Positions 1 through 40,539 of a stretch of DNA of 40,539 nucleotides are shown piece after piece. Origin of the DNA: Candidatus Woesearchaeota archaeon (GTDB lineage: Archaea > Nanobdellota > Nanobdellia > SCGC-AAA011-G17 > UBA489). The stretch covers positions 1 through 40,539 of the forward strand of contig CAYJXL010000003.1 in NCBI GenBank assembly GCA_964374125.1. Reading direction: 5' to 3'. Positions within the stretch are counted from its first letter, which is position 1. Each line of letters starts with the position of its first letter. The notes beneath the pieces are model-generated. The model searched no databases. It saw nothing but the letters and a program-made list of their open reading frames with translations, and had not been told where the DNA came from. The position numbers and the translations under genes were made by a program.

Positions 1-56
1 ACTTGCTTTTTTCTCTTAACTCTTAAGTAAAGAATTCACCTTCGGAGATACTGTAG

Positions 57-722
57 TCAGTACTCACCAAGCTTTTTCTGATGCTTCATTTGGCTGTGGT
101 TCTTGAACGAGATCCAGCTCTTGCGGAAGATTTCTGGATGCTTGTCCCAGTTTTTCTTGAGGAACTCTTGGGTGATGACGTTGCTCATGTAGCCGGGTCC
201 GCAATTTCCATATTTTTTTTTGATTTCTTCAATGATGCGATCACGGGTGACTTTTGCTATAACAGATGCGGCAGCGACAGGCAAGTGCCGTTCAGCTTTG
301 TGCTCGACAATGAGGTCTATTGCGTCATTCGTAACACGTTCTCGAAGATACTCTTTATATTTCTTCAAGTTAGGGCTTGGGCAATCCACGATAGCGACAT
401 CAGGATCAAGTTCATTAATAATCTGTATTGTTTTATCTGCTTCCAGCCAGTTTAGGTTGGTGCCTGGCTTTTCAAGGGTTTCATCGATTTCCTTTGGTTC
501 GATGATGACGATTCTGTAATCTTCTGCGAGCTGCTGGGTCTTGAAGAGTTTATCTTCGCGCTGCTTTGGCGTGAGAAGTTTGGAGTCTTTGACGCCGAGC
601 TCTTTCAGTCTTGGGATGTCAGACTCTTTGATGAGATAGCCGACTATGACGAGCGGACCTATTACCGGACCACGACCGGCTTCATCGACTCCTAGGATCA
701 ATTTATCAGCTTCTTCGTTCAT
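57..722 (-). CDS. rnhB: Ribonuclease HII
   Basis: From the Met at 722 the protein reads MNEEADKLILGVDEAGRGPVIGPLV..., with the DEAGRG catalytic motif and RNase HII-like length (221 aa). The 33-codon upstream extension to 821 in the ORF track is hydrophobic filler that runs through a TATA-like box (743-758). Confidence 0.9.
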   Translation of the reverse strand: MNEEADKLILGVDEAGRGPVIGPLVIVGYLIKESDIPRLKELGVKDSKLLTPKQREDKLFKTQQLAEDYRIVIIEPKEIDETLEKPGTNLNWLEADKTIQIINELDPDVAIVDCPSPNLKKYKEYLRERVTNDAIDLIVEHKAERHLPVAAASVIAKVTRDRIIEEIKKKYGNCGPGYMSNVITQEFLKKNWDKHPEIFRKSWISFKNHSQMKHQKKLGEY

Positions 723-804
723 ACAATAACAAAGAATAAGGCTCTTTTTAAATATTCTTCTTAGGCATAGAAACAAATATAAAACAAAAGCAGTGATAAG
801 ACAT

Positions 805-1380
805 ATGCAAGCAGTCCTCATAGGCGTTTCGGACAGAACAGCGTTATGGCGTCACGGCAAACTCAAGGAAGAGGAATACGGAAAGTTCATCCACGCGTAT
901 GCTCGATTCACGGCAGATCATTTTGATAACATCATTGTAACACCTGACGATGGAGTCTATACTGATATTGCACTGGAGTTCGGACGCCTGAAGAACGTCA
1001 AACCGATTGCGTACTATCCAGATCGGGATGCTTTTTATGGCATTCGTCATATTGAACCAAACTTTCCCAGTTATGAGATTCGACCGATTGGAGGGGACTG
1101 GTATACATTGAATGCGGACTTGACGAAGCAAGCGCTTGTTGTTATTTGCTTAGGGTTCAGCCCTGGCGTTTTGATTGAGCTTGCGTTCATCAAATATCAT
1201 CAGACCTATGGCGGAAGGAAAGATCCGCGACTCAAGAGCATTCACTGCTTCATTGATGAACGATGCATCAAGGAACGGCTGCCTGGAACGTTTCATGAGC
1301 AGATCCAGAATCTGTATTACTACTCGAGCCTTGAGGAGCTTGATCGATTGCTTCAGAAATCTTTGCCGAATCTCCGGTAA
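805..1380 (+). CDS. Hypothetical protein; possibly a divergent LOG/SLOG-type Rossmann fold
   Basis: Long ORF. ATG at 805 lies 26 nt downstream of the TATA-like CAAATATAAAAC (773-784). The pattern TPDDGVYTDIALEFG...IAYYP...ALVVICLGFSPGVLIE loosely resembles the LOG-family GGxxG...PGGxGT layout. The fold assignment is weak. Confidence 0.5.
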   Translation: MQAVLIGVSDRTALWRHGKLKEEEYGKFIHAYARFTADHFDNIIVTPDDGVYTDIALEFGRLKNVKPIAYYPDRDAFYGIRHIEPNFPSYEIRPIGGDWYTLNADLTKQALVVICLGFSPGVLIELAFIKYHQTYGGRKDPRLKSIHCFIDERCIKERLPGTFHEQIQNLYYYSSLEELDRLLQKSLPNLR

Positions 1381-1505
1381 ATCTCTTTCTTTTTTCTGTT
1401 TTACTGTTGTTCTTTTTCATAATCCCGAATAGTCTTCCACTTGTCTGAATCTTTTCCTGATTCTTTTGGCAAACTCATATTAACGAGAATCTTTTATCTT
1501 TGTCC

Positions 1506-1802
1506 ATGATTGAACTTGAACTTTGGCTGTACGGAAAACCGTCGTGGGACATGCCTCTTGAGGGGAATCTTGCGATCAAGCCATCATTGCTTCGGAGAAG
1601 GGCGCGTTCGTTGTTCAAGCACCTTCATGAGGTTGCGGATGTTACCAGCGTGCTGTTGAAGCATGGATGGAAGGCGCATGGCACGTCGTACACGTTGAAT
1701 CTCTGCAAAAAAGATGTACAAACGAGAGCGCAGGCGCTGCAGGAGCTTCAACGTCTTGGCATCAAGCGCCGCTGCGTTGCGATTGCAGGTAGCGATGATT
1801 GA
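1506..1802 (+). CDS. Hypothetical protein, tandem paralog 1
   Basis: ORF MIELELWLYGKPSWDM...KHGWKAHG... aligns along its whole length with the next ORF. Its stop overlaps the next start (ATGATTGA). Confidence 0.55.
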   Translation: MIELELWLYGKPSWDMPLEGNLAIKPSLLRRRARSLFKHLHEVADVTSVLLKHGWKAHGTSYTLNLCKKDVQTRAQALQELQRLGIKRRCVAIAGSDD

Positions 1803-2106
1803 AGTCAATATTCCGTTGTTCGGAATGGCCAGCATGGAGATGGAGATTGCCGGCGAACAGTTTATCGAGCCTGATCTTTTTCGACTGAAGGGGCTGGAGC
1901 TTTTGGATCGACTAAATCGCGTGGCGGAGATCGTTGAGACCATGAAAAAGGATGGCTGGTCCATTGTCGGTGAGGTGTTCAATCTTTGCGCGTATTATGA
2001 GCGCATCACAAGCGTTGAGGAAGCGAAGAGGCGCTTAGAGAAATTAATGATTGCACCCGATGAGGTCTTCATTACTGAATTTGACGAATGCACGCAGGAA
2101 GAATGA
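1795..2106 (+). CDS. Hypothetical protein, tandem paralog 2
   Basis: Internal ATG at 1795 gives MIEVNIPLFGMASMEM...KKDGWSIVG..., colinear with paralog 1 (shared MIE, F/YG, GW..G, L..L.I). The upstream part of the track ORF (1714-1794) overlaps paralog 1 out of frame. Confidence 0.55.
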   Translation: MIEVNIPLFGMASMEMEIAGEQFIEPDLFRLKGLELLDRLNRVAEIVETMKKDGWSIVGEVFNLCAYYERITSVEEAKRRLEKLMIAPDEVFITEFDECTQEE

Positions 2107-2306
2107 TGGATGCAGATAGCCTCAATGCAATAGGAACAGCGGTCATTGCGTTAACGATATCAATAGGAGTTTTATCAACATTCGTTTACTATCTTGCGAA
2201 TATCCAGGGAATGCATTTATCGGTACTTATATTAACAAGCTCATGCTATATCATTACAGTGATGCTCTCCGTAAAGTATTTTAAAAGAGGAGTAAAGAAT
2301 GTATAA
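2103..2306 (+). CDS. Small membrane protein (two predicted TM helices)
   Basis: ATGA start/stop overlap with the upstream gene at 2103-2106. Hydrophobic segments AIGTAVIALTISIGVLSTFVYYL and LSVLILTSSCYIITVML. Confidence 0.45.
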   Translation: MMDADSLNAIGTAVIALTISIGVLSTFVYYLANIQGMHLSVLILTSSCYIITVMLSVKYFKRGVKNV

Positions 2307-2391
2307 CTTTATTAAATGGTTCAAAGAAAACTGGGAAGTTGTCATTGTAATACTATTCATATTGTTCCTTCAATACCTAATTGCGAAGTGA
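2299..2391 (+). CDS. 30-aa single-TM peptide (MYNFIKWFKENWEVVIVILFILFLQYLIAK)
   Basis: Below the ORF-track cutoff. GAGGAG Shine-Dalgarno at 2287-2292, 6 nt before the ATG. Shares the W(F/V)KENW-plus-TM design with the next ORF. Confidence 0.4.
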   Translation: MYNFIKWFKENWEVVIVILFILFLQYLIAK

Positions 2392-2531
2392 TAAATGCTG
2401 TGCATAAGCTACACAAAAATCAAAGTATCGTTGTAAAGTTCGCTCTTTGGGTCAAAGAGAACTGGATGATAGTTGTTGCAGTCTTGGTTATGTACTTCGT
2501 TGCACTCTTTACTTTTGGCGTTATTCGATAA
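2388..2531 (+). CDS. Approx. 47-aa single-TM peptide, paralog of the previous peptide
   Basis: GTG at 2388 overlaps the previous stop (GTGA). C-terminal part reads FALWVKENWMIVVAVLVMYFVALFTFGVIR. The N-terminal part of the 2316 track ORF overlaps the previous peptide and is unlikely to be real. Confidence 0.35.
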   Translation: MINAVHKLHKNQSIVVKFALWVKENWMIVVAVLVMYFVALFTFGVIR

Positions 2532-2555
2532 AGAAGATGTTGTAAGCGAAGATTT

Positions 2556-2992
2556 TTGAATACCTACGAAAGCAAAGCCGATACGATTAAAGTTCGCCCG
2601 TATATAGACGAAGATTATGAAGCAGTCAAGCGTAATTTAGAAGAAGGTACTCTGTTCGATCCAACTCTGGACACACAAGGTACACTCGCAACAAAGATCC
2701 GAGACAGACCAGAGTCTATTCTTGTTGCTACTGTTAATGACATCGTTGTTGGTAGCGTTTATATCATTGAAGATCATTTATCTTTCGCCTCGTTGTTCAA
2801 AGAGGCTATCGGAAGCGGGGTATCGGATCAACGTTGATGAGAGCCGCAGAAGAACGACTGAGAATGAAGGGTATTCGCGACGTTGCATTATGGATTAGGG
2901 ATGGCGATAAGGAACTTCAAAAGTACTACGCGAGTTTAGGATATAAACCGATGAAACACTCGCACCAAGGTATGTACAAGGAATTATACTGA
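2556..2992 (+). pseudogene. GNAT-family N-acetyltransferase, frameshifted
   Basis: Frame 0 (TTG start) gives ...ILVATVNDIVVGSVYIIED and then nonsense. Frame 2 opens at 2771 with SFIFRLVVQRGYRKRGIGSTLMRAAEERLRMKGIRDVALWI...LGYKP (GNAT motif A, R-x-x-G-x-G) and ends with TGA at 2990-2992. The 1-nt frame change lies within about 2771-2777. Confidence 0.8.
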
Positions 2993-2993
2993 C

Positions 2994-3196
2994 TAGCGGG
3001 GGATGGAAAGTCATAGAGTCCAATCCGAACTTCTATTTTGAACCATCGACCCTCCCGACGTATGTTTTCGGGTGTCCAAGACAGCTTATGAGCCCATTCC
3101 GCTAGTTGTTCACTAGTGACGGACATTCAGGCACTTTCGTGTCTCCTGGCTGTCCTAATGCAGTTTGAAAAGGTGTTCCTTTATCAAATCCCCGCT
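2994..3196 (-). tRNA. Initiator tRNA-Met (CAU), apparently interrupted by six introns
   Basis: Minus-strand exons: 3196-3190 AGCGGGG; 3157-3142 TAGGACAGCCAGGAGA; 3124-3118 GTCCGTC; 3095-3087 GGGCTCATA; 3073-3068 ACCCGA; 3052-3037 GGGTCGATGGTTCAAA; 3007-2994 TCCATCCCCCGCTA. Joined they give a 75-nt cloverleaf with A1:U72, initiator-type GGG/CCC anticodon stem, CUCAUAA loop, UUCAAAU T-loop and A73. A TATA box lies upstream at 3229-3237. Confidence 0.6.
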
Positions 3197-3228
3197 ATAA
3201 GCCAGGATAAAGTAAAGCGCTACGCTCC

Positions 3229-3237
3229 TTTTATAAA
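3229..3237 (-). promoter_or_regulatory. TATA box (TTTATAAAA on minus strand) for the initiator tRNA gene
   Basis: Centre is 37 nt upstream of tRNA position 1, which predicts a leader of about 10 nt. An A-rich BRE-like AGAAACG lies immediately upstream. Confidence 0.5.
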
Positions 3238-3242
3238 CGTTT

Positions 3243-3251
3243 CTAGCAAAG
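3243..3251. repeat. Target-site duplication, left copy (CTAGCAAAG)
   Basis: Identical 9-mer at 5780-5788. The outer bases overlap the IR termini, so the true duplication is 7-9 bp. Confidence 0.75.
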
Positions 3252-3291
3252 TGCATTGTTGCATAAGCGGGAGTTATCTTAATTAAAAAAA

Positions 3292-3435
3292 TTATTTCTT
3301 CTTTGGTTTATTCCATCTAGCAGTTTTACATTTTGGGCAAATAAGAGGTCTCTCATCTCCCCTCTTCATCCATGTATGTCCACATTTTTCACACCTATAG
3401 ACTTCTTCATTTCCAAATACTTTCTGAATTGCCAT
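3292..3435 (-). CDS. 47-aa zinc-ribbon protein (IS passenger)
   Basis: MAIQKVFGNEEVYRCEKCGHTWMKRGDERPLICPKCKTARWNKPKKK, with a CxxC...CxxC arrangement. Below the ORF-track cutoff. A TATA-like box at 3455-3463 is centred about 24 nt upstream. Confidence 0.55.
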   Translation of the reverse strand: MAIQKVFGNEEVYRCEKCGHTWMKRGDERPLICPKCKTARWNKPKKK

Positions 3436-3473
3436 ACAAAATAGAAACAAATGTGATATATAAAGTTCACTAT

Positions 3474-3487
3474 TTAGGTTAACCTAA
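3474..3487. promoter_or_regulatory. Perfect 14-bp palindrome TTAGGTTAACCTAA, candidate operator
   Basis: Lies between the divergent zinc-ribbon and transposase genes. Shares TTAGG/CCTAA half-sites with the palindrome upstream of the IS-borne TrmB gene. Confidence 0.45.
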
Positions 3488-3546
3488 TAACCGAAATGTT
3501 TATATAGTAGTATTACCTAATAAGTATACCTATTAAGTAAATATAA

Positions 3547-3564
3547 GGGACTCCGGAGAGTCCC
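3547..3564 (+). promoter_or_regulatory. Hairpin GGGACTC-CGGA-GAGTCCC in the transposase 5' leader
   Basis: 7-bp GC-rich stem with a tetraloop, 23 nt upstream of the transposase ATG and downstream of the TATA-like GTTTATATAG (3498-3507). Its location is typical for translational control of transposases. Confidence 0.4.
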
Positions 3565-3586
3565 AATTTCACCCGTCGTCAAACAA

Positions 3587-4510
3587 ATGAAATCGATAAA
3601 TATAATCCAAGAGAAGTATAAAAAAGTTTCTTGTCCTGGTTGTAATTCTAATAAGTTAAAGAAAGATGGAAAAAGAAAAACTAAGAACAGAGGAAAGATT
3701 CAAAGATATAAATGTAAGGATTGTAATTTGAGATTTGTCCTTGATGATGGTTTTTACAGAATGAGGAACCACGAAAAGAAAATAACTCTTTGTATGGATT
3801 TATATTATAATGGAATGTCTTTTAGAAAAATCCAAGAACATCTGAAAGTATTCTATCCTAAAAATTGTCATTATTCTACTGCATATCGTTGGATAATCAA
3901 ATATTCAATGATGATTAGCAACTTAACGGACAAACTACAAAGTAAATCAGGAATTGAATTACAATCTGATGAGATGGAATATCAGAGAAGGGTAAGTAAA
4001 TATCAAAAAGGTAGGGAGCAGAATTGGTTCGTTGATGTGATGGACACAACAACTAGATTTATGGTTTCTTCTGGTTACATGAGAAGCAGAACAATAGACA
4101 ACATGGTTAAGGTTTTGAAAAGAGGAAAATTCGTAACAGGAAATCAGGTTAAGGTTATTACAACTGACGGACTTAAAGGTTATCCAAGAATGCTAAAGAA
4201 AAGTTTCGGGTTAAGGTCACATTGGAATCACAAAAGCCCGATTGTTCATAATGTTGTCATTGCATCTGAAAGAGGTTTTAATCACCCAATAGAAAGATTA
4301 CATAACTCAATTAGAGAACGAACAAAAGTCATGAGGGGATTTCATGGTTGCATGGAATCAGCGTCTGCAATAATGAAAGGATATGAAATCTATTATAATT
4401 TTATAAGAAAGCATCAAGGAATAAATTGTCGACCTTATGAGTTGGCTATTCCTGATTTAGAATTGAGTAAGAATAGATGGTTGGATTTGATTAAGATGTC
4501 TAAAGTTTAA
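3587..4510 (+). CDS. DDE transposase with N-terminal zinc finger (IS6/IS1-like)
   Basis: CPGC...CKDC zinc finger. DDE-type blocks SDEMEY, ITTDGLKGY, NHPIERLHNSIRERTKVMRGF and YNFIRKHQG. The family cannot be resolved by eye. Confidence 0.85.
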   Translation: MKSINIIQEKYKKVSCPGCNSNKLKKDGKRKTKNRGKIQRYKCKDCNLRFVLDDGFYRMRNHEKKITLCMDLYYNGMSFRKIQEHLKVFYPKNCHYSTAYRWIIKYSMMISNLTDKLQSKSGIELQSDEMEYQRRVSKYQKGREQNWFVDVMDTTTRFMVSSGYMRSRTIDNMVKVLKRGKFVTGNQVKVITTDGLKGYPRMLKKSFGLRSHWNHKSPIVHNVVIASERGFNHPIERLHNSIRERTKVMRGFHGCMESASAIMKGYEIYYNFIRKHQGINCRPYELAIPDLELSKNRWLDLIKMSKV

Positions 4511-4511
4511 T

Positions 4512-5270
4512 TTATCTTTTTGCTGAACTCCATAATAGATTAAAATATTCAATAAAACTGTTTGCAACATCTTGAGATTTAATATGTATAGAATTTATTT
4601 TGTTACCAAATATTATAATTACTGTTCTATCCTTATAAATATTAATAGCAACTGGAGAAGTATGTTGAATATATTTCGTTTTTGTAGCAGGATATTTCTT
4701 TGAAGAATAAAGTCTCTTAGTGGATTCTTTTTGTCTTAGGTTGAATAACATTTTTGTTTTAATTCCTTTTTTCTCCCTCCAAATATGAACTTTTTCAAAA
4801 AATGCCTGAACAATTTCTTCGTCCACTCCTTTTGTACCTCCAATAACAAAACAGGTCTCACCTTTCTTTAATAATTCAACTTGTTCTTTGAAGATTATCT
4901 CTAATCCCTTTTGGCCACTGATTAATTCAATTTCTTGCTCTCCTTTAGATGCTGAGTATAGTGTTAACAAATTTGGCAAAATAGATCTTGCTTCCTTTTC
5001 AATTTTAGATATTTGTTGTTTTTTATCTTCCAAATATCCTAAAATCTGCTTAGGATTTGTTGGCTTAAAGTGTTTTACTTTATTTTTAATATAAATTGAG
5101 GCTAATCCCTTATTTTGAAGTTTCTCTAGAATTTCATAAATTTTTGATCCTGCAATACCTGATCTGTTTACTAATTCTCCCCTTGTTGAATCCCCAAGCT
5201 CCAAAAGTGACAAGTAAACTCTTGTTTCAGAGTCAGTTAACCCTATTTCTCTTAATATTTCTGTTCTCAT
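4512..5270 (-). CDS. TrmB-family transcriptional regulator (IS passenger)
   Basis: N-terminal wHTH LTDSETRVYLSLLELGDSTRGELVNRSGIAGSKIYEILEKLQNKGL plus a TrmB-like C-terminal domain. Lies inside the IR/TSD boundaries and shares the low GC of the element. Confidence 0.8.
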   Translation of the reverse strand: MRTEILREIGLTDSETRVYLSLLELGDSTRGELVNRSGIAGSKIYEILEKLQNKGLASIYIKNKVKHFKPTNPKQILGYLEDKKQQISKIEKEARSILPNLLTLYSASKGEQEIELISGQKGLEIIFKEQVELLKKGETCFVIGGTKGVDEEIVQAFFEKVHIWREKKGIKTKMLFNLRQKESTKRLYSSKKYPATKTKYIQHTSPVAINIYKDRTVIIIFGNKINSIHIKSQDVANSFIEYFNLLWSSAKR

Positions 5271-5280
5271 ATAGTCCCCC

Positions 5281-5295
5281 TTAGGGTAACCCTAA
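5281..5295. promoter_or_regulatory. Palindrome TTAGGGT-A-ACCCTAA, candidate TrmB autoregulatory operator
   Basis: 11-25 nt upstream of the TrmB start and abutting the TATA-like TATTTAAATAT. Same half-sites as 3474-3487. Confidence 0.45.
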
Positions 5296-5365
5296 TATTT
5301 AAATATACCTATTTTACTATACTATCATAAAGTAGTTACAATAAATGTAAGGAGGTAACACAAAG

Positions 5366-5719
5366 ATGAAAAAAACACTAAAAAATCTTGTATTAGGAGT
5401 TACATTAGCTGGTGCTCTTATTACTACAGGTTGTGAAAAGGAAGAGAGCGAAAGAGATAGCAGATTGCCAGAAGTTAGAGACAATCAAAGTCTAATCTTA
5501 CACCCTGACTACCTTAATGGAATGTCTACTTTAGGCTATACTCTTTTGACAGATATAGACCATAATGGAGATTGGGATCTTGCAGAAAGATATCATGCAG
5601 GATTTACAACAGGTGATGGATCACACAAGCTCTACTTTAAGAAAGGTTTTGGGCCTGCACAATCTGTAAATACAGAGGTTGAGTTTGTAGAACCTGAATT
5701 TTTTAAACCATACCAGTAA
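5366..5719 (+). CDS. Putative lipoprotein (IS passenger)
   Basis: Signal peptide with lipobox MKKTLKNLVLGVTLAGALITTGC. AGGAGG Shine-Dalgarno at 5351-5356. Confidence 0.65.
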   Translation: MKKTLKNLVLGVTLAGALITTGCEKEESERDSRLPEVRDNQSLILHPDYLNGMSTLGYTLLTDIDHNGDWDLAERYHAGFTTGDGSHKLYFKKGFGPAQSVNTEVEFVEPEFFKPYQ

Positions 5720-5779
5720 TTCTAAATCTGGCATGGTTTTTATTTTTCTTGTAGTAGCTCCCTTTAATGCAACAATGCA

Positions 5780-5788
5780 CTAGCAAAG
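5780..5788. repeat. Target-site duplication, right copy (CTAGCAAAG)
   Basis: Identical to 3243-3251. Confidence 0.75.
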
Positions 5789-5798
5789 GTTTTATTAA
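5789..5798 (+). promoter_or_regulatory. TATA box GTTTTATTAA for the HAD gene
   Basis: Centre is 27 nt upstream of the ATG at 5821, implying a leaderless mRNA. Matches the recurrent AAAGGTTT(T)ATA motif of this window. Confidence 0.5.
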
Positions 5799-5820
5799 GA
5801 AGCTAAACTAACATAGAAAC

Positions 5821-6531
5821 ATGACCAAAAACAACTGCATCGTCGTCGTGGACTTCTCAGGCACCTTGATCAAGCCGTTCGTCGCAGAAGAAGCAAACAA
5901 GCGAAGATACGTAAGATTGGGTCTTGAACTGCCATCAGAAGCTGATCGTAAACGTGCGCATGGCACAAAAGAACACTATGATCCTCTGCGTGCCTACATC
6001 GGCGAGAAATTCGGCATTCAGTCCCATATGAAGATATTCCTGCAACAGGACCATGGAGAAACAAGAGAACTCACCGGCATAGAATACGAAACAAAAATCA
6101 TGACTGACCTGTTTCGTGATGAAATCTTACAGATTGCAAATGAACAAGGAGGCCGTATCTATAGCGATGGTATATTGGATGCACTCAGAGTAATTCAACG
6201 GAGAGGATACAAATTAGCGATTGTTTCTGGCATGCGAACAGATATTATCACAGGTATATTTGCTATTACAGAATGCTCAGTGAATTTTGATTTCGTATAT
6301 GGACAAGACTCGATCTTAAGTCGAGATGACAGTCATCTCTTAACGAAAGAACTTGCTGAGAAAGGAACGATTGAGTATATCATCGGAGACAAGTTGGCAG
6401 ATCTCGAACCTGCAACAGCGCTCGGCGCCAAGTCGATCTTCTTCAAGGGCGGCCACCCGACAGGAGGAGAAGAAGAATTCGCTGACTTCACTATAACATA
6501 TGCAAAAGAATTAGAAGAGCTCATCAAGTAA
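5821..6531 (+). CDS. HAD-superfamily hydrolase
   Basis: Motif I VVVDFSGTL (nucleophile Asp present; the Asp+2 position is Ser), motif II IVSGM, motif IV GDKLADLE. Confidence 0.75.
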   Translation: MTKNNCIVVVDFSGTLIKPFVAEEANKRRYVRLGLELPSEADRKRAHGTKEHYDPLRAYIGEKFGIQSHMKIFLQQDHGETRELTGIEYETKIMTDLFRDEILQIANEQGGRIYSDGILDALRVIQRRGYKLAIVSGMRTDIITGIFAITECSVNFDFVYGQDSILSRDDSHLLTKELAEKGTIEYIIGDKLADLEPATALGAKSIFFKGGHPTGGEEEFADFTITYAKELEELIK

Positions 6532-6673
6532 AAGACAAAACAGCTTTCTGTATAGCCTCAACCGTCTGTAGCTTCTGTAGTTTAACCCGTAATAGTGAGC
6601 TTCCTTCAAGTCCTTTCGTAAAACCCATCGCCCGTTCCCTCACCGTCTTAACATCAGGTCTATGTGCCAGCAT
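6524..6673 (-). CDS. 49-aa hypothetical protein (intact copy of a duplicated small ORF)
   Basis: MLAHRPDVKTVRERAMGFTKGLEGSSLLRVKLQKLQTVEAIQKAVLSFT. Below the ORF-track cutoff. A paralogous but frameshifted copy lies at 7785-7936. Confidence 0.4.
   Translation of the reverse strand: MLAHRPDVKTVRERAMGFTKGLEGSSLLRVKLQKLQTVEAIQKAVLSFT
6543..6672. repeat. Diverged direct repeat, left copy, flanking the HEPN/MNT cassette
   Basis: Aligns by eye with 7801-7929 at roughly 70% identity, with a single 1-nt length difference. Confidence 0.6.
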
Positions 6674-6726
6674 CAAATACACAAACCTTTCGGGAACAGA
6701 AAGGCTTTTATACTACTGGTTTATAA

Positions 6727-7296
6727 ATGATACATATGGTTCAAAATAAGACCAATCTGGAATTAGAAATAATCCTTGCCTTATTAAAGAATAAAGCCCA
6801 TTTGAGAGGCATGGCAAGGACGCTCAATGAGTCGCATTCAACAGTCTTAAGAAAAATCAACGAGCTTCTCAAAAAGAACGTGCTGGACTACAAGAAAGAG
6901 GGCAGAAACAAGGTATTCTTTATTAAAAACAACTTAACGGCAAAAAATTACGTCTACTCTGCTGAGATTTATAAACTCTCAAAGATAATAGAAAAATACC
7001 GGGAGCTGAGCATAATCTTTGAGGACATCAAAAGACAATTTCAAAAAGGCATGATTATCTTGTTTGGCAGCTATGCAAAAGGGAATCCAAGGCAGGAAAG
7101 CGATATTGACATTTATCTCGAAACAACAGGCAGCGAGATCAAGAGCCGATTGCAGGAACTAAACTCAAAGCTGAGCATAAAGACTGGCAGGTTTGACGTG
7201 AGGTCGCTATTAATCAAAGAAATAATGAAGAATCATGTTATCATAAGAGGAGTAGAGGAATTCTATGAACGAAATGAATTTTTTAAGGAAGCTTAA
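6727..7296 (+). CDS. wHTH plus minimal nucleotidyltransferase (MNT antitoxin-like)
   Basis: NTase motif ILFGSYAKGNPRQESDIDIYLE preceded by a wHTH (RGMARTLNESHSTVLRKINELL). The start may be the ATG at 6736, which sits 27 nt from TATA CTTTTATAC (6705-6713). Confidence 0.8.
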   Translation: MIHMVQNKTNLELEIILALLKNKAHLRGMARTLNESHSTVLRKINELLKKNVLDYKKEGRNKVFFIKNNLTAKNYVYSAEIYKLSKIIEKYRELSIIFEDIKRQFQKGMIILFGSYAKGNPRQESDIDIYLETTGSEIKSRLQELNSKLSIKTGRFDVRSLLIKEIMKNHVIIRGVEEFYERNEFFKEA

Positions 7297-7759
7297 AAAT
7301 GAAGGCAAAATAGAGCTCGTCGAGCCGTCAGAGGAAATGAGATTGTCGTATCTCAAGAAATCTGAAGACTGCCTTATATCTGCAAAGATACTTCTTCAAA
7401 ATCAACTATACGAAAATTCCACATCAGAAGCTTATTATGGCATGTATAACGCCCTGCTCGCTCTTTTGTTCACAGTTGGAATAAAATCAGAGAATCATTC
7501 AGCATCGCTTCTCATCTTTAAGAACCTGTTTCACGAAGAAAGGCTGTACAAACTGGCCTCTCATGCTAAAGAAGAAAGAATAGACAAGCAGTATTATGTG
7601 GAAGCGCAGCAGGCGTCAAAAGCCAGCAAGGAGTCCTGCAGCGACATAGTCCTGAAAACAGAGGAATTCTTTGTTAAAATGAAGCTGCTGATCAGTCAGA
7701 TGAATAACGAAAAAACGAATGCTGCAAGGATCTCATTTCAGGAATTGTTTACGCAGTGA
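7265..7759 (+). CDS. HEPN-domain protein (toxin-like partner of MNT)
   Basis: Overlaps the MNT gene by 32 nt. All-helical HEPN-like sequence (LISAKILLQNQLYENSTSEAYYGMYNALLALLF...). The MNT-HEPN gene order is typical. Confidence 0.7.
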   Translation: MNEMNFLRKLKNEGKIELVEPSEEMRLSYLKKSEDCLISAKILLQNQLYENSTSEAYYGMYNALLALLFTVGIKSENHSASLLIFKNLFHEERLYKLASHAKEERIDKQYYVEAQQASKASKESCSDIVLKTEEFFVKMKLLISQMNNEKTNAARISFQELFTQ

Positions 7760-7784
7760 TTACCAACATCGCGCTTCGTGGTCA

Positions 7785-7936
7785 TTAAAACAACGCAATC
7801 GCTTTCTGAATCGCTTCAACAGTCTTTAACTTCTGTAACGCATTCGTAGTTGCGAACTGCCTTCCAGCCATTTCGTAAGATTCATAGTCAACTCTCGCAC
7901 CGTCCTCATGCATGGTCGATGTGCCAGCTCAGACAT
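7785..7936 (-). pseudogene. Frameshifted copy of the 49-aa small ORF
   Basis: Reads MSELAHRPCMRTVRELTMNLTKWLEGSSQLRMR, then needs a 1-nt shift to continue LQKLKTVEAIQKAIALF, colinear with the 6524-6673 product. Confidence 0.45.
7801..7929. repeat. Diverged direct repeat, right copy
   Basis: See 6543-6672. Confidence 0.6.
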
Positions 7937-7949
7937 GCCTAAAAAAGTT

Positions 7950-8630
7950 TCACGTCGGTTTCTTCCGTAAGCTTACCGCACGCTCCTTTGACCAGATAAT
8001 CGCGTTCTCTGTAATCTTAATCTTTTGTGGACAGTTCTGTGAACAACAGCGCGTTACGTTGCAGTTCCACAAGCCTTCTTTTTCCAAGAGTGAAGCACGC
8101 TCAGCCTTTTCGTAGGGATGCTTGTCAAATGACGTAGCTTTCACAATGTTCATTGGCCCAGTGAACTTGAGATTCTGATGATTTCGAATAACGTGGCAGC
8201 TGTCGTAACAAATAAAGCAGTCAATGCATCGTCGCATCTCCTGCGCCTCTTTAATCTCTTTATCCTGAATGGAGAACAATCCTTTTTTGTTGTTGCCAGT
8301 GAAATAAGGCTTCAAGCGCGTCAGCTTTTCGTAAACCTCCTTCGGATCAGTGACAAGATCCTTGATGATGGGAAATACTTTTAATGGCAAAATAGAAATC
8401 GCCTTCATTGCTTCAGTAATCTCGGCTTTGCACATCAAGACCGGCTTCCCATTCACTTCGGCTGCACAGCTTCCACAAATTCCTTCGCCGCAATTCCACC
8501 GGAATGCAAGATCTGGTTCGCTGTTTTCCTGGATATAAAAGAGAGCATCAAGCACCATCATTTTCTTCGAGAATGGAACCGCATATTCTTTTGTCCCATC
8601 ACTTCTTTTGATGAATATCTTAATTTTCAT
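7950..8630 (-). CDS. sdhB: Succinate dehydrogenase/fumarate reductase iron-sulfur subunit
   Basis: 2Fe-2S motif CGEGICGSCA...C. 4Fe-4S/3Fe-4S motifs CIDCFICYDSC and CNVTRCCSQNCP. ATGA overlap with sdhA. Confidence 0.9.
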   Translation of the reverse strand: MKIKIFIKRSDGTKEYAVPFSKKMMVLDALFYIQENSEPDLAFRWNCGEGICGSCAAEVNGKPVLMCKAEITEAMKAISILPLKVFPIIKDLVTDPKEVYEKLTRLKPYFTGNNKKGLFSIQDKEIKEAQEMRRCIDCFICYDSCHVIRNHQNLKFTGPMNIVKATSFDKHPYEKAERASLLEKEGLWNCNVTRCCSQNCPQKIKITENAIIWSKERAVSLRKKPT

Positions 8631-10330
8631 AAAAACCTCCGCAACTGTTCAGGGATTTCCGGTACTGAACGAGTGAATAACATCATGCTTCTGCCTTGTG
8701 TTTTCATTAGGATGTTCTTGAGCCAGCCCTTGTCGTTCTTATTAGGGTAATCCGCACGGAAATGCGCGCCCCTGCTCTCCTTTCGGAGCAATGCTGACCG
8801 AACAATCGCCTCGCATGTTGGAATCATCACTAAAACGTCAATATACTGCATCCAGTCGTGGTTGTATGGTTGGGAGCCGGTGACCTTGACGTTTTTCAGC
8901 ATGCGTTTGATTCTCTGCAATTCCCGTGCCGCACGCTGCAGCGACCTCTTGTCTCTCACGATGCCGACGTTATGCCACATTACATCCTGTAGCTTTTTCT
9001 TGAGAGCAATTGGCCGTACGCCCTTGCGCTTTGAAAACGGTGCAATTAAACGTTTCCACTCTTCTTTTATGACGTTCGCTTGGATTTTCTTTTGCTTCTT
9101 TATTGCGTGCCTTGCCGCATAGTACCCTGCTCTCTTACCGAACACCAAGATATCAGCGAGCGAATTCCCCCCCAAACGATTTGCGCCATGAACGCCTGCT
9201 GTTACCTCACCTGCCGCAAACAACCCTTTTACATCACTCTTACACGTTTCCGGATCAACAACAATGCCACCCATCGCATAGTGCGCTGTAGGAGCAACTT
9301 CCATTTTTTCTTTTGTGATATCAATGTTTGCGAAGTCATTGAACTTGTCAATCATCTTCGGCAATTTCTTCTCGATAAATGCTCGTGGTTTTTGCGAGAT
9401 ATCGAGCCACACACCGTTATGCTTCGTGCCTCGACCGGCTTCAATTTCATGGAAGATTGCTCGCGCAACAACGTCCCGGGTGCTTAGTTCCATGCGCTTT
9501 GGATCATATTTCTTCATAAAACGCTCTCCCTTTGCGTTTACAAGTATTCCACCCTCACCGCGGACAGATTCGGTAACGAGGACGCCTTCGACTGTTTCTG
9601 GATAGACCATGCCTGTTGGATGAAACTGAATCATTTCCATGTCCTGCACGAGCGCACCAGCACCTAATGCGAGCGCATACCCATCGCCGACAGTTTCCCA
9701 CGCATTCGTGCTCCTCCTGTAAACTCTTGCGAGTCCGCCTGCAGCTAAGATGACTGCCTTGCAGCCAATGACCATAAGTTCACCGGTGCGCAATGATATT
9801 CCAAGAGCACCAATGATTGTGCTATTTCTCTTGACTAATTTCGTGATAGTGCATTCCTCGAGGTTGGCGATGAGCTTGCTTCTTTTTCTGACCTCCGCCA
9901 TAAGAACTTGCATAATCTCCAGTCCAGTTCGGTCTGCAATATGACATGCTCTTCGGTAACGGTGGCCTCCAAAAGGACGCTGCATGATCTTGCCGTCTTC
10001 TGTCCGATCGAAGATCGCGCCATAGCCCTCGAGATCATTGATGATCTTTGGAGCCTCCTTTGCAAGAATCTCGACCATCTTCCAATTGTTGATGTACTGG
10101 CCCTCGATGATGGTGTCAGCAAAGTGCACCTTCCAGTTGTCCTGCGGGTCAAGGTTTCCCAAGGCTGCGTTGATGCCTCCTTCTGCCATAACAGTGTGGG
10201 CCTTTCCCAACAGCGTCTTGCCAACGATGAGCACCTTTTTTTTCTGGTCTGCTGCTGCAATCGCTGCTCGTAATCCAGCGCCACCGGTACCAATGATCAG
10301 GACGTCTGTGGCGTACTTTATTGTTTTCAT
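8627..10330 (-). CDS. sdhA: Succinate dehydrogenase/fumarate reductase flavoprotein subunit
   Basis: FAD fold DVLIIGTGGAGLRAAI, KAHTVMAEGG (FAD-linking His region), HPTG, RGEGG, and a C-terminal ESRGAHFR motif. Confidence 0.9.
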   Translation of the reverse strand: MKTIKYATDVLIIGTGGAGLRAAIAAADQKKKVLIVGKTLLGKAHTVMAEGGINAALGNLDPQDNWKVHFADTIIEGQYINNWKMVEILAKEAPKIINDLEGYGAIFDRTEDGKIMQRPFGGHRYRRACHIADRTGLEIMQVLMAEVRKRSKLIANLEECTITKLVKRNSTIIGALGISLRTGELMVIGCKAVILAAGGLARVYRRSTNAWETVGDGYALALGAGALVQDMEMIQFHPTGMVYPETVEGVLVTESVRGEGGILVNAKGERFMKKYDPKRMELSTRDVVARAIFHEIEAGRGTKHNGVWLDISQKPRAFIEKKLPKMIDKFNDFANIDITKEKMEVAPTAHYAMGGIVVDPETCKSDVKGLFAAGEVTAGVHGANRLGGNSLADILVFGKRAGYYAARHAIKKQKKIQANVIKEEWKRLIAPFSKRKGVRPIALKKKLQDVMWHNVGIVRDKRSLQRAARELQRIKRMLKNVKVTGSQPYNHDWMQYIDVLVMIPTCEAIVRSALLRKESRGAHFRADYPNKNDKGWLKNILMKTQGRSMMLFTRSVPEIPEQLRRFL

Positions 10331-10331
10331 C

Positions 10332-10967
10332 TCAAAATGTTCCCGGGATTGCCTTGAGGATTGAGTTGGTATCGACTGCGACCAATACGAAGCGCATGAG
10401 CGCTGGAATGATGGTTGACCAAAAAAAGGCGTTGTGATACTGATTGAGCGACGTTAACCTGTTATAAACGCTGTAGCTTATCCATCTCTTGTGCGCAAGC
10501 CTCTCGATGAAGTATCTGAAATGATAGCATGTCACTAAATAGAGGATCGCAGAAACCAAATAGACACCCTCGCTTATTGTGATCCAGAGGTCTAAGCCTG
10601 AGGATTTTGTGATCGTGCTGAGCGATGGACCTATCTCGCCGATGTGGATAAATGTTAAGATGAATGTTCCCCAGAAGAAGTAGCGGTGGCGCTGCTTGAG
10701 CCAGCCTTCTGGTTTGTAACAGTCTGAACAATCAGCAAGACATTTTGAAGGTTGTCGCGAAATGCGCCTTCCTGAAAAGAACCTGACATAATAGCATGAA
10801 TAAACCATCAGGAGAAAGAATATCGGATGAATCCAGTCGTGTATCAGAAAAACCTGATACCAGACACTTGTTTTTTCGATGCTTGGTTTGGCATGCTCGG
10901 CATGCGCTGCGACAATCTGCATGCATACTACAAGAATGAATATAAAGAATACCCCTCTTTTTACCAT
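10332..10967 (-). CDS. Polytopic membrane protein, candidate non-canonical anchor for SdhAB
   Basis: Stop codon is 1 nt from the sdhA start. About 5 hydrophobic helices carrying His residues (HDWIHP, FIHIGE, CYHFRY) and a CLADCSDC cluster. I recognise no SdhC/D, SdhE/F or FrdC/D signature. Confidence 0.6.
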   Translation of the reverse strand: MVKRGVFFIFILVVCMQIVAAHAEHAKPSIEKTSVWYQVFLIHDWIHPIFFLLMVYSCYYVRFFSGRRISRQPSKCLADCSDCYKPEGWLKQRHRYFFWGTFILTFIHIGEIGPSLSTITKSSGLDLWITISEGVYLVSAILYLVTCYHFRYFIERLAHKRWISYSVYNRLTSLNQYHNAFFWSTIIPALMRFVLVAVDTNSILKAIPGTF

Positions 10968-10987
10968 GCTGTGAAACCATCCAATGT

Positions 10988-11929
10988 CTATAATAACTTT
11001 TCGGAGTGTAGGAATGACGCAAAGAGCTGTTGAACATCTGCAGGTGACCTCGTACTTGCGAGACTTGCGCGCAGTTTAGCGCTATTGCCTAAACCTCTTG
11101 TAAAGTCCATTGCGCGTTCCTTCATGATCTTTATTCGCGGACACTTTACAAGCTCGAGGTATTCCTGCAGCAGCTGCAGCTTCTCTTCTCTTGTTTGTTG
11201 TATGATTTCTCCCGTCTCAAAATAGTGCAGGATCTGCTTGAAGATCCATGGGTTGCTCTTCGCGGCACGTCCAATCATGACGTAATCGCATTTTGTGTAT
11301 TCAAGCATTTCCTTTGCTTTTTCTGGTGAGATGACATCGCCATTACCGATGACAGGAATGCTGATGGCCTGTTTTATTTCCTTGATGACGTCCCAATTTG
11401 CTTTTCCTGAATAACCTTGCGCTTGCGTTCTTCCGTGAATGGCGATTGCGGCAGCGCCTGCCTTCTCGAGCATCTTGACAATTTCAAGCGCCTCGACTTT
11501 CTTGAATCCTGAACGCATTTTTACTGTTATTGGTTTTTGGATGCTTGCGACGAGCGTCGCGATAATTTCGTATAACCTCTCTTTTTCCTGAAGCAAGGCA
11601 GAACCATAACCTTGCTGAACGATTTTTTTTGAAGGACAGCCGCAGTTGAGGTCGATGATATCAAAACTCTTTTCAAGCTTTCTTGCCGCTTCAACGAGAA
11701 TATCGGAGTTTCTGCCAAAGAGCTGCAAACCTACCGGCTTATCGTGTTCATTCGTCTTCGCAAGTTCTAGTGTTTTCTTGTTTTCACGAACGATCGCAAG
11801 CGATGAGAGCTGCTCTGTGTACGCCAGTGATGATCCATATCTTCGACAGAGCAACCTGAATGGGAGATCGGTCACTTCAGCCATTGGCGCCAGAATAAGC
11901 TTATTTTTTAGCTTTGGGAAGCTTTTCAT
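10988..11929 (-). CDS. dus: tRNA-dihydrouridine synthase
   Basis: Reads MKSFPKLKNKLILAPMAEVTDLPFRLLCRRYG...NCGCP...AIHGRT (Dus family) from the Met at 11929. The upstream 21 codons overlap the preceding gene. Confidence 0.85.
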   Translation of the reverse strand: MKSFPKLKNKLILAPMAEVTDLPFRLLCRRYGSSLAYTEQLSSLAIVRENKKTLELAKTNEHDKPVGLQLFGRNSDILVEAARKLEKSFDIIDLNCGCPSKKIVQQGYGSALLQEKERLYEIIATLVASIQKPITVKMRSGFKKVEALEIVKMLEKAGAAAIAIHGRTQAQGYSGKANWDVIKEIKQAISIPVIGNGDVISPEKAKEMLEYTKCDYVMIGRAAKSNPWIFKQILHYFETGEIIQQTREEKLQLLQEYLELVKCPRIKIMKERAMDFTRGLGNSAKLRASLASTRSPADVQQLFASFLHSEKLL

Positions 11930-12227
11930 TCTTGTTCTTTGAAGACGTCCCGGTTGCCTTGTACTCCTCGACAACCTTCTTGAAGGCTTCAACCTGTCTT
12001 TGAGTTAGCATGCCGGTGCGGATATAATGCGACTTGATGCTTCTGAGGAACTGGTTTTCATCGTACCATTTCTTGTCAATATCGAGCAGACTGCGATAGA
12101 ATGCGTTGCTGATGGGCTTATCGAAGTCCTTCATTTCGCAGTCCTTGCAGATGGGAAATTGACGGGCTGATAACATGAGCACCATGTTCTTCTTGCAGAT
12201 GACGCATCGCTGCTTGAATTTTGCCAT
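11901..12227 (-). CDS. Zinc-ribbon protein, hypothetical
   Basis: CVIC...CKDC motif followed by a basic tail. Overlaps the dus start, so the two look translationally coupled. Confidence 0.5.
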   Translation of the reverse strand: MAKFKQRCVICKKNMVLMLSARQFPICKDCEMKDFDKPISNAFYRSLLDIDKKWYDENQFLRSIKSHYIRTGMLTQRQVEAFKKVVEEYKATGTSSKNKNEKLPKAKK

Positions 12228-12250
12228 TGTAAGAACAACGTCATCTTCTT

Positions 12251-12568
12251 TTAAACCTTATCGGTGGCGCTAAACTCTTCATGCATATCGCAGAACAAGG
12301 AAATGAACTTCTTTGTAGCAATCTCAAGCTCTTTTTTCCCGCGAGGAGTAATCTCGTACTTCTTCTCTTTGCCATGATCGCTTGCTTCTTTGATCCAGCC
12401 GTTGTCGCTTAAGGTTTTGAGGACAGGATAAATAGTGCCCGGGCTTGGTCTGGTGCCTTTTCTTTTGTTAAGCTCTTCTCGAATTTTCTCACCAGACATC
12501 TGCCGCTTCAGGATCATCCGCAGCACAAGAAAGCTGAGGAAACCCTTCATGTCGCAGCATTTTTTCAT
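12251..12568 (-). CDS. padR: PadR-family transcriptional regulator
   Basis: LSFLVLRMILKRQMSGEKIREELNKRKGTRPSPGTIYPVLKTLSDNGWI is a typical PadR wHTH. Confidence 0.85.
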   Translation of the reverse strand: MKKCCDMKGFLSFLVLRMILKRQMSGEKIREELNKRKGTRPSPGTIYPVLKTLSDNGWIKEASDHGKEKKYEITPRGKKELEIATKKFISLFCDMHEEFSATDKV

Positions 12569-12609
12569 AAGACACTTATAACCAACAGCGTATTTAAACG
12601 TTGTGTTAA

Positions 12610-12625
12610 TATCGGATGACCGATA
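12610..12625. promoter_or_regulatory. Palindrome TATCGG-ATGA-CCGATA, candidate PadR operator 1
   Basis: 6-bp arms with a 4-bp spacer. Just upstream of the padR TATA (CGTTTAAATACG on the minus strand, 12589-12600). Confidence 0.5.
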
Positions 12626-12650
12626 CGTTTATATAGAACCTCGGTTTAAC

Positions 12651-12666
12651 TATCGGATAACCGATA
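12651..12666. promoter_or_regulatory. Palindrome TATCGG-ATAA-CCGATA, candidate PadR operator 2
   Basis: Second copy, 41 bp centre-to-centre from the first. Overlaps the predicted start site of the divergent small gene (TATA GTTTATATAG at 12627-12636). Confidence 0.5.
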
Positions 12667-12684
12667 TAACGGAGGTAAACAACA

Positions 12685-12846
12685 ATGCAAAACAACGCCT
12701 GCTGCGGCAGCTATGGTGGCTGCACGCCAAGGAGCTTCCTGACAAAGGAAGAAAAAGTGGAGATGCTTGAGGAGTACAGGCAATCTCTGGAAAAAGAAGC
12801 TCAGGCAGTCTCTGAGCGGATTAAAGACTTACAGAGGGAGAACTAA
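12685..12846 (+). CDS. 53-aa Cys/Gly-rich coiled-coil protein (reminiscent of DUF5320-type small proteins)
   Basis: MQNNACCGSYGGCTPRSFLTKEEKVEMLEEYRQSLEKEAQAVSERIKDLQREN. GGAGGT Shine-Dalgarno at 12671-12676. Below the ORF-track cutoff; the overlapping 12767 track ORF is out of frame. Confidence 0.5.
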   Translation: MQNNACCGSYGGCTPRSFLTKEEKVEMLEEYRQSLEKEAQAVSERIKDLQREN

Positions 12847-12950
12847 CTCCCTTTTTTCTTTGACCATGAGCAAGAATGACCCTCGACGACCAAAACGAGA
12901 GTTTACTAATAAAATTTATCTTGGCATCAATAACGATGGAGGAATAGAAA

Positions 12951-13514
12951 ATGGATTTACCCTGGGGCGATGAAAAAACAACGAAGTTTATTACAAACGT
13001 CGGACTGATTACCAGCGATGGTCCTCACGGTCATAATGTCATGGCTGCAGAATGGACGCATCACGTCTCTTACAGTCCCGGGTTGATTGCTGTTTGTCTT
13101 GGACCAGGAAAAGCAACAACCGATAATATACGAAAGACAAAAGAATTTGGCGTGAGCCTTGCTGCTGTTGACCAATCTGTTTTGTCGAGCGTTGCTGGCG
13201 GATATCATGGCATCCAGCACAACAAAATCAAGGCACTTGAAGAATTAGGCTTCAAGTTTTATCAAAGCAAAAAGATTAAAGCTCTTATGGTGAAAGATGC
13301 TGCATTGAATGTTGAATGTAGACTAATAAAAGAGATCGAACTTGGTGATCATACTATGTTCGTTGGCGAAGTTGTTGAAGCATCTATTTCTGGAAAAGAG
13401 CCACTTGCGTATCATCAGGGAAAATATTTGAAGGTGACAGAAACATTGCCAAAGCCTTCAGATGCTGAACGAGCAAAGATCAAGGGCATCGTTGAAAAGC
13501 ATCGAAAAAACTAA
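12951..13514 (+). CDS. Flavin reductase-like FMN-binding protein
   Basis: TNVGLITSDGPHGHNVMAAEWTHHVSYSPGLIAVCL matches the split-barrel flavin reductase domain. GGAGG Shine-Dalgarno at 12938. Confidence 0.75.
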   Translation: MDLPWGDEKTTKFITNVGLITSDGPHGHNVMAAEWTHHVSYSPGLIAVCLGPGKATTDNIRKTKEFGVSLAAVDQSVLSSVAGGYHGIQHNKIKALEELGFKFYQSKKIKALMVKDAALNVECRLIKEIELGDHTMFVGEVVEASISGKEPLAYHQGKYLKVTETLPKPSDAERAKIKGIVEKHRKN

Positions 13515-13516
13515 TC

Positions 13517-13627
13517 TTATGGCACTCGTCCGGGCGATATCTTCCAGATAATGTACAGAAACAAGAGCATAGCAATGATAATCAATATCAGTGTTACTTT
13601 CTGATACATGTTGTTCTTATTTGACAT
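13517..13627 (-). CDS. 36-aa single-TM peptide
   Basis: MSNKNNMYQKVTLILIIIAMLLFLYIIWKISPGRVP, preceded by GGAGGT 6 nt upstream of the ATG. Confidence 0.35.
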   Translation of the reverse strand: MSNKNNMYQKVTLILIIIAMLLFLYIIWKISPGRVP

Positions 13628-13919
13628 CAGCCAACCTCCAATTGAAGTATTGATAGGTTGCTACGATCATGAAACTGTAGCTTGTCAATAAACTCATGTA
13701 ATCTGCCGTAGTGCTATACCTCGTCAGAGACAGGTAGTAAACAAGTGCCGCAGCCGTTCCAAGGATTGTTAATGTTGTCGATATGACAGTCGCAAGAGTC
13801 GAATATCTTTCGCGCGTTTGTATACTGCTATAATGACAAGGTTCTTAATAAACTTTACCGTCACAATGCTGAAAAGTGCTCGAATATCCTTGAAACTATT
13901 TTATTATGAGCTGAAAAAA

Positions 13920-13992
13920 TGGGCCTGCTCGGATTCGAACCGAGGACCTCAACCGTGTGAAGGTTGCGTCATAGCCGCTAGACTACAGGCCC
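13920..13992 (-). tRNA. tRNA-Val (CAC), no intron
   Basis: GGGCCUG/CAGGCCC acceptor, anticodon stem CAACC/GGUUG with loop UUCACAC, T arm CUCGG-UUCGAAU-CCGAG, discriminator A. No encoded CCA. Confidence 0.9.
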
Positions 13993-15045
13993 GCAGGTGA
14001 TTATATTATCCTTGACCGTGAACTTCACTGGCAGAAACTGTTCGATGAGCCATATATTAGTTTTTGCATGCGTACTTAGATGAGGAATCGCAATCTTGCA
14101 TTCTTTTCCGCTTAAAGCCATGTACACGAGAAGCTGGTCTGCCATGTATTCATCGACGGCGCAATTCATGCGCATTTGCGCTAACAATCCTTTGGCTGCT
14201 TCCTGCCCAACAGCTTCGCTTGCTTTATTTCTTTCGCCTAGCGCGTCCCATGCTATGATGCAGTTTTCGTAGACTGCCTTCAATAGTATTCCACAGCCTG
14301 GATTTAGTGTTTGTTGATATTCCTCAACAATGGAAATTGGCTGATTGATACTGATCGTTTTCTCGGCACTTTCACGGATTCTTTCGCAAACGCGCTTTTT
14401 TCGCAGATCAGAACTCGCAACAACAACGCCCTCGATGCCCAACAATGCTCCGCGTTCAAGCAAGGTTGCACTGCTTGTTTCTTTCACTTTTTTCACGAGA
14501 ACATTGACGTCGGCGCCACCCTTTGGATAAAAACCGTGCCTCTTCGTTGCAATGTGCATCTGAAAGCCAAGCTTCTTCATCATGGGCACAAGTACCTCTT
14601 GAATGTACAGGATATTTGGCGCATGCGTTCCAAATGTTCCGCCGCCAGTAACATGAATGCTGACATCAGATGCCCCATAGAAAGATGGCAATGCCAAGCA
14701 CTGCAGCAGAAGCCCAACGCTGCCAGCGGTTTCGACGTGGACATTTAATTCATTCTTATATTCTGACCTCGGGTGAAAGATAATTTCCGATGAGCCGAGT
14801 TTTGCTCCTTCCAATGAACCATTGCAAAATTCTTTCACGGCCTCAATTGCGCGGAGATGCTGCGTTCGCAAGCCGCTTTCTTTTCTTTGGCTTCGAATGC
14901 TATAGACTCGGACTGGCTTTTGCGCGATACATGAAAGGGCGACGCTCAAGCGGACAATAGAACCGCCCCCCTCCAAGTGATTACCGGGAATTGCCAGCAT
15001 GGACGTTCCTTCGCTTATGGAGCTTAAAATGCTTCCTATAGCCAT
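13978..15045 (-). CDS. rtcA: RNA 3'-terminal phosphate cyclase
   Basis: LEGGGSIVRLSVALSCIAQKPVRVYSIRSQRKESGLRTQHL and overall colinearity with RtcA. An alternative start is the Met at 15000. The last five codons overlap tRNA-Val. Confidence 0.85.
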   Translation of the reverse strand: MAIGSILSSISEGTSMLAIPGNHLEGGGSIVRLSVALSCIAQKPVRVYSIRSQRKESGLRTQHLRAIEAVKEFCNGSLEGAKLGSSEIIFHPRSEYKNELNVHVETAGSVGLLLQCLALPSFYGASDVSIHVTGGGTFGTHAPNILYIQEVLVPMMKKLGFQMHIATKRHGFYPKGGADVNVLVKKVKETSSATLLERGALLGIEGVVVASSDLRKKRVCERIRESAEKTISINQPISIVEEYQQTLNPGCGILLKAVYENCIIAWDALGERNKASEAVGQEAAKGLLAQMRMNCAVDEYMADQLLVYMALSGKECKIAIPHLSTHAKTNIWLIEQFLPVKFTVKDNIITCGPVV

Positions 15046-15093
15046 GGACAGCTGGAGAGATAGCTTTATAACTTATTGCAAAGACGCAGTAGC

Positions 15094-15702
15094 ATGACAT
15101 TTCAATGCGCACCATGCAACAAGGAATTCCCGTCTTCTGAGGCATTAAACCAGCACAATAAATCAAAGCATCCTGAATCGTATAAGGAACCGAAGCTGAG
15201 TTCTGGACAAAAGAAAAAGATGAGGACGTGGGTTATTCTTATTGTTGTTCTTGGTCTTGCTGTATGGGGTGTTTATGCGCTATTGCAAAAGGACAAAGAA
15301 GCAGACACTGGATTAACCTTTGAGCCACCGAAGGGAGCTATTCATTGGCATCCAAAACTAAAGATCATTATCGATGGCAAGGTGCAAGTTATTCCAGCAA
15401 ACGTCGGTCTTGGCGCTGTTCATCAGCCGATGCATACTCACGAGGAAGATGCAGCTGAAGGCGTGATCCACATGGAGATCGATCGCCCCACAAAGAAAAA
15501 CGTCATACTAGGTTATTTCTTCGAGGCATGGAAAAAGAAATTCAACAAAGACTGCATCTTTGATTACTGCGCCGACAAAGGAGCGCTGAATATGCTCGCT
15601 AATGGCAAAGAGAGCCTTGACTTTGAAAAATATTACATGCGCGACAAAGACAATATCGTGATTGAGTATATTTCAAATACTGCTCGGGTAAATTCGTCGT
15701 GA
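15094..15702 (+). CDS. Membrane protein with N-terminal C2H2 zinc finger and an extracytoplasmic His-rich domain
   Basis: MTFQCAPCNKEFPSSEALNQHNKSKH (C2H2), one TM helix (WVILIVVLGLAVWGVYALL), then HWHPKLKIIIDG...HQPMHTHEED. The ATG is 26 nt from TATA CTTTATAAC (15064-15072). Confidence 0.6.
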   Translation: MTFQCAPCNKEFPSSEALNQHNKSKHPESYKEPKLSSGQKKKMRTWVILIVVLGLAVWGVYALLQKDKEADTGLTFEPPKGAIHWHPKLKIIIDGKVQVIPANVGLGAVHQPMHTHEEDAAEGVIHMEIDRPTKKNVILGYFFEAWKKKFNKDCIFDYCADKGALNMLANGKESLDFEKYYMRDKDNIVIEYISNTARVNSS

Positions 15703-15733
15703 CGTATTAGAAGAGCTAGGGAGACATCAAAAA

Positions 15734-16318
15734 ATGGCAATGGGTAAAAATAGACTCCTTGAACATTTAACCAAAGAACATGACACGCTGGACTATGTAG
15801 ATTCAATCTACCACAAATTAGAAGGCAATCGTAACGTTCTCACTATCGTGACAAGAAGGGATCCGCAGCGCTGTCCACTGAGTGCACGTGTCTCGGAATT
15901 GTTGCAGTGTTCGAAAACTGTGAAATATGGCATGAAAGCGTTGCCTGTTCTAGATACAGCCAGAAGGGAGTTTGGCGAACGTATCTACGACTGGCAGAGC
16001 GCGACGTTGGAAACAATTCCACCTGCCGCACGACGGAGATGGTTGGAGAAGCCAAATTATGCAGTGGTTGTAGAAACAGCATTATCTTTGGTGGGCGTCA
16101 TCATCAACGACTTTGCATCCGCAAGCTTCACCATGCATCGTAGTCTCTACGACCGAAGATATGACACCCTCCACCTCTTTATCAGGTCAGATCTTCCTAC
16201 TAAGGGATTTTGTGAACGTGGAATGGACATTAAGAAAGAGCTCTTAGATAAATTTGGGTATGACGCCAGTCGCTTTTTGTCGATCTTCAGAGAGGCACGA
16301 ACACCGATAAAACGATAA
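15734..16318 (+). CDS. Hypothetical protein
   Basis: Long ORF with no competing frame. No motif recognised. Confidence 0.5.
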   Translation: MAMGKNRLLEHLTKEHDTLDYVDSIYHKLEGNRNVLTIVTRRDPQRCPLSARVSELLQCSKTVKYGMKALPVLDTARREFGERIYDWQSATLETIPPAARRRWLEKPNYAVVVETALSLVGVIINDFASASFTMHRSLYDRRYDTLHLFIRSDLPTKGFCERGMDIKKELLDKFGYDASRFLSIFREARTPIKR

Positions 16319-16333
16319 GCAAGCAAATAATGT

Positions 16334-16633
16334 ATGGAAAAACTTTTTGTCTATGGGACCTTGCGAGGTCCAGAAGTACAGCAACGCGTCATTGGCAGGG
16401 TTGTCAAAGGCGTTCACGACCGGTTGAGCGGCTTTCGCAAGGCAACAGTTACGATCAACAATGAAACCTATCCAAGTTTGGTTCAGGATCGAGATACTAC
16501 TGAATCAGTTGACGGCTTTGTTCTTTCTTTGCAACTGGATGAGATACGTAAGACAGATGCCTACGAAACAGATGCGTACCGGCGAAGAAAGGTCGTTCTC
16601 GTGAGTGGAACAAAGGCGTGGGTGTATGTGTAA
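16334..16633 (+). CDS. Gamma-glutamylcyclotransferase/AIG2-like protein
   Basis: The N-terminus MEKLFVYGTLRGPEVQQRVIGR is the YGTL signature of the GGACT/AIG2 fold. Confidence 0.7.
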   Translation: MEKLFVYGTLRGPEVQQRVIGRVVKGVHDRLSGFRKATVTINNETYPSLVQDRDTTESVDGFVLSLQLDEIRKTDAYETDAYRRRKVVLVSGTKAWVYV

Positions 16634-16820
16634 ACAACAAAAAAAAGTACATGAAGCAGGCGGGAAGGCAGGCAAACCGCAATAAAACGCTGTTTCAATT
16701 TTAATATCTTGATTTAGTTTCCACTTTGTCACTTTCCTATCTACTGAAGTTAGGGCAACGTTTTTATACTTGAAGAGGAATACCTGCTGGGCATATAAAA
16801 AAGATCGTGATGGATGAGCT

Positions 16821-17735
16821 ATGCAAAACGGTCTAGAGCTTGTTATTGGAATTGGCGACCTGCATGGACATTATCCTGCCTTGGAATCATTGCTTATAGC
16901 CCTGACACTCAAGTACAAAATCTTTCAGAATCGGGAACTGCGCCCTGGAGTCGAGATTGTATTTACTGGCGACTATATTGATCGAGGAGATATGAACCTC
17001 AAGACAATAGAAACAATGAAGATACTTAAAGAGAGAAACTCATCCCGAGTCCATGAGTTGTTTGGCAATCATGAACTCATGGCGCTTGCAGACATGGAAA
17101 CAGCTAAGATGATAGTCCATTATGCAGAACACCAAATGTTAAACGCATATGAGAACCAAAGTATGCACGGATCCAATGGCGGCACAACCTTCGTTAAAGA
17201 ATTCGGAAGTTCGCCGAAAAAAGCATTTGAAGAGTATATCAACCGATTATCAAGAACGGGCGATATCGGTATTTGGATGCGAAGTTTAGAGCCACTGCAC
17301 GTAACAAAAATCAATGGTAAAAAAATCCTCTTCGTTCACGGTGGAGTTCCGGACGAGCTAGCGGGTCCACTGAAGATCCAATCATACTTGCAAGCATTCA
17401 ACGCGCATATAGAAGGAGTGACGAGTCTTGCTGGAGGGCCTCGAGAAAAATTTTTCCATGATGAAAAAGTGGATACGCACAGTATGTTCTGGGACAGAAA
17501 AATCTTATCAATGAACGAAGCAGAAGTAAATAGCCACGCTAACCGTCTCGGTGTTGATTACATTGTCTTCGGGCATACACCGCATACAGAAATCAAGAAT
17601 CTTTTTGGTCGTGCCTTTGATATCGATGTAGGAATGACGCCAGCATACGGAGCAAACGAACCAGCGGCGATTGTTTTCAAGCCAGGAGAAGTAATCGGGT
17701 TTTACGTGCATCAGGGAGAAGTACGCCTTGCTTAA
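16821..17735 (+). CDS. Metallophosphoesterase (PPP/ApaH-like phosphatase)
   Basis: GDLHG, GDYIDRG, GNHE and a later GH motif, in canonical order. Confidence 0.8.
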   Translation: MQNGLELVIGIGDLHGHYPALESLLIALTLKYKIFQNRELRPGVEIVFTGDYIDRGDMNLKTIETMKILKERNSSRVHELFGNHELMALADMETAKMIVHYAEHQMLNAYENQSMHGSNGGTTFVKEFGSSPKKAFEEYINRLSRTGDIGIWMRSLEPLHVTKINGKKILFVHGGVPDELAGPLKIQSYLQAFNAHIEGVTSLAGGPREKFFHDEKVDTHSMFWDRKILSMNEAEVNSHANRLGVDYIVFGHTPHTEIKNLFGRAFDIDVGMTPAYGANEPAAIVFKPGEVIGFYVHQGEVRLA

Positions 17736-17786
17736 GGCAGCACAGTATCCGAAATTGATTCTTTTATCTAAAGAACGATCGCAACC

Positions 17787-17796
17787 CTTATATAAC
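17787..17796 (+). promoter_or_regulatory. TATA box CTTATATAAC for tRNA-Ser
   Basis: Centre is 26 nt upstream of tRNA position 1 (17818). Confidence 0.55.
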
Positions 17797-17817
17797 ATTT
17801 AGACTAATCTGCGTCAA

Positions 17818-17956
17818 GCCGAGGTCGCATAACCTGGTATTGCGCAGGATTGCTAAAGGTTATGTAAACATCCTGTGTCCGCAAGGACGTGTGGGTTCAA
17901 AAGCACTTTCAGAGCCGGTCCAAGACCAGCGGTGACTGATCGTCCCACCCTCGGCG
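17818..17956 (+). tRNA. tRNA-Ser (GCU) with two introns (37/38, 14 nt; T-loop about 59/60, 41 nt)
   Basis: Exons 17818-17855, 17870-17901 and 17943-17956. Acceptor GCCGAGG/CCUCGGC plus G73; D arm GCAU-AACCUGGUA-UUGC; anticodon stem CAGGA/UCCUG with loop UUGCUAA; long variable arm GUCC-GCAA-GGAC; T arm GUGGG-UUCAAA[intron]U-CCCAC. An oligo-T tract follows (17957-17965). Confidence 0.8.
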
Positions 17957-17967
17957 TTCTTTTTCGA

Positions 17968-18762
17968 TTATGGAAGAACGCGCCCAACCGCAGCGATGTA
18001 TTGTTGCACCTTCTGGAGATTAAGGTCATCATCACCGTATGCTTGGCTCCGTTTATCTCGCAACCCGCTTTCAGCATCAATAGAAAAGTCTGATGTTCCT
18101 ATTTTTGCTTTGAGCTCTTCAACACGAGATTCAACATTTTCCCCAGTAAACCCACCAGCAAAGCCGATAGTAGTTTGCGGCATCGCTTCGTGAAGGTTAC
18201 CGTAAAGTGCAACAGCTTCGTTTGTATTGAACGCAAGACCGCTCCCCATTGACGGATCGATGAGCACGTACGTTACATAGTCGCTATAGCAGACAACCTG
18301 CTTTGCAGCATTATCAGCGCTTGTTTTTCCTAGCATAGAGCGAGACACTTGCAGAACAATCTTCATCTTTGGAAAGGTTTCTTTTATTTTCTTCACTTCA
18401 TCAAGTGGAGGCCAAACAACATTCAATTGTAATGCTCGACAAAGATCCTCTTGATAGATACCCTCGAAGAGGCTTCTGATCTGGTCAGCGAGTGTATCAT
18501 GATCGCGAGAATTATAGTGCATCATCGTCAAGGCTTTACCTCGAGCACTCGTAACGAGCGACTCAAGCTGATTCATTTTTGGATACCTTCGATTGGCGAC
18601 CTCTTGGTTTCTAAGTGTCTTTACGGAAACGAGGTAACCAATCATGGGGAGATGAGACGAGTTCATAGAATATTCTGCTCTATCAAAAGCATGAAGAACA
18701 GCTTCAACCTCTGCGTTAGTTGCAACGCCTGTTACGCCGACGTAAGGTTTTGCACGAACCAT
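17968..18762 (-). CDS. TIM-barrel protein resembling phosphoribosylanthranilate isomerase (TrpF-like)
   Basis: VGVTGV near the N-terminus. LIDPSMGSG...IGFAGGFTGENV...SIDAESGLRD parallels the TrpF llD..gGtG...lAGGl.peNV...DvsSGvE blocks. Confidence 0.5.
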   Translation of the reverse strand: MVRAKPYVGVTGVATNAEVEAVLHAFDRAEYSMNSSHLPMIGYLVSVKTLRNQEVANRRYPKMNQLESLVTSARGKALTMMHYNSRDHDTLADQIRSLFEGIYQEDLCRALQLNVVWPPLDEVKKIKETFPKMKIVLQVSRSMLGKTSADNAAKQVVCYSDYVTYVLIDPSMGSGLAFNTNEAVALYGNLHEAMPQTTIGFAGGFTGENVESRVEELKAKIGTSDFSIDAESGLRDKRSQAYGDDDLNLQKVQQYIAAVGRVLP

Positions 18763-18812
18763 TGTTTTGCAATATCCAAAAAGGTTTTAAATGTTTGCGT
18801 ACAGGCAGGCCC

Positions 18813-19097
18813 ATGAAAACAAAAGAAACCACAGAAAAAGAGCTTGCTCTGCTGGAATGCGACATTGAAATCAGCAAATATCAGATATCGCTGGCAATGT
18901 CATTGATCATGCCGTTCTTGCTCTCGTTTGCGTCGGTTGGGATTGCCGCTTCAGACAAGGTGACAAAATACGTGTTTCTTGGGCTCAGCATCTTTCTCTT
19001 TTTCATACTTGCGGGCATTGTCTTTATTGACTCCAAAAGCTTGATCAAGAAATACACACACAAGAAATCGCTGGTTATCAAGAGACTTGGAGAATAA
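18813..19097 (+). CDS. Small membrane protein (two TM helices)
   Basis: ATG at 18813 is about 26 nt from TATA AAAGGTTTTAAATG (18779-18793). The upstream part of the track ORF overlaps the TrpF-like gene. Confidence 0.5.
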   Translation: MKTKETTEKELALLECDIEISKYQISLAMSLIMPFLLSFASVGIAASDKVTKYVFLGLSIFLFFILAGIVFIDSKSLIKKYTHKKSLVIKRLGE

Positions 19098-19131
19098 GGT
19101 TTATATAGGCTTTCGTTGTCTTCTTCTTTCC

Positions 19132-20034
19132 ATGTTTTGGTATCGTCTGGGGGTTGCTTGGGTCTTGCTCTTTTTAGCAGCGAGCAGCGTCTCTGCATTT
19201 GTCGAGCTTTCCATTGATCGAGCTGACTGCATCGGCGCTGGCAGGGTATCTTTGTTAGTTACGAACAGGGGCGATGAAGCGATGGGTGTTGAGAAGGCGC
19301 GTGTTCATGCCAATTACTTTTCGGCGTTTGCGGTAGACGCGGATACTCGAGGAATAAACAAAGATTTTGCTCTCCCTCTTCCGGGAAGCTGGAGCGATGA
19401 TGTGCTCTCTTCATTAGAGGGGCCTGTTGCGTTTACGAGCCAAGACATTTTTACGTATCCAGGCGAATATCGAGTGACTGTGATGTACGAGCGCTGCAAG
19501 CCATCGTATCCTTCCTGCGCCGCAACGGTGAGGGTTTCCTGTCCTGGCGTGAAGGAGTATGGATGCAAGGCGATACCCCTGAAAATTGACCAGTGCAAAA
19601 ATGTGGATGACACGCTGTTTATTACATTCCACAATGTGCAAAAAGGGTTGTTGACTAATGTAAACCCGTACAAAGACATCAAGTATATTTTTTATGGCGA
19701 CCGGTACCACCTTGACAATGAATTGCCGAACACGACAATAACGAAGGTAGGTGATGATACATATCTTCTGGTGATGAACCTTACTAACGGCAACAAGATT
19801 GATCGCGTGAAGCTAGAAAACAGAGTCTGCGGTCATGTTGAATATGCGAACTGCCGGATTGAAGGATCTGGCGTTCCTCGGCTTAATGCTACTGAATCGA
19901 ATGGGACGAATCCGATCCTGCCACTAGCAGAGAAGGAAGAGTCTGTGTTTAGCAAGGAGCTTATCTATCTCGTGGCAATCGTCTTCGTGGTTGTTATTCT
20001 CTTCATTGTTTATCACATCAGGGCGCGGGCATGA
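19132..20034 (+). CDS. Secreted Cys-rich protein with C-terminal membrane anchor
   Basis: Signal peptide MFWYRLGVAWVLLFLAASSVSAF from the ATG at 19132 (TATA GGTTTATATAG at 19098-19108). C-terminal TM LIYLVAIVFVVVILFIVY plus a basic tail. Contains NxT/S sequons. Confidence 0.6.
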   Translation: MFWYRLGVAWVLLFLAASSVSAFVELSIDRADCIGAGRVSLLVTNRGDEAMGVEKARVHANYFSAFAVDADTRGINKDFALPLPGSWSDDVLSSLEGPVAFTSQDIFTYPGEYRVTVMYERCKPSYPSCAATVRVSCPGVKEYGCKAIPLKIDQCKNVDDTLFITFHNVQKGLLTNVNPYKDIKYIFYGDRYHLDNELPNTTITKVGDDTYLLVMNLTNGNKIDRVKLENRVCGHVEYANCRIEGSGVPRLNATESNGTNPILPLAEKEESVFSKELIYLVAIVFVVVILFIVYHIRARA

Positions 20035-20734
20035 CTGAGCTTTTGTACTTGAGGGACAGCTATGCAAGAGAATTTGACGCAATGGTCACTGCGGTCAATG
20101 GCAAAGAGGTCATATTAGACAGGACGTATTTTTATCCAAGCGGTGGCGGGCAGCCTTTTGACACAGGCACGATTTCAACTGGCGGCGCTTTCTATTCTGT
20201 CGTGAATGTTCATAAGGGCGAGCATGGCGTTGTTCATGAACTTGATCATGACGACCCCAAGGTCGGCGATGTTGTCCATGGGGCTATTGATTGGGAGCGG
20301 CGGTACAAACTGATGCGGTTTCATACTGCAATTCACGTCCTTGTTGGCGTTATTTGCAATGAAACTGGCGCGCTGATTACCGGGAACCAGATTGACGTTG
20401 ACAAGAGCCGGATCGACTTCAATCTTGAGATTTTTGATAGGGAAAAGATGCAGGAACACTTTGAGAAGGCGAATGCGATTATCCAGCAGGATTTGCCGGT
20501 AACGGTGACGTTTACGACGAGAGAGGAGGCGTTGCAGATCCCTCGTTGTTCAAGTTGCTGAAGGGGTTTCCTGAGCACATCAAGGATATCAGAATCGTTT
20601 CTCTTGGCGAATTTGACCGGCAGGCAGATGGCGGAACGCACGTGCGATCAACGAGAGAAATCGGGAAGGTTGAGCTTTTAAGCTGCGAGAACAAGGGAAA
20701 GAATAATCGGAGGGTTTATTTTCAATTACTCTAA
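20031..20734 (+). pseudogene. alaX: AlaX-type alanyl-tRNA editing protein, frameshifted
   Basis: Frame 0 carries the HTAIHVL (HxxxH) core and stops at 20561. Frame 2 continues PSLFKLLKGFPEHIKDIRIVSLGEFDRQADGGTHVRSTREIGKVELL... to 20734. The junction is near 20536-20545. ATGA overlap with the upstream gene at 20031. Confidence 0.75.
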
Positions 20735-21406
20735 TCTTTTTTCCAAACCTTCGCCGACAAACTGGTTTCTGCCCCGTTGCTTTGCAATGCGTACTCTTGT
20801 GTCTGCTTTTTCCCTGAGATCAGAAATTTGCGCAAGAGGGTAAAAAGAACCACCAACGCTGATAGTGACGTTTTTATAATCACTCCCTTGCTTATAATGA
20901 ACGCCTGTGAACCTTTTGGCAAGATTCTGAGGTAAGGCGATTTGTTGATTGCGGACAACGTTAACTAGACGTTCGCCGTATCTCTCGAATAAACTAAAAT
21001 CCAGATCTCTTTTGACAACAATAAACTCTTCACCACCCCATCGCCCCATGAAATCACCAGTGCGAGGATCGAGACTGAGCGAAAGCGCAGAGGCGGTATG
21101 TGCCAATGCTATGTCTCCTGCGTCGTGACCATATGCATCATTATAACGCTTGAATTCATCAAAGTCAACGACATAGAAGCTGACTGTGCTGCCAGGTCGT
21201 TGTTTTCTGTTGAGATGTTCCTCGAGATAGCGAACAAGAAAGCGCGGGTTGAAAATTTCAAGATCGGGCACAAATTGACGTATCTTTTGATCATACATCA
21301 CTTCGGCTCGTACAATGTCCGCATTGGCAGGATCTAGAAGCGAAAGTTGCCTCAGTGCTGACAAAGGGTCAGTCTTTCTTCGTTGCGGTATATTCATTAC
21401 TTTCAT
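20726..21406 (-). CDS. GGDEF-domain diguanylate cyclase (stand-alone)
   Basis: DFDEFKRYNDAYGHDAGDIAL, I-site RTGD five residues before the A-site GGEEF, then SVGGS...ADTRVRIAKQRGRNQF. TATA TTATAAATAA (minus strand, 21431-21440). Confidence 0.85.
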   Translation of the reverse strand: MKVMNIPQRRKTDPLSALRQLSLLDPANADIVRAEVMYDQKIRQFVPDLEIFNPRFLVRYLEEHLNRKQRPGSTVSFYVVDFDEFKRYNDAYGHDAGDIALAHTASALSLSLDPRTGDFMGRWGGEEFIVVKRDLDFSLFERYGERLVNVVRNQQIALPQNLAKRFTGVHYKQGSDYKNVTISVGGSFYPLAQISDLREKADTRVRIAKQRGRNQFVGEGLEKRLE

Positions 21407-21481
21407 TTTAACTACTCATCGGTAGATATTTTATTTATAAAGCTTTCGTTTTAACGTGCGGCAAACCTTTTATAATGAGTT

Positions 21482-21979
21482 ATGCGTTGGTGCCTGATGC
21501 TTTCAACTGTCCTTGTCGGTTTTGTTGCACTCACGGGTTTGTTCTTCGGCGTGATCTTGGGACGAATTGCGCCTGAGGAGATCAAGCCTGGAATGCGGTA
21601 CCTTTTGCTCTTTCGCTCTTTGTTATTACTCGTTCTGGTGATTGCGATAGTCTTTCATCTTTCATTGCTTCTGAATGGCGTTATCATCGGCCTTTTCTTT
21701 GCTGGTATGATTACGGCGCTGCTGTTTCCCATACGCTACCTTGCCCTGGGAATTGCGGTTGTTGCATCAGCTTCAATTTTTCCTTCATTTTTAGTTCTTG
21801 CAGCCTCGCTGGTGTTTCTTTACGGCTTGCCGACAGGAACATTGTTTCTGAAGAACCATCGATTCCTATTGCTTTCTGCAGCTCTTTACTTTGCTTCTTT
21901 TGCCCTCTTGTTTGTTGCTACTTCATTGCATCCTTATTTCCTCTCATTCGCTGCAGGATTACTGGTGAGCAAACGATGA
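21482..21979 (+). CDS. Polytopic membrane protein, hypothetical
   Basis: Five or so hydrophobic helices. Stop overlaps the dph5 start (ATGA). The start may be the Met at 21497, about 27 nt from TATA at 21466-21473. Confidence 0.55.
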   Translation: MRWCLMLSTVLVGFVALTGLFFGVILGRIAPEEIKPGMRYLLLFRSLLLLVLVIAIVFHLSLLLNGVIIGLFFAGMITALLFPIRYLALGIAVVASASIFPSFLVLAASLVFLYGLPTGTLFLKNHRFLLLSAALYFASFALLFVATSLHPYFLSFAAGLLVSKR

Positions 21980-22701
21980 CGCTCTATATTGTTGGCATTG
22001 GGCTGTATGACGAGAAAGACATCACCATCCGAGGCTTGGAGATTGTGAAGAAATGCTCCAAGGTGTATCTGGAAACGTACACGTCACGATTGAATTGTTC
22101 TTTGGATTCTTTAGAGCAGATGTATGGAAAAAAAGTTATTCCTGTTGGACGTGACTTTGTTGAGCGCCAGGTACAGAAATTGCTGGATGAAGCAAAGCGT
22201 TACGACGTTGCGTTACTTGTTGCTGGGAGCCCGACAGCTGCAACGACCCACCTCGAGATGTTTTTGGAGGCGAAAAAAAAGAAAGTACCGATACGGTTTG
22301 TTGACAATGCATCGATTCTTACTGCGGTGGGCATTACAGGCTTGTCGTTATATAAATTTGGAAGAATCACGACGATACCTTACCATCAAAAAAACGTGAC
22401 AAGCCCGCTTGACGTCATAAAGCTGAACCAGAAGCATAATCTGCATACGCTGGTGCTCTTGGACATTGAAGGTGATCGGTTGATGACAGTGAACGAGGGA
22501 CTAAAGTACCTTATAGACAACGATCTTTCTCGCGGACAGCTCTGTATCGGATGCGCAGCACTAGGGTCCCCAGAACCTGAAATCAAGGTGGGAAAAGCAA
22601 ATGAGCTCGTTGGTTATTCATTTACAAAATTTCCGCAATGCCTCATTGTTCCAGCAAAGTTGCATTTCAAGGAACAAGAAGTTCTCGATTTATACACGTA
22701 G
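21976..22701 (+). CDS. dph5: Diphthine synthase
   Basis: MTLYIVGIGLYDEKDITIRGLEIVKKCSKVYLETYTS is the characteristic tetrapyrrole-methylase-fold N-terminus of Dph5. The family is specific to archaea and eukaryotes. Confidence 0.9.
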   Translation: MTLYIVGIGLYDEKDITIRGLEIVKKCSKVYLETYTSRLNCSLDSLEQMYGKKVIPVGRDFVERQVQKLLDEAKRYDVALLVAGSPTAATTHLEMFLEAKKKKVPIRFVDNASILTAVGITGLSLYKFGRITTIPYHQKNVTSPLDVIKLNQKHNLHTLVLLDIEGDRLMTVNEGLKYLIDNDLSRGQLCIGCAALGSPEPEIKVGKANELVGYSFTKFPQCLIVPAKLHFKEQEVLDLYT

Positions 22702-22712
22702 CTGTCGGAATA

Positions 22713-24200
22713 TTACATTTGATCTTTTTTCACAACCCCCATCTGCGCCTTCTGTAGCTTACCAGAATAATCCACGTAGATGGTCTTCACTTCAGAGAAC
22801 TCTTCAATTCCGGCAATGCCCCCCTCCCGCGTTCCATTACCTGTTCCTTTCACGCCCCCGAAAGGCAAATGGAACTCAGCGCCAATCGTTGACGCATTCA
22901 CATATGTGATTCCTGCCTCGATCCTTGCGATTGCTCGGAAGGCATTGTTGATGTTCTTTGTATAGATTGATGAACTTAAACCATAGATGATACTATTGCA
23001 TATTTTAATAGCATCGTCAAGGTCATGCGCTTTCATGAGAGAAACTGTAGGACCAAAGATCTCTTCTTGTGCGATTCTCATGTGGGGTTGGACGTCGGTG
23101 AAGATGGTTGGCTGATAGAAGAACCCACCTAAATCGTGCCGATCGTAACCACCTATAAGAAGTTTTGCACTTTCTCTTTTTCCGATGTTCGTGTACTTTT
23201 TGGTTTTTTCAACAGCACACTTGTTAATCAACGGACCAACATCAGTTGTTTCCTTGAGGCCACCACCGAGACGCAACTTTTCCGTCCGTGTCAGCAGCTT
23301 GTCTTCAAATTCTTCCTTGATGTGCTTATGGAGGACAACACGAGAAGCTGCGGTGCACCGTTGTCCTGTCGTTCCGAAGGCGCCCCAAATGACGCCATCA
23401 ACCGCAAGGTCAAGATCAGCATCATCCATGACGATAATAGCGTTTTTACCTCCAAGCTCCAGGCCGATCTTCTTGATGCCCGCATTCTTGAGGATATACT
23501 CGCCGGTGCCTTTCGAGCCTGTGAATGAGATACCCCGTGTTTTGGGATGCTTGATGATTGCTGCACCGACTTCACCACCAGTTCCTGCGACAAGATTGAC
23601 AACTCCGTTTGGAACACCTGCTTGTTCAAGAATCTTGATGAGTTCGACAGCGCACAACGGCGTGTCTGATGATGGCTTGAACACGACAGTGTTGCCACAA
23701 ATGAGTGCAGGTGCTAATTTCCATGCTGGAATTGCTGTTGGAAAGTTCCATGGCGTTATTAAGCCGACAATGCCTACTGGAATCCTGATCGTTGCGCAGA
23801 ACTTGTTTCGCAGTTCCGAAGGCGCGGTATTTCCCAATAATCGTCGTCCCTCACCAGCCATGTACTCGAAGGCATCAATCGCTTCCTGGACATCACCACG
23901 ACCTTCTTTGAGAACCTTCCCCATTTCTGTTGTGACGAGGCGCGCAAGTCGTTCCTTGTTTTGTTTTAAGAGATGAACAACTTCAAACAGGATTTCAGCG
24001 CGGTGCGGCGCGGGAAGATCGGACCAAGAAGGATATGCCGCTTCCGCTGCCTGAACAGCCTTCTCGACGTCTTTCTTCGTGCTCTGCTGGAACTTGCCAA
24101 GGACCTTCTTGTTTGCGGGATTCAAAGAAGGAAACGTTCGTTTAGTGCTCGAGGGAACCCATTTGCCATTAATATAATTACTGTAAACCTGAACCATCAA
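22713..24200 (-). CDS. NAD(P)-dependent aldehyde dehydrogenase
   Basis: FTGS..TG, the ELGGKN Glu motif and the catalytic GQRCTA Cys motif. 495 aa. Confidence 0.9.
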   Translation of the reverse strand: MMVQVYSNYINGKWVPSSTKRTFPSLNPANKKVLGKFQQSTKKDVEKAVQAAEAAYPSWSDLPAPHRAEILFEVVHLLKQNKERLARLVTTEMGKVLKEGRGDVQEAIDAFEYMAGEGRRLLGNTAPSELRNKFCATIRIPVGIVGLITPWNFPTAIPAWKLAPALICGNTVVFKPSSDTPLCAVELIKILEQAGVPNGVVNLVAGTGGEVGAAIIKHPKTRGISFTGSKGTGEYILKNAGIKKIGLELGGKNAIIVMDDADLDLAVDGVIWGAFGTTGQRCTAASRVVLHKHIKEEFEDKLLTRTEKLRLGGGLKETTDVGPLINKCAVEKTKKYTNIGKRESAKLLIGGYDRHDLGGFFYQPTIFTDVQPHMRIAQEEIFGPTVSLMKAHDLDDAIKICNSIIYGLSSSIYTKNINNAFRAIARIEAGITYVNASTIGAEFHLPFGGVKGTGNGTREGGIAGIEEFSEVKTIYVDYSGKLQKAQMGVVKKDQM

Positions 24201-24256
24201 TCACCACTCTTTTTCACCGTAGAGAAGAATTCCTGAGATATAAATGTTCTGGTTTA

Positions 24257-24688
24257 TTATACAGTTGTTCGTATCTTCATGTACACATCATCGCTTCCAG
24301 CTTTGTTGCTTTTCCACATCAAGAACACTTTACCGCTCGCAGCAGCGAGTGCAACGTCTGCGGCATAAATATGCGGTGGAAATACCGATGGATGTTCCGC
24401 AATGTACTGCTCCAGCGGTATCCGGACAGTTCCGTCAGGATTCAACGACAGGTATACGATCTGCCAATTGCGGTAACCAGATGGAAATCCCCCCGGGACT
24501 GGTAAAACTTGCCACGCAATATGGGCATTTCCTTGCTCGTCTGCAGCAACATCAGGAACCAGGAACGCCACCACAACATTGTCGTTGTCGATGACAGTCA
24601 GCGTACACTCGTTGCCGTTACCGCCGAGTGAGATACGACAAGCCCGCAGCGCAGCGGAGGGCTTGTCGAGGAACGAGACGGAAGGGGA
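24257..24688 (-). pseudogene. 3' remnant of a larger (probably secreted, repeat-containing) protein gene
   Basis: The frame is open from the stop at 24689-24691 with no ATG and only an internal GTG at 24574. The sequence ...TLTVIDNDNVVVAFLVPDVAADEQGNAHIAWQV...SDDVYMKI looks like a C-terminal domain fragment. Confidence 0.45.
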
Positions 24689-24794
24689 TCATAAGGGGTT
24701 GCGATCCCTTATTGTCATTCATAACAGTGAGGCTTATTATATAACTTTCGATATTAATCGAAATATTTATAAATAAGAAGTATTTTAAATAAAT

Positions 24795-25367
24795 ATGAAA
24801 AAAATCGAACGTGTCCTGAGGGAACTGTTGTATCTCGCCTTCGAGGAGAAAACACGGAAGACGACGCAGGCGCACCTCGCATCAAGGCTACAGGTCTCAT
24901 TGAGCACGGTTAACCTTGCTATAAGTCACCTGCGGAAGATGAACGCAGTGCAGATAGCGAAGCGAAGCCTTGTTATCATCAATCCCAAGAAGATCCTCTT
25001 CTATTGGGCAAGCATCAGGACTTTGGAGAAAGATATCCTTATAAAAACAAGGGTGGAAGGCAACGTTTCCGACATCGAGAAGTCCATGCCCTCAGATGTC
25101 GTGTTTGGTGCATACTCCGCATACAAGCTCCAGTTTAGTGATCAGCCGGCAGACTACTCTGAGGTGTACGTCTATGCCTCCAATCCTAAAGAGGTTCTCA
25201 AGCGGTTCATCCAGAGGCAAGGACCGCCTAATTTGATTGTCCTTAAAAAAGAATGTCCAAACATGACCCTAGCACACCTCTTCGTGGACCTCTGGAACAT
25301 GAGAGAATGGTACGCGAAGGAATTCTTAAGATCCTTGGAGGAGAAGCTCGATGGAGTACTGGCATAA
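24795..25367 (+). CDS. wHTH protein, AbiEi-like antitoxin candidate
   Basis: wHTH TTQAHLASRLQVSLSTVNLAISHLRKMNAV plus a C-terminal domain. Overlaps the downstream NTase gene by 17 nt. TATA at 24764-24776. Confidence 0.6.
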   Translation: MKKIERVLRELLYLAFEEKTRKTTQAHLASRLQVSLSTVNLAISHLRKMNAVQIAKRSLVIINPKKILFYWASIRTLEKDILIKTRVEGNVSDIEKSMPSDVVFGAYSAYKLQFSDQPADYSEVYVYASNPKEVLKRFIQRQGPPNLIVLKKECPNMTLAHLFVDLWNMREWYAKEFLRSLEEKLDGVLA

Positions 25368-25959
25368 TCTCATCGTGGAAAAAAGCTGGAACGTGCTCCA
25401 GCAGCTGAAAGGAAAGTTCGACTTTGTCCTCATTGGCGGGTGGGCATCATACCTCTGGACAAGAACGAACAAAAGCAAAGACATCGACATTGTTGTATCG
25501 ATGAAGACATTAGATTTTATTAAACAGCACTATCCTCTGCAGAAGAACGATCGCCTGTGCAAGTACGAAATCAAGAGTAACGAAATCGACGTTGACATCT
25601 ACGTCCCATTCTATTCAAGACTTGCGCTGCCCTTGGAAGCCATTTCGTTCGAGATGATCGAGGGCTTCAAGGTCGTTAGGGTCGAGGAGCTTTTGATATT
25701 GAAGCAAGGGGCTGAGCACGACAGAACGTTCAGTGAGAAGGGGGAGAAAGACAGGATTGACATCATGAGCCTTGTTTTGTTCTGCGACGTTGACTTCAAA
25801 AAGTACAAGGACCTGCTTAACTCTGTTAAGAAGGACGACTTTATCGATAGGCTTATCACAATAATCCGGAATTTTCATGACTACAAATATCTTGACCTGA
25901 CACCGAGGGAGCTCAAGACAAAAAAACAAGGAATCCTTGATAAGCTGCGACGCCGTTGA
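25351..25959 (+). CDS. Nucleotidyltransferase, AbiEii-like toxin candidate
   Basis: LIGGWASYLWTRTNKSKDIDIVV matches the GG.A...x.R.S.DID NTase motif of the AbiEii/DUF1814-type proteins. Confidence 0.6.
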   Translation: MEYWHNLIVEKSWNVLQQLKGKFDFVLIGGWASYLWTRTNKSKDIDIVVSMKTLDFIKQHYPLQKNDRLCKYEIKSNEIDVDIYVPFYSRLALPLEAISFEMIEGFKVVRVEELLILKQGAEHDRTFSEKGEKDRIDIMSLVLFCDVDFKKYKDLLNSVKKDDFIDRLITIIRNFHDYKYLDLTPRELKTKKQGILDKLRRR

Positions 25960-25962
25960 GCG

Positions 25963-26457
25963 TTGGTTTTTCGCTGGGAAAACGTCTCGAAAAAGATTGA
26001 TATCAGGTCTCCAAAGACCGTTGCGGCATATGCTGATCTTCTTTGCTCAATCTTTGCCATCACAATTTTGTACAATATCGACCTTAATGAAAAGACAATC
26101 AGGTTCGGAAAGAACAAAAAAGTTCATGTTCGCGATCCGCTTCTGCTCGAGATTTTTGAAAACTGGTCCATGATTGAGTCAAAAAACAAGCAGTCTGTGC
26201 TTGCTGGAGCCCTTGTCGTTGAACATCTGGTGCGGGCGTATCCAGACAAGGTGTTTTTTTGGAAGAATGGATTCGAGATTGATGCTGTTGTCGCAGAAGG
26301 CAGGAACTTGTACGGGTTTGAAGTGAAATGGTCTGAAAAGACGGAAGCAAAACGACTTTCTCAACTCAGGAAGTTTGTGATTGTCACCAAGAATGTCTAC
26401 TCAAAAGACCCACCCAAGATCCCTCTTGCGGTGTTTCTTGCCTTGTTTGATGTATGA
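25963..26457 (+). pseudogene. C-terminal remnant of an AAA ATPase with DUF4143/endonuclease-like domain
   Basis: GALVVEHLVRAYPDKVFFWKNGFEIDAVVAEGRNLYGFEVKWSEK resembles the DUF4143 C-terminus. There is no P-loop N-terminal domain and only a TTG start. Confidence 0.5.
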
Positions 26458-26537
26458 TCTTGAGCGTGAAGAGCACAGCGGTATGGCGAATGCGTGCATT
26501 ATAAAGAACATATGTTTCATGTACAAAACAAACAAAG

Positions 26538-27470
26538 CTATCTTTGCAACAAGTCTATCAAAATCGCCTTCTGAACATAAAGTCTATTCTCAGATTGGTC
26601 AAACACAACACTTCTTTCTGAATCAATAACATCAGCAGCCACTTCCTGCCCGCGCATTGCCGGCAAGCAGTGCATAAATATCGCGTCTTTTTTCGCTTGA
26701 ACAAACAAGTTCTTCGTTACCTGATACGGCTTGAACGCTTTTAATCGTTGTCTGAGTTGCGACTTCGGAACGCGATACGACATCCACGAGTCCGTATACA
26801 CAACGTCAGCATCTTCAACCGCTTCCTGCGCTTTCTGAGTTATTGTAATCGAAGCGCCAGAATTTTTTGCAAACCTCATGGCTTCCCTCAACACAACCGG
26901 CTGCGGTTTATAGTCCTTCTCTTTCGGGCATGCAACCACGATCTTGATGCCAAGCAATGCTGATGCATAAATCAGGTCATGCGTGACATTATTATTCCCA
27001 TCACCACAATACGCAATTTTCAAATTCGTTAATCGTTTCTTTTTCTCCCAGATCGTCAAGAAATCTCCGAGAATCTGGCACGGATGCGCAAACGACGTCA
27101 GTCCGTTAATGACAGGGATAGAAGAATTCTTCGCTAACTGCTCGAGTTCGTGATGATCGTGCATCCGCACCATGGCAACGTCGCAGTATCTCGAGATTGT
27201 TCGTGCAACGTCTGCAATCGATTCCTTTCCTATGCCCCATGGCGATTTCTCGGTATGGTAATTAATCGCATGCCCACCCATCTGTGTCATGGCAACTTCA
27301 AACGATAAAATAGTTCGTAGAGAAGGAACCTGGAAAATCATCAATAATGTTTTTTCATACGCGGCCTTACTATACGCCTGAGGGTTCTGCTTGATTTCTC
27401 TTGCCTTTATCAATAATGATAGAATTTCCTCTTTTGTTAAATCTTTGATGCAAAGGAGATGATGTACCAT
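26538..27470 (-). CDS. argF: Ornithine carbamoyltransferase-like transcarbamylase
   Basis: HPCQ, GDGNNNV and HCLPAMRGQEV motifs are present. The carbamoyl-phosphate motif reads SLRTI instead of the canonical STRTR. Confidence 0.8.
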   Translation of the reverse strand: MVHHLLCIKDLTKEEILSLLIKAREIKQNPQAYSKAAYEKTLLMIFQVPSLRTILSFEVAMTQMGGHAINYHTEKSPWGIGKESIADVARTISRYCDVAMVRMHDHHELEQLAKNSSIPVINGLTSFAHPCQILGDFLTIWEKKKRLTNLKIAYCGDGNNNVTHDLIYASALLGIKIVVACPKEKDYKPQPVVLREAMRFAKNSGASITITQKAQEAVEDADVVYTDSWMSYRVPKSQLRQRLKAFKPYQVTKNLFVQAKKDAIFMHCLPAMRGQEVAADVIDSERSVVFDQSENRLYVQKAILIDLLQR

Positions 27471-27532
27471 TCTCTTTCCCTCCGGGCGTGTTGAATCCTA
27501 AATATAAGCATATCGCTTTGGAGGTTCAAAAG

Positions 27533-27542
27533 GTTTATATAA
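27533..27542 (+). promoter_or_regulatory. TATA box GTTTATATAA
   Basis: Centre is 26-27 nt upstream of the ATG at 27564. Preceded by the AAAAG BRE-like purines. Confidence 0.5.
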
Positions 27543-27563
27543 CTGCATAAATACGTTGTGAGC

Positions 27564-28196
27564 ATGAACCTTCGAAATTGGCAGGTGTTTGGGTTTAGCG
27601 CTCTCAAGCCGAAAACGAAGCTTTTTTTCCTTTGTTTTATCATATTGGTCATTGGAGGAATATCTCTTCTTGCGCTCAACAGGGGAGAAACGGCGACACG
27701 TGAACGCACACGCATAGAGAATTCTAAACAGGGATCGCCGCTCACGGGATCTGCGGTAGCTGAGATACCAACGTTTGTGCAGGAAGAGACACTGGTTCAA
27801 CAAGGAAGGTCATCTAGGGAACAAGCAGTTGAACAGCCAGAACCTGCGCAGGAGCCTGATGAGCTGGAGTATTTTGAATATAGCGACCAATGCGCGGCAG
27901 ACATCAAAAAGTCAGAGGATGATGTTGTTGACATTACTACATTCCTGCCGGAGCATGAGGCTGCTCTGACGAATGCACGAACAAAGCATGATCAAAAAAA
28001 GACTGAGCTTGAAGGGAAGATTGCGGACCTCGAGAAGCAACTGGAGACCATTAAGGGCGATCTTTCGACGTTGGTGACGAGCGGTGGATCTGAACTTCGG
28101 GTACTTGAGGAGCGCGTCAATGCCACCCACGTCAATCTCGAGGCTGCACAAAAGAAACTCGAGGAACTTAAGAGTGGTTGTTCATTAAAAAAATGA
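27564..28196 (+). CDS. N-terminally anchored coiled-coil protein
   Basis: TM LFFLCFIILVIGGISLLAL, an acidic linker, then heptad-like KKTELEGKIADLEKQLETIKGDL... Confidence 0.55.
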   Translation: MNLRNWQVFGFSALKPKTKLFFLCFIILVIGGISLLALNRGETATRERTRIENSKQGSPLTGSAVAEIPTFVQEETLVQQGRSSREQAVEQPEPAQEPDELEYFEYSDQCAADIKKSEDDVVDITTFLPEHEAALTNARTKHDQKKTELEGKIADLEKQLETIKGDLSTLVTSGGSELRVLEERVNATHVNLEAAQKKLEELKSGCSLKK

Positions 28197-28621
28197 AACT
28201 GATGTTACCTGCGACGTGGTCGAGCGTTCTCTTGCGTCTTGGTGTTGGCGTTGTCTTTTTGTATTTCGGCGTGGACAAGTTTGTTCATCCCGAGGTATGG
28301 GCGGGGTGGATCAATCCACGACTGCTTTATTATCTTCCCGTGTCCCACGATGTCTTTTTGTACGTCAATGGCGGCGTGGAGGGCGTTGTTGGCTTGTTAT
28401 TGATTTTGGGACTGTGGACTCGCATTGCAGCTTCAGTGGCTGCTGTTCTCCTGATTGGCATCTTGGCTACTGTCGGCGTCACAGACGTTACTGTGAGAGA
28501 CATAGCAATTCTTGCGGCATCGCTGTCGCTTGTCTTGACAGGTTCGAAGACGTTGAGCATCGACAACAAGTTTGCGCCTATCGGAAAGAAGAAGCGGTCG
28601 GACTATATTGAACTGCGCTGA
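28193..28621 (+). CDS. DoxX-family membrane protein
   Basis: LLRLGVGVVFLYFGVDKFVHPEVWAGWI is a DoxX-like N-terminus. Four TM helices. ATGA overlap with the upstream gene. Confidence 0.7.
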   Translation: MKLMLPATWSSVLLRLGVGVVFLYFGVDKFVHPEVWAGWINPRLLYYLPVSHDVFLYVNGGVEGVVGLLLILGLWTRIAASVAAVLLIGILATVGVTDVTVRDIAILAASLSLVLTGSKTLSIDNKFAPIGKKKRSDYIELR

Positions 28622-29044
28622 TTAGAACTCTATAGCAAACTCAATAAGCTTCTTCTTGAATTCCGCAAATTTCTTGACGACATCAGAGAATGAGATGATT
28701 CCCACGAGAGTATCATCGTCGTCAATCACCGGCAATCGCTTTACTTTGTTTTTCTTCATTTTTTCAATTGCTTTTTGCAGCTCTTCGTTTGGGTTTGCAG
28801 TAATGATATTCTTTGTCATGATGTCCTTGACGTACGTCTTTGCAGGATTGAGGCTTTTGATAACGACTTTCGTGATAATGTCACGATCAGAGAGAATGCC
28901 GATTGGGCGTCTTGTGAGCATGTCTTCCACGACGACTAGAAGACCGACGTCGTACTTCTCAATCATCTTTGCAGTGTCAAGGACAGTATCTTCACCAGAA
29001 ATCACGAAGACATTCTTGATCATCAACTCTTTTACTTTTGTCAC
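28622..29044 (-). CDS. CBS-domain pair protein
   Basis: Two CBS repeats (VKELMIKNVFVISGEDTV...; VKDIMTKNIITANPNEEL...RLPVIDDDDTLVGIIS). Confidence 0.85.
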   Translation of the reverse strand: MTKVKELMIKNVFVISGEDTVLDTAKMIEKYDVGLLVVVEDMLTRRPIGILSDRDIITKVVIKSLNPAKTYVKDIMTKNIITANPNEELQKAIEKMKKNKVKRLPVIDDDDTLVGIISFSDVVKKFAEFKKKLIEFAIEF

Positions 29045-29107
29045 ATTTAGATGCTTGTTGTATAATTTAAATAGTTTGCTGTTGCCTTTCGGAGAATTCA
29101 GTAACTA

Positions 29108-29542
29108 TTAGCGCTGCAAAGAGCCGGTGTTTTGACCAGATACGCCTTGACCAGGCCACCTTCTATCGCCATCTTTTGGATTTGGATACTGCGCTGGTGG
29201 CTGTGTTGATGAACCTGCTGGAAGTCGCTGAGGAGCATAACCAGAACCTGTTGGGGATGAACCTGGTTCATAGTAATATGGTGAAAATCCACTCCCCCTT
29301 GGACTGCTCATCATTTCTCTTATCGGCTGTGGCTGCACGTTGTAATTATAATTGCGTTCTTGCGTGTCATAAGGTATTCTTCGCACTGGTGGTTCCATTA
29401 AGTACCTCTGCTCGTATTGCTCTCGCACTTCGGTAAACCCTGGTCCACCAGTAGCAGCTTTTCCTGTTGCGTAATTGTTGTTGTTGAACAGCAATACTGC
29501 GCCTAGAACTAACACTACGATCCAAACCTCTTTATTTTCCAT
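29108..29542 (-). CDS. N-terminally anchored low-complexity Pro/Gly/Tyr/Gln-rich protein
   Basis: TM VWIVVLVLGAVLLF, then a P/Y/Q/G-rich sequence. The start is exactly 26 nt from the TATA TTTTAAATA (minus strand, 29564-29572). Confidence 0.55.
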   Translation of the reverse strand: MENKEVWIVVLVLGAVLLFNNNNYATGKAATGGPGFTEVREQYEQRYLMEPPVRRIPYDTQERNYNYNVQPQPIREMMSSPRGSGFSPYYYEPGSSPTGSGYAPQRLPAGSSTQPPAQYPNPKDGDRRWPGQGVSGQNTGSLQR

Positions 29543-29649
29543 AGTTGAATGTTAACGTGAAGGTATTTAAAAGCATGATTGTTGTATATCATCTATTTCT
29601 TAACTTATATTTCGAAAAGTTTAAAACCTTATTCATTCTTGCTTTTCTC

Positions 29650-30081
29650 ATGGACCGAAACAAAACCCTGATACTGGCGATTGTTTTAGTGGCGCTTCTT
29701 TTCATTGCAGGTGTTGGCATCCTTGCGGTGTATTCTGTCTTTTACCCAGAAGAGCAAGCCTATGAGCAGCAACCGACAGTCATCATCAACAATTATGTGA
29801 CGAAGGATGAGCAGCCTGCGCAGGCTCGCGCTTCTTCCCAACAGCCTTCCTATCAAGATATGCAGACGCGACAGCCAGAGGTGACGTACATCAATGTGCA
29901 ACCACAAGGCTATTCATATCCCATGTATCCCTCTTACCGCAGGTCCCCACGTTACTATTATCCTTACCCTTATTCTTACCCTTATTCTTATCATCCTTCC
30001 TCGATCTATGCATCTGACGCGTACTATCCTTACTATGGGTACAAGAGACCTTATTCTTCATCGAAGCGGATCTACTACTAA
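29650..30081 (+). CDS. N-terminally anchored Tyr/Pro/Ser-rich low-complexity protein
   Basis: MDRNKTLILAIVLVALLFIAGVGILAVY, then a Q-rich stretch and YYYPYPYSYPYSYHPSSIYASDAYYPYYGYKRPY. The ATG at 29650 is 27 nt from TATA AAGTTTAAAAC (29617-29627). The 35 upstream codons in the track ORF are rejected. Confidence 0.55.
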   Translation: MDRNKTLILAIVLVALLFIAGVGILAVYSVFYPEEQAYEQQPTVIINNYVTKDEQPAQARASSQQPSYQDMQTRQPEVTYINVQPQGYSYPMYPSYRRSPRYYYPYPYSYPYSYHPSSIYASDAYYPYYGYKRPYSSSKRIYY

Positions 30082-30119
30082 ATCGAAAGCTTTTTTATCC
30101 TCTTGTTGCTCTTCCTTGC

Positions 30120-31055
30120 ATGAAGAAGAGGATGATTGTTGTTGCATTGGGCGGAAATGCTCTTACACCGAAGAAAGGCCGCGGCGACTACAAGGAACTT
30201 GCTGAAAATATCCAGAAAGCATGCGAGTCTCTCGTTTCGTTACTCGGCAGAAATCAGATTGCGCTTACGCATGGTTCTGGCCCGCAAATCGGGAGCCTTC
30301 TTCTCCAGAATGAGCTGACAAAAAACAAGATTGCGCCAATGCCCATGGACGTTCTCGATGCAGAGCTTGAAGGCGAGCTTGGCTATCTCATTGCACAATC
30401 ACTGAACAACACTCTTGCAAAGCATTGCATCCGCCGTCCGGTCATCAGCATCATCACGCGGGTTCTTGTTGACAAACGCGATCCGCTCTTCAAGAAACCA
30501 ACCAAGCCTGTTGGGCCATTTTACACGAAGGAGCAGGCTGCTGTCCTGCGGCGCGAGGGGTTTACGCTCGTGGATGATGCAGGCCGCGGTTACCGAAAGG
30601 TTGTTCCTTCTCCAGCACCAAAGAAGATTATTGAGGCAGATGCGGTTGCTGCACTTGTGCGCCGAGGATACATTGTGATTGCGGCTGGCGGCGGTGGCAT
30701 CCCGGTCTATCGCAATGGTCGTCAACTCAAAGGTATTGCGGCGGTTATTGACAAGGATCTCGCGTCCGCGTGCCTGGCGAAAAGCATTGGCGCTGACGTT
30801 CTTATTGTTTTGACTGGCGTTGATTGCGTGTATGTTCATTACGGAACTGCACGCCAGGCGCCTCTTGCGCGCATGACCGCGCGCGAAGCGCGGCGATACC
30901 TGCAACAGGGCGAGTTTCCAGAAGGAAGCATGGGCCCGAAGATTGCGGCTGCTCTTGACTTCCTGGCACATGGCGGAAAAGAGGTTTTGATCACAAGCCC
31001 TGATCGACTTCCAACGGCACTGAGAGGGCGGGGCGGGACGCTGATCGTGCCATGA
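30120..31055 (+). CDS. arcC: Carbamate kinase
   Basis: MIVVALGGNAL...THGSGPQIG...AAGGGGIPV are carbamate kinase signatures. 311 aa. Confidence 0.9.
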   Translation: MKKRMIVVALGGNALTPKKGRGDYKELAENIQKACESLVSLLGRNQIALTHGSGPQIGSLLLQNELTKNKIAPMPMDVLDAELEGELGYLIAQSLNNTLAKHCIRRPVISIITRVLVDKRDPLFKKPTKPVGPFYTKEQAAVLRREGFTLVDDAGRGYRKVVPSPAPKKIIEADAVAALVRRGYIVIAAGGGGIPVYRNGRQLKGIAAVIDKDLASACLAKSIGADVLIVLTGVDCVYVHYGTARQAPLARMTAREARRYLQQGEFPEGSMGPKIAAALDFLAHGGKEVLITSPDRLPTALRGRGGTLIVP

Positions 31056-32245
31056 TACAGCTGCGAGTTCTTGCGAATGGATTGACGGTCTTGCACGAGC
31101 GAAGGAAAACTGATTCTGTTGCCATTGAGGTTCTTGTGCGCGTTGGTTCTGATTACGAGAATGCAACAAACCGCGGCATCACGCACTTCATCGAGCACAT
31201 GGTGTTTGAGGGAACGAAACGAAACGATGCGCGCGAGCTCGCGAATGCTGTTGAGCGGATCGGTGGCGAGATCAACGCGGTCACGTCGCAGGAGAAAACA
31301 TTTTTTTATGCGATTGTGCCCCGACAGCATTTTCGTCGGGCGTTGGAGGTGCTTGCGGATATTCTCATTCATCCAGTTTTTGATGAACTGGCGATTGCGA
31401 AGGAGAAGCGCGTGGTGCTGGACGAGATTGCCCTGCTACATGATGACCCGATGCACTTCACGTTGATCCAACTCATGGCAATGCTGTTTGAACGGTTGCC
31501 TGCGCGGTATCCGACATATGGATCGGCAGCGTTGATTCGGAGGTTTACCAGGAAACAATTACTTGCGTTCTTCAAGTGGCATTATGTTGCACGCAATACC
31601 ATTGTGTCTATTGTCGGCGACGTTCGGGATCCTTTCGGCGCTGTTGCTGAACTATTTCATGAGATGCCACCAGGTCGCCATCATCGATTACGACTGCCGG
31701 TCGAGAGAGGGCTGCGCTGGATTACAAAAAAGACATTCCACAAGAAGCTGCAGCGCGCATACGTAGCAGTTGGTTTTCAAGCGGCGCGCATTTCAGGAAA
31801 GGATTTTTATGCGCTTGAGGTTGTCAGGGCGATCCTTGCGAAGGGGCAGAGCTCGCGCCTCTTTCATGAGGTGCGGACGAAACGCGGCCTGGCTTATGCT
31901 GTTGGCGCGGTTTATGAGGCAACCATTCATTTTGGATTTTTTGCCCTCTACTTCAGCGCTGATTGCGGCAATGTGAAGAGCATCCTGCATATTATTTTTG
32001 AGCAGCTTGCATTGCGTGACTTGCGTGAAGAAGAGGTTGATGACGCTCGAGAATTTCTTGTCGGCAGCTTTCTTCTTGCCAATGAATACACGCGGGAGCG
32101 CGCAGATGCGAATGCGTCGTGGCTTCTCTTCGGCGGGGAGCCTGCAGATTATGTGCGAGGCATACGGAGCGTTTCTGTCAACGATGTCAAGCGCGTCGCG
32201 AGGGAATACTTTAAAAAGAACCATGCGTTGGTCATAACACTATGA
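31052..32245 (+). CDS. M16-family (pitrilysin-like) zinc peptidase
   Basis: The HFIEHMVFEGT inverted zincin motif (HxxEH) is near the N-terminus. ATGA overlap with arcC. Confidence 0.85.
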   Translation: MIQLRVLANGLTVLHERRKTDSVAIEVLVRVGSDYENATNRGITHFIEHMVFEGTKRNDARELANAVERIGGEINAVTSQEKTFFYAIVPRQHFRRALEVLADILIHPVFDELAIAKEKRVVLDEIALLHDDPMHFTLIQLMAMLFERLPARYPTYGSAALIRRFTRKQLLAFFKWHYVARNTIVSIVGDVRDPFGAVAELFHEMPPGRHHRLRLPVERGLRWITKKTFHKKLQRAYVAVGFQAARISGKDFYALEVVRAILAKGQSSRLFHEVRTKRGLAYAVGAVYEATIHFGFFALYFSADCGNVKSILHIIFEQLALRDLREEEVDDAREFLVGSFLLANEYTRERADANASWLLFGGEPADYVRGIRSVSVNDVKRVAREYFKKNHALVITL

Positions 32246-32421
32246 AATTGCTTACCCTTGTCATCCTGGTTGTCGTGCTTGGGCTGTTGTTTTACACAGC
32301 ACAGACATTTCATGTGCTACAGATCGTGGGAAAACACAGTATCACGTTCTTTCAGGACGTTTACCGGGATTTGCGCGAATATCGAGAACGCGATCGTGAT
32401 ATTCAGCCCGACCGAGGCTAA
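32242..32421 (+). CDS. 59-aa single-TM protein
   Basis: MKLLTLVILVVVLGLLFYTAQTF.... Its ATG overlaps the M16 stop (ATGA). One codon below the ORF-track cutoff; the 32258 track ORF is a different frame. Confidence 0.45.
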   Translation: MKLLTLVILVVVLGLLFYTAQTFHVLQIVGKHSITFFQDVYRDLREYRERDRDIQPDRG

Positions 32422-33311
32422 CCAGTCGAATTCGTTGCGCGTATAATGATCTTTGCTGTTGCAGTTTTTTCTGACTTGCCGTCTTTTTCAACAGCATTGC
32501 ATTCATTATCAATACAGAAGAAACATTTTGCCTTGTAACTTGCTGTTAATCTTCCCCTTCCCAGATATGATCCTTCTTCAGGGTCTGCAGGGATTGTTTC
32601 TCGCTTCTCTTCGTTGCTGTTTGGATCAAGCTCCAGCGTCGCGACACGGCCATAGTCCCTAGCATCAGGGGTATTATCGAAGTCAGTATCTATCTTGATG
32701 TCCTTGTCGACTTCACACTGAATCTGCTCGCTTTCGTCATTTTTGATTTCGATGATGAGATCTTCGTAGCGGGCAGATTGACTGCTTGAGATGATTTCTA
32801 CGATCTGGTCGTCGATCTTGCCGTCACGGTCAAAATCACCGAGGGTGCGGTCCTTCAACTTTAGCTGAAATTCAGGTCCCGGGAGCTGTTCTGGTGTTTC
32901 TTTATGCGGGGTTTGAGTCTTCGGCAGTTCATTTGTTTGTTGCGACTGTTCTGTTGTCGTCTGTGTATTTTGTTCAGACCCCTGTTGCGCGGTTGTTTGT
33001 GATTGCTGGAGGATTGCGCTTCCGGTGATCAGTGTTGGATCTGCCTTAATGATTTCCTTTATCTTTTCTGCATTGTACTGCGGAAAGAAATAGGCTGTCG
33101 CGAAGAGGCTCATCACAATGATGAGCATGAGCATGTCCCAGATCATCCACGGCTTGAGTGTAGGTTCGCTTTGCGGCTCTTGCGGCGCTATCGGCTCGCG
33201 AACTGGCCGTTTTGGTTCTTCTCTCACCTCCTTGAGGCGTTCTTTTGCCTCTAAAACGTCTTTTTTCCGCTCCAATTCTCTTTTTTGCTTGAGGTAGTCC
33301 TCTATGTCCAT
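32418..33311 (-). CDS. Membrane-anchored extracytoplasmic protein with Q/T-rich linker and Asp-rich (possible Ca-binding) domain
   Basis: Charged N-terminus, TM MLMLIIVMSLFATAYFF, a QQSQTTAQQGSEQNTQTTTEQSQQT linker, and DRDGKIDD / DTDFDNTPDARD acidic loops. Confidence 0.55.
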   Translation of the reverse strand: MDIEDYLKQKRELERKKDVLEAKERLKEVREEPKRPVREPIAPQEPQSEPTLKPWMIWDMLMLIIVMSLFATAYFFPQYNAEKIKEIIKADPTLITGSAILQQSQTTAQQGSEQNTQTTTEQSQQTNELPKTQTPHKETPEQLPGPEFQLKLKDRTLGDFDRDGKIDDQIVEIISSSQSARYEDLIIEIKNDESEQIQCEVDKDIKIDTDFDNTPDARDYGRVATLELDPNSNEEKRETIPADPEEGSYLGRGRLTASYKAKCFFCIDNECNAVEKDGKSEKTATAKIIIRATNSTG

Positions 33312-33394
33312 GTCATCACCACTGTTTCTTCATGTGTTATTTCTTTTAAATCCTTTTCTATTCTTGGCTATATACGACTCAAACGTTATAACAC

Positions 33395-34696
33395 CTAGGG
33401 TCTGAAGCGAAGCATGGTTCTGGGGAATGGAATTGCGTCTTTAATGTTATCTAAGCCACAGATCCAACTCACGATGCGTTCAACGCCGAGACCGAATCCG
33501 GAGTGGGGAACGCTGCCGTAACGGCGCGTGTCGAGATACCATTGATAGCTCTCGATTTTTTCGCCTTCTTTTTTTAATGCTTTTTTAAGCTCTTCAATGT
33601 TTGTATCACGCTGGCTGCCGCCGATGATCTCGCCATATCCTTCCGGCGCAAGGACGTCCATGCATAATGCGGTTTTCGGGTCTTTTGGATCCCTTGGTTT
33701 GTAGAATGCCATGATTTCTTTTGGGTAGTTTGTGACGATGACTGGCTTGTCGAAATGGTTCATGATGAGATCTTCCTCTGTTGTCCTGAGATCTTTTCCC
33801 CACGGAATTTCGATGTTTTCCTTTTCTTTCAGGAGCTTGAGCGCTTCTGTGTACGTGATGCGCGGGAATGGCGGCTTGACCTTTTCAAGGTTCTTCACGT
33901 CACGCTCAAGGATCTTCAGCTCTTCATGGTTTGTCTCAAGGACTTTCTTGACGATGTGGGAGATGAGGTCTTCCGCTTGTTTTTGAAGTCCTGGAAATTC
34001 CATCCATGCAGTTTCCACTTCTGCCATCCAGAACTCGCTTAAGTGGCGCGTGGTCTTGCTTTTTTCCGAGCGAAAGCATGGAGAGATGCAGTAAATCTTT
34101 TCCAATGCGAAGATTGCGGCTTCTGCGTACAGCTGCCAGCTTTGGGTAAGATAGACCTTGTCCTTGTAGTACTTGACTTCGAACAATGTTGATCCACCTT
34201 CGCAGGCGTTTGGCGTGAAGATAGGCGGCTCCATTTCGTGGTAGCCTTTGCTGCGAAAGAACTCATGGATTGCGCCGAAGACGGTGCTTCGGATTTTCAT
34301 TATTGCTGTCAACTTGCGAGAACGGATTGCTAAATGACGGACATCGAGCAAGAATTCGGTGCTCTGGTCTTTTGTAATGGGGAATTTTTCTGCGAGCTGT
34401 ACGACCTCGAATTTCTCGACGTGAAGCTCGTAGCCTGTTGGCGCTCTTTCGTCCCTTTTTATTTCTCCCTGAACCTTAAGTGAACTTTCAACAGAGATCT
34501 TATCAATTTGCTTCCATTCTGCTTCAGTAAACTTTGTTTTTTCAAAGACGCACTGGATGATGTTGCTCGCGTCTCTAAGAACAACGAACTTTAATGCGTT
34601 GGAGCCCCGTTCTCGATAGACCCAGCCTCGCAAGACTACCTTGCCGTTGCCTTTTTTCAAAGCTTCTTGAATGGAGATAAAATCCATAATATACAT
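33395..34696 (-). CDS. asnS: Asparagine--tRNA ligase (archaeal type)
   Basis: FRSEKSKTTRHLSEFWMAEVE (motif 2), APEGYGEIIGGSQRD, and GSVPHSGFGLGVERIVSWI...FPRT (motif 3). The start may be the Met at 34687. Confidence 0.9.
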   Translation of the reverse strand: MYIMDFISIQEALKKGNGKVVLRGWVYRERGSNALKFVVLRDASNIIQCVFEKTKFTEAEWKQIDKISVESSLKVQGEIKRDERAPTGYELHVEKFEVVQLAEKFPITKDQSTEFLLDVRHLAIRSRKLTAIMKIRSTVFGAIHEFFRSKGYHEMEPPIFTPNACEGGSTLFEVKYYKDKVYLTQSWQLYAEAAIFALEKIYCISPCFRSEKSKTTRHLSEFWMAEVETAWMEFPGLQKQAEDLISHIVKKVLETNHEELKILERDVKNLEKVKPPFPRITYTEALKLLKEKENIEIPWGKDLRTTEEDLIMNHFDKPVIVTNYPKEIMAFYKPRDPKDPKTALCMDVLAPEGYGEIIGGSQRDTNIEELKKALKKEGEKIESYQWYLDTRRYGSVPHSGFGLGVERIVSWICGLDNIKDAIPFPRTMLRFRP

Positions 34697-34764
34697 ACAC
34701 TTCTTGACGTTTTTAAAGATTGTGTGAGCATGAGTAACCTAAAAAGGAAAAGATTTTAAGCAAT

Positions 34765-35295
34765 ATGCGCATGCGTGACGTTATGGTCTTTCAGTATCAC
34801 TATGCTCATGGAGAAGCAAGCTTTGACAAGCCATTGAAGTTCCAAGTAAAGGGTGGAGCGCATTTGACGTTTGAGATTGTTCCTGTTTATCAAGGGAAGA
34901 TGGTTGCACTGTTGCGCGATTCGATTCCCGGTCACGAGAAGCCTCCTGGCGCTGAGCAATACCCTGGGGGCATGTGGTATTTTTGTCATGATCTGGTTCG
35001 ATATGCTGAACCGATGGATAACTTTGTGCAGCGCATCGTTACGGCGCAAGCTGGTGTCAATGTCACTTCTTGGAAGATTACTGATTTTGAATCAACGTTC
35101 CAAGAGAAGGATGAACAATGGGCTTTGGTTGGTTACATACTGGCTGAAGTTGATGCTTTACCTAAGCCCGGTGTTTATGGGAATGAGGTGAAGAAAGTTG
35201 TTGTGTTTACAGAAAAAGATGTTCCAGAACCATTTGCGTGGTGGCCAACAGACGACGTAAGGGCGTATGCGAAGAAGCATCTGACTGAAAAGTAA
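34765..35295 (+). CDS. Hypothetical protein
   Basis: Long ORF with no recognised motif. The start is possibly the Met at 34783, about 27 nt from a TATA-like AAAGATTTTAAG. Confidence 0.5.
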   Translation: MRMRDVMVFQYHYAHGEASFDKPLKFQVKGGAHLTFEIVPVYQGKMVALLRDSIPGHEKPPGAEQYPGGMWYFCHDLVRYAEPMDNFVQRIVTAQAGVNVTSWKITDFESTFQEKDEQWALVGYILAEVDALPKPGVYGNEVKKVVVFTEKDVPEPFAWWPTDDVRAYAKKHLTEK

Positions 35296-35362
35296 ATTTA
35301 GAGCCAAACATTTTTAATTTTCGTAGTTTTCTTCTTGCTTCTTTCTTCGTGTTTTGAGTTCT

Positions 35363-35995
35363 CTACTCATCGTTGAGGAGAGGATACAATTTTTCTCTGG
35401 TAAGATCACGATAGTGTTGATCTCTTTCCTTGTCTTTAGGCGACAAGTCTTTCCAAGAACTAACGCCTTGCAGGCCTTTCTGCTGTGTGAAGAAGACTCG
35501 GTAGCCGAGATTCGGATGTTTTGTGTCTGTAATGCTGTAGGTATGGCATGCGTATGTTCTTCCGTCTTCTTCAATGGTGACATAACCGCCTTCTTTTTTG
35601 AAGATTTTTCGTAGGTCTGAGTGATTCACTTCTTCGATCTTTATGTTTCCCGGCTCAACCATTTCCTTGATGATACTTTTTATATAGTACCCTGGTCCTT
35701 GTAGGGGAATAAAATGGATATGCGCGTGTGACACGGTCTGACCCCATATGCCATACTCGATTTGGAATGGTGAACCAAAGGTTTGGTGCAATGCGTTGAG
35801 CATTTTCCTTTTTATTTGCAGGAATTCTTCTTGCAGCTTTTTTGGAAGCACCCCAAAACATGGAAGATGATCTCGTGTAATCAGCATGATGTGGCCGGGT
35901 GCAATAAGTCCGATCCCAATTCTTACTAAGAAGTTTTTTGATTCATATATTCGGTATTCGTCTCTTTCTTTGCCGCAGAAAATACAGTTTTTCAT
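35363..35995 (-). CDS. HIT-family nucleotide hydrolase/transferase with C-terminal extension
   Basis: N-terminal CIFC, APGHIMLITRDH and the histidine triad HAHIHFIP. An extra C-terminal domain of about 90 aa. Confidence 0.8.
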   Translation of the reverse strand: MKNCIFCGKERDEYRIYESKNFLVRIGIGLIAPGHIMLITRDHLPCFGVLPKKLQEEFLQIKRKMLNALHQTFGSPFQIEYGIWGQTVSHAHIHFIPLQGPGYYIKSIIKEMVEPGNIKIEEVNHSDLRKIFKKEGGYVTIEEDGRTYACHTYSITDTKHPNLGYRVFFTQQKGLQGVSSWKDLSPKDKERDQHYRDLTREKLYPLLNDE

Positions 35996-36001
35996 TGGAT
36001 G

Positions 36002-36103
36002 CGGGCCCAGTGGGATTTGAACCCACGACCCTCTGGTTTCTCACTCGGTGTTAAGAGCTTCATCCTTTTTGTCAGATGCTCCACCAAGCTGAGCTATGAG
36101 CCC
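36002..36103 (-). tRNA. tRNA-Lys (CUU) with two 14-nt introns flanking a 5-nt anticodon micro-exon
   Basis: Minus-strand exons 36103-36071, 36056-36052 (UCUUA) and 36037-36002. Acceptor GGGCUCA/UGGGCCC (one G:U), D arm GCUC-AGCUUGGUG-GAGC, anticodon stem UCUGA/CCAGA (A31:C39 mismatch), loop CUCUUAA, T arm GUGGG-UUCAAAU-CCCAC, G73. Confidence 0.75.
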
Positions 36104-36127
36104 TCCTCAAGAAAGCGACGTTATCAG

Positions 36128-36136
36128 CTTTAAAAA
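36128..36136 (-). promoter_or_regulatory. TATA box (TTTTTAAAG on minus strand) for tRNA-Lys
   Basis: Centre is about 28 nt upstream of tRNA position 1 (36103). Confidence 0.5.
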
Positions 36137-36151
36137 CGTTTCCGACGCAAG

Positions 36152-36161
36152 CTTTTTAAAG
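36152..36161 (+). promoter_or_regulatory. TATA box CTTTTTAAAG for rps8e
   Basis: Centre is about 28 nt upstream of the ATG at 36185. Confidence 0.5.
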
Positions 36162-36184
36162 TACTTTTTGCGTACAGAGAGCTT

Positions 36185-36568
36185 ATGGCCATTGTTCAAT
36201 CGCGCTCCAGGCGGAAGTTCACTGGCGGACGCTATATTTCATGGAGAAAGAAGAAGCTGCATGAGCTCGGCCGGTCAGTGACGCTGACAAGATTGGGCGT
36301 GGATCATGCGACGATCTTGCGCGTGCGGGGAGCGAATACGAAGGTTCGCCTCTTGCGCGCTGAAACTGCGAACGTCTTTGATCCTGCTTCCAAGAAATAT
36401 CTTAAGCTGAAGATTGAGACTATTGTTGACAATCCTGCAAATCGCCACTTCATCAGGAGAAGCATTATCACGAAGGGCGCTGTCTTGAAGACAGAGAAGG
36501 GAAATGCGCGAGTGACGTCACGACCTGCGCAAGATGGTGTTATCAATGCAGTTCTCATTGCTAAATAA
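36185..36568 (+). CDS. rps8e: 30S ribosomal protein S8e
   Basis: MAIVQSRSRRKFTGGRY... followed by a TKVRLLR-type core. 127 aa, typical for archaeal S8e. Confidence 0.9.
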   Translation: MAIVQSRSRRKFTGGRYISWRKKKLHELGRSVTLTRLGVDHATILRVRGANTKVRLLRAETANVFDPASKKYLKLKIETIVDNPANRHFIRRSIITKGAVLKTEKGNARVTSRPAQDGVINAVLIAK

Positions 36569-36580
36569 AGAAGGTGTTAC

Positions 36581-36688
36581 ATGAAGCGAAGCTCACGCCG
36601 GTGGAAGAAGAAGCGCCAGATGCGCTGGAAGTGGCAACGGAAGCGCATGCGAAAAGAGAAGCGAAAGCGCAAAGCGCAAGCGACGTAA
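36581..36688 (+). CDS. rpl41e: 50S ribosomal protein L41e
   Basis: MKRSSRRWKKKRQMRWKWQRKRMRKEKRKRKAQAT is the extremely basic RRWKKK..MRWKW signature of archaeal L41e. AAGGTG Shine-Dalgarno at 36571-36576. Not in the ORF track (35 aa). Confidence 0.75.
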   Translation: MKRSSRRWKKKRQMRWKWQRKRMRKEKRKRKAQAT

Positions 36689-36691
36689 TCA

Positions 36692-36997
36692 TTATTTTTT
36701 CTTCAATTCGTAAAAAACAAATTGTCTTAATTCTTCTTCACTATACTGATTTGTCTCGCGGTAAACTTGAAGGTACATTTCAGTATTCCTTGTTCTTTGT
36801 ATCTCTCTTCTTTCTTCAGCATGTTCAAGATGTTCAACTATGTTTGTGATGGTCAGCTCAGGATTTTTGTTGCAGCTTGGGTCTTTGAGGAGAATACAGT
36901 GTATATCACGTGCATTCGTTCGAGAAACCCTGCGAAGCCGCCCATTGGTAGCAACGTCAATATAATCAAAAAGTGCTACTTTTTCAGGGAGCCCCAT
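36692..36997 (-). CDS. Hypothetical protein
   Basis: 101-aa ORF convergent with rpl41e. No motif recognised. Confidence 0.4.
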   Translation of the reverse strand: MGLPEKVALFDYIDVATNGRLRRVSRTNARDIHCILLKDPSCNKNPELTITNIVEHLEHAEERREIQRTRNTEMYLQVYRETNQYSEEELRQFVFYELKKK

Positions 36998-37068
36998 GAT
37001 CTAGAAAAAATGTAGAAAATATATAAGTCTATGTCACCAAAAGGAAAGATAACAAAAAGAATACAAAG

Positions 37069-37896
37069 TTATTTGCCAACAACCTTGGAAGCGTCTTGCA
37101 TGCTCTTCCAGCTGTGATCGAACATGCCCTCCATTGCAGACGCAAAATACGGGGTGTTGACCCAGATGCCGACGTCATAGGTTGGATGAATTTCCTCGTC
37201 GTTGAGCACCATAAAGAGAAGCTCCTTGCCATCAACAATGCAGAAACGGGCATTGAGGTCATGCGCGTGCTTCACGTCAGCATACTCCATGATATTTTTT
37301 AGCTCTGGCGTCATCTCCTTGCTCATAGGAGCGGCGACGCGGATCTTGACGCCCTTTCTCTTGAGACGCTCGAGTTCTGGCTTGAGCACTTCAAGCTTTC
37401 GCACGACGCCCTTGTTCGTGGTCACGATCGTTATTGATTTCTGCGCACCCTTGATCATGGTTTCCAGGTGCATGTAAATATTCTGGCGACCACGGATTGC
37501 GCCTGAGAGATCAGACGGTTCAATGAACTCAATGCCTTGCTTGTGCAACGAGTTTAGCTCCTCAAGAACGTCGGTGCCTCGCAGATCATCGAGACGATTG
37601 ACCCGCTCGTTTGCATGCCTGACCGTGAACTTCTTGACACGCTCAACAACTTCCTTTGGGTCGACGGCAATATACTTTATCGGCTTGCCAAGCTTCATCA
37701 TGACAAACCCTTTTTTTTCAAGGCTTTCGAGAACGTCGTAACTGCGGGATCGGGGAACGTTGCCGATGTCGCTTAGTTCACCAGCAGTAGAAACACCACG
37801 GGACAGCAATGCGGTCCACACACGGACTTCATACAGATTGAGACTGAATAAATTACGCAACTTGTTTAAAAAATCCTCTTTAACTATCATTAACAA
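37069..37896 (-). CDS. TrmB-family transcriptional regulator
   Basis: LYEVRVWTALLSRGVSTAGELSDIGNVPRSRSYDVLESLEKKGFV wHTH, a coiled-coil arm and a TrmB C-terminal domain. Confidence 0.85.
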   Translation of the reverse strand: MLMIVKEDFLNKLRNLFSLNLYEVRVWTALLSRGVSTAGELSDIGNVPRSRSYDVLESLEKKGFVMMKLGKPIKYIAVDPKEVVERVKKFTVRHANERVNRLDDLRGTDVLEELNSLHKQGIEFIEPSDLSGAIRGRQNIYMHLETMIKGAQKSITIVTTNKGVVRKLEVLKPELERLKRKGVKIRVAAPMSKEMTPELKNIMEYADVKHAHDLNARFCIVDGKELLFMVLNDEEIHPTYDVGIWVNTPYFASAMEGMFDHSWKSMQDASKVVGK

Positions 37897-38058
37897 CCCT
37901 CCCTAGGCTCACCTACTTTTTTTGTGGTTCAGCAAAACCACGTTTTTGTACTATGTTGTAATGGTATCAACAACTTCTATATAAAGCTTGTTATAGGTGT
38001 TCTCTTGTTGTTTCTCAATATGCCTATTCAAAAATATCTTTTGTGAAACTTGTTTTAG

Positions 38059-39741
38059 CTATATTTTGCGCTTTTGCATGCTGAAAATGCGCTTGATGTC
38101 ATCGAGCGTGTTTGCATCTTTGACTTCTTTTTCGTCGGTACGGAGACGGCTGAAGCGAGGAAATCGAAGGGCGAAGCCTGAACTATATGTTGGGCTTTTC
38201 TGAATCTCTTCGTACATGACCTCAACAACGATCTTTGGCTTGATTTTGACGCTGCGGCCGTGCTGGGAGATAATGAGCGGCTTGAGTAGTTTTGTTAGCT
38301 CGGCATATGTACTACCTGATGCTTGTTCCTTTTCCTTGACGCCTGTGCTCACCATGCCACATTCAAGGAGTTTTGCGCTGTCGCGACACGCGAGGACGTA
38401 CGAACTTAGCATGCCTGCTCTTTTTCCTGTTCCGTGTTCTGCGCCGACGATGACTAAGTCGAGTGGCTCGAGGACTTGCTTCAACTTTAACCAGCCACCG
38501 ACGTAGCGGCCTGGTTTGTAGATTGACTCGAGATTCTTGAGCATGATTCCCTCATTGCCCCGGGCGAGCGATGCCTTGAAGAATTTCTTTGTTTCGGATG
38601 TTGAAGAAGTGACTAACTTTTCTGTTGTGCGAATTATGCCAAGCTCTTGCTTGATGACTGACTCAAGGATCCTGCGCCGTTCCCTCAGCGGCTCGGTCAT
38701 CAGTGATCTGTTGTTGTGATAAACGACGTCGAAGACGTTGACTTCGACCGGGAACTTTTGCGCCATCTCCTTGATGTTGTACTTGCGGCGGATGCGCTGG
38801 GAGATCATCTGGAACGGGAGATACTTTTTTGTTTTTTTGCTGTAGCCGACTGCTTCTGCATCAAGAATGAATGCATTGCCTTTGACATGGGATTTGATTA
38901 CATTGATGACATCGGGAAATTGGTCGGTGACGTTCTCAAGTCGTCTGGTGAAGAGCTTGACTTCGTTATTCTCCTTGTGGATTTGGATGCGGAAGCCGTC
39001 GAGCTTGAATTCGCATTGAACGGGTTTGCCAAGGTCTTCAAAAGCTTGCTCAACACTTTCCGCAATGAGGGAGAGCATGACATTGATTGGCTTGCCAGGC
39101 TTGAGGCTGAGGGTGCGGAGCTTGTTGTTTTTTGCGAGCTTTGCAACCTCGCCATAATCGACGGTGAGCGCGAAAGCATTCTCTACATCTTTCACATCTT
39201 TGTCGAAGGCTTGCGCGATTGCGTCGCGAATGACGCCAAGGGCGACACCAATACGGAGATCTTCGAGGACTGTGCGAACTATGAATCTAGCTTCGAGTGG
39301 GGAAGCTGCTGCGAGGAGTTCTGCGATGAGACTGACCTTGCGCTCAACAGTGCCCTCGCCGGTCATTTCCGCGAGCTTGCGAATATTAGCGGAGACTTTG
39401 CTGACGGTCAGCTTTGATGAGACGAGGGTTGTTTGCTTCTTTTTTGCGATGAGCTCTTCTGCGACAAGACCAAGGTCCCCGGTTTTGCTCCAGCGATGCT
39501 CGATTGCTGCAGCTTCTGTGCCGATGACTTGCGCGAGCGCCTTGAGCATGAGCTTAGAGCTGAATCCTATTTTATGTTCATCCCATTCGGGAAAGACGCG
39601 GCCTTCGAGAAGCTGGATAACAATTGGAAGATCTTGCTCGGGAATCGTTGCCAAGAAACGCGCGACGATTTCTGTTTTTTCCAGGCGTTTTGATGTCTGC
39701 TCGAGCTTTTTGTAGACGCTGACAAGCTCTTGGTATTCCAT
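38059..39741 (-). CDS. lig: ATP-dependent DNA ligase
   Basis: From the Met at 39741: MEYQELVSVYKKLEQTSKRLEK... (DNA-binding domain), adenylation motif I EFKLDGFRIQIH, and LMLKNLESIYKPGRYVGGWLKLK (motif V region). 560 aa. The start is 26-27 nt from the minus-strand TATA. Confidence 0.9.
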   Translation of the reverse strand: MEYQELVSVYKKLEQTSKRLEKTEIVARFLATIPEQDLPIVIQLLEGRVFPEWDEHKIGFSSKLMLKALAQVIGTEAAAIEHRWSKTGDLGLVAEELIAKKKQTTLVSSKLTVSKVSANIRKLAEMTGEGTVERKVSLIAELLAAASPLEARFIVRTVLEDLRIGVALGVIRDAIAQAFDKDVKDVENAFALTVDYGEVAKLAKNNKLRTLSLKPGKPINVMLSLIAESVEQAFEDLGKPVQCEFKLDGFRIQIHKENNEVKLFTRRLENVTDQFPDVINVIKSHVKGNAFILDAEAVGYSKKTKKYLPFQMISQRIRRKYNIKEMAQKFPVEVNVFDVVYHNNRSLMTEPLRERRRILESVIKQELGIIRTTEKLVTSSTSETKKFFKASLARGNEGIMLKNLESIYKPGRYVGGWLKLKQVLEPLDLVIVGAEHGTGKRAGMLSSYVLACRDSAKLLECGMVSTGVKEKEQASGSTYAELTKLLKPLIISQHGRSVKIKPKIVVEVMYEEIQKSPTYSSGFALRFPRFSRLRTDEKEVKDANTLDDIKRIFSMQKRKI

Positions 39742-39747
39742 AGGAAT

Positions 39748-39772
39748 CTTTAAATAACACGCGCATATAAAG
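39748..39772. promoter_or_regulatory. Two interleaved TATA boxes in the 37-bp lig/nitroreductase divergent spacer
   Basis: CTTTAAATAA (39748-39757) is 26-27 nt from the plus-strand ATG at 39779. CTTTATATGC (minus strand, 39763-39772) is 26-27 nt from the minus-strand ATG at 39741. Confidence 0.5.
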
Positions 39773-39778
39773 TTTGTC

Positions 39779-40417
39779 ATGGACCTAGACTCATGCATTC
39801 GAGACAGAAGGAGCTGCCGCTCGTACACAACGAAGCGCGTTTCCATTGATGTAATTGGCGAACTGCTTGAGGCTGCGACGTATGCGCCTTCTGCTGGGAA
39901 TCGCCAGAACTGGATGTTTGTGGTTGTGATGGACGAGGACAAAAAGTATGCGCTGGCGATGGCTTCTGCGAAGCAGCTGTGGATGACTGAGGCATCCGCG
40001 TTCATTGTGGTTTGTGACAGGAAGAAAGAGGTTGTTGAACTTTATCCTGACAAGGGTGAGTTGTATGCAGTGCAGAACTGCTCGCTTGCGATTGAGAACT
40101 TGCTGCTGAAGGGACATGACCTTGGGTTGGGAACGTGCTGGATTGGCGCGTTTGATGTTGCTGCTGTTCGGACAGCTTTGAGCATTCCTGATGATGTTGA
40201 ACCTGAAGCTATCATTACCCTCGGGTATCCTGAGAAGTTTGAGAGGGAAGCGGAGCGACACCCGGTTGATGTGGTGACGTTCTTTGATGAATATGGGAAC
40301 AAGAAATTGGATGAATCGATCTTTCCTTTGGCAAAGCACATGAAGAAGATTGAAGATGCTTTGCAGAAGGGAAAAGAGAAGAGCGGCGGGTTCCTGAGAA
40401 AACTAAAGAAAAAATAA
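39779..40417 (+). CDS. Nitroreductase-family protein
   Basis: IRDRRSCRSYTTKRVSIDVIGELLEAATYAPSAGNRQNW is the classic nitroreductase N-terminus. Confidence 0.85.
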   Translation: MDLDSCIRDRRSCRSYTTKRVSIDVIGELLEAATYAPSAGNRQNWMFVVVMDEDKKYALAMASAKQLWMTEASAFIVVCDRKKEVVELYPDKGELYAVQNCSLAIENLLLKGHDLGLGTCWIGAFDVAAVRTALSIPDDVEPEAIITLGYPEKFEREAERHPVDVVTFFDEYGNKKLDESIFPLAKHMKKIEDALQKGKEKSGGFLRKLKKK

Positions 40418-40526
40418 AATGGAATTCTTGCCTTTACTAACTATTTGCAGAGATACCGAGTTTGTAGAAAGATTTAAATAGTTTAACAGTTAAACAGTTC
40501 AACATGAGAGTTGGAGGTAGAAGAAA

Positions 40527-40539
40527 ATGAATACCGATC
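40527..40539 (+). CDS. 5' end of an unidentified gene (truncated by window edge)
   Basis: ATG preceded by GGAGGT (40513-40518) and an upstream TATA-like AGATTTAAATAG. Only four codons are visible. Confidence 0.3.

Follow-up and report, generated by a model that had tools for sequence, protein, structure and literature searches.

A candidate initiator tRNA-Met gene with six short bulge-helix-bulge introns in a DPANN archaeon

The window analyzed here is a stretch of 40,539 nt from a Candidatus Woesearchaeota archaeon, with a G+C content of 44.7% and an RNase HII whose homologues belong to DPANN archaea labelled Woesearchaeota or Nanoarchaeota. On its minus strand, between 3196 and 2994, seven short blocks follow one another in 5'-3' order and, once joined, give a 75-nt sequence identified by ARAGORN as tRNA-Met(cat), the cloverleaf being perfect. 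Archaeal initiator tRNAs are marked by A1:U72 and by three consecutive G:C pairs closing the anticodon loop, and the joined sequence has the CAU anticodon, A1:U72 and G29-31:C39-41. The unspliced DNA of the locus yields zero ARAGORN calls and zero Rfam matches, both at the gathering threshold and with E up to 10; over the whole window, these searches recover only a tRNA-Val (13920-13992) and a 102-nt tRNA at 36002-36103. The exons are 7, 15, 8, 9, 7, 15 and 14 nt long and the introns 32, 17, 22, 13, 15 and 29 nt; introns account for 63% of the gene, and three internal exons in a row measure 7-9 nt each. All seven exons are colinear on one strand within 203 nt; the gene is thus neither split (trans-spliced) nor permuted. 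Self-splicing introns of group I or II, which require a ribozyme core of hundreds of nucleotides, were considered and rejected, given intron lengths of 13-32 nt and the lack of any intron family among Rfam matches up to E 10.

Reading along the minus strand, on which all the following features lie, a TATA-box-like element (TTTATAAAA, 3229-3237), read directly and present where the earlier note had placed it, precedes tRNA position 1 by 33 nt and may serve as the promoter. Exon 1 (AGCGGGG, 3190-3196) supplies tRNA positions 1-7 and is followed by intron 1 (3158-3189; 32 nt at position 7/8), with a relaxed bulge-helix-bulge (BHB) of the HBh' type that combines a 4/4 central helix, GCGG/CUGC, with a 5-bp inner helix, UUUGA/UCAAA. 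Between exon 2 (TAGGACAGCCAGGAG, 3143-3157, positions 8-20a) and exon 3 (TGTCCGTC, 3118-3125, positions 21-28) lies intron 2 (3126-3142; 17 nt at 20a/21), which has a full hBHBh' motif with a 2-bp outer helix, a 4/4 central helix CAGG/CCUG and the inner hairpin CAC-GAAA-GUG. Intron 3 (3096-3117; 22 nt at 28/29) is again of the HBh' type, with UCCG/CGGA paired 4/4 and the 5-bp inner helix CUAGU/ACUAG, and leads to exon 4 (GGGCTCATA, 3087-3095, positions 29-37), which carries the anticodon CAT. Intron 4 (3074-3086; 13 nt) occupies the canonical 37/38 site, where a relaxed BHB has CUCA/UUGG paired 3/4 and an inner helix of 1 bp; its outer helix is the anticodon stem itself (3 bp plus a fortuitous U-G pair), and placing the intron at 38/39 instead gives the same product. 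This motif is the weakest among the six. Exon 5 (ACCCGAA, 3067-3073, positions 38-44) is followed by intron 5 (3052-3066; 15 nt at 44/45), an HBh' motif with CCCG/CGGG paired 4/4 and 2 inner bp; the 3' strand of the anticodon stem (C39-G42) takes part in this central helix. Finally, intron 6 (3008-3036; 29 nt at 59/60) separates exon 6 (GGTCGATGGTTCAAA, 3037-3051, positions 45-59) from exon 7 (TCCATCCCCCGCTA, 2994-3007, positions 60-73) through an hBHBh' motif that comprises the 5-bp T stem as the outer helix, UUCA/UGAC paired 3/4 and the 4-bp inner helix UAGA/UCUA. CCA is not encoded.

The surroundings of this gene are crowded and partly degraded. A convergent GNAT acetyltransferase gene (2556-2992, plus strand) has its stop codon 2 nt from the tRNA gene; it is split by a 1-nt frameshift, with the N-terminal part in frame to a stop at 2837 and the motif-A region (GYRKRGIGSTLMRAAEE) and the C-terminal part in another frame, and the same frameshift is present in an independent Logan assembly (L133). 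On the other side, an insertion sequence extends over about 3252-4510, with its boundary about 15 nt upstream of the TATA-like box, and comprises a Zn-ribbon ORF (3292-3435, minus strand) and a DDE transposase gene (3587-4510, plus strand); no clear terminal inverted repeats were found in it. A copy with 84% identity occurs in a different context (L001, SRR22388212). The Zn-ribbon ORF belongs to the insertion sequence and therefore is no synteny marker. Elsewhere in the window, a gene for RtcA, the RNA 3'-terminal phosphate cyclase, directly adjoins the tRNA-Val(CAC) gene (13920-15045, minus strand), and a dihydrouridine synthase gene lies at 10988-11992. A nucleotidyltransferase and HEPN gene pair (6727-7759, plus strand) forms a typical toxin-antitoxin-like module, and a GGDEF (diguanylate cyclase) domain protein (20726-21406, minus strand), unusual in an archaeal genome, may be of bacterial origin. 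The 102-nt tRNA at 36002-36103 (minus strand) is a tRNA-Lys(CUU) with two 14-nt non-canonical BHB introns (36072-36059 and 36050-36037), both in the anticodon stem, the removal of which leaves a 75-nt cloverleaf; it was missed by ARAGORN and detected by Rfam as one long match of 48 bits. This gene with its two short BHB introns implies that the genome splices short non-canonical introns.

Splice sites in the initiator gene were placed by the canonical archaeal 3-4-3 bulge-helix-bulge, in which both strands are cut 3' of the second nucleotide in a bulge of 3 nt and the central helix is formed by pairing between the 4 nt just ahead of the 5' bulge and the 4 nt just ahead of the 3' bulge. This rule is based on the canonical 37/38 geometry, for which it reproduces 31:39 as the last anticodon-stem pair, and on agreement with the mature sequences of relatives. 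All six junctions show a BHB or relaxed BHB precisely where one is required: within every intron, the 4 nt just ahead of the final two bases pair with a 4-nt segment of the upstream exon that stops two bases short of the exon end. The central helix is complete (4/4) in introns 1, 2, 3 and 5 and has 3/4 pairs in introns 4 and 6; the outer helix is missing at three junctions, and a central-helix mismatch is present at two. For introns 1-3, the local minimum-energy folds are exactly the BHB, whereas in that of intron 5, the helix is longer and the 5' bulge is hidden.

The earlier note, made from the letters alone, had read the locus as an initiator tRNA-Met gene divided by six introns but could not verify BHB motifs by eye; its reading is supported by the ARAGORN call on the joined exons together with the motifs at 6/6 junctions. 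The seven blocks are present on the minus strand as it had written them, and so are the hairpins it had listed within the introns, but two of its by-eye junctions yield no BHB and were replaced, each moving by 1 nt. Intron 2, which had been assigned to 21/22, keeps its length of 17 nt and shifts to 20a/21 (3142-3126), making position 21 U rather than A; intron 5, assigned to 43/44, keeps its 15 nt and shifts to 44/45 (3066-3052), with the variable loop becoming AGGUC rather than GGGUC. The corrected mature sequence is AGCGGGGTAGGACAGCCAGGAGTGTCCGTCGGGCTCATAACCCGAAGGTCGATGGTTCAAATCCATCCCCCGCTA, and its minimum-energy fold is the cloverleaf. Both features that follow from the BHB-derived junctions, U21 and AGGUC with A44, match all the 75-nt uninterrupted relatives (...GGAGTG..., AGGTC) among the matches listed.

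Free picking of blocks from 203 nt leaves much latitude, and therefore, we used a query independent of the locus, namely, an initiator gene that is free of introns and occurs on two metagenome contigs (L039/L058). Spliced alignment of this query to the locus scores 117, with six introns, against a null, obtained from 90 tiles of 300 nt each taken elsewhere in the window on either strand, that reaches at most 42 with free jumps (mean 24, s.d. 9) and at most -4 with jumps restricted to BHB-compatible pairs (mean -23, s.d. 8). Among random window junctions of the same lengths, 0.54% pass the strict BHB test and 1.4% the loose one; these rates put the probability that all six junctions pass at about 9e-12 and that of at least four strict passes, with a perfect central helix, at about 1e-8. 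In addition, the Logan assembly of run ERR4904392 (the L133 mentioned above) matches the window from 1136 to 3802 with a sole mismatch at 3358; all 203 nt of the locus are identical in it, and it also spans the frameshifted GNAT gene and the insertion-sequence junction. The locus is more than chance.

The corrected mature sequence differs by 1 nt from a gene in a Woesearchaeota MAG that is interrupted only at 59/60 (L128) and by 3 nt from the fully uninterrupted L039/L058, two of these differences being a compensatory D-stem pair (A12:U23 vs G12:C23). A metagenome scan with the 3' 29-mer returned at least 120 contigs, and many of the matches are bacterial-type fMet genes with encoded CCA and the same 29 nt; the 29-nt 3' segment GGTCGATGGTTCAAATCCATCCCCCGCTA is identical in these bacterial-type genes and in DPANN archaeal initiator genes. 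Among the matches listed, L008, L011, L016, L024 and about 60 others are uninterrupted tRNA-fMet genes of this bacterial type, with a mismatched position 1 and encoded CCA. Unrestricted spliced alignment placed four to five spurious introns upstream of such genes and was dropped; the jumps were then restricted to BHB-compatible pairs. A second scan, through GTDB, for which an insert of 11-41 nt at 59/60 was required, recovered five DPANN MAGs (Aenigmatarchaeota, Woesearchaeota and Micrarchaeota by label), in which the initiator gene has at most four introns.

Introns in the relatives were counted by a profile search with BHB-restricted jumps, in a sample that reflects the two search patterns and should not be taken as a census. 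Among the matches listed, the archaeal-type initiator genes that could be resolved include 20 with no intron, 13 with one, three with two, six with three, two with four (L067 and L131) and none with more than four; L034, L102, L127 and L033/L065/L074 are among the DPANN initiator genes with three or four BHB introns. The relatives use ten intron positions, 7/8, 10/11, 14/15, 15/16, 20a/21, 29/30, 32/33, 37/38, 43/44 and 59/60, which match the window at 7/8, 20a/21 (as in L129, at the site of intron 2), 37/38 and 59/60 and fall, at 29/30 and 43/44, 1 nt off the other two sites of the window. The two four-intron genes differ in their sets, with introns at 14/15, 32/33, 37/38 and 43/44 in L067 and at 29/30, 37/38, 43/44 and 59/60 in L131. 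Moreover, an identical mature sequence occurs with differing sets of introns, that is, none in L113, one in L130, three in L034, L102 and L127, and four in L067.

The 7/8 intron of L031 (26 nt, ATTTGTTAATCTTTAACAAACCGCAA) has its ends in common with intron 1 of the window, and the 59/60 intron of L128 has ATAGAA...CTATGA in common with intron 6. Across genomes, introns at these two sites keep their ends and hairpins and differ in their interiors, and, on this evidence, the 7/8 and 59/60 introns of the relatives look homologous to those of the window. The conserved exons, the diverged intron interiors and the differing intron sets imply that these introns evolve fast and yet stay spliceable and that their presence and absence turn over quickly. 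No orthologue with the same six introns was found among the matches listed. Synteny through the relatives of the RNase HII gene does not extend to the locus: for those with 80% identity, colinearity stops at window position 2531, and the contigs do not reach as far as the tRNA gene. Phage records yielded no similarity.

Taken together, these observations make it quite likely that the minus strand of 3196-2994 is a functional, cis-spliced initiator tRNA-Met gene of a DPANN (Woesearchaeota/Nanoarchaeota-type) archaeon, with six BHB introns. A precursor of about 210 nt would be transcribed from the TATA-like box; the archaeal splicing endonuclease (EndA) would cleave every 3-nt bulge 3' of its second nucleotide, the seven exons would be joined by an RtcB-type ligase, and RNase P and RNase Z would trim the ends, followed by the addition of CCA. 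No EndA or RtcB gene was found within the 40-kb window. Introns 1, 2, 3 and 6 have local motifs that do not overlap and could form and be cut in the primary transcript. Those of introns 4 and 5 compete for C39-G42 and are mutually exclusive, and intron 3 interrupts the 5' strand of the anticodon stem, which is the outer helix of intron 4; introns 3 and 5, therefore, are probably removed before the weak intron 4. With three junctions devoid of an outer helix and two with mismatched central helices, the endonuclease would have to tolerate relaxed motifs; DPANN enzymes with this ability are on record. Several observations count against a functional gene. The precursor conformer with five BHBs has a free energy of -50.0 kcal/mol, about 24 kcal/mol above the minimum-energy fold at -74.2 kcal/mol; no oligo-T terminator follows A73, unlike in the relatives compared; the surroundings, with the frameshifted GNAT gene and the insertion sequence, are degraded; and the motif of intron 4, with 3/4 central pairs and a 1-bp inner helix, is relaxed.

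These same features bear on the most durable of the alternatives, under which the locus is a redundant or recently inactivated copy, once a real multi-intron gene, and another, intact copy now supplies the cell. The energy gap of the five-BHB conformer, the missing T-run terminator and the degraded neighbors keep this explanation alive, and the weak motif of intron 4 and a view of the genome that spans 40 kb add to it. Nevertheless, neutral decay would strike first the 75 exon nucleotides and the 24 central-helix pairs, whereas 75/75 exon positions are intact, all stems pair and the mature sequence has a single difference from L128, compared with which the homologous 59/60 intron has diverged heavily; the BHB motifs, likewise, are intact at 6/6 introns. 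Perfect exons along with six intact motifs argue against long-standing decay. DPANN genomes, furthermore, are small and normally contain few tRNA duplicates. On balance, we regard a redundant or dead copy as unlikely.

Considerably less probable still is a functional gene in which some of the pieces, for instance, intron 4 or intron 5, are handled by another activity or in which an insertion is kept in the product. It is for these two introns that such a suggestion has some appeal: intron 4 forms 3/4 central pairs and a single inner pair, the minimum-energy fold of intron 5 hides its 5' bulge, and the two motifs exclude each other. However, the canonical-site introns in the initiator genes of the relatives are equally relaxed, with 2-3/4 central pairs, retention of intron 4 or 5 would destroy the anticodon arm, and we know of no pathway for tRNA intron removal in archaea other than the BHB endonuclease. 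A chance arrangement of tRNA-like blocks or an assembly chimera, finally, although free block-picking does overfit, as the spurious introns at uninterrupted fMet genes demonstrate, is effectively refuted by the alignment null, the BHB statistics at six fixed junctions and the identical sequence in the second assembly.

If the locus is a functional six-intron gene, as we consider likely, its place in the biology of the organism becomes the next question, and here, we incline, by a slight degree only, to the view that it is the only initiator tRNA gene of this archaeon and the far end of a rapid, hitherto undescribed turnover that BHB introns undergo in the initiator tRNA genes of DPANN archaea. 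In that case, each translation initiation would depend on twelve endonuclease cuts and six ligations per 203-nt precursor, and the occurrence of identical mature sequences with 0 to 6 introns, at a dozen positions, would point to a mechanism by which introns are actively gained and lost or, alternatively, to selection for fragmentation of the initiator gene, for instance, against elements with tRNA genes as their integration sites. A gene with six introns would raise the ceiling for introns in a tRNA gene and would do so in an essential initiator tRNA. Standard finders would miss such genes completely, as ARAGORN and Rfam both did here, a point relevant to the tRNAs reported as missing from DPANN and Asgard genomes (PMC5829648) and to estimates of MAG completeness. 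The relatives with the same mature sequence and 0, 1, 2, 3, 4 or 6 introns form a natural series for the study of BHB-intron gain, loss and spliceability, and the locus itself is a demanding substrate with which to address the specificity and cutting order of the DPANN splicing endonuclease.

Fragmentation of tRNA genes takes several forms in archaea. Split and tri-split tRNAs occur in Nanoarchaeum equitans, the initiator tRNA included, and in Caldivirga maquilingensis, and permuted tRNAs exist as well. The present locus resembles these in the fragmentation of the tRNA and in the predicted BHB-like joining by the same endonuclease and ligase; it differs in that its seven pieces are colinear within 203 nt, rather than encoded at separate loci or in permuted order. 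A closer likeness is found in Thermoproteales (Pyrobaculum, Thermofilum, Caldivirga), where the genes have colinear cis exons, short canonical and non-canonical introns, a BHB or relaxed HBh'/hBH motif per junction and sequential removal where motifs overlap (Sugahara et al. 2007/2008, cited in PMC4090602 and PMC8450103). These genes belong to Crenarchaeota rather than DPANN and have at most three introns (PMC8450103), against six here. Three was also the published maximum that the earlier note gave, in agreement with the tRNAscan-SE 2.0 paper (2021), which puts the upper limit for archaeal tRNA genes at three introns (PMC8450103); beside this figure stands a supplementary table on Asgard archaea with up to four intron columns per gene (PMC11291895). 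In the Asgard Atabeyarchaeia and Freyarchaeia, which represent another phylum, introns interrupt the majority of tRNA genes, often at non-canonical sites, over half have multiple introns, and the initiator gene has three (PMC11291895, 2024). Full-text searches of the literature yielded no report of more than four introns in one tRNA gene.

Outside archaea, Cyanidioschyzon merolae offers a comparable case: the D arm, the 37/38 site and the T loop of its tRNA genes can harbor ectopic BHB introns, for which the order of removal has been established by experiment; these are nuclear genes of a eukaryote, with at most three introns compared to the six of the present locus (PMC3728597). A counterpart within DPANN is ARMAN-2 (Micrarchaeota), which shares with the locus introns at 59/60, introns of 13 nt and relaxed motifs, and in which two introns lie only 6 nt apart in one T loop; its genes contain one or two introns each, as opposed to six, and its epsilon2 endonuclease cleaves a 13-nt hBH intron at 59/60 in vitro (PMC3239211). 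More generally in DPANN, alpha4 endonucleases with the L3 loop are reported to accompany increased disruption of tRNA genes (PMC5829648). Against this background, the locus stands out by how far it is fragmented, its six introns being more than the literature we found reports for any tRNA gene; the mechanism would be the ordinary archaeal BHB pathway.

Follow-up and report, generated by a model that had tools for sequence, protein, structure and literature searches.

The 40,539-nt stretch of DNA analysed here (the window) has four tRNA genes. Only tRNA-Val(CAC) is uninterrupted; the other three, for the initiator tRNA-Met(CAU), tRNA-Ser(GCU) and tRNA-Lys(CUU), are very probably working archaeal genes into which ten introns of the bulge-helix-bulge (BHB) type are set, a mean of 2.5 per gene over the four. 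An earlier, sequence-only reading had arrived at the same count and had described recurrent classes, namely introns at 37/38, 13-14 nt long, in each of the interrupted genes and introns at 59/60 in two of them; cloverleafs and BHB junctions agree with that count, and both classes stand. The genes are of a known kind, the BHB multi-intron tRNA genes of Thermoproteales and Asgard archaea, here in an extreme form: the six introns of the initiator gene exceed four per gene, the highest number that we found reported. AspRS identity is 61-71% to Woesearchaeota, Nanoarchaeota and unclassified-archaeon MAGs versus 46-53% to Thermoplasmata, and by this measure the host is probably a DPANN archaeon close to Woesearchaeota.

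Structure of the interrupted genes

Intron maps were parsed by hand and then confirmed by script (Table 1). Perfect cloverleafs of 75, 84 and 74 nt, recognized by ARAGORN as Met(cat), Ser(gct) and Lys(ctt), are obtained only when exactly these ten segments are excised; all stems are then intact except for one U13·U22 pair in the D-stem of Ser, and the conserved bases are all present. The mature initiator (AGCGGGGTAGGACAGCCAGGAGTGTCCGTCGGGCTCATAACCCGAAGGTCGATGGTTCAAATCCATCCCCCGCTA) retains A1:U72, G29-G31:C39-C41 and R11:Y24, which are features of archaeal initiators, and the Ser product is a class II tRNA with a long variable arm and G73. Boundaries at two of the 37/38 introns allow a second reading with the same product: a 38/39 boundary at initiator intron 4, and a one-base ambiguity at Lys intron 2, where the 38/39 reading (36037-36050) gives an H helix paired 4/4.

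Table 1. Coordinates and BHB features of the tRNA genes, exons and introns in the window
Feature	Site	Coordinates	Strand	Length and sequence	Structure and scores	Shuffle p
Initiator tRNA-Met(CAU)		2994-3196	-	203 nt	6 introns; 7 exons of 7-15 nt; scanner score 76	
Initiator exons, 5' to 3'		3196-3190, 3157-3143, 3125-3118, 3095-3087, 3073-3067, 3051-3037, 3007-2994	-		2994 is the discriminator base	
Initiator intron 1	7/8	3158-3189	-	32 nt ATTTGATAAAGGAACACCTTTTCAAACTGCAT	HBh' type; H GCGG/CTGC; h' 5 bp	1e-4
Initiator intron 2	D-loop 20a/21	3126-3142	-	17 nt ACACGAAAGTGCCTGAA	full hBHBh'; H CAGG/CCTG; h' CAC/GTG; h 2 bp	<1e-4
Initiator intron 3	28/29	3096-3117	-	22 nt ACTAGTGAACAACTAGCGGAAT	HBh' type; H TCCG/CGGA; h' CTAG/CTAG	<1e-4
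Initiator intron 4	canonical 37/38	3074-3086	-	13 nt AGCTGTCTTGGAC	relaxed BHB; H 3/4 paired; h = anticodon stem	0.054
Initiator intron 5	variable loop 44/45	3052-3066	-	15 nt AACATACGTCGGGAG	HBh' type; H CCCG/CGGG	7e-4
Initiator intron 6	T-loop 59/60	3008-3036	-	29 nt ATAGAAGTTCGGATTGGACTCTATGACTT	H 3/4 paired (TCA/TGA); h = T stem; h' 4 bp	0.03
TATA-like box, initiator		3229-3237	-	TTTATAAAA	A/T-rich	
tRNA-Val(CAC)		13920-13992	-		no intron; Rfam 65.8 bits; scanner score 64.5	
tRNA-Ser(GCU)		17818-17956	+	139 nt	2 introns; scanner score 60.6	
Ser exons		17818-17855, 17870-17901, 17943-17956	+			
Ser intron 1	37/38	17856-17869	+	14 nt AAGGTTATGTAAAC	H TTGC/GTAA, 4/4 paired	0.016
Ser intron 2	T-loop 59/60	17902-17942	+	41 nt	H 3/4 (TCA/TGA); h = T stem	0.063
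tRNA-Lys(CUU)		36002-36103	-	102 nt	2 introns	
Lys exons		36103-36073, 36058-36052, 36037-36002	-			
Lys intron 1	anticodon stem 30/31	36059-36072	-	14 nt ACAAAAAGGATGAA	H CATC/GATG, 4/4	<1e-4
Lys intron 2	37/38	36038-36051	-	14 nt ACACCGAGTGAGAA		0.089 (37/38 reading)

The TATA-like box of the initiator gene lies about 33-41 nt upstream of position 1, and similar boxes precede the Lys (AACGTTTTTAAAGC) and Ser (CCCTTATATAACA) genes; they may act as promoters of the three interrupted genes. The initiator box is intact, and the insertion of an IS-like element lies upstream of it, at 53 nt from the gene. A frameshift is present in the neighbouring GNAT-like gene.

Detection by standard tRNA finders

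That standard callers would miss such genes, as had been predicted, is borne out for the tools applied here. ARAGORN recovered only Val from the window, and with introns allowed it mis-called Lys as Val(aac). The Rfam model RF00005 matched only Val and Lys, the latter at 48.1 bits and with 37 nt inserted in the anticodon arm, while the initiator and Ser genes were absent across the window even at E<=10. Essential genes thus escape ordinary tRNA finders because they are broken up by introns. Across 156 kb of Woesearchaeota loci ARAGORN made no tRNA calls at all; three genes were found there by other means, and all three contain introns.

Fit of the junctions to the BHB motif

BHB geometry is present at all ten junctions, with H fully paired (4/4) in seven introns and paired 3/4 in three, these being introns at 37/38 or 59/60 for which a tRNA stem serves as outer helix. 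When exons were held fixed, each intron was shuffled and the BHB fit was scored, individual introns gave p values from <1e-4 to 0.09 (Fisher combined p ~5e-17); the weak individual values (about 0.03-0.09) of the three introns with one H mismatch count against our preferred interpretation. A purpose-written BHB-aware scanner found the same four genes and introns with scores of 60.6-76, and no decoy exceeded 52; its rules were drawn up after these genes had been seen, so that its independence as a test is incomplete. A relaxed run of this scanner over the 10.8 kb of non-ORF sequence in the window detected no fifth tRNA gene.

Thermodynamic folding lends limited support, and this too weighs somewhat against the interpretation. 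In the predicted fold of the full-length initiator precursor two of the six H helices form, those of 20a/21 (probability 0.98, in the MFE structure) and 44/45 (0.99), and the 7/8 helix forms when the 5' prefix is folded alone (0.85-0.88); the BHBs of initiator introns 28/29, 37/38 and 59/60, and those of Ser and Lys, were not predicted.

Conservation and origin of the introns

All six intron positions of the window initiator occur among 93 distinct environmental initiator genes that were retrieved by pattern and that carry one (56 genes), two (21), three (11) or four (5) introns each. The 7/8 site is also occupied in L115 and L117, the 44/45 position was found again in about 11 other loci, and 11 other initiator genes have an intron at 59/60. 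Several of the introns themselves are recognizable elsewhere: L118 carries a homologue at 20a/21 (ACATGAAATGCCTGAA), the 28/29 intron has homologues in L134 (ACTAATTAAAAATTAGCGGAAT), L118 and L045, the last two of which also have introns similar to that at 37/38, and an intron in L039 (ATAGAGATAG...CTCTATGAAGT) resembles that at 59/60. Compensatory changes are evident both at 28/29, where L118 and L045 have TTCG in the exon and CGAA in the intron versus TCCG:CGGA in the window, and in the D-loop H (CAGG:CCTG to CTGG:(A)CAG). Orthologues of Ser(GCU) have the 37/38 intron in L126, L133 and L040, and L126, L040 and L112 combine 37/38 with 59/60; the 45-nt intron of L126 at the latter site shares the run AGCACTTTCA, shifted one base from its 5' end. 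At 30/31, the Lys(CUU) genes of L070 and L105 contain an intron of 37 nt. The architecture of the window genes is also seen in related genes from unrelated JGI metagenomes. In a limited scan, tRNA genes on related contigs averaged about one intron each.

Compared pairwise, the ten introns of the window are no more alike in sequence than expected by chance (0 of 45 pairs at p<=0.05). Since orthologous introns are homologous and occupy positions common to relatives, while those within the window are mutually dissimilar, the data point to introns that are old, vertically inherited and differentially lost rather than recently spread. The proposal that the pattern is a genome-wide property and not a set of isolated accidents is strengthened in one respect, as the positions recur in initiator, Ser(GCU) and Lys(CUU) orthologues, and the relatives give it indirect support; its variant of recent intron proliferation is not supported by the alignment of the introns for shared ancestry that had been suggested as a check.

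Alternative explanations

It is very unlikely that the three interrupted loci are decaying pseudogenes whose function is served by a separate, intron-poor tRNA set. The visible 40 kb leaves room for an uninterrupted second copy elsewhere in the genome, the IS-like element and the frameshifted GNAT-like gene bespeak local decay, and BHB pairing is imperfect at three of the ten introns. Drift, however, would not preserve stems (bar the Ser U13·U22 pair) and conserved bases over 233 exon positions, nor is it expected that compensatory changes between organisms would maintain the BHB helices, that orthologues in many organisms would be interrupted at the same positions, or that the TATA-like box would survive with the IS upstream of it. 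Archaeal genomes, moreover, normally have a single initiator tRNA gene. About equally improbable is a reading in which the insertions are real while some are not EndA/BHB introns; these would leave the RNA in some other way, or stay in it, and the true count would be below ten (or below six in the initiator). This would account for the incomplete H (3/4), the marginal shuffle values (0.03-0.09) and the failure of folding to predict BHBs at 37/38 in the initiator and Lys genes and at 59/60. Yet an anticodon or T loop could not form if any segment were retained, Rfam gave no match to a group I or group II intron at these loci, and the relaxed pattern (an H strand TGA[N] opposite the T-loop TTCA, with a tRNA-stem outer helix) occurs in 11 other initiators, often paired 4/4. 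Relaxed BHBs of short length have, furthermore, been documented as a class at 37/38 and 59/60 (PMC6379350, PMC3728597).

That the pattern arose in assembly or binning, through chimeric contigs or through repeats mis-joined within tRNA genes, is scarcely credible. The window is metagenomic and the matching Logan contigs may stem from the same read sets, but a different assembler, applied to three sequencing runs, gave 100% identity across all three interrupted genes (initiator, L143; Ser, L141 and L142; Lys, L001-L003). Random mis-joins would yield neither ten BHB motifs nor perfect cloverleafs, and they would not explain the shared architecture in unrelated metagenomes.

A proposed splicing pathway

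For working genes interrupted by BHB introns, the pathway that we infer, from transcription through EndA cleavage and RtcB ligation to the removal order and the type of EndA, would run as follows. Each gene would be transcribed as a single precursor, in which exon bases -5 to -2 from the 5' splice site would pair with intron bases -5 to -2 from the 3' splice site as the central helix H; EndA would cleave in both of the two flanking 3-nt bulges that hold the cut sites, RtcB would join the exon ends, and a CCA-adding enzyme would complete the tRNA, as CCA is not encoded. Two classes of intron are distinguished: those at 7/8, 28/29 and 44/45 form self-contained hairpins of upstream exon and intron (HBh' type), and those at 20a/21, 37/38 and 59/60 also take tRNA stems as outer helix. 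The H of 7/8 occupies acceptor bases 2-5, and that of 44/45 occupies the 3' strand of the anticodon stem, thereby excluding the outer helix of the 37/38 intron. Because such BHBs compete with the cloverleaf or with neighbouring BHBs for bases, the six introns could not be presented simultaneously and would be removed stepwise, with refolding between steps. How exons of 7-9 nt would be held for ligation at the HBh' introns, where an outer helix is lacking, is unclear and counts against this scheme.

Neither EndA nor RtcB was found in the 40-kb window or in any DPANN-type locus fetched, so the enzyme is assumed. Nor was anything found that ties rtcA, which lies beside tRNA-Val in the window, to splicing. 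EndA products already bear 2',3'-cyclic phosphate ends, and hence the adjacency is best treated as coincidental, as had been allowed from the outset. The inherited introns may be kept under an endonuclease tolerant of relaxed BHBs; a permissive enzyme is suggested by analogy with Kaneta et al. 2018 (PMC5829648), who linked DPANN alpha4 EndAs with an L3 insert to increased tRNA gene disruption and noted that predicted tRNA sets are incomplete.

Comparison with known systems

The Thermoproteales (Pyrobaculum, Thermofilum and others), as described in PMC8450103 after Sugahara et al. 2008, resemble the window in that single genes carry several BHB or relaxed-BHB introns, at the canonical site and at many others, that neighbouring introns have to be removed stepwise and that the genes are difficult to predict. 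The window differs in its DPANN host, its mean of 2.5 introns per gene and the concentration of six introns in one gene. Similarity between introns of different Thermoproteales genes has been reported as intron transposition, whereas introns of different genes in the window are without such similarity. Introns interrupt 92-95% of the tRNA genes in the Asgard Atabeyarchaeia and Freyarchaeia (Valentin-Alvarado et al. 2024, PMC11291895); more than half of the genes have several, at non-canonical positions, and the introns were under-counted by tRNAscan-SE. No tRNA in the published table has more than four, and the figure for the initiator is three, versus six in the DPANN initiator described here. 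Disrupted tRNA genes from the same superphylum have been treated in two studies, one of the broad-specificity EndA of ARMAN (epsilon2; Fujishima et al. 2011, PMC3239211) and one that predicted hidden disrupted tRNA genes and linked them to EndA insertions relaxing BHB recognition (PMC5829648), but these describe no gene with more than three introns and include one Woesearchaeota genome, searched with tRNAscan-SE only. A eukaryote (PMC3728597, 2013) likewise has BHB-type introns, up to three per gene, which lie in the D- and T-loops and at 37/38, and their ordered removal was shown by RT-PCR. That organism also has permuted genes, whereas no permuted or split tRNA genes were seen in the window. 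Split tRNA genes are known in the DPANN archaeon Nanoarchaeum equitans and tri-split genes in Caldivirga (cited in PMC6379350), their pieces being joined via BHB. In those cases separate genes are joined in trans, in contrast to the window initiator, whose seven exons are colinear within a single gene.

Structure of the interrupted tRNA genes

Three of the four tRNA genes in the window, those for initiator Met(CAU), Ser(GCU) and Lys(CUU), are interrupted, by ten introns in all. The sequence-only reading had proposed these counts, together with repeated classes of intron at 37/38 (mature tRNA numbering) in all three genes and at 59/60 in two, and a spliced parse confirms both.

Coordinates and architecture of the features discussed (window coordinates unless another locus is named)
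Feature	Position	Strand	Introns (site, nt)	Other details
tRNA-Met(CAU), initiator	2994-3196	-	7/8 (32), D-loop 20a/21 (17), 28/29 (22), 37/38 (13), 44/45 (15), 59/60 (29)	seven exons: 7, 15, 8, 9, 7, 15, 14 nt
tRNA-Val(CAC)	13920-13992	-	none
tRNA-Ser(GCU)	17818-17956	+	37/38 (14), 59/60 (41)	three exons; class II
tRNA-Lys(CUU)	36002-36103	-	30/31 (14), 37/38 (14)	three exons
tRNA-Thr(UGU), Woesearchaeota locus L010	4400-4483	-	37/38 (12)
Leu-type tRNA, locus L008			one
tRNA-Arg(CCU), locus L014			two
Acetyltransferase-like gene	2556-2992			ORFs 2556-2837 and 2834-2992
IS-like element	3250-5781			G+C about 0.34-0.37
DDE transposase with zinc ribbon (IS cargo)	3587-4510
TrmB-like regulator (IS cargo)	4512-5270	-
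Further ORF (IS cargo)				117 aa
Zinc-ribbon ORF (IS cargo)				52 aa
Nucleotidyltransferase (Polbeta/NTP_transf_2)	6727-7296
HEPN-domain gene	7265-7759
Succinate dehydrogenase/fumarate reductase-type pair	7950-10330	-		flavoprotein 567 aa, iron-sulfur subunit 226 aa
rtcA	13978-15045	-
GGDEF diguanylate-cyclase domain protein	20726-21406	-		226 aa; Pfam E=2.6e-26

The exons of the initiator gene read, in order, AGCGGGG / TAGGACAGCCAGGAG / TGTCCGTC / GGGCTCATA / ACCCGAA / GGTCGATGGTTCAAA / TCCATCCCCCGCTA. Together the ten introns amount to 211 nt, with a G+C content of 44% as against 59% in the exons, and each begins with A; for the three 37/38 introns, a 38/39 reading gives an identical mature product. 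Removal of the segments leaves RNAs of 75, 84 and 74 nt that ARAGORN folds as Met(cat), Ser(gct) and Lys(ctt), in cloverleafs whose stems are all intact except for one U13·U22 pair in the Ser D-stem. The mature initiator has the CAU anticodon, A1:U72, the G:C pairs 29-31:39-41 and purine11:pyrimidine24, all of which we take to be hallmarks of archaeal initiators, and it is identical at 66-72 of 74 positions to many environmental initiator genes.

Other accounts of this architecture were considered. An artefact of assembly is ruled out as the source of the intron pattern by byte-identical copies of the interrupted genes in Logan assemblies of the runs ERR3478686, ERR4904391 and ERR4904392: the Lys gene in three contigs (L001-L003), the Ser gene, nearly whole, in two (L141, L142) and the six-intron initiator, complete with its flanks, in one (L143). 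Split or permuted tRNA genes are likewise ruled out, the exons being colinear and contiguous within 102-203 nt. As for the orientation of the initiator gene, its acceptor arms (AGCGGGG/CCCCGCT) read identically on both strands; the plus-strand reading was dropped and the gene assigned to the minus strand because the anticodon loop CTCATAA, in the context GGG-CTCATAA...CCC, occurs there alone.

Detection of the genes

The sequence-only reading had warned that standard callers would fail on such genes, and this proved to be so. Over the 40,539 nt of the window, ARAGORN calls tRNA-Val(CAC) alone; with the Rfam tRNA model the Lys locus is also found (48 bits, 37 nt in the anticodon arm being left unaligned as an insert), and at E<=10 there is no further tRNA signal, the initiator and Ser genes being overlooked entirely. 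Other weak Rfam matches at this threshold (mir-573-like, group-II-like at 14159-14300, and snoRNA-like) are all at chance level. A scan of intergenic DNA for GC-rich 7-bp acceptor pairings flagged 2995-3196 and 17818-17955, and the initiator, Ser(GCU) and Lys(CUU) genes were then found by reading the sequence; the start at 2994 adopted in the sequence-only reading is the discriminator base of the initiator tRNA.

We also wrote a tRNA scanner aware of the bulge-helix-bulge (BHB) splice motif, which combines T-arm and acceptor anchors with a depth-first parse making BHB-gated jumps, ORF masking and k-mer seeds. Over the 10.8 kb of non-ORF sequence it recovers the same four genes and introns with scores of 76, 66.5, 64.5 and 60.6, the highest-scoring decoy reaching 52, and a relaxed run over the same sequence yields no fifth tRNA gene. 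Since the scanner was designed after the genes had been seen, it serves as a consistency check rather than an independent discovery.

Splice motifs and predicted maturation

In the standard BHB geometry, which is applied here, the 5' bulge comprises the last two exon bases and the first intron base, the central helix (H) pairs the exon bases at -5 to -2 with those at -5 to -2 of the intron, counted from the 3' splice site, and the 3' bulge comprises the last two intron bases and the first base of the following exon. H is paired at 4/4 positions in seven introns and at 3/4 in three (initiator 37/38, initiator 59/60 and Ser 59/60), the imperfect cases being those that draw an outer helix from the anticodon or T stem; the Lys 37/38 intron has 3/4 pairs in the 37/38 reading and 4/4 in the 38/39 reading. 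An outer helix is lacking in introns 7/8, 28/29 and 44/45, which combine H with an inner hairpin of 2-5 bp (the relaxed HBh' type). The full hBHBh' form, in which each outer helix has 2 bp or more, is found in the D-loop intron alone, the others being relaxed forms with an outer (h) and/or inner (h') flanking helix. When introns were shuffled with exons held fixed, per-intron p values ranged from <1e-4 to 0.09, with a Fisher combined p of 5e-17. We regard it as highly probable that the three are functional tRNA genes spliced by EndA, the archaeal tRNA splicing endonuclease.

Archaeal EndA cuts both bulges of the BHB to leave 2',3'-cyclic phosphate and 5'-OH ends, which are ligated by RtcB. Relaxed BHBs at non-canonical positions require EndA variants with extra loops, which are (alpha-beta)2 with L1, epsilon2 with L2 and, on the proposal of Kaneta et al. 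for DPANN, alpha4 with L3 (PMC5829648, PMC6379350). On the scheme that we propose, a single precursor would be transcribed from each tRNA gene, maturation of the initiator would take twelve cuts and six ligations, and CCA, because it is absent from the encoded tRNA genes, would be added after exon ligation. The H of 44/45 (C39-G42) would preclude the anticodon stem needed by the weak 37/38 BHB, that of 7/8 (bases 2-5) would preclude the acceptor stem, and that of 28/29 (bases 23-26) would preclude the D stem and one pair of the outer helix of the D-loop intron; given this overlap in what the BHBs need, the introns would have to be removed stepwise.

Folding of the full initiator precursor with RNAfold gives the H of 20a/21 and of 44/45 at a probability of at least 0.98, and the 5' prefix folded by itself gives the H of 7/8 at 0.85-0.88; the remaining initiator BHBs are unpredicted, and none forms in Ser or Lys. 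RNAfold thus bears out only part of the scheme; with no more than three of the initiator's six BHBs formed (two in the full precursor), it is uninformative as to a thermodynamic order of splicing. The missing BHBs are not evidence against the introns, because the energy model penalises 3-nt bulges, and an all-BHB conformer 20-34 kcal/mol above the MFE is to be expected since the bulges are so penalised and are stabilised by the enzyme.

Neither EndA nor RtcB is encoded within the 40-kb window. Searches for EndA by tblastn, phmmer and a three-sequence HMM, with the M. jannaschii protein and segments of the ARMAN-2 and M. kandleri enzymes as queries, covered the window and all 143 comparison loci and gave a match in one of them alone (L078), a contig that is not of Woesearchaeota type; both EndA and RtcB are absent from every DPANN-type locus fetched. 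A permissive endonuclease acting on these introns is plausible.

Introns in related genes and their origin

The 156 kb of Woesearchaeota AspRS loci yielded no tRNA to ARAGORN, and three tRNA genes, all interrupted (Thr(UGU), Leu-type and Arg(CCU)), to Rfam and the scanner together. The six tRNA genes in loci of Thermoplasmata and other lineages outside Woesearchaeota are all uninterrupted. The Thr(UGU) gene has an unusual T-loop, TGCGAAT, with G rather than U at position 55, and was overlooked by the scanner for that reason.

A pattern scan of JGI metagenomes, in which initiator genes were required to carry a 10-40-nt 37/38 intron, returned at least 120 loci, and spliced alignment of those listed to an initiator profile gave at least 93 distinct genes. 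Among the matches listed, at least 56 genes have one intron, at least 21 have two, at least 11 have three and at least five have four; none has more. All six positions of the window initiator recur among these listed matches (7/8 in at least two genes, D-loop 20a/21 in at least about eight, 28/29 in at least five, 44/45 in at least about 11 and 59/60 in at least 11), and the window initiator has the full set of recurring positions. The 28/29 introns are plainly homologous (window ACTAGTGAACAACTAGCGGAAT, L134 ACTAATTAAAAATTAGCGGAAT), as are those of the D-loop (window ACACGAAAGTGCCTGAA, L118 ACATGAAATGCCTGAA). In a small sample compared by eye, H shows compensatory change both at 28/29, from TCCG:CGGA (window, L134, L113) to TTCG:CGAA (L118, L045), and in the D-loop, from CAGG:CCTG to CTGG:ACAG, and the h' hairpins of orthologous introns keep their pairing despite differing sequence. 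Long 59/60 introns occur in the initiator genes of L057 (144 nt) and L100 (73 nt), the typical range here being 13-45 nt.

Orthologues of the other two genes vary likewise. Ser(GCU) has both the 37/38 and 59/60 introns in L126, L040 and L112, one of them in L133 and L106, and neither in L079; the run AGCACTTTCA is common to the T-loop introns of the window and L126, one base offset from the 5' end of the latter. The 30/31 intron is present in Lys(CUU) of L070 and L105. Where a contig has this type of initiator, its non-initiator tRNAs average about 1.1 introns, 37/38 and 59/60 being hot spots, a figure that is approximate because some architectures escape the scanner and a few calls mis-parse the initiator gene; the rejected calls of Ser(CGA) or Ala(TGC) on L037, L100 and probably L140 and L118 are of this kind and are still counted in it. 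A tRNA-Ser(GCU) gene is also found no more than a few kb away from the initiator in ten loci (L021, L040, L055, L079, L106, L107, L112, L126, L133 and L134), the distance in the window being 14.6 kb, and this proximity may represent a conserved tRNA neighbourhood of the lineage.

Proliferation of introns had been one suggestion from the sequence alone, with shared ancestry of the window introns as a point to test. Local alignment against shuffles, a test of low power with introns so short, gives none of 45 pairs with p<=0.05; no pair is thus similar beyond chance and no trace of recent spread is seen. A lineage-level property is supported, in that related environmental genes have introns at the same positions and the three Woesearchaeota tRNA genes are interrupted. 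The picture drawn from these comparisons is one of introns that are old and restricted to a limited number of positions, inherited and differentially lost or gained, and a genome-wide pattern of interruption in the window organism is plausible.

Host lineage

The window is archaeal by its gene content, which includes ribosomal protein S8e, an ATP-dependent DNA ligase, TrmB-type regulators, AspRS, Dus and RtcA. AspRS is most similar (71% identity) to that of a MAG labelled as an unclassified 'archaeon'; it is 59-69% identical to those of eight 'Candidatus Woesearchaeota' MAGs, two 'Nanoarchaeota' MAGs and two records labelled Methanosarcinales, which are probably mislabelled, and only 46-53% identical to those of Thermoplasmata. 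From this one marker we conclude that the host is a DPANN archaeon near Woesearchaeota. The neighbourhood of tRNA-Lys is not conserved at the AspRS loci of GTDB genomes.

Comparison with known systems

Multi-intron tRNA genes with BHB motifs are already known, and the window is an extreme example rather than a new mechanism, by virtue of its six introns in one tRNA, its 2.5 introns per gene and its DPANN host. Published limits are "up to three" introns per gene in the tRNAscan-SE 2.0 paper, which gives 0.84 per gene for Thermoproteales as against 2.5 in the window (PMC8450103), "two or three" in the review of Hirata 2019 (PMC6379350) and up to three in C. merolae (PMC3728597). For the Asgard Atabeyarchaeia and Freyarchaeia, 228 introns are reported over three genomes with roughly 40 tRNA genes each, nearly two introns per gene, with at most four in one gene and three in the initiator (PMC11291895); the window initiator has six, in a DPANN host. 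Six introns in a 75-nt RNA thus exceed the limits reported in these sources (PMC8450103, PMC6379350, PMC11291895). The ten window introns also differ, within the low power of the pairwise test, from the Thermoproteales type of recent transposition, in which similar introns occur across genes. A literature search for more than four introns per tRNA, or for tRNA introns in DPANN or Woesearchaeota, found nothing more, with incomplete coverage such that an earlier report is possible.

On balance, we favour the view that the window initiator is the most fragmented colinear tRNA gene found on record: an essential, probably single-copy gene of seven micro-exons (7-15 nt) and six BHB introns. Since its BHBs would exclude one another and the cloverleaf, this view entails an ordered, multi-round maturation by cutting, refolding and ligation, as well as an endonuclease whose substrate rules are unusually relaxed. 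If it is correct, tRNA genes are being under-called systematically in many DPANN genomes, and slow gain and loss at a few conserved positions determine how many introns these genes contain. As ARAGORN and Rfam overlook the initiator and Ser genes, genomes of the lineage could be recorded as having no initiator tRNA and as missing several elongators. Such under-calling distorts estimates of completeness and could feed mistaken claims that DPANN depend on host tRNAs; incomplete predicted tRNA sets in DPANN were noted by Kaneta et al. (PMC5829648). The initiator precursor would also provide a natural substrate for the study of how EndA recognizes overlapping, mutually exclusive BHBs, in what order introns are removed and how 7-nt exons are held for RtcB. 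Likewise, the shared positions, occupied by one to six introns in varying combinations across the at least 93 listed relatives and the window initiator (six), offer a data set for rates of gain and loss of archaeal tRNA introns.

Neighbouring genes and elements

The IS-like element of low G+C lies 53 nt upstream of the initiator gene, just beyond a TATA-like box. Its termini are perfect 15-nt inverted repeats (AGTGCATTGTTGCAT / ATGCAACAATGCACT) with an imperfect extension to 42 nt, it is flanked on both sides by the 5-bp direct repeat AGCAA, and its junction with the initiator is also present in Logan contig L143. A search for att-like repeats of the tRNA 3' end, the expected sign of an integrated element, gave none. 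On the other side, the second ORF of an acetyltransferase-like gene, so assigned from sequence reading with no Pfam family match for either ORF, stops one base short of the 3' end of the initiator gene; the apparent frameshift that divides this gene is probably real, as two ORFs are called separately in L143 also.

The gene rtcA overlaps the 5' end of tRNA-Val(CAC) by 15 nt on the same strand, its stop codon and last five codons lying inside the tRNA (13978-13992). The only A/T-rich box upstream of tRNA-Val, ATAATATAA, stands at a distance of about 10 nt, too near for a normal archaeal promoter, so that co-transcription with rtcA seems likely. No link between rtcA and splicing was found.

Elsewhere in the window, the flavoprotein and iron-sulfur pair, together with aldehyde dehydrogenase, OTCase and amino-acid kinase genes, predicts a metabolism that is richer than is usual in descriptions of small DPANN genomes. 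A GGDEF domain, uncommon among archaea, is also encoded. The nucleotidyltransferase gene overlaps the adjacent HEPN-domain gene, in an arrangement that resembles MNT-HEPN toxin-antitoxin pairs.

Follow-up and report, generated by a model that had tools for sequence, protein, structure and literature searches.

Judged from the sequence and its relatives, a Woesearchaeota-like DPANN archaeon very probably carries, at positions 17818-17956 on the forward strand, a tRNA-Ser(GCU) gene that is functional although two BHB introns split it. The window that we analysed is a whole contig of 40,539 nt with a GC content of 44.7%. Below, we establish the exon and intron boundaries of the gene, the cloverleaf of its spliced product, its orthology to uninterrupted genes, and the conservation of its T-loop intron, together with the BHB at that site, across a wide clade.

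Splicing in silico, by removal of 17856-17869 and 17902-17942 from the interval, leaves an 84-nt class II tRNA-Ser(GCU), which ARAGORN calls as tRNA-Ser(gct) with a regular class II cloverleaf. The coordinates of its parts are collected in Table 1. The product has a 7-bp acceptor stem, an anticodon stem of CAGGA/TCCTG and a T-stem of GTGGG/CCCAC. Its 7-nt anticodon loop carries U33 and the anticodon GCU, its T-loop reads TTCAAAT, as in all uninterrupted relatives, and its long variable arm is U-GUCC-GCAA-GGAC-G. The discriminator is G73, at position 17956, the base that an earlier sequence-only reading had named as the one expected for serine. The same reading had described all stems as Watson-Crick, which holds for the acceptor, anticodon, variable and T stems; the D-stem, however, comprises three Watson-Crick pairs and a U.U that went unmentioned, the sole non-Watson-Crick stem position in the molecule. 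When intron 2 alone is removed, ARAGORN run with the -i option calls the same tRNA with a 14-nt anticodon-loop intron, and when both introns are removed a standard tRNA is restored, as judged by ARAGORN and by alignment to uninterrupted genes.

The gene is flanked by plausible transcription signals. A TATA-like box, TTATATAA, is present upstream, as had been proposed, although its centre lies 26.5 nt and not exactly 26 nt from position 1; it would serve as the promoter. The oligo-T tract that had been reported past the 3′ end, TTCTTTTT, directly follows G73 and is likely an archaeal transcription stop. A/T-rich boxes similar to TTATATAA also precede the other three tRNA genes of the window. 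At orthologous loci such boxes lie at about -34 to -26, and T-runs are found 3′ of the gene in most orthologues.

Table 1. Features of the tRNA-Ser(GCU) locus, and the RtcA gene of the same contig.
Feature	Positions	Strand	Description and basis
TATA-like box, putative promoter, TTATATAA	17788..17795	+	centred 26.5 nt upstream of tRNA position 1; read from the sequence
Exon 1, tRNA positions 1-37	17818..17855	+	acceptor 5′ strand, D-arm, anticodon stem 5′ strand, loop UUGCUA; ARAGORN
D-arm segment GCATAACCT, positions 10 to 17a	17827..17835	+	complementary to intron 1 bases 2-10, AGGTTATGT, 17857-17865
Intron 1, 14 nt, canonical site 37/38, AAGGTTATGTAAAC	17856..17869	+	ARAGORN -i, folding
Exon 2, tRNA positions 38-59	17870..17901	+	anticodon stem 3′ strand, variable arm GUCC-GCAA-GGAC, T-stem 5′ strand, T-loop UUCAAA
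Intron 2, 41 nt, T-loop site 59/60	17902..17942	+	folding and comparison with related sequences
Exon 3	17943..17956	+	position 60, T-stem 3′ strand, acceptor 3′ strand, G73; CCA not encoded
Oligo-T tract, likely transcription stop, TTCTTTTT	17957..17964	+	begins immediately past G73
RtcA	13978-15045	minus	

To place the gene among its relatives, we derived a degenerate D-arm/anticodon pattern from exon 1 and searched it against archaeal genomes. The pattern matched 120 genome loci, 112 of which had an overlapping ARAGORN tRNA call; almost all of these calls were tRNA-Ser(gct), with lengths of 84-89 nt, and among the roughly two dozen of the 112 that were listed the 3′ end is G. The spliced product is identical at 78 of 84 positions, with zero gaps, to the uninterrupted tRNA-Ser(GCU) gene of L022, from a Woesearchaeota MAG, and at 76 of 84 positions, again with zero gaps, to that of L089, from a Nanoarchaeia MAG. 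Exon 1 is the same in both (38/38). All six differences from L022 lie in the variable arm or yield a G.U in the T-stem, and taken over both genes the differences are confined to the variable arm or one T-stem pair. Because the match to uninterrupted genes runs without gaps across the junctions, both splice junctions are correct to the base. The ARAGORN call and the alignment to L022 thereby bear out the isotype, anticodon, intron positions and intron lengths that had been read from the sequence. We did not observe conserved synteny, as no tRNA-Ser adjoins the relatives of the flanking phosphoesterase in those of their contigs that we examined. Relatives of the gene are known without an intron, with the 59/60 intron alone, or with an extra intron at 68/69.

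Standard searches miss the unspliced locus. In a scan of the window, ARAGORN called only a tRNA-Val at 13920-13992, and Rfam at gathering thresholds matched this tRNA-Val and an intron-bearing tRNA at 36002-36103. With a permissive Rfam setting (E<=10) applied to 17780-17990, the sole match was a chance CRISPR-repeat at 13 bits, which was discarded. We also ran a splice-then-ARAGORN scan, which deletes segments of 10-130 nt (10-120 nt in its relaxed form) whose ends have minimal BHB geometry and passes the remainder to ARAGORN. Among 12,329 strict candidates in the window, the tRNA-Ser locus was the only new gene recovered; the relaxed scan, with 75,304 candidates, additionally resolved 36002-36103 as a tRNA-Lys(CUU) with two 14-nt introns. 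On dinucleotide-shuffled windows, however, the relaxed scan gave three tRNA calls in six shuffles, or about 0.5 false calls per window, so it is not decisive alone; it was dropped as a significance test and serves as a discovery tool only. A strict BHB-motif census of the window for further multi-intron genes was likewise set aside as too unspecific, with about 200 matches per strand (198 on the plus strand). The evidence that we regard as decisive for the gene is comparative, drawn from related sequences, and not the scan.

In a BHB, a helix segment of 4 nt precedes a bulge of 3 nt on each strand, and the cut is made between the second and third bulge bases. For the intron at 59/60, U54-A57 pair with four intron bases, those just ahead of the final two, as the central helix H, and the 5′ bulge consists of A58, A59 and the first intron base. 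Since the T-arm and the anticodon arm each consist of a 5-bp stem and a 7-nt loop, this geometry is shared with the 37/38 site. To survey this site, we scanned metagenomes with a pattern that joined the 5′ part of the tRNA to the T-loop TTCAAA and a following non-T base, leaving the 3′ end of the intron unconstrained. Twenty-two metagenome contigs, two MAG loci (L037 and L103) and the window yielded 20 distinct sequences, of which 17 are from metagenomes and two from MAGs, the window being the last. The insert lies at exactly 59/60 in all 20; it ranges from 30 to 88 nt in length, and the interiors are mostly unalignable with each other. Throughout, both bulges are 3 nt long, the 3′ bulge being made of the last two intron bases and U60. 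The H′ bases read UGAA in 16 sequences, UGAG, with a G.U pair, in one, UGAU in two (the window and L142) and GGAA in one, and the four central-helix pairs are complete in 17 of the 20. The T-stem covaries across these sequences. By folding, the intron interior always forms a hairpin that abuts H, and in L126, L128, L132, L143 and L147 the full hBHBh′ is the unconstrained MFE. Since the geometry of an EndA substrate is kept over such divergent sequence, a spliced intron is expected at this site, not a scar. By this comparison, the intron that tRNA-Ser(GCU) carries at 59/60 is orthologous and old, and is shared over a broad clade of Woesearchaeota-like archaea.

In the window copy, the helix h of intron 2 is the 5-bp T-stem, and H pairs UUCA (17896-17899) with UGAU (17937-17940), giving a U.U and three base pairs. 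The bulges are in the correct register, with A-A and the first intron base A on the 5′ side (17900-17902) and the intron bases C-G and U60 on the 3′ side (17941-17943). The outer helix h′ is CACU (17904-17907) with GGUG (17931-17934), to which a G-C pair and a bulged A may be added, and the hairpin GGUC-CAA-GACC comes next. This BHB conformer has a folding energy of -14.7 kcal/mol compared to -17.7 kcal/mol for the MFE, a difference of 3 kcal/mol, and the T-loop BHB modelled for the window copy is of the relaxed kind. The closest homologues of intron 2 are those of L128 and L142, which share AGCACT[T/A]TCAGAGC... with it. In an alignment of this closest subfamily (A2), the BHB is 93.8% paired compared to 36-51% for slid controls, and compensatory changes occur solely in the exonic T-stem. 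RNAalifold on the closest subfamily favours a competing intron-internal helix, ACUUUCA/UGAAAGU, so the BHB is not the only stable fold; we regard this helix as subfamily-specific because it is absent from the wider family. On these models, the tRNA-Ser precursor probably has alternative folds.

At the canonical site, h is the anticodon stem and the 5′ splice site lies inside a 10-nt loop, a motif of the hBH type. Intron 1 is laid out as one bulge nucleotide, a 7-nt loop, a 4-nt H′ (GTAA) and two bulge nucleotides. Folding pairs UUGC (17850-17853) with GUAA (17864-17867) as helix H, followed by a 3-nt bulge, A-C-A38, beside the anticodon stem, at 0.2 kcal/mol above the MFE; no h′ helix forms within the intron itself. 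Across 11 orthologues, with introns of 13-15 nt, helix H is paired in 100% of cells, and its H′ strand is GUAA or GCAG. Modelling of both junctions, as the sequence-only reading had advised, gives in the window copy two motifs that fall short of the strict BHB and count as relaxed ones, a recognised subclass (PMC4090602). At the T-loop junction the expected geometry recurs at the same site in 19 other distinct sequences, and most orthologues with a 59/60 intron carry the strict motif. Inspection led us to reject a box C/D guide function for either intron, as there is no C box and the introns are too short.

The least expected part of the finding is a pairing between the mini-intron and the D-arm of its own tRNA. 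A complementarity between GGTTATG in intron 1 and CATAACC in the D-arm region had been noticed from the sequence. It is real and extends further: GCAUAACCU, positions 10 to 17a, pairs with AGGUUAUGU, intron bases 2-10, in a 9-bp helix of eight Watson-Crick pairs and one G.U (p=0.002 against shuffled introns), and the MFE structure predicted for the pre-tRNA contains this helix. In 11 tRNA-Ser orthologues the helix is paired in 90.9% of cells, compared to 21-41% after a shift of the partner strand by 1-3 columns. Position 13 covaries, with U-A in seven sequences and C-G in four, as does position 16, with C-G in five, U-A in two and U.G in one. The covariation score exceeds those of all 500 shuffles, a control that ignores relatedness. 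Similar pairings occur in two other tRNAs of the window, where the 37/38 mini-intron of tRNA-Lys forms 8 bp with D-loop positions 15-22 (p=0.010) and that of the initiator tRNA 9 bp with positions 8-16 (p=0.008). The pairing is specific to each tRNA in Ser, Lys and iMet, non-cognate combinations of intron and D-arm scoring only 3-5. It is weak or absent in L131 (Ser) and in L131 and L132 (iMet). The helix always begins at intron base 2, one base past the 5′ splice site; a full BHB would start its h′ there too. For the Ser and Lys precursors, the alternative fold that is predicted puts the junction between A37 and the first intron base in a small bulge between two helices.

Functional pairing between intron and exon in pre-tRNA is known in the form of anticodon-intron pairing and from the box C/D guide intron of euryarchaeal pre-tRNA-Trp. 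As in those systems, the intron here pairs with exon bases of its own precursor. Unlike in those systems, the partner is the 5′ strand of the D-arm together with the D-loop, the 13-14-nt intron is too short for box C/D, and no modification target is apparent. On the predicted folds, it is possible, though in our view rather doubtful, that 37/38 introns of 13-14 nt, being too short for an outer helix, borrow the 5′ strand of their own D-arm as a partner, so that the pre-tRNA would have to adopt an alternative, long-range fold in order to be spliced. Tentatively, the D-arm strand might supply the helix that mini-introns cannot form, or the pairing might hold the precursor in the alternative fold until splicing; the helix would have to form before cleavage and dissolve after it. 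The complementarity could also be kept by quasi-palindrome correction at the DNA level and not by selection on the RNA. We rejected, by inspection, an alternative full BHB with the D-arm/intron helix as one of its halves, since such a motif would place its second bulge within the D-arm and would lack an outer helix.

Interruption is common among the tRNA genes of this contig, where three of four contain introns (2, 2 and 6). The initiator tRNA gene, at 3196-2994 on the minus strand, is split by BHB introns at six sites (7/8, the D-loop, 28/29, 37/38, 44/45 and 59/60), and four of these introns have perfect 4-bp central helices. Its spliced 75-mer matches the uninterrupted gene of L145 at 71 of 75 positions with zero gaps; the four mismatches, at position 7, at position 65 and in the 52-62 pair of the T-stem, are all confined to the acceptor and T stems. 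Among its relatives, L134 has six introns and L132 three. The initiator 59/60 intron (3036-3008, minus strand) shares its site with the T-loop intron of tRNA-Ser, as the sequence-only reading had recognised. Its suggestion of a recurrent insertion site is right to this extent, but the site is not a new one, as 59/60 is among the known non-canonical positions (PMC4090602). Six introns in one gene exceeds the "up to three" per archaeal tRNA gene given in the tRNAscan-SE 2.0 paper (PMC8450103), and no archaeal tRNA gene with more than three was found in the literature that we searched, the coverage of which is incomplete. The gene content of the contig is archaeal, with S8e, TrmB regulators, an ATP-dependent DNA ligase, RNase HII, RtcA and a class II aminoacyl-tRNA synthetase. 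The metallophosphoesterase that flanks the tRNA-Ser gene has no relative above 53% identity, and its named relatives are Woesearchaeota, Pacearchaeota and Nanoarchaeota. Genes for EndA and RtcB are absent within the 40-kb window.

For the enzymes, the chemistry and the expression of the gene, we infer the following course from established knowledge of archaeal tRNA splicing. Transcription would be directed by the TATA-like box, at about -26, and would stop at the oligo-T tract, and the precursor would measure about 139 nt. EndA would cut past the second base of each 3-nt bulge, between A37 and a and between c and A38 at intron 1, and between A59 and a and between g and U60 at intron 2. The three exons would then be joined by an RtcB-type ligase, and end trimming and CCA addition would give the 84-nt class II tRNA, with its long variable arm and the G73 expected for serine.

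Two other accounts of the T-loop insert have to be weighed against this course. The locus could be a decaying tRNA pseudogene, from which the 41-nt insert is never removed, with serine AGY codons read by an intact gene elsewhere. The BHB of the window copy is indeed imperfect, with a U.U in its central helix and a conformer that is not the MFE, and our view of this genome is limited to 40 kb. We nonetheless consider a pseudogene highly unlikely, as no exon position is damaged, the changes relative to orthologues are compensatory, and the promoter-like box and terminator are still present. The UGAU variant, moreover, is shared with L142, and the interrupted architecture is found in 20 distinct sequences that keep the BHB signature while their interiors diverge completely. 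Alternatively, the insert could be the remnant of a mobile or integrative element, either an att-type scar or a miniature element, that EndA does not splice. tRNA genes are common integration targets, the 59/60 intron sequences are very diverse, and L044 and L089 repeat the last 11-12 nt of tRNA-Ser 55-90 nt downstream. Yet no target-site duplication or terminal inverted repeat is found at 17902/17942, and the insert always lies at exactly 59/60, where its 3-nt bulges and the 4-nt central helix with the T-loop UUCA have the geometry of an EndA substrate; a remnant of this kind seems to us scarcely credible. At 30-88 nt, the inserts are also too short for a self-splicing intron.

The free choice of two deletions could, in addition, have produced a cloverleaf by chance in a region that is coding or plain intergenic. 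The tRNA calls that the relaxed pipeline made in shuffled windows show that such products arise, and two ORFs, 17853-18080(-) and 17875-18093(+), do exist over the locus and would, on this account, possibly be real. They had been dismissed as spurious on first reading, and this stands, as they have no Pfam match and overlap both one another and a 264-aa gene at 17968-18762(-). With real tRNA-Ser(GCU) genes the spliced product shares 93% identity, without a gap over either junction, and its 5′ 38 nt fit a D-arm/anticodon pattern common to about 120 archaeal tRNA-Ser(GCU) genes. This orthology effectively refutes a chance origin, for which we see next to no probability, and leaves the functional, twice-interrupted tRNA-Ser(GCU) gene as the reading that we prefer.

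For the tRNA genes of Crenarchaeota, non-canonical BHB introns and the presence of several in one gene have reportedly been described by Marck and Grosjean in 2003, by Sugahara et al. in 2007 and 2008 and by Fujishima et al. in 2010, and a review covers them (PMC4090602). Non-canonical BHB introns, including those at 59/60 and 30/31, are known in archaea and above all in Thermoproteales (Crenarchaeota); relaxed motifs (hBH, HBh′) are common, and standard predictors miss such crenarchaeal genes (PMC4090602). Crenarchaeal genes with two or three introns are also documented (PMC4090602, PMC8450103). The tRNA-Ser introns resemble these in their type, the protein-spliced BHB, and in combining a canonical 37/38 intron with a second one elsewhere. 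They differ in their host, a Woesearchaeota-like DPANN archaeon, and in that the 59/60 intron is orthologous over a wide clade (20 distinct sequences), not part of a recent burst of related introns. They differ too in the complementarity of the mini-intron to the D-arm; within the literature searched, of incomplete coverage, we found no description of intron/D-arm pairing, and its conservation here is apparently undescribed.

In DPANN archaea themselves, Kaneta et al. reported that several lineages, Woese- and Pacearchaeota among them, have an alpha4 EndA that bears an additional L3 loop, and that disruption of tRNA genes is markedly increased; incomplete tRNA sets, in their account, imply undiscovered disrupted genes and call for manual curation (PMC5829648). 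ARMAN-2, also among the DPANN archaea with disrupted tRNA genes, has an epsilon2 EndA (PMC3239211, PMC5829648). The tRNA-Ser locus belongs to the same superphylum and is one of the undiscovered genes so predicted. Whereas those papers give summary statistics from tRNAscan-SE 2.0, we describe here an individual family, that of the tRNA-Ser(GCU) 59/60 intron, of which no description was found in the literature searched. Nuclear or nucleomorph tRNAs of Cyanidioschyzon merolae and cryptophytes likewise contain ectopic and multiple introns, including ones in the T-arm, with BHB-like junctions (PMC3728597, PMC9602550, PMC4090602); these are eukaryotic, however, and depend on a different endonuclease complex, and no orthology is implied. 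As 59/60 introns and multi-intron genes are known and disruption in DPANN archaea was predicted, the kind of gene to which this one belongs, a tRNA gene split by BHB introns, is not a new one. What the locus adds is a clade-wide 59/60 intron, a covarying D-arm pairing and exceptionally fragmented neighbouring tRNA genes.

Annotations of DPANN MAGs often seem short of tRNAs. Because ARAGORN and Rfam both miss the tRNA-Ser gene described here, at least part of this gap is a failure of detection, and such genes can be recovered by a simple signature, TTCAAA followed by an intron and TGAA-NN-T. With relatives that lack the intron, have it at 59/60 alone or have a further one at 68/69, the tRNA-Ser family is usable for studies of intron gain and loss, and also for those of co-evolution between EndA and its substrates. 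The pairing of the D-arm with the mini-intron can be tested directly with compensatory mutants. If splicing does depend on it, a splice site templated by the D-arm would be a new way to build an EndA substrate or to time the folding of a tRNA.

Besides the two-intron tRNA-Ser(GCU) gene, the window carries an interrupted initiator tRNA-Met gene and an interrupted tRNA-Lys gene, listed below with two genes for RNA-acting enzymes and three split tRNA genes of related loci (L-numbers). When the initiator was spliced in silico, ARAGORN called the resulting 75-mer as tRNA-Met, and the spliced molecule has the A1-U72 pair and an anticodon stem containing GGG/CCC. This product aligns without gaps to the uninterrupted initiator gene of the related locus L145, with identity at 71 of 75 positions. 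The tRNAscan-SE 2.0 paper (PMC8450103) gives up to three introns per archaeal tRNA gene. Relatives have heavily split tRNA genes too, and in many of their loci no more than about 1.5 kb separates the initiator gene from tRNA-Ser(GCU).

Split tRNA genes and RNA-acting genes, with positions in the window unless a locus is named
Feature	Position	Strand	Description
Initiator tRNA-Met(CAU)	3196-2994	-	203 nt, six BHB-type introns
Initiator intron, 7/8	3189-3158	-	32 nt
Initiator intron, D-loop	3142-3126	-	17 nt
Initiator intron, 28/29	3117-3096	-	22 nt
Initiator intron, 37/38	3086-3074	-	13 nt
Initiator intron, 44/45	3066-3052	-	15 nt
Initiator intron, 59/60	3036-3008	-	29 nt
Dus-family dihydrouridine synthase	10988-11992	-	about 2 kb beyond RtcA
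RNA 3'-terminal phosphate cyclase (RtcA)	13978-15045	-	directly adjoins tRNA-Val
tRNA-Lys(CUU)	36103-36002	-	two 14-nt introns; Rfam match, re-resolved
tRNA-Lys intron, 30/31	36072-36059	-	14 nt; central helix (H) CAUC/GAUG
tRNA-Lys intron, 37/38	about 36050-36037	-	14 nt
L134 initiator tRNA	L134:758-974	+	six introns: 7/8, D-loop, 29/30, 37/38, about 44/45, 53/54
L132 initiator tRNA		-	138 nt, three introns
L141 tRNA-Lys(CUU)		-	167 nt, at least three introns

The Rfam model of the tRNA-Lys gene, which placed a single 28-nt insertion there, was replaced by one with two separate introns; the tRNA-Val(aac) call that plain ARAGORN -i makes over the same interval is a misreading of this gene. In its 30/31 intron, the outer helix is formed with the 3' strand of the D-stem. 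RtcA and the Dus-family enzyme both act on RNA or tRNA, and neither an EndA (splicing endonuclease) nor an RtcB gene was found on the 40,539-nt contig.

For the 59/60 intron of tRNA-Ser(GCU), a competing fold emerges from an alignment of the T-arm and intron in the window and nine relatives, its closest subfamily. Here the 5' part of the intron (CACUUUCA) duplicates the T-loop bases UUCA and is able to pair with the intron 3' end, UGAAAG, together with U60, rivalling the central helix of the bulge-helix-bulge (BHB). RNAalifold, run on this alignment, favours the intron-internal pairing over that helix.

Perfect D-arm complements of 7-8 nt also occur in the longer 37/38 introns of other archaea, but there they match the 3' half of the D-arm (positions 19-27). 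In the Nitrosopumilus tRNA-Met genes (L009, L092 and L109), ACTCTAAC is complementary to GTTAGAGT. For tRNA-Ser, L103 has CTATACC complementary to GGTATAG, and L052 has CAATACC complementary to GGTATTG; the two loci differ in both strands of the pair.

The tRNA-Ser(GCU) orthologues vary further. In L044 and L089, the final 11-12 nt of the gene (CCACCCGCGGCG and CAGCCTCGGCG, respectively) recur 55-90 nt downstream, ahead of a T-run. This repeat may be an att-type scar left by an integrated element; alternatively, it may mark one more intron close to the 3' end. The orthologue of Woesearchaeota Bin_534 (L105), misread by ARAGORN, has a 12-nt intron at 37/38; its other insert, about 45 nt long, separates the variable arm from the T-stem rather than interrupting the T-loop. 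L132 and L142 both carry a third intron at 68/69, in the 3' acceptor strand; in L142 it reads CCT/ATAAAGG...TTTAGGTGAG/CGGCG (slashes mark its boundaries), with CACC/GGUG as the central helix. Since this intron is absent from tRNA-Ser(GCU) of L145, a close relative of L132, its gain or loss was recent.

What the first reader, a model, noticed from the sequence alone, without database searches (positions are those of the whole stretch)
36002..36103. tRNA-Lys(CUU) whose anticodon sits on a 5-nt micro-exon between two 14-nt introns
On the minus strand the acceptor stem, D arm, T arm (GUGGG-UUCAAAU-CCCAC) and variable loop are contiguous and canonical. The anticodon arm, however, reads UCUGA-C[AAAAAGGAUGAAGC]UCUUA[ACACCGAGUGAGAA]A-CCAGA. 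Removing two 14-nt blocks, at about 32/33 and at canonical 37/38, restores the loop CUCUUAA. No single-intron solution gives a U33-containing 7-nt loop. The minus-strand TATA box at 36128-36136 is at the right distance. Two introns only 5 nt apart raise the question of how, and in what order, the splicing endonuclease recognises them. The intron lengths match the 13-14 nt introns at 37/38 in the Ser and Met genes.
Basis: seen in the sequence. Interest (0 to 1): 0.7.

Follow-up and report, generated by a model that had tools for sequence, protein, structure and literature searches.

The report
Two-intron archaeal lysine tRNA gene
This is a real lysine tRNA gene from a tiny uncultivated (DPANN) archaeon whose anticodon sits on a 7-base piece between two short introns; this layout proves common in archaea, and the second intron appears to help fold the RNA so that the first is cut out first.

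Summary
The gene at 36002-36103 (-) is real: Rfam tRNA 48.1 bits, with 28 extra bases in the anticodon arm and no single-intron solution. Intron 1 lies at 30/31, not 32/33. The micro-exon is 7 nt (GCUCUUA, nt 31-37), and intron 2 lies at the canonical 37/38. Three results support this. A strict bulge-helix-bulge motif cuts at 30/31, and its central helix covaries in 33 homologues (99% of cells paired). Positions 31 and 39 form a Watson-Crick pair in 62 of 62 related genes. The spliced product is a perfect 74-nt tRNA-Lys(CUU).

The layout is not rare. The same 30/31 + 37/38 architecture occurs in tRNA-Lys(CUU) and tRNA-Lys(UUU) genes of DPANN, Thermoproteota and Asgard archaea. Position 30/31 is also the published junction of split tRNA-Lys(CUU) in Nanoarchaeum and Staphylothermus. 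It is a new member of a known kind.

The two splicing motifs share nucleotides and cannot coexist. Folding favours presenting intron 1 first in 31 of 31 precursors. Intron 2 is also complementary to the D-loop. That pairing covaries and is absent from single-intron controls, which suggests intron 2 helps present intron 1.

The parts
36002..36103 (-). Whole pre-tRNA-Lys(CUU) gene, 102 nt; the mature product is 74 nt (discriminator G73, no encoded CCA)
   Evidence: Rfam RF00005 48.1 bits. After removing both introns ARAGORN calls tRNA-Lys(ctt) with a perfect cloverleaf.
36073..36103 (-). Exon 1: tRNA nt 1-30 (acceptor 5' strand, D arm, nt 26, anticodon-stem nt 27-30 UCUG)
36059..36072 (-). Intron 1, 14 nt ACAAAAAGGAUGAA, inserted at the non-canonical position 30/31
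   Evidence: BHB scan: H 4/4, h 4 bp, bulges UGA and AAG. Same position in 39 parsed genome-scan genes including the window, 33 distinct junction sequences. Covariation. nt31-nt39 test.
36052..36058 (-). Micro-exon, 7 nt GCUCUUA: nt 31-37 (G31, C32, U33, anticodon C34 U35 U36, A37)
36038..36051 (-). Intron 2, 14 nt ACACCGAGUGAGAA, at the canonical position 37/38
   Evidence: After intron 1 is removed: BHB with a 5-bp outer helix (the anticodon stem), H 3 of 4 pairs (CUCU/UGAG, U35.U mismatch), bulges UAA and AAA. In 32 homologues the H complement at this exact offset averages 3.56 of 4 pairs, against 1.8-2.6 at slid offsets.
36002..36037 (-). Exon 3: nt 38-73 (A38, anticodon-stem 3' strand CCAGA, variable loop, T arm, acceptor 3' strand, G73)
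36075..36078 (-). BHB1 central helix, exon strand: C25 A26 U27 C28. Pairs with intron-1 GAUG (36061-36064).
   Evidence: 100% of cells paired and 3 of 4 pairs with compensatory changes in 33 sequences.
36061..36064 (-). BHB1 central helix, intron strand GAUG (intron-1 nt 9-12)
36079..36082 (-). BHB1 outer helix, 5' strand G21 G22 A23 G24 (end of the D-loop plus D-stem 3' strand). Pairs with C32-U35 (36054-36057).
   Evidence: 98.5% of cells paired, though mostly invariant because the search pattern fixed these bases.
36054..36057 (-). C32 U33 C34 U35 of the micro-exon. Used by BOTH motifs: outer helix of BHB1 and central helix of BHB2.
   Evidence: This is the basis for mutual exclusivity.
36040..36043 (-). 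BHB2 central helix, intron strand UGAG (intron-2 nt 9-12). In the rod-like fold it pairs instead with C11-A14 (36090-36093).
36082..36088 (-). D-loop segment C16 U17 U17a G18 G19 U20 G21 (CUUGGUG). Pairs with intron-2 CACCGAG in the fold that presents BHB1.
   Evidence: MFE and BHB1-constrained folds. Duplex -9.0 kcal/mol, reached by 3.6% of shuffles. Family-wide signal.
36044..36050 (-). Intron-2 nt 2-8 CACCGAG: proposed helper strand complementary to the D-loop
36128..36136 (-). Archaeal TATA-like box TTTTTAAA(G), 25-33 nt upstream of the mature 5' end
   Evidence: Read. Same box at the same distance upstream of the orthologous tRNA in L051. No expression data.

Best explanation
The locus encodes a functional tRNA-Lys(CUU) of a DPANN (Woesearchaeota/Nanoarchaeia-like) archaeon. 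Its transcript carries two short introns of the protein-spliced, bulge-helix-bulge (BHB) type: intron 1 at non-canonical position 30/31 and intron 2 at canonical position 37/38. Between them lies a 7-nt micro-exon (nt 31-37) that holds the whole anticodon loop except nt 38.

Shown by computation: each intron has its own BHB motif. The BHB for intron 1 forms only in a non-cloverleaf fold. In that fold the D-stem 3' strand and nt 26-28 leave their normal partners. G21-G24 pair with C32-U35 as the outer helix, and C25-C28 pair with the 3' part of intron 1 as the central helix. The BHB for intron 2 needs the normal anticodon stem (27-31/39-43) as its outer helix and C32-U35 as its central helix. 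The two motifs therefore compete for nt 27-28 and 32-35 and cannot exist together.

Inferred: the splicing endonuclease first cuts intron 1 in a rod-like precursor. That rod is stabilised because the 5' half of intron 2 pairs with the D-loop and D-stem 5' strand freed by the rearrangement. An RtcB-type ligase then joins nt 30 to nt 31. The molecule refolds toward the cloverleaf, which presents intron 2 in the classical anticodon-arm BHB. Intron 2 is cut and nt 37 and 38 are ligated. Intron 2 would thus act in cis as a folding helper for the removal of intron 1 and fix the order of splicing.
For: Identity and boundaries:
- Rfam tRNA 48.1 bits; no single-intron solution.
- BHB1 has H 4/4, h 4 bp and 3-nt bulges, and cuts exactly at 30/31.
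- BHB2 appears with a 5-bp outer helix once intron 1 is removed.
- 39 parsed tRNA-Lys(CUU) genes from the 47-locus genome scan plus the window have intron 1 at 30/31, and 32 of them also have a 37/38 intron.
- BHB1 is paired in 99.2% of cells, with 3 compensatory pairs, against 28-51% for slid controls. The rival register loses 13/33 at one distinguishing pair.
- nt31-nt39 is Watson-Crick in 62/62 genes with three pair types.
- The nearest relative L051 has the syntenic gene with the same exons except the D-loop. Intron 1 keeps only its 3' helix strand, intron 2 is unrelated in sequence, and the TATA box is conserved.
- The spliced product is called tRNA-Lys(ctt).

Order of splicing:
- The BHB1 fold is more stable than the BHB2 fold in 31/31 full precursors (median 12 kcal/mol). 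BHB2's gap to the MFE falls from 14.7 to 4.5 kcal/mol after intron 1 removal.

Helper helix:
- The intron-2 core is complementary specifically to the D-loop (mean z -1.57; 23/62 below -2). Five other exon segments and the intron-1 core give about 0.
- The preferred register stacks on the BHB1 outer helix.
- The signal is absent from 24 single-canonical-intron tRNAs including 8 tRNA-Lys (mean z +0.35; Mann-Whitney p about 1e-7).
- Each intron-2 core prefers its own D-loop variant over foreign ones (-6.66 vs -4.68 kcal/mol; own better in 50/62; Wilcoxon p about 4e-8; 0/1000 permutations).
- Window and L051 each prefer their own partner.

Literature: BHB geometry and multi-intron tRNAs (PMC5829648, PMC4033280); sequential removal of closely spaced introns (PMC8450103); the 30/31 junction of split tRNA-Lys(CUU) with an hBHBh' motif (PMC3218864).
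Against: - There is no expression or splicing evidence for this gene.
- No splicing endonuclease or RtcB gene lies in the window, so the enzyme type is unknown.
- BHB2 in the window is relaxed (U35.U mismatch in the central helix; inner helix of 1 bp).
- After intron 1 removal the nearest-neighbour MFE of the window's intermediate is still a non-cloverleaf fold, 8 kcal/mol below the BHB2-presenting fold. Refolding must then rely on tertiary contacts, Mg2+ or proteins that the energy model ignores.
- The BHB1 fold also remains available after intron 2 removal (gap 2.1 kcal/mol), so the reverse order is not physically excluded.
- The D-loop:intron-2 helix is clear in only about half of the genes (30/62 at -7 kcal/mol or lower). 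It is weak in Asgard genes and in genes with very short intron 2.
- For the window alone the helix is only modestly significant (3.6% of shuffles). In L051 the BHB1-constrained MFE does not use it.
- The control set is small (24), and homologues are not phylogenetically independent.
- The parse that selected 30/31 used stem and BHB scores, so some of the pairing percentages are favoured by construction.
Confidence: 0.8

Rival explanations
1. One reading: intron 1 lies at about 32/33 (AAAAAGGAUGAAGC). This leaves a 5-nt micro-exon UCUUA and a mature tRNA with A31 opposite C39.
For: It restores the same 7-nt loop CUCUUAA. An older paper numbers the homologous N. equitans tRNA-Lys junction as 32/33 (PMC2237900, Fig. 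2 legend).
Against: It gives an A31.C39 mismatch, whereas the 30/31 parse gives G31-C39. Across 62 related genes the base just 5' of C32 pairs with nt 39 in 62/62 (G-C, A-U, C-G), but the base just 3' of G30 pairs in only 9/62. No BHB motif cuts at 32/33. The covarying helix sets the cuts at 30/31. Chan et al. place the split junction at 30/31 (PMC3218864).
Confidence: 0.03
2. Same gene and same two introns, but no fixed order. Either intron 2 is removed first from a cloverleaf-like fold with intron 1 looped out, or the order is stochastic. The D-loop complementarity of intron 2 would then be unrelated to splicing, for example inherited sequence or a role in blocking premature modification or aminoacylation.
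For: BHB1 remains close to the MFE after intron 2 removal (median gap 2.1 kcal/mol). Nearest-neighbour energies ignore tRNA tertiary structure and enzyme binding. The helper helix is absent or weak in about half of the genes. Broad-specificity endonucleases accept relaxed motifs (PMC3239211, PMC5829648).
Against: In the full precursor BHB2 has only a 1-bp outer helix next to a 14-nt loop, and its fold is 12 kcal/mol (median) less stable than the BHB1 fold in 31/31 genes. In the preferred register the 5' splice site of intron 2 is at or inside the D-loop:intron-2 helix. That helix covaries and is incompatible with the cloverleaf, so selection acts on a non-cloverleaf state that exists while intron 2 is still present. 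It occurs only where a 30/31 intron is present.
Confidence: 0.15
3. A decayed or silent tRNA pseudogene whose anticodon arm has accumulated insertions. The apparent introns are not spliced.
For: No expression data. Only one copy is visible. The BHB2 central helix has a mismatch. Default ARAGORN does not call the gene.
Against: All four stems are perfect after removing exactly the two blocks. In the 85%-identical-AsnRS relative L051, exons are conserved outside the D-loop while both introns have diverged, yet each keeps its splice-motif strand and the promoter box is kept. The same architecture, with compensatory changes, occurs in many lineages. No other tRNA-Lys is present in the 40 kb.
Confidence: 0.03
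4. A different tRNA with a single intron: ARAGORN's intron mode calls tRNA-Val(AAC), 85 nt, with one 18-nt intron.
For: ARAGORN -i output.
Against: That model needs an anticodon stem with a C.A mismatch and two G.U pairs, plus a mismatched long 'variable arm' that valine tRNAs do not have. ARAGORN gives the homologous genes inconsistent identities (Phe, Ser, Thr, Pro, Stop...), which shows forced single-intron fits. Conservation of GCUCUUA/ACUCUUA with a pairing nt 39 argues for Lys.
Confidence: 0.01

Closest known systems
Multiple-intron archaeal tRNA genes (Sugahara et al. 2007/2008; reviewed in PMC4033280 and PMC4090602; handled iteratively by tRNAscan-SE 2.0, PMC8450103)
   Same: Two BHB-type introns in one tRNA gene, one at a non-canonical position. 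The introns are so close that one must be removed before the second motif can form.
   Different: Described mainly for Thermoproteales and Thaumarchaeota. This gene is from a Woesearchaeota/Nanoarchaeia-like DPANN genome. I could not read the primary lists (papers not held), so I cannot say whether the exact 30/31 + 37/38 tRNA-Lys combination is tabulated there.
Trans-spliced split tRNA-Lys(CUU) of Nanoarchaeum equitans and Staphylothermus marinus/hellenicus (PMC3218864)
   Same: Same tRNA and the same junction, 30/31. An hBHBh' motif is reported at the junction.
   Different: There the two halves are separate genes joined in trans through a long leader duplex. Here the interruption is a 14-nt cis intron, and a second intron at 37/38 is present.
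ARMAN-2 tRNA-Pro(GGG) with adjacent introns at 53/54 and 59/60 (PMC3239211, Fig. 1C)
   Same: A DPANN tRNA with two introns a few nucleotides apart, leaving a 6-nt micro-exon.
   Different: The micro-exon is in the T-loop, not the anticodon loop. No ordered pathway or intron-exon helper pairing is described in the text I read.
Canonical archaeal/eukaryal tRNA intron at 37/38 with the anticodon-intron helix
   Same: Intron 2 has this position. It pairs with C32-U35 as the central helix and uses the anticodon stem as the outer helix.
   Different: In these two-intron genes its 5' half additionally complements the D-loop. That feature is absent from 24 single-intron controls.

Membership tests
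tRNA (Rfam RF00005) | Cloverleaf covariance-model score above the curated threshold | tested here: met
   48.1 bits against a gathering score of 29, full-length model match with a 37-nt insert in the anticodon arm
tRNA-Lys(CUU) | After splicing: 7-nt anticodon loop with U33, anticodon CUU, purine 37, and a 5-bp anticodon stem | tested here: met
   Loop CUCUUAA, stem UCUGG/CCAGA, 74 nt; ARAGORN calls tRNA-Lys(ctt)
Archaeal BHB (endonuclease-spliced) intron: intron 1 | Two 3-nt bulges on opposite strands separated by a 4-bp helix, flanked by an outer helix, with cuts after the second bulge nucleotide restoring the tRNA | tested here: met
   H CAUC/GAUG 4/4, bulges UGA and AAG, outer helix 4 bp, inner helix only 1 bp. 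Covariation in 33 sequences.
Archaeal BHB (endonuclease-spliced) intron: intron 2 | Same motif at 37/38, with the anticodon stem as outer helix | tested here: inconclusive
   Outer helix 5 bp and 3-nt bulges, but the central helix has 3 of 4 pairs (U35.U), i.e. a relaxed motif, and it forms only after intron 1 is removed. Homologues average 3.56 of 4 pairs at the exact offset.
Archaeal BHB intron system | The genome encodes a splicing endonuclease (EndA) able to cut non-canonical or relaxed motifs, and an RtcB ligase | not testable with these tools
   Neither gene is in the 40.5-kb window (Pfam); only RtcA (13978-15045) is present. The rest of the genome is not available.
Archaeal BHB intron system | Spliced mature RNA is observed | not testable with these tools
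   No transcript data are available.
Multiple-intron archaeal tRNA | Two or more BHB introns in one tRNA gene | tested here: met
Split (trans-spliced) tRNA-Lys(CUU) | 5' and 3' parts encoded at separate loci with their own promoters | tested here: not met
   All parts are contiguous within 102 nt under one promoter. Only the junction position 30/31 is shared (PMC3218864).
Self-splicing group I/II intron in a tRNA anticodon loop | An intron of hundreds of nucleotides with a catalytic core | tested here: not met
   The introns are 14 nt each. Rfam reports no other family in the window.

The most novel reading that the evidence does not exclude
In two-intron tRNA-Lys genes the canonical 37/38 intron is not a passive passenger. 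Its 5' half has been selected to pair with the D-loop and D-stem 5' strand, locking the primary transcript into a rod-like non-cloverleaf fold. That fold presents the 30/31 intron to the endonuclease and hides the splice site of the 37/38 intron. One intron would therefore act as a cis folding helper for the other and impose an obligatory splicing order. I did not find this described in the papers I could read. A further corollary is that the 30/31 interruption of tRNA-Lys is ancient or recurrently targeted across DPANN, TACK and Asgard archaea, and is the cis counterpart of the split tRNA-Lys genes.
Probability: 0.45. Interest if true: 0.6.

Novelty: new member of a known kind. Interest (0 to 1): 0.4.

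Why it matters
For annotation: standard tools miss or mislabel this gene. Default ARAGORN finds nothing. In intron mode it calls Val(AAC) here and Phe, Ser, Thr or 'Stop' for the homologues. DPANN and other archaeal genomes can therefore appear to lack tRNA-Lys; PMC5829648 notes incomplete tRNA sets in such genomes.

For biology: the gene is one instance of a widespread, conserved tRNA-Lys architecture whose first interruption coincides with the junction of the known split tRNA-Lys genes. [quoted passage not shown]

For mechanism: the comparative data give a concrete, testable model of how closely spaced tRNA introns are ordered. The two bulge-helix-bulge motifs are mutually exclusive, and a covarying helix between the second intron and the D-loop stabilises the fold in which the first intron is cut.

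Tried and rejected
1. The idea that the 30/31 intron is specific to the CUU isoacceptor because BHB1's outer helix pairs GAG with CUC. Rejected: a metagenome scan found 32 distinct tRNA-Lys(UUU) genes with the same 30/31 + 37/38 layout, with the outer helix tolerating G.U.
2. An alternative register for the intron-1 motif (AUCU/GGAU plus GGAGC/GCUCU), which is the ViennaRNA MFE register in the window. Rejected: it would leave two extra bases in the loop, and its distinguishing pairs fail in 13/33 and 3/33 homologues.
3. ARAGORN's tRNA-Val(AAC) single-intron model. Rejected as a forced fit.
4. A weak ARAGORN candidate 'tRNA-Arg(CCT)' at 6388-6500(-), seen only at a lowered threshold. It has mismatched acceptor and D stems and no Rfam support, so it was treated as false.
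5. Shifting the intron-2 boundaries by +/-1 nt (same product because of the A run). The +1 version has H 4/4 but no outer helix, so the canonical 37/38 version was kept (own reading of the sequence; the 37/38 motif is scored).
6. An energy z-score for how much native intron-2 cores stabilise the BHB1 fold. It is partly confounded by hairpins inside intron 2, so I rely on the target-specific duplex tests.
7. A fixed-column covariation count for the D-loop:intron-2 helix. Not run, because the register varies by a few nucleotides; own-versus-foreign D-loop and permutation tests were used instead.
8. Primary papers that could list this exact gene structure were not held: Sugahara 2007 and 2008, Fujishima 2010, Marck & Grosjean 2003, Randau 2005 PNAS.
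9. A full-text search for '30 31' with '37 38' gave nothing relevant.
Full report

The minus strand of window 36002-36103 reads GGGCUCAUAGCUCAGCUUGGUGGAGCAUCUGACAAAAAGGAUGAAGCUCUUAACACCGAGUGAGAAACCAGAGGGUCGUGGGUUCAAAUCCCACUGGGCCCG. Rfam's tRNA model matches it end to end at 48.1 bits (gathering score 29). The acceptor, D and T arms are normal, and 37 nt lie between the anticodon-stem halves where 9 are expected. Default ARAGORN misses it.

The TTTTTAAAG box is at 36136-36128, 25-33 nt upstream of the mature 5' end.

One supporting statement fails. No Ser or Met tRNA gene exists in the window. Rfam at gathering score and at E<=1, ARAGORN with introns allowed and a permissive T-arm plus acceptor scan all find only tRNA-Val(CAC) at 13920-13992 and this gene.

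**2. Where are the introns?**

Enumerating two-block deletions gives two possible mature sequences.

I scanned for the bulge-helix-bulge (BHB) geometry: two 3-nt bulges separated by 4 bp (PMC5829648), with cuts after the second bulge nucleotide. The canonical intron validates this rule internally. The scan finds a strict motif:
- central helix C25-C28 (CAUC) with intron GAUG;
- bulges UGA and AAG;
- outer helix G21-G24 with C32-U35.

This motif cuts ...UCUG|ACAAAAAGGAUGAA|GCUCUUA, that is at 30/31.

After that intron is removed, a second motif appears at 37/38. The 5-bp anticodon stem is its outer helix, CUCU/UGAG is its central helix (3 of 4 pairs), and its bulges are UAA and AAA.

The gene is therefore:
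- exon 1: 36103-36073
- intron 1: 36072-36059
- micro-exon GCUCUUA: 36058-36052
- intron 2: 36051-36038
- exon 3: 36037-36002

The spliced 74-mer is a perfect cloverleaf, which ARAGORN calls tRNA-Lys(ctt). ARAGORN's own intron-mode call for the locus is Val(AAC) with one 18-nt intron. That model needs a mismatched anticodon stem and a spurious long variable arm.

**3. Comparative evidence**

I scanned one genome per species for tRNA-Lys(CUU) genes with an insertion 5' of the anticodon. The scan returned 47 loci. With the window, 39 parsed genes have the first intron at 30/31 (33 distinct junction sequences), and 32 of them also have a 37/38 intron. The genes come from Woesearchaeota, Nanoarchaeota, Aenigmatarchaeota, Iainarchaeia, Thermofilaceae, Thermocladium (including the cultured T. 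modestius), Desulfurococcales, a Methanosarcinales MAG, and the Asgard lineages Hodarchaeota and Wukongarchaeum.

On a fixed-register alignment of the 33 distinct junctions:
- The BHB1 structure is paired in 99.2% of cells.
- The central helix is paired in 100% of cells, and 3 of its 4 pairs change on both sides (35 cells).
- Slid partners pair in only 28-51% of cells.
- The rival register loses 13/33 and 3/33 sequences at its two distinguishing pairs.

For intron 2, the tetramer at the exact BHB offset complements CUCU in 3.56 of 4 positions on average, against 1.8-2.6 at neighbouring offsets.

The sharpest test of the boundary uses 62 distinct two-intron tRNA-Lys genes. The base just 5' of C32 forms a Watson-Crick pair with nt 39 in 62/62 (G-C 44, A-U 14, C-G 4). 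One caveat applies: the parser chose intron positions partly by stem and BHB scores, so absolute percentages are somewhat favoured. The compensatory changes and the slid controls are not affected.

**4. Organism and nearest relative**

The window encodes archaeal housekeeping genes (S8e, ATP-dependent DNA ligase, TrmB-type regulators, RNase HII, RtcA, AsnRS). The AsnRS's best named relatives are Woesearchaeota/Nanoarchaeia at about 73% identity.

A contig whose AsnRS is 85% identical (L051) keeps the gene order ligase, TrmB, S8e, tRNA, AsnRS and carries the orthologous tRNA:
- The exons are identical outside the D-loop.
- Intron 1 is 16 nt instead of 14 and keeps only the ...GGAUGAA 3' end.
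- Intron 2 is 14 nt of unrelated sequence, but still has 3 of 4 pairs to CUCU at the right offset.
- The TTTTTAAA box is at the same distance.

That is the signature of selection on the exons and the splice motifs, not of a decaying pseudogene.

**5. How it compares with what is known**

- Archaeal tRNA genes with up to three introns at non-canonical positions are well documented (PMC4033280, PMC4090602).
- ARMAN-2 tRNA-Pro(GGG) has introns at 53/54 and 59/60 (PMC3239211).
- Position 30/31 of tRNA-Lys(CUU) is exactly where the trans-spliced halves join in Nanoarchaeum equitans and Staphylothermus, with an hBHBh' motif (PMC3218864).

The window's gene is therefore a new member of a known kind. 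I could not read the primary catalogues of multi-intron tRNAs, so I cannot say whether the 30/31 + 37/38 tRNA-Lys combination is explicitly listed there.

I tested whether the layout is specific to the CUU anticodon, because BHB1's outer helix uses C32-U35. It is not. A metagenome scan found 32 distinct tRNA-Lys(UUU) genes with the same two introns.

**6. Mechanism: one combined motif or two, and in what order?**

There are two motifs, and they cannot coexist. BHB1 uses nt 21-28 and 32-35. BHB2 uses nt 27-31 (with 39-43) and 32-35.

For the window's full precursor:
- the BHB1-presenting fold has a constrained minimum of -39.9 to -40.9 kcal/mol (MFE -41.7);
- the cloverleaf that presents BHB2 reaches only -23.5 kcal/mol.

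Across 31 distinct two-intron precursors, the BHB1 fold is the more stable in all 31 (median difference 12.1 kcal/mol). The gap between the BHB2 fold and the MFE falls from 14.7 to 4.5 kcal/mol once intron 1 is removed. This predicts intron 1 first, then refolding, then intron 2.

Two weaknesses remain. BHB1 also stays accessible if intron 2 is removed first (gap 2.1 kcal/mol). And the window's intron-1-spliced intermediate still has a non-cloverleaf MFE 8 kcal/mol below the BHB2 fold. These are nearest-neighbour energies, without tertiary structure or proteins.

**7. An unexpected feature: intron 2 pairs with the D-loop**

In the window's MFE, intron-2 CACCGAG pairs with D-loop CUUGGUG, and UGAG pairs with CUCA of the D-stem. 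This extends BHB1's outer helix into a rod. I tested whether this is general.

- **Specificity.** Across the 62 two-intron Lys genes, I took the intron-2 core with its BHB2 strand excluded. It is more complementary to the D-loop than its own shuffles (mean z -1.57; 23/62 below -2). It shows no signal against five other exon segments, and intron-1 cores show none against anything.
- **Register.** The commonest register places intron-2 nt 0/+1 opposite nt 20 (30 of 51 genes within one position). The helix then stacks on BHB1's outer helix across a U36-A37 bulge, and the 5' splice site of intron 2 sits at or inside the helix.
- **Control.** From the same loci I harvested 24 tRNAs with a single canonical intron, 8 of them tRNA-Lys. 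They show no such complementarity (mean z +0.35, none below -2). Mann-Whitney p is about 1e-7, and the same after collapsing to 55 distinct exon bodies.
- **Covariation.** Each intron-2 core binds its own D-loop variant better than the other 18 variants (-6.66 vs -4.68 kcal/mol; own better in 50/62; Wilcoxon p about 4e-8; 0 of 1000 permutations reach the observed mean).
- **Window versus L051.** The window and L051 differ in both D-loop and intron 2, and each prefers its own partner (-9.0 and -6.7 against -5.2 and -3.8 kcal/mol).

The helix is evident in only about half of the genes. For the window alone it is modestly significant (3.6% of shuffles), and L051's constrained MFE does not use it.

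My reading is an inference. When the D-stem 3' strand is recruited into BHB1, intron 2 captures the freed D-arm 5' half. This stabilises the fold in which intron 1 is cut and masks intron 2's own 5' splice site. Intron 2 would thus be a cis folding helper that fixes the order of splicing. I did not find this described in the papers I could read.

**8. Verdict**

The finding is real but needs two corrections: 30/31 rather than 32/33, and a 7-nt rather than a 5-nt micro-exon. One supporting claim (the Ser and Met genes) is unfounded. As a gene it is ordinary for archaea with broad-specificity splicing endonucleases, and I file it as a new member of a known kind. Its value is practical, since such genes are mis-annotated, and as an entry point to a testable model of ordered, intron-assisted splicing.

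Confidence is about 0.9 in the gene structure, about 0.6 in the intron-1-first order, and about 0.45 in the helper-helix mechanism.

Noticed in passing
window 13920-13992 (-) and 13978-15045 (-): The only other tRNA in the window, tRNA-Val(CAC) with no intron, lies immediately downstream of an RNA 3'-terminal phosphate cyclase (RtcA) ORF and overlaps it by about 15 nt. RtcA makes the 2',3'-cyclic phosphate ends used by RtcB-type ligation, but no RtcB or EndA gene is in the window.
   Followed up: partly
window 35363-35995 (-), 34765-35295 (+); L051 5774-6000: A HIT-family ORF starts only 6 nt after the tRNA's 3' end on the same strand, with no obvious terminator between them. In the nearest relative L051, this ORF and the neighbouring 176-aa ORF with no Pfam match are absent, and the tRNA sits directly between S8e and AsnRS. 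This suggests an insertion next to the tRNA in the window's lineage.
   Followed up: partly
window 36152-36160 (+): A second TATA-like box (CTTTTTAAA on the + strand) lies 25-33 nt upstream of the S8e start codon at 36185. The tRNA and S8e therefore appear to have divergent back-to-back promoters, and S8e may be leaderless. The same pair of boxes is present in L051 (5795-5830).
   Followed up: no
window 20726-21406 (-): An ORF with a clear GGDEF diguanylate-cyclase domain (Pfam E = 2.6e-26). To my knowledge this is uncommon in archaea, and it could indicate horizontal acquisition.
   Followed up: no
window 6727-7296 (+) and 7265-7759 (+): Overlapping nucleotidyltransferase and HEPN ORFs, the usual arrangement of a minimal NTase/HEPN toxin-antitoxin pair. 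Upstream at 3587-4510 is an ORF with weak IS-type DDE transposase and InsA zinc-ribbon matches (below Pfam's thresholds).
   Followed up: no
window 6388-6500 (-): At a lowered threshold ARAGORN proposes a 'tRNA-Arg(CCT)' with a 19-nt intron. The acceptor and D stems are badly mismatched and Rfam gives nothing at E<=1. Probably a false positive; it lies inside the HAD-hydrolase ORF 5821-6531.
   Followed up: partly
L036 (Thermofilum sp., CUU) and L111 (metagenome, UUU): A tRNA-Lys(CUU) and a tRNA-Lys(UUU) gene share an identical 16-nt intron 1 (GCGCGTGCCGGTCGAG) and near-identical second introns at 45/46. Isoacceptor genes can thus carry the same introns, through recent duplication or gene conversion.
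   Followed up: no
L003 (Woesearchaeota) and L025 (Thermofilaceae): The 15-nt intron 1 is nearly identical in a DPANN MAG and a TACK MAG (TCTAAAAAGGTCGAA vs TCTAGAAAGGGCGAA). Two of the three differences lie in the helix strand and compensate exon changes. This could be ancient conservation, convergence of short A-rich loops, transfer, or a binning error.
   Followed up: no
L001-L132: ARAGORN in intron mode assigns the two-intron tRNA-Lys genes a scatter of wrong identities (Phe, Ser, Thr, Pro, Leu, Val, 'Stop'). Automated annotations of these genomes are likely to lack tRNA-Lys or to contain spurious suppressor-like tRNAs.
   Followed up: partly
L004, L006, L010, L017, L031, L036, L042: Some tRNA-Lys(CUU) genes combine the 30/31 intron with a second intron elsewhere (45/46, 47/48, 48/49, 51/52 or unresolved) instead of 37/38. 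Whether those introns also pair with the D-arm was not examined.
   Followed up: no
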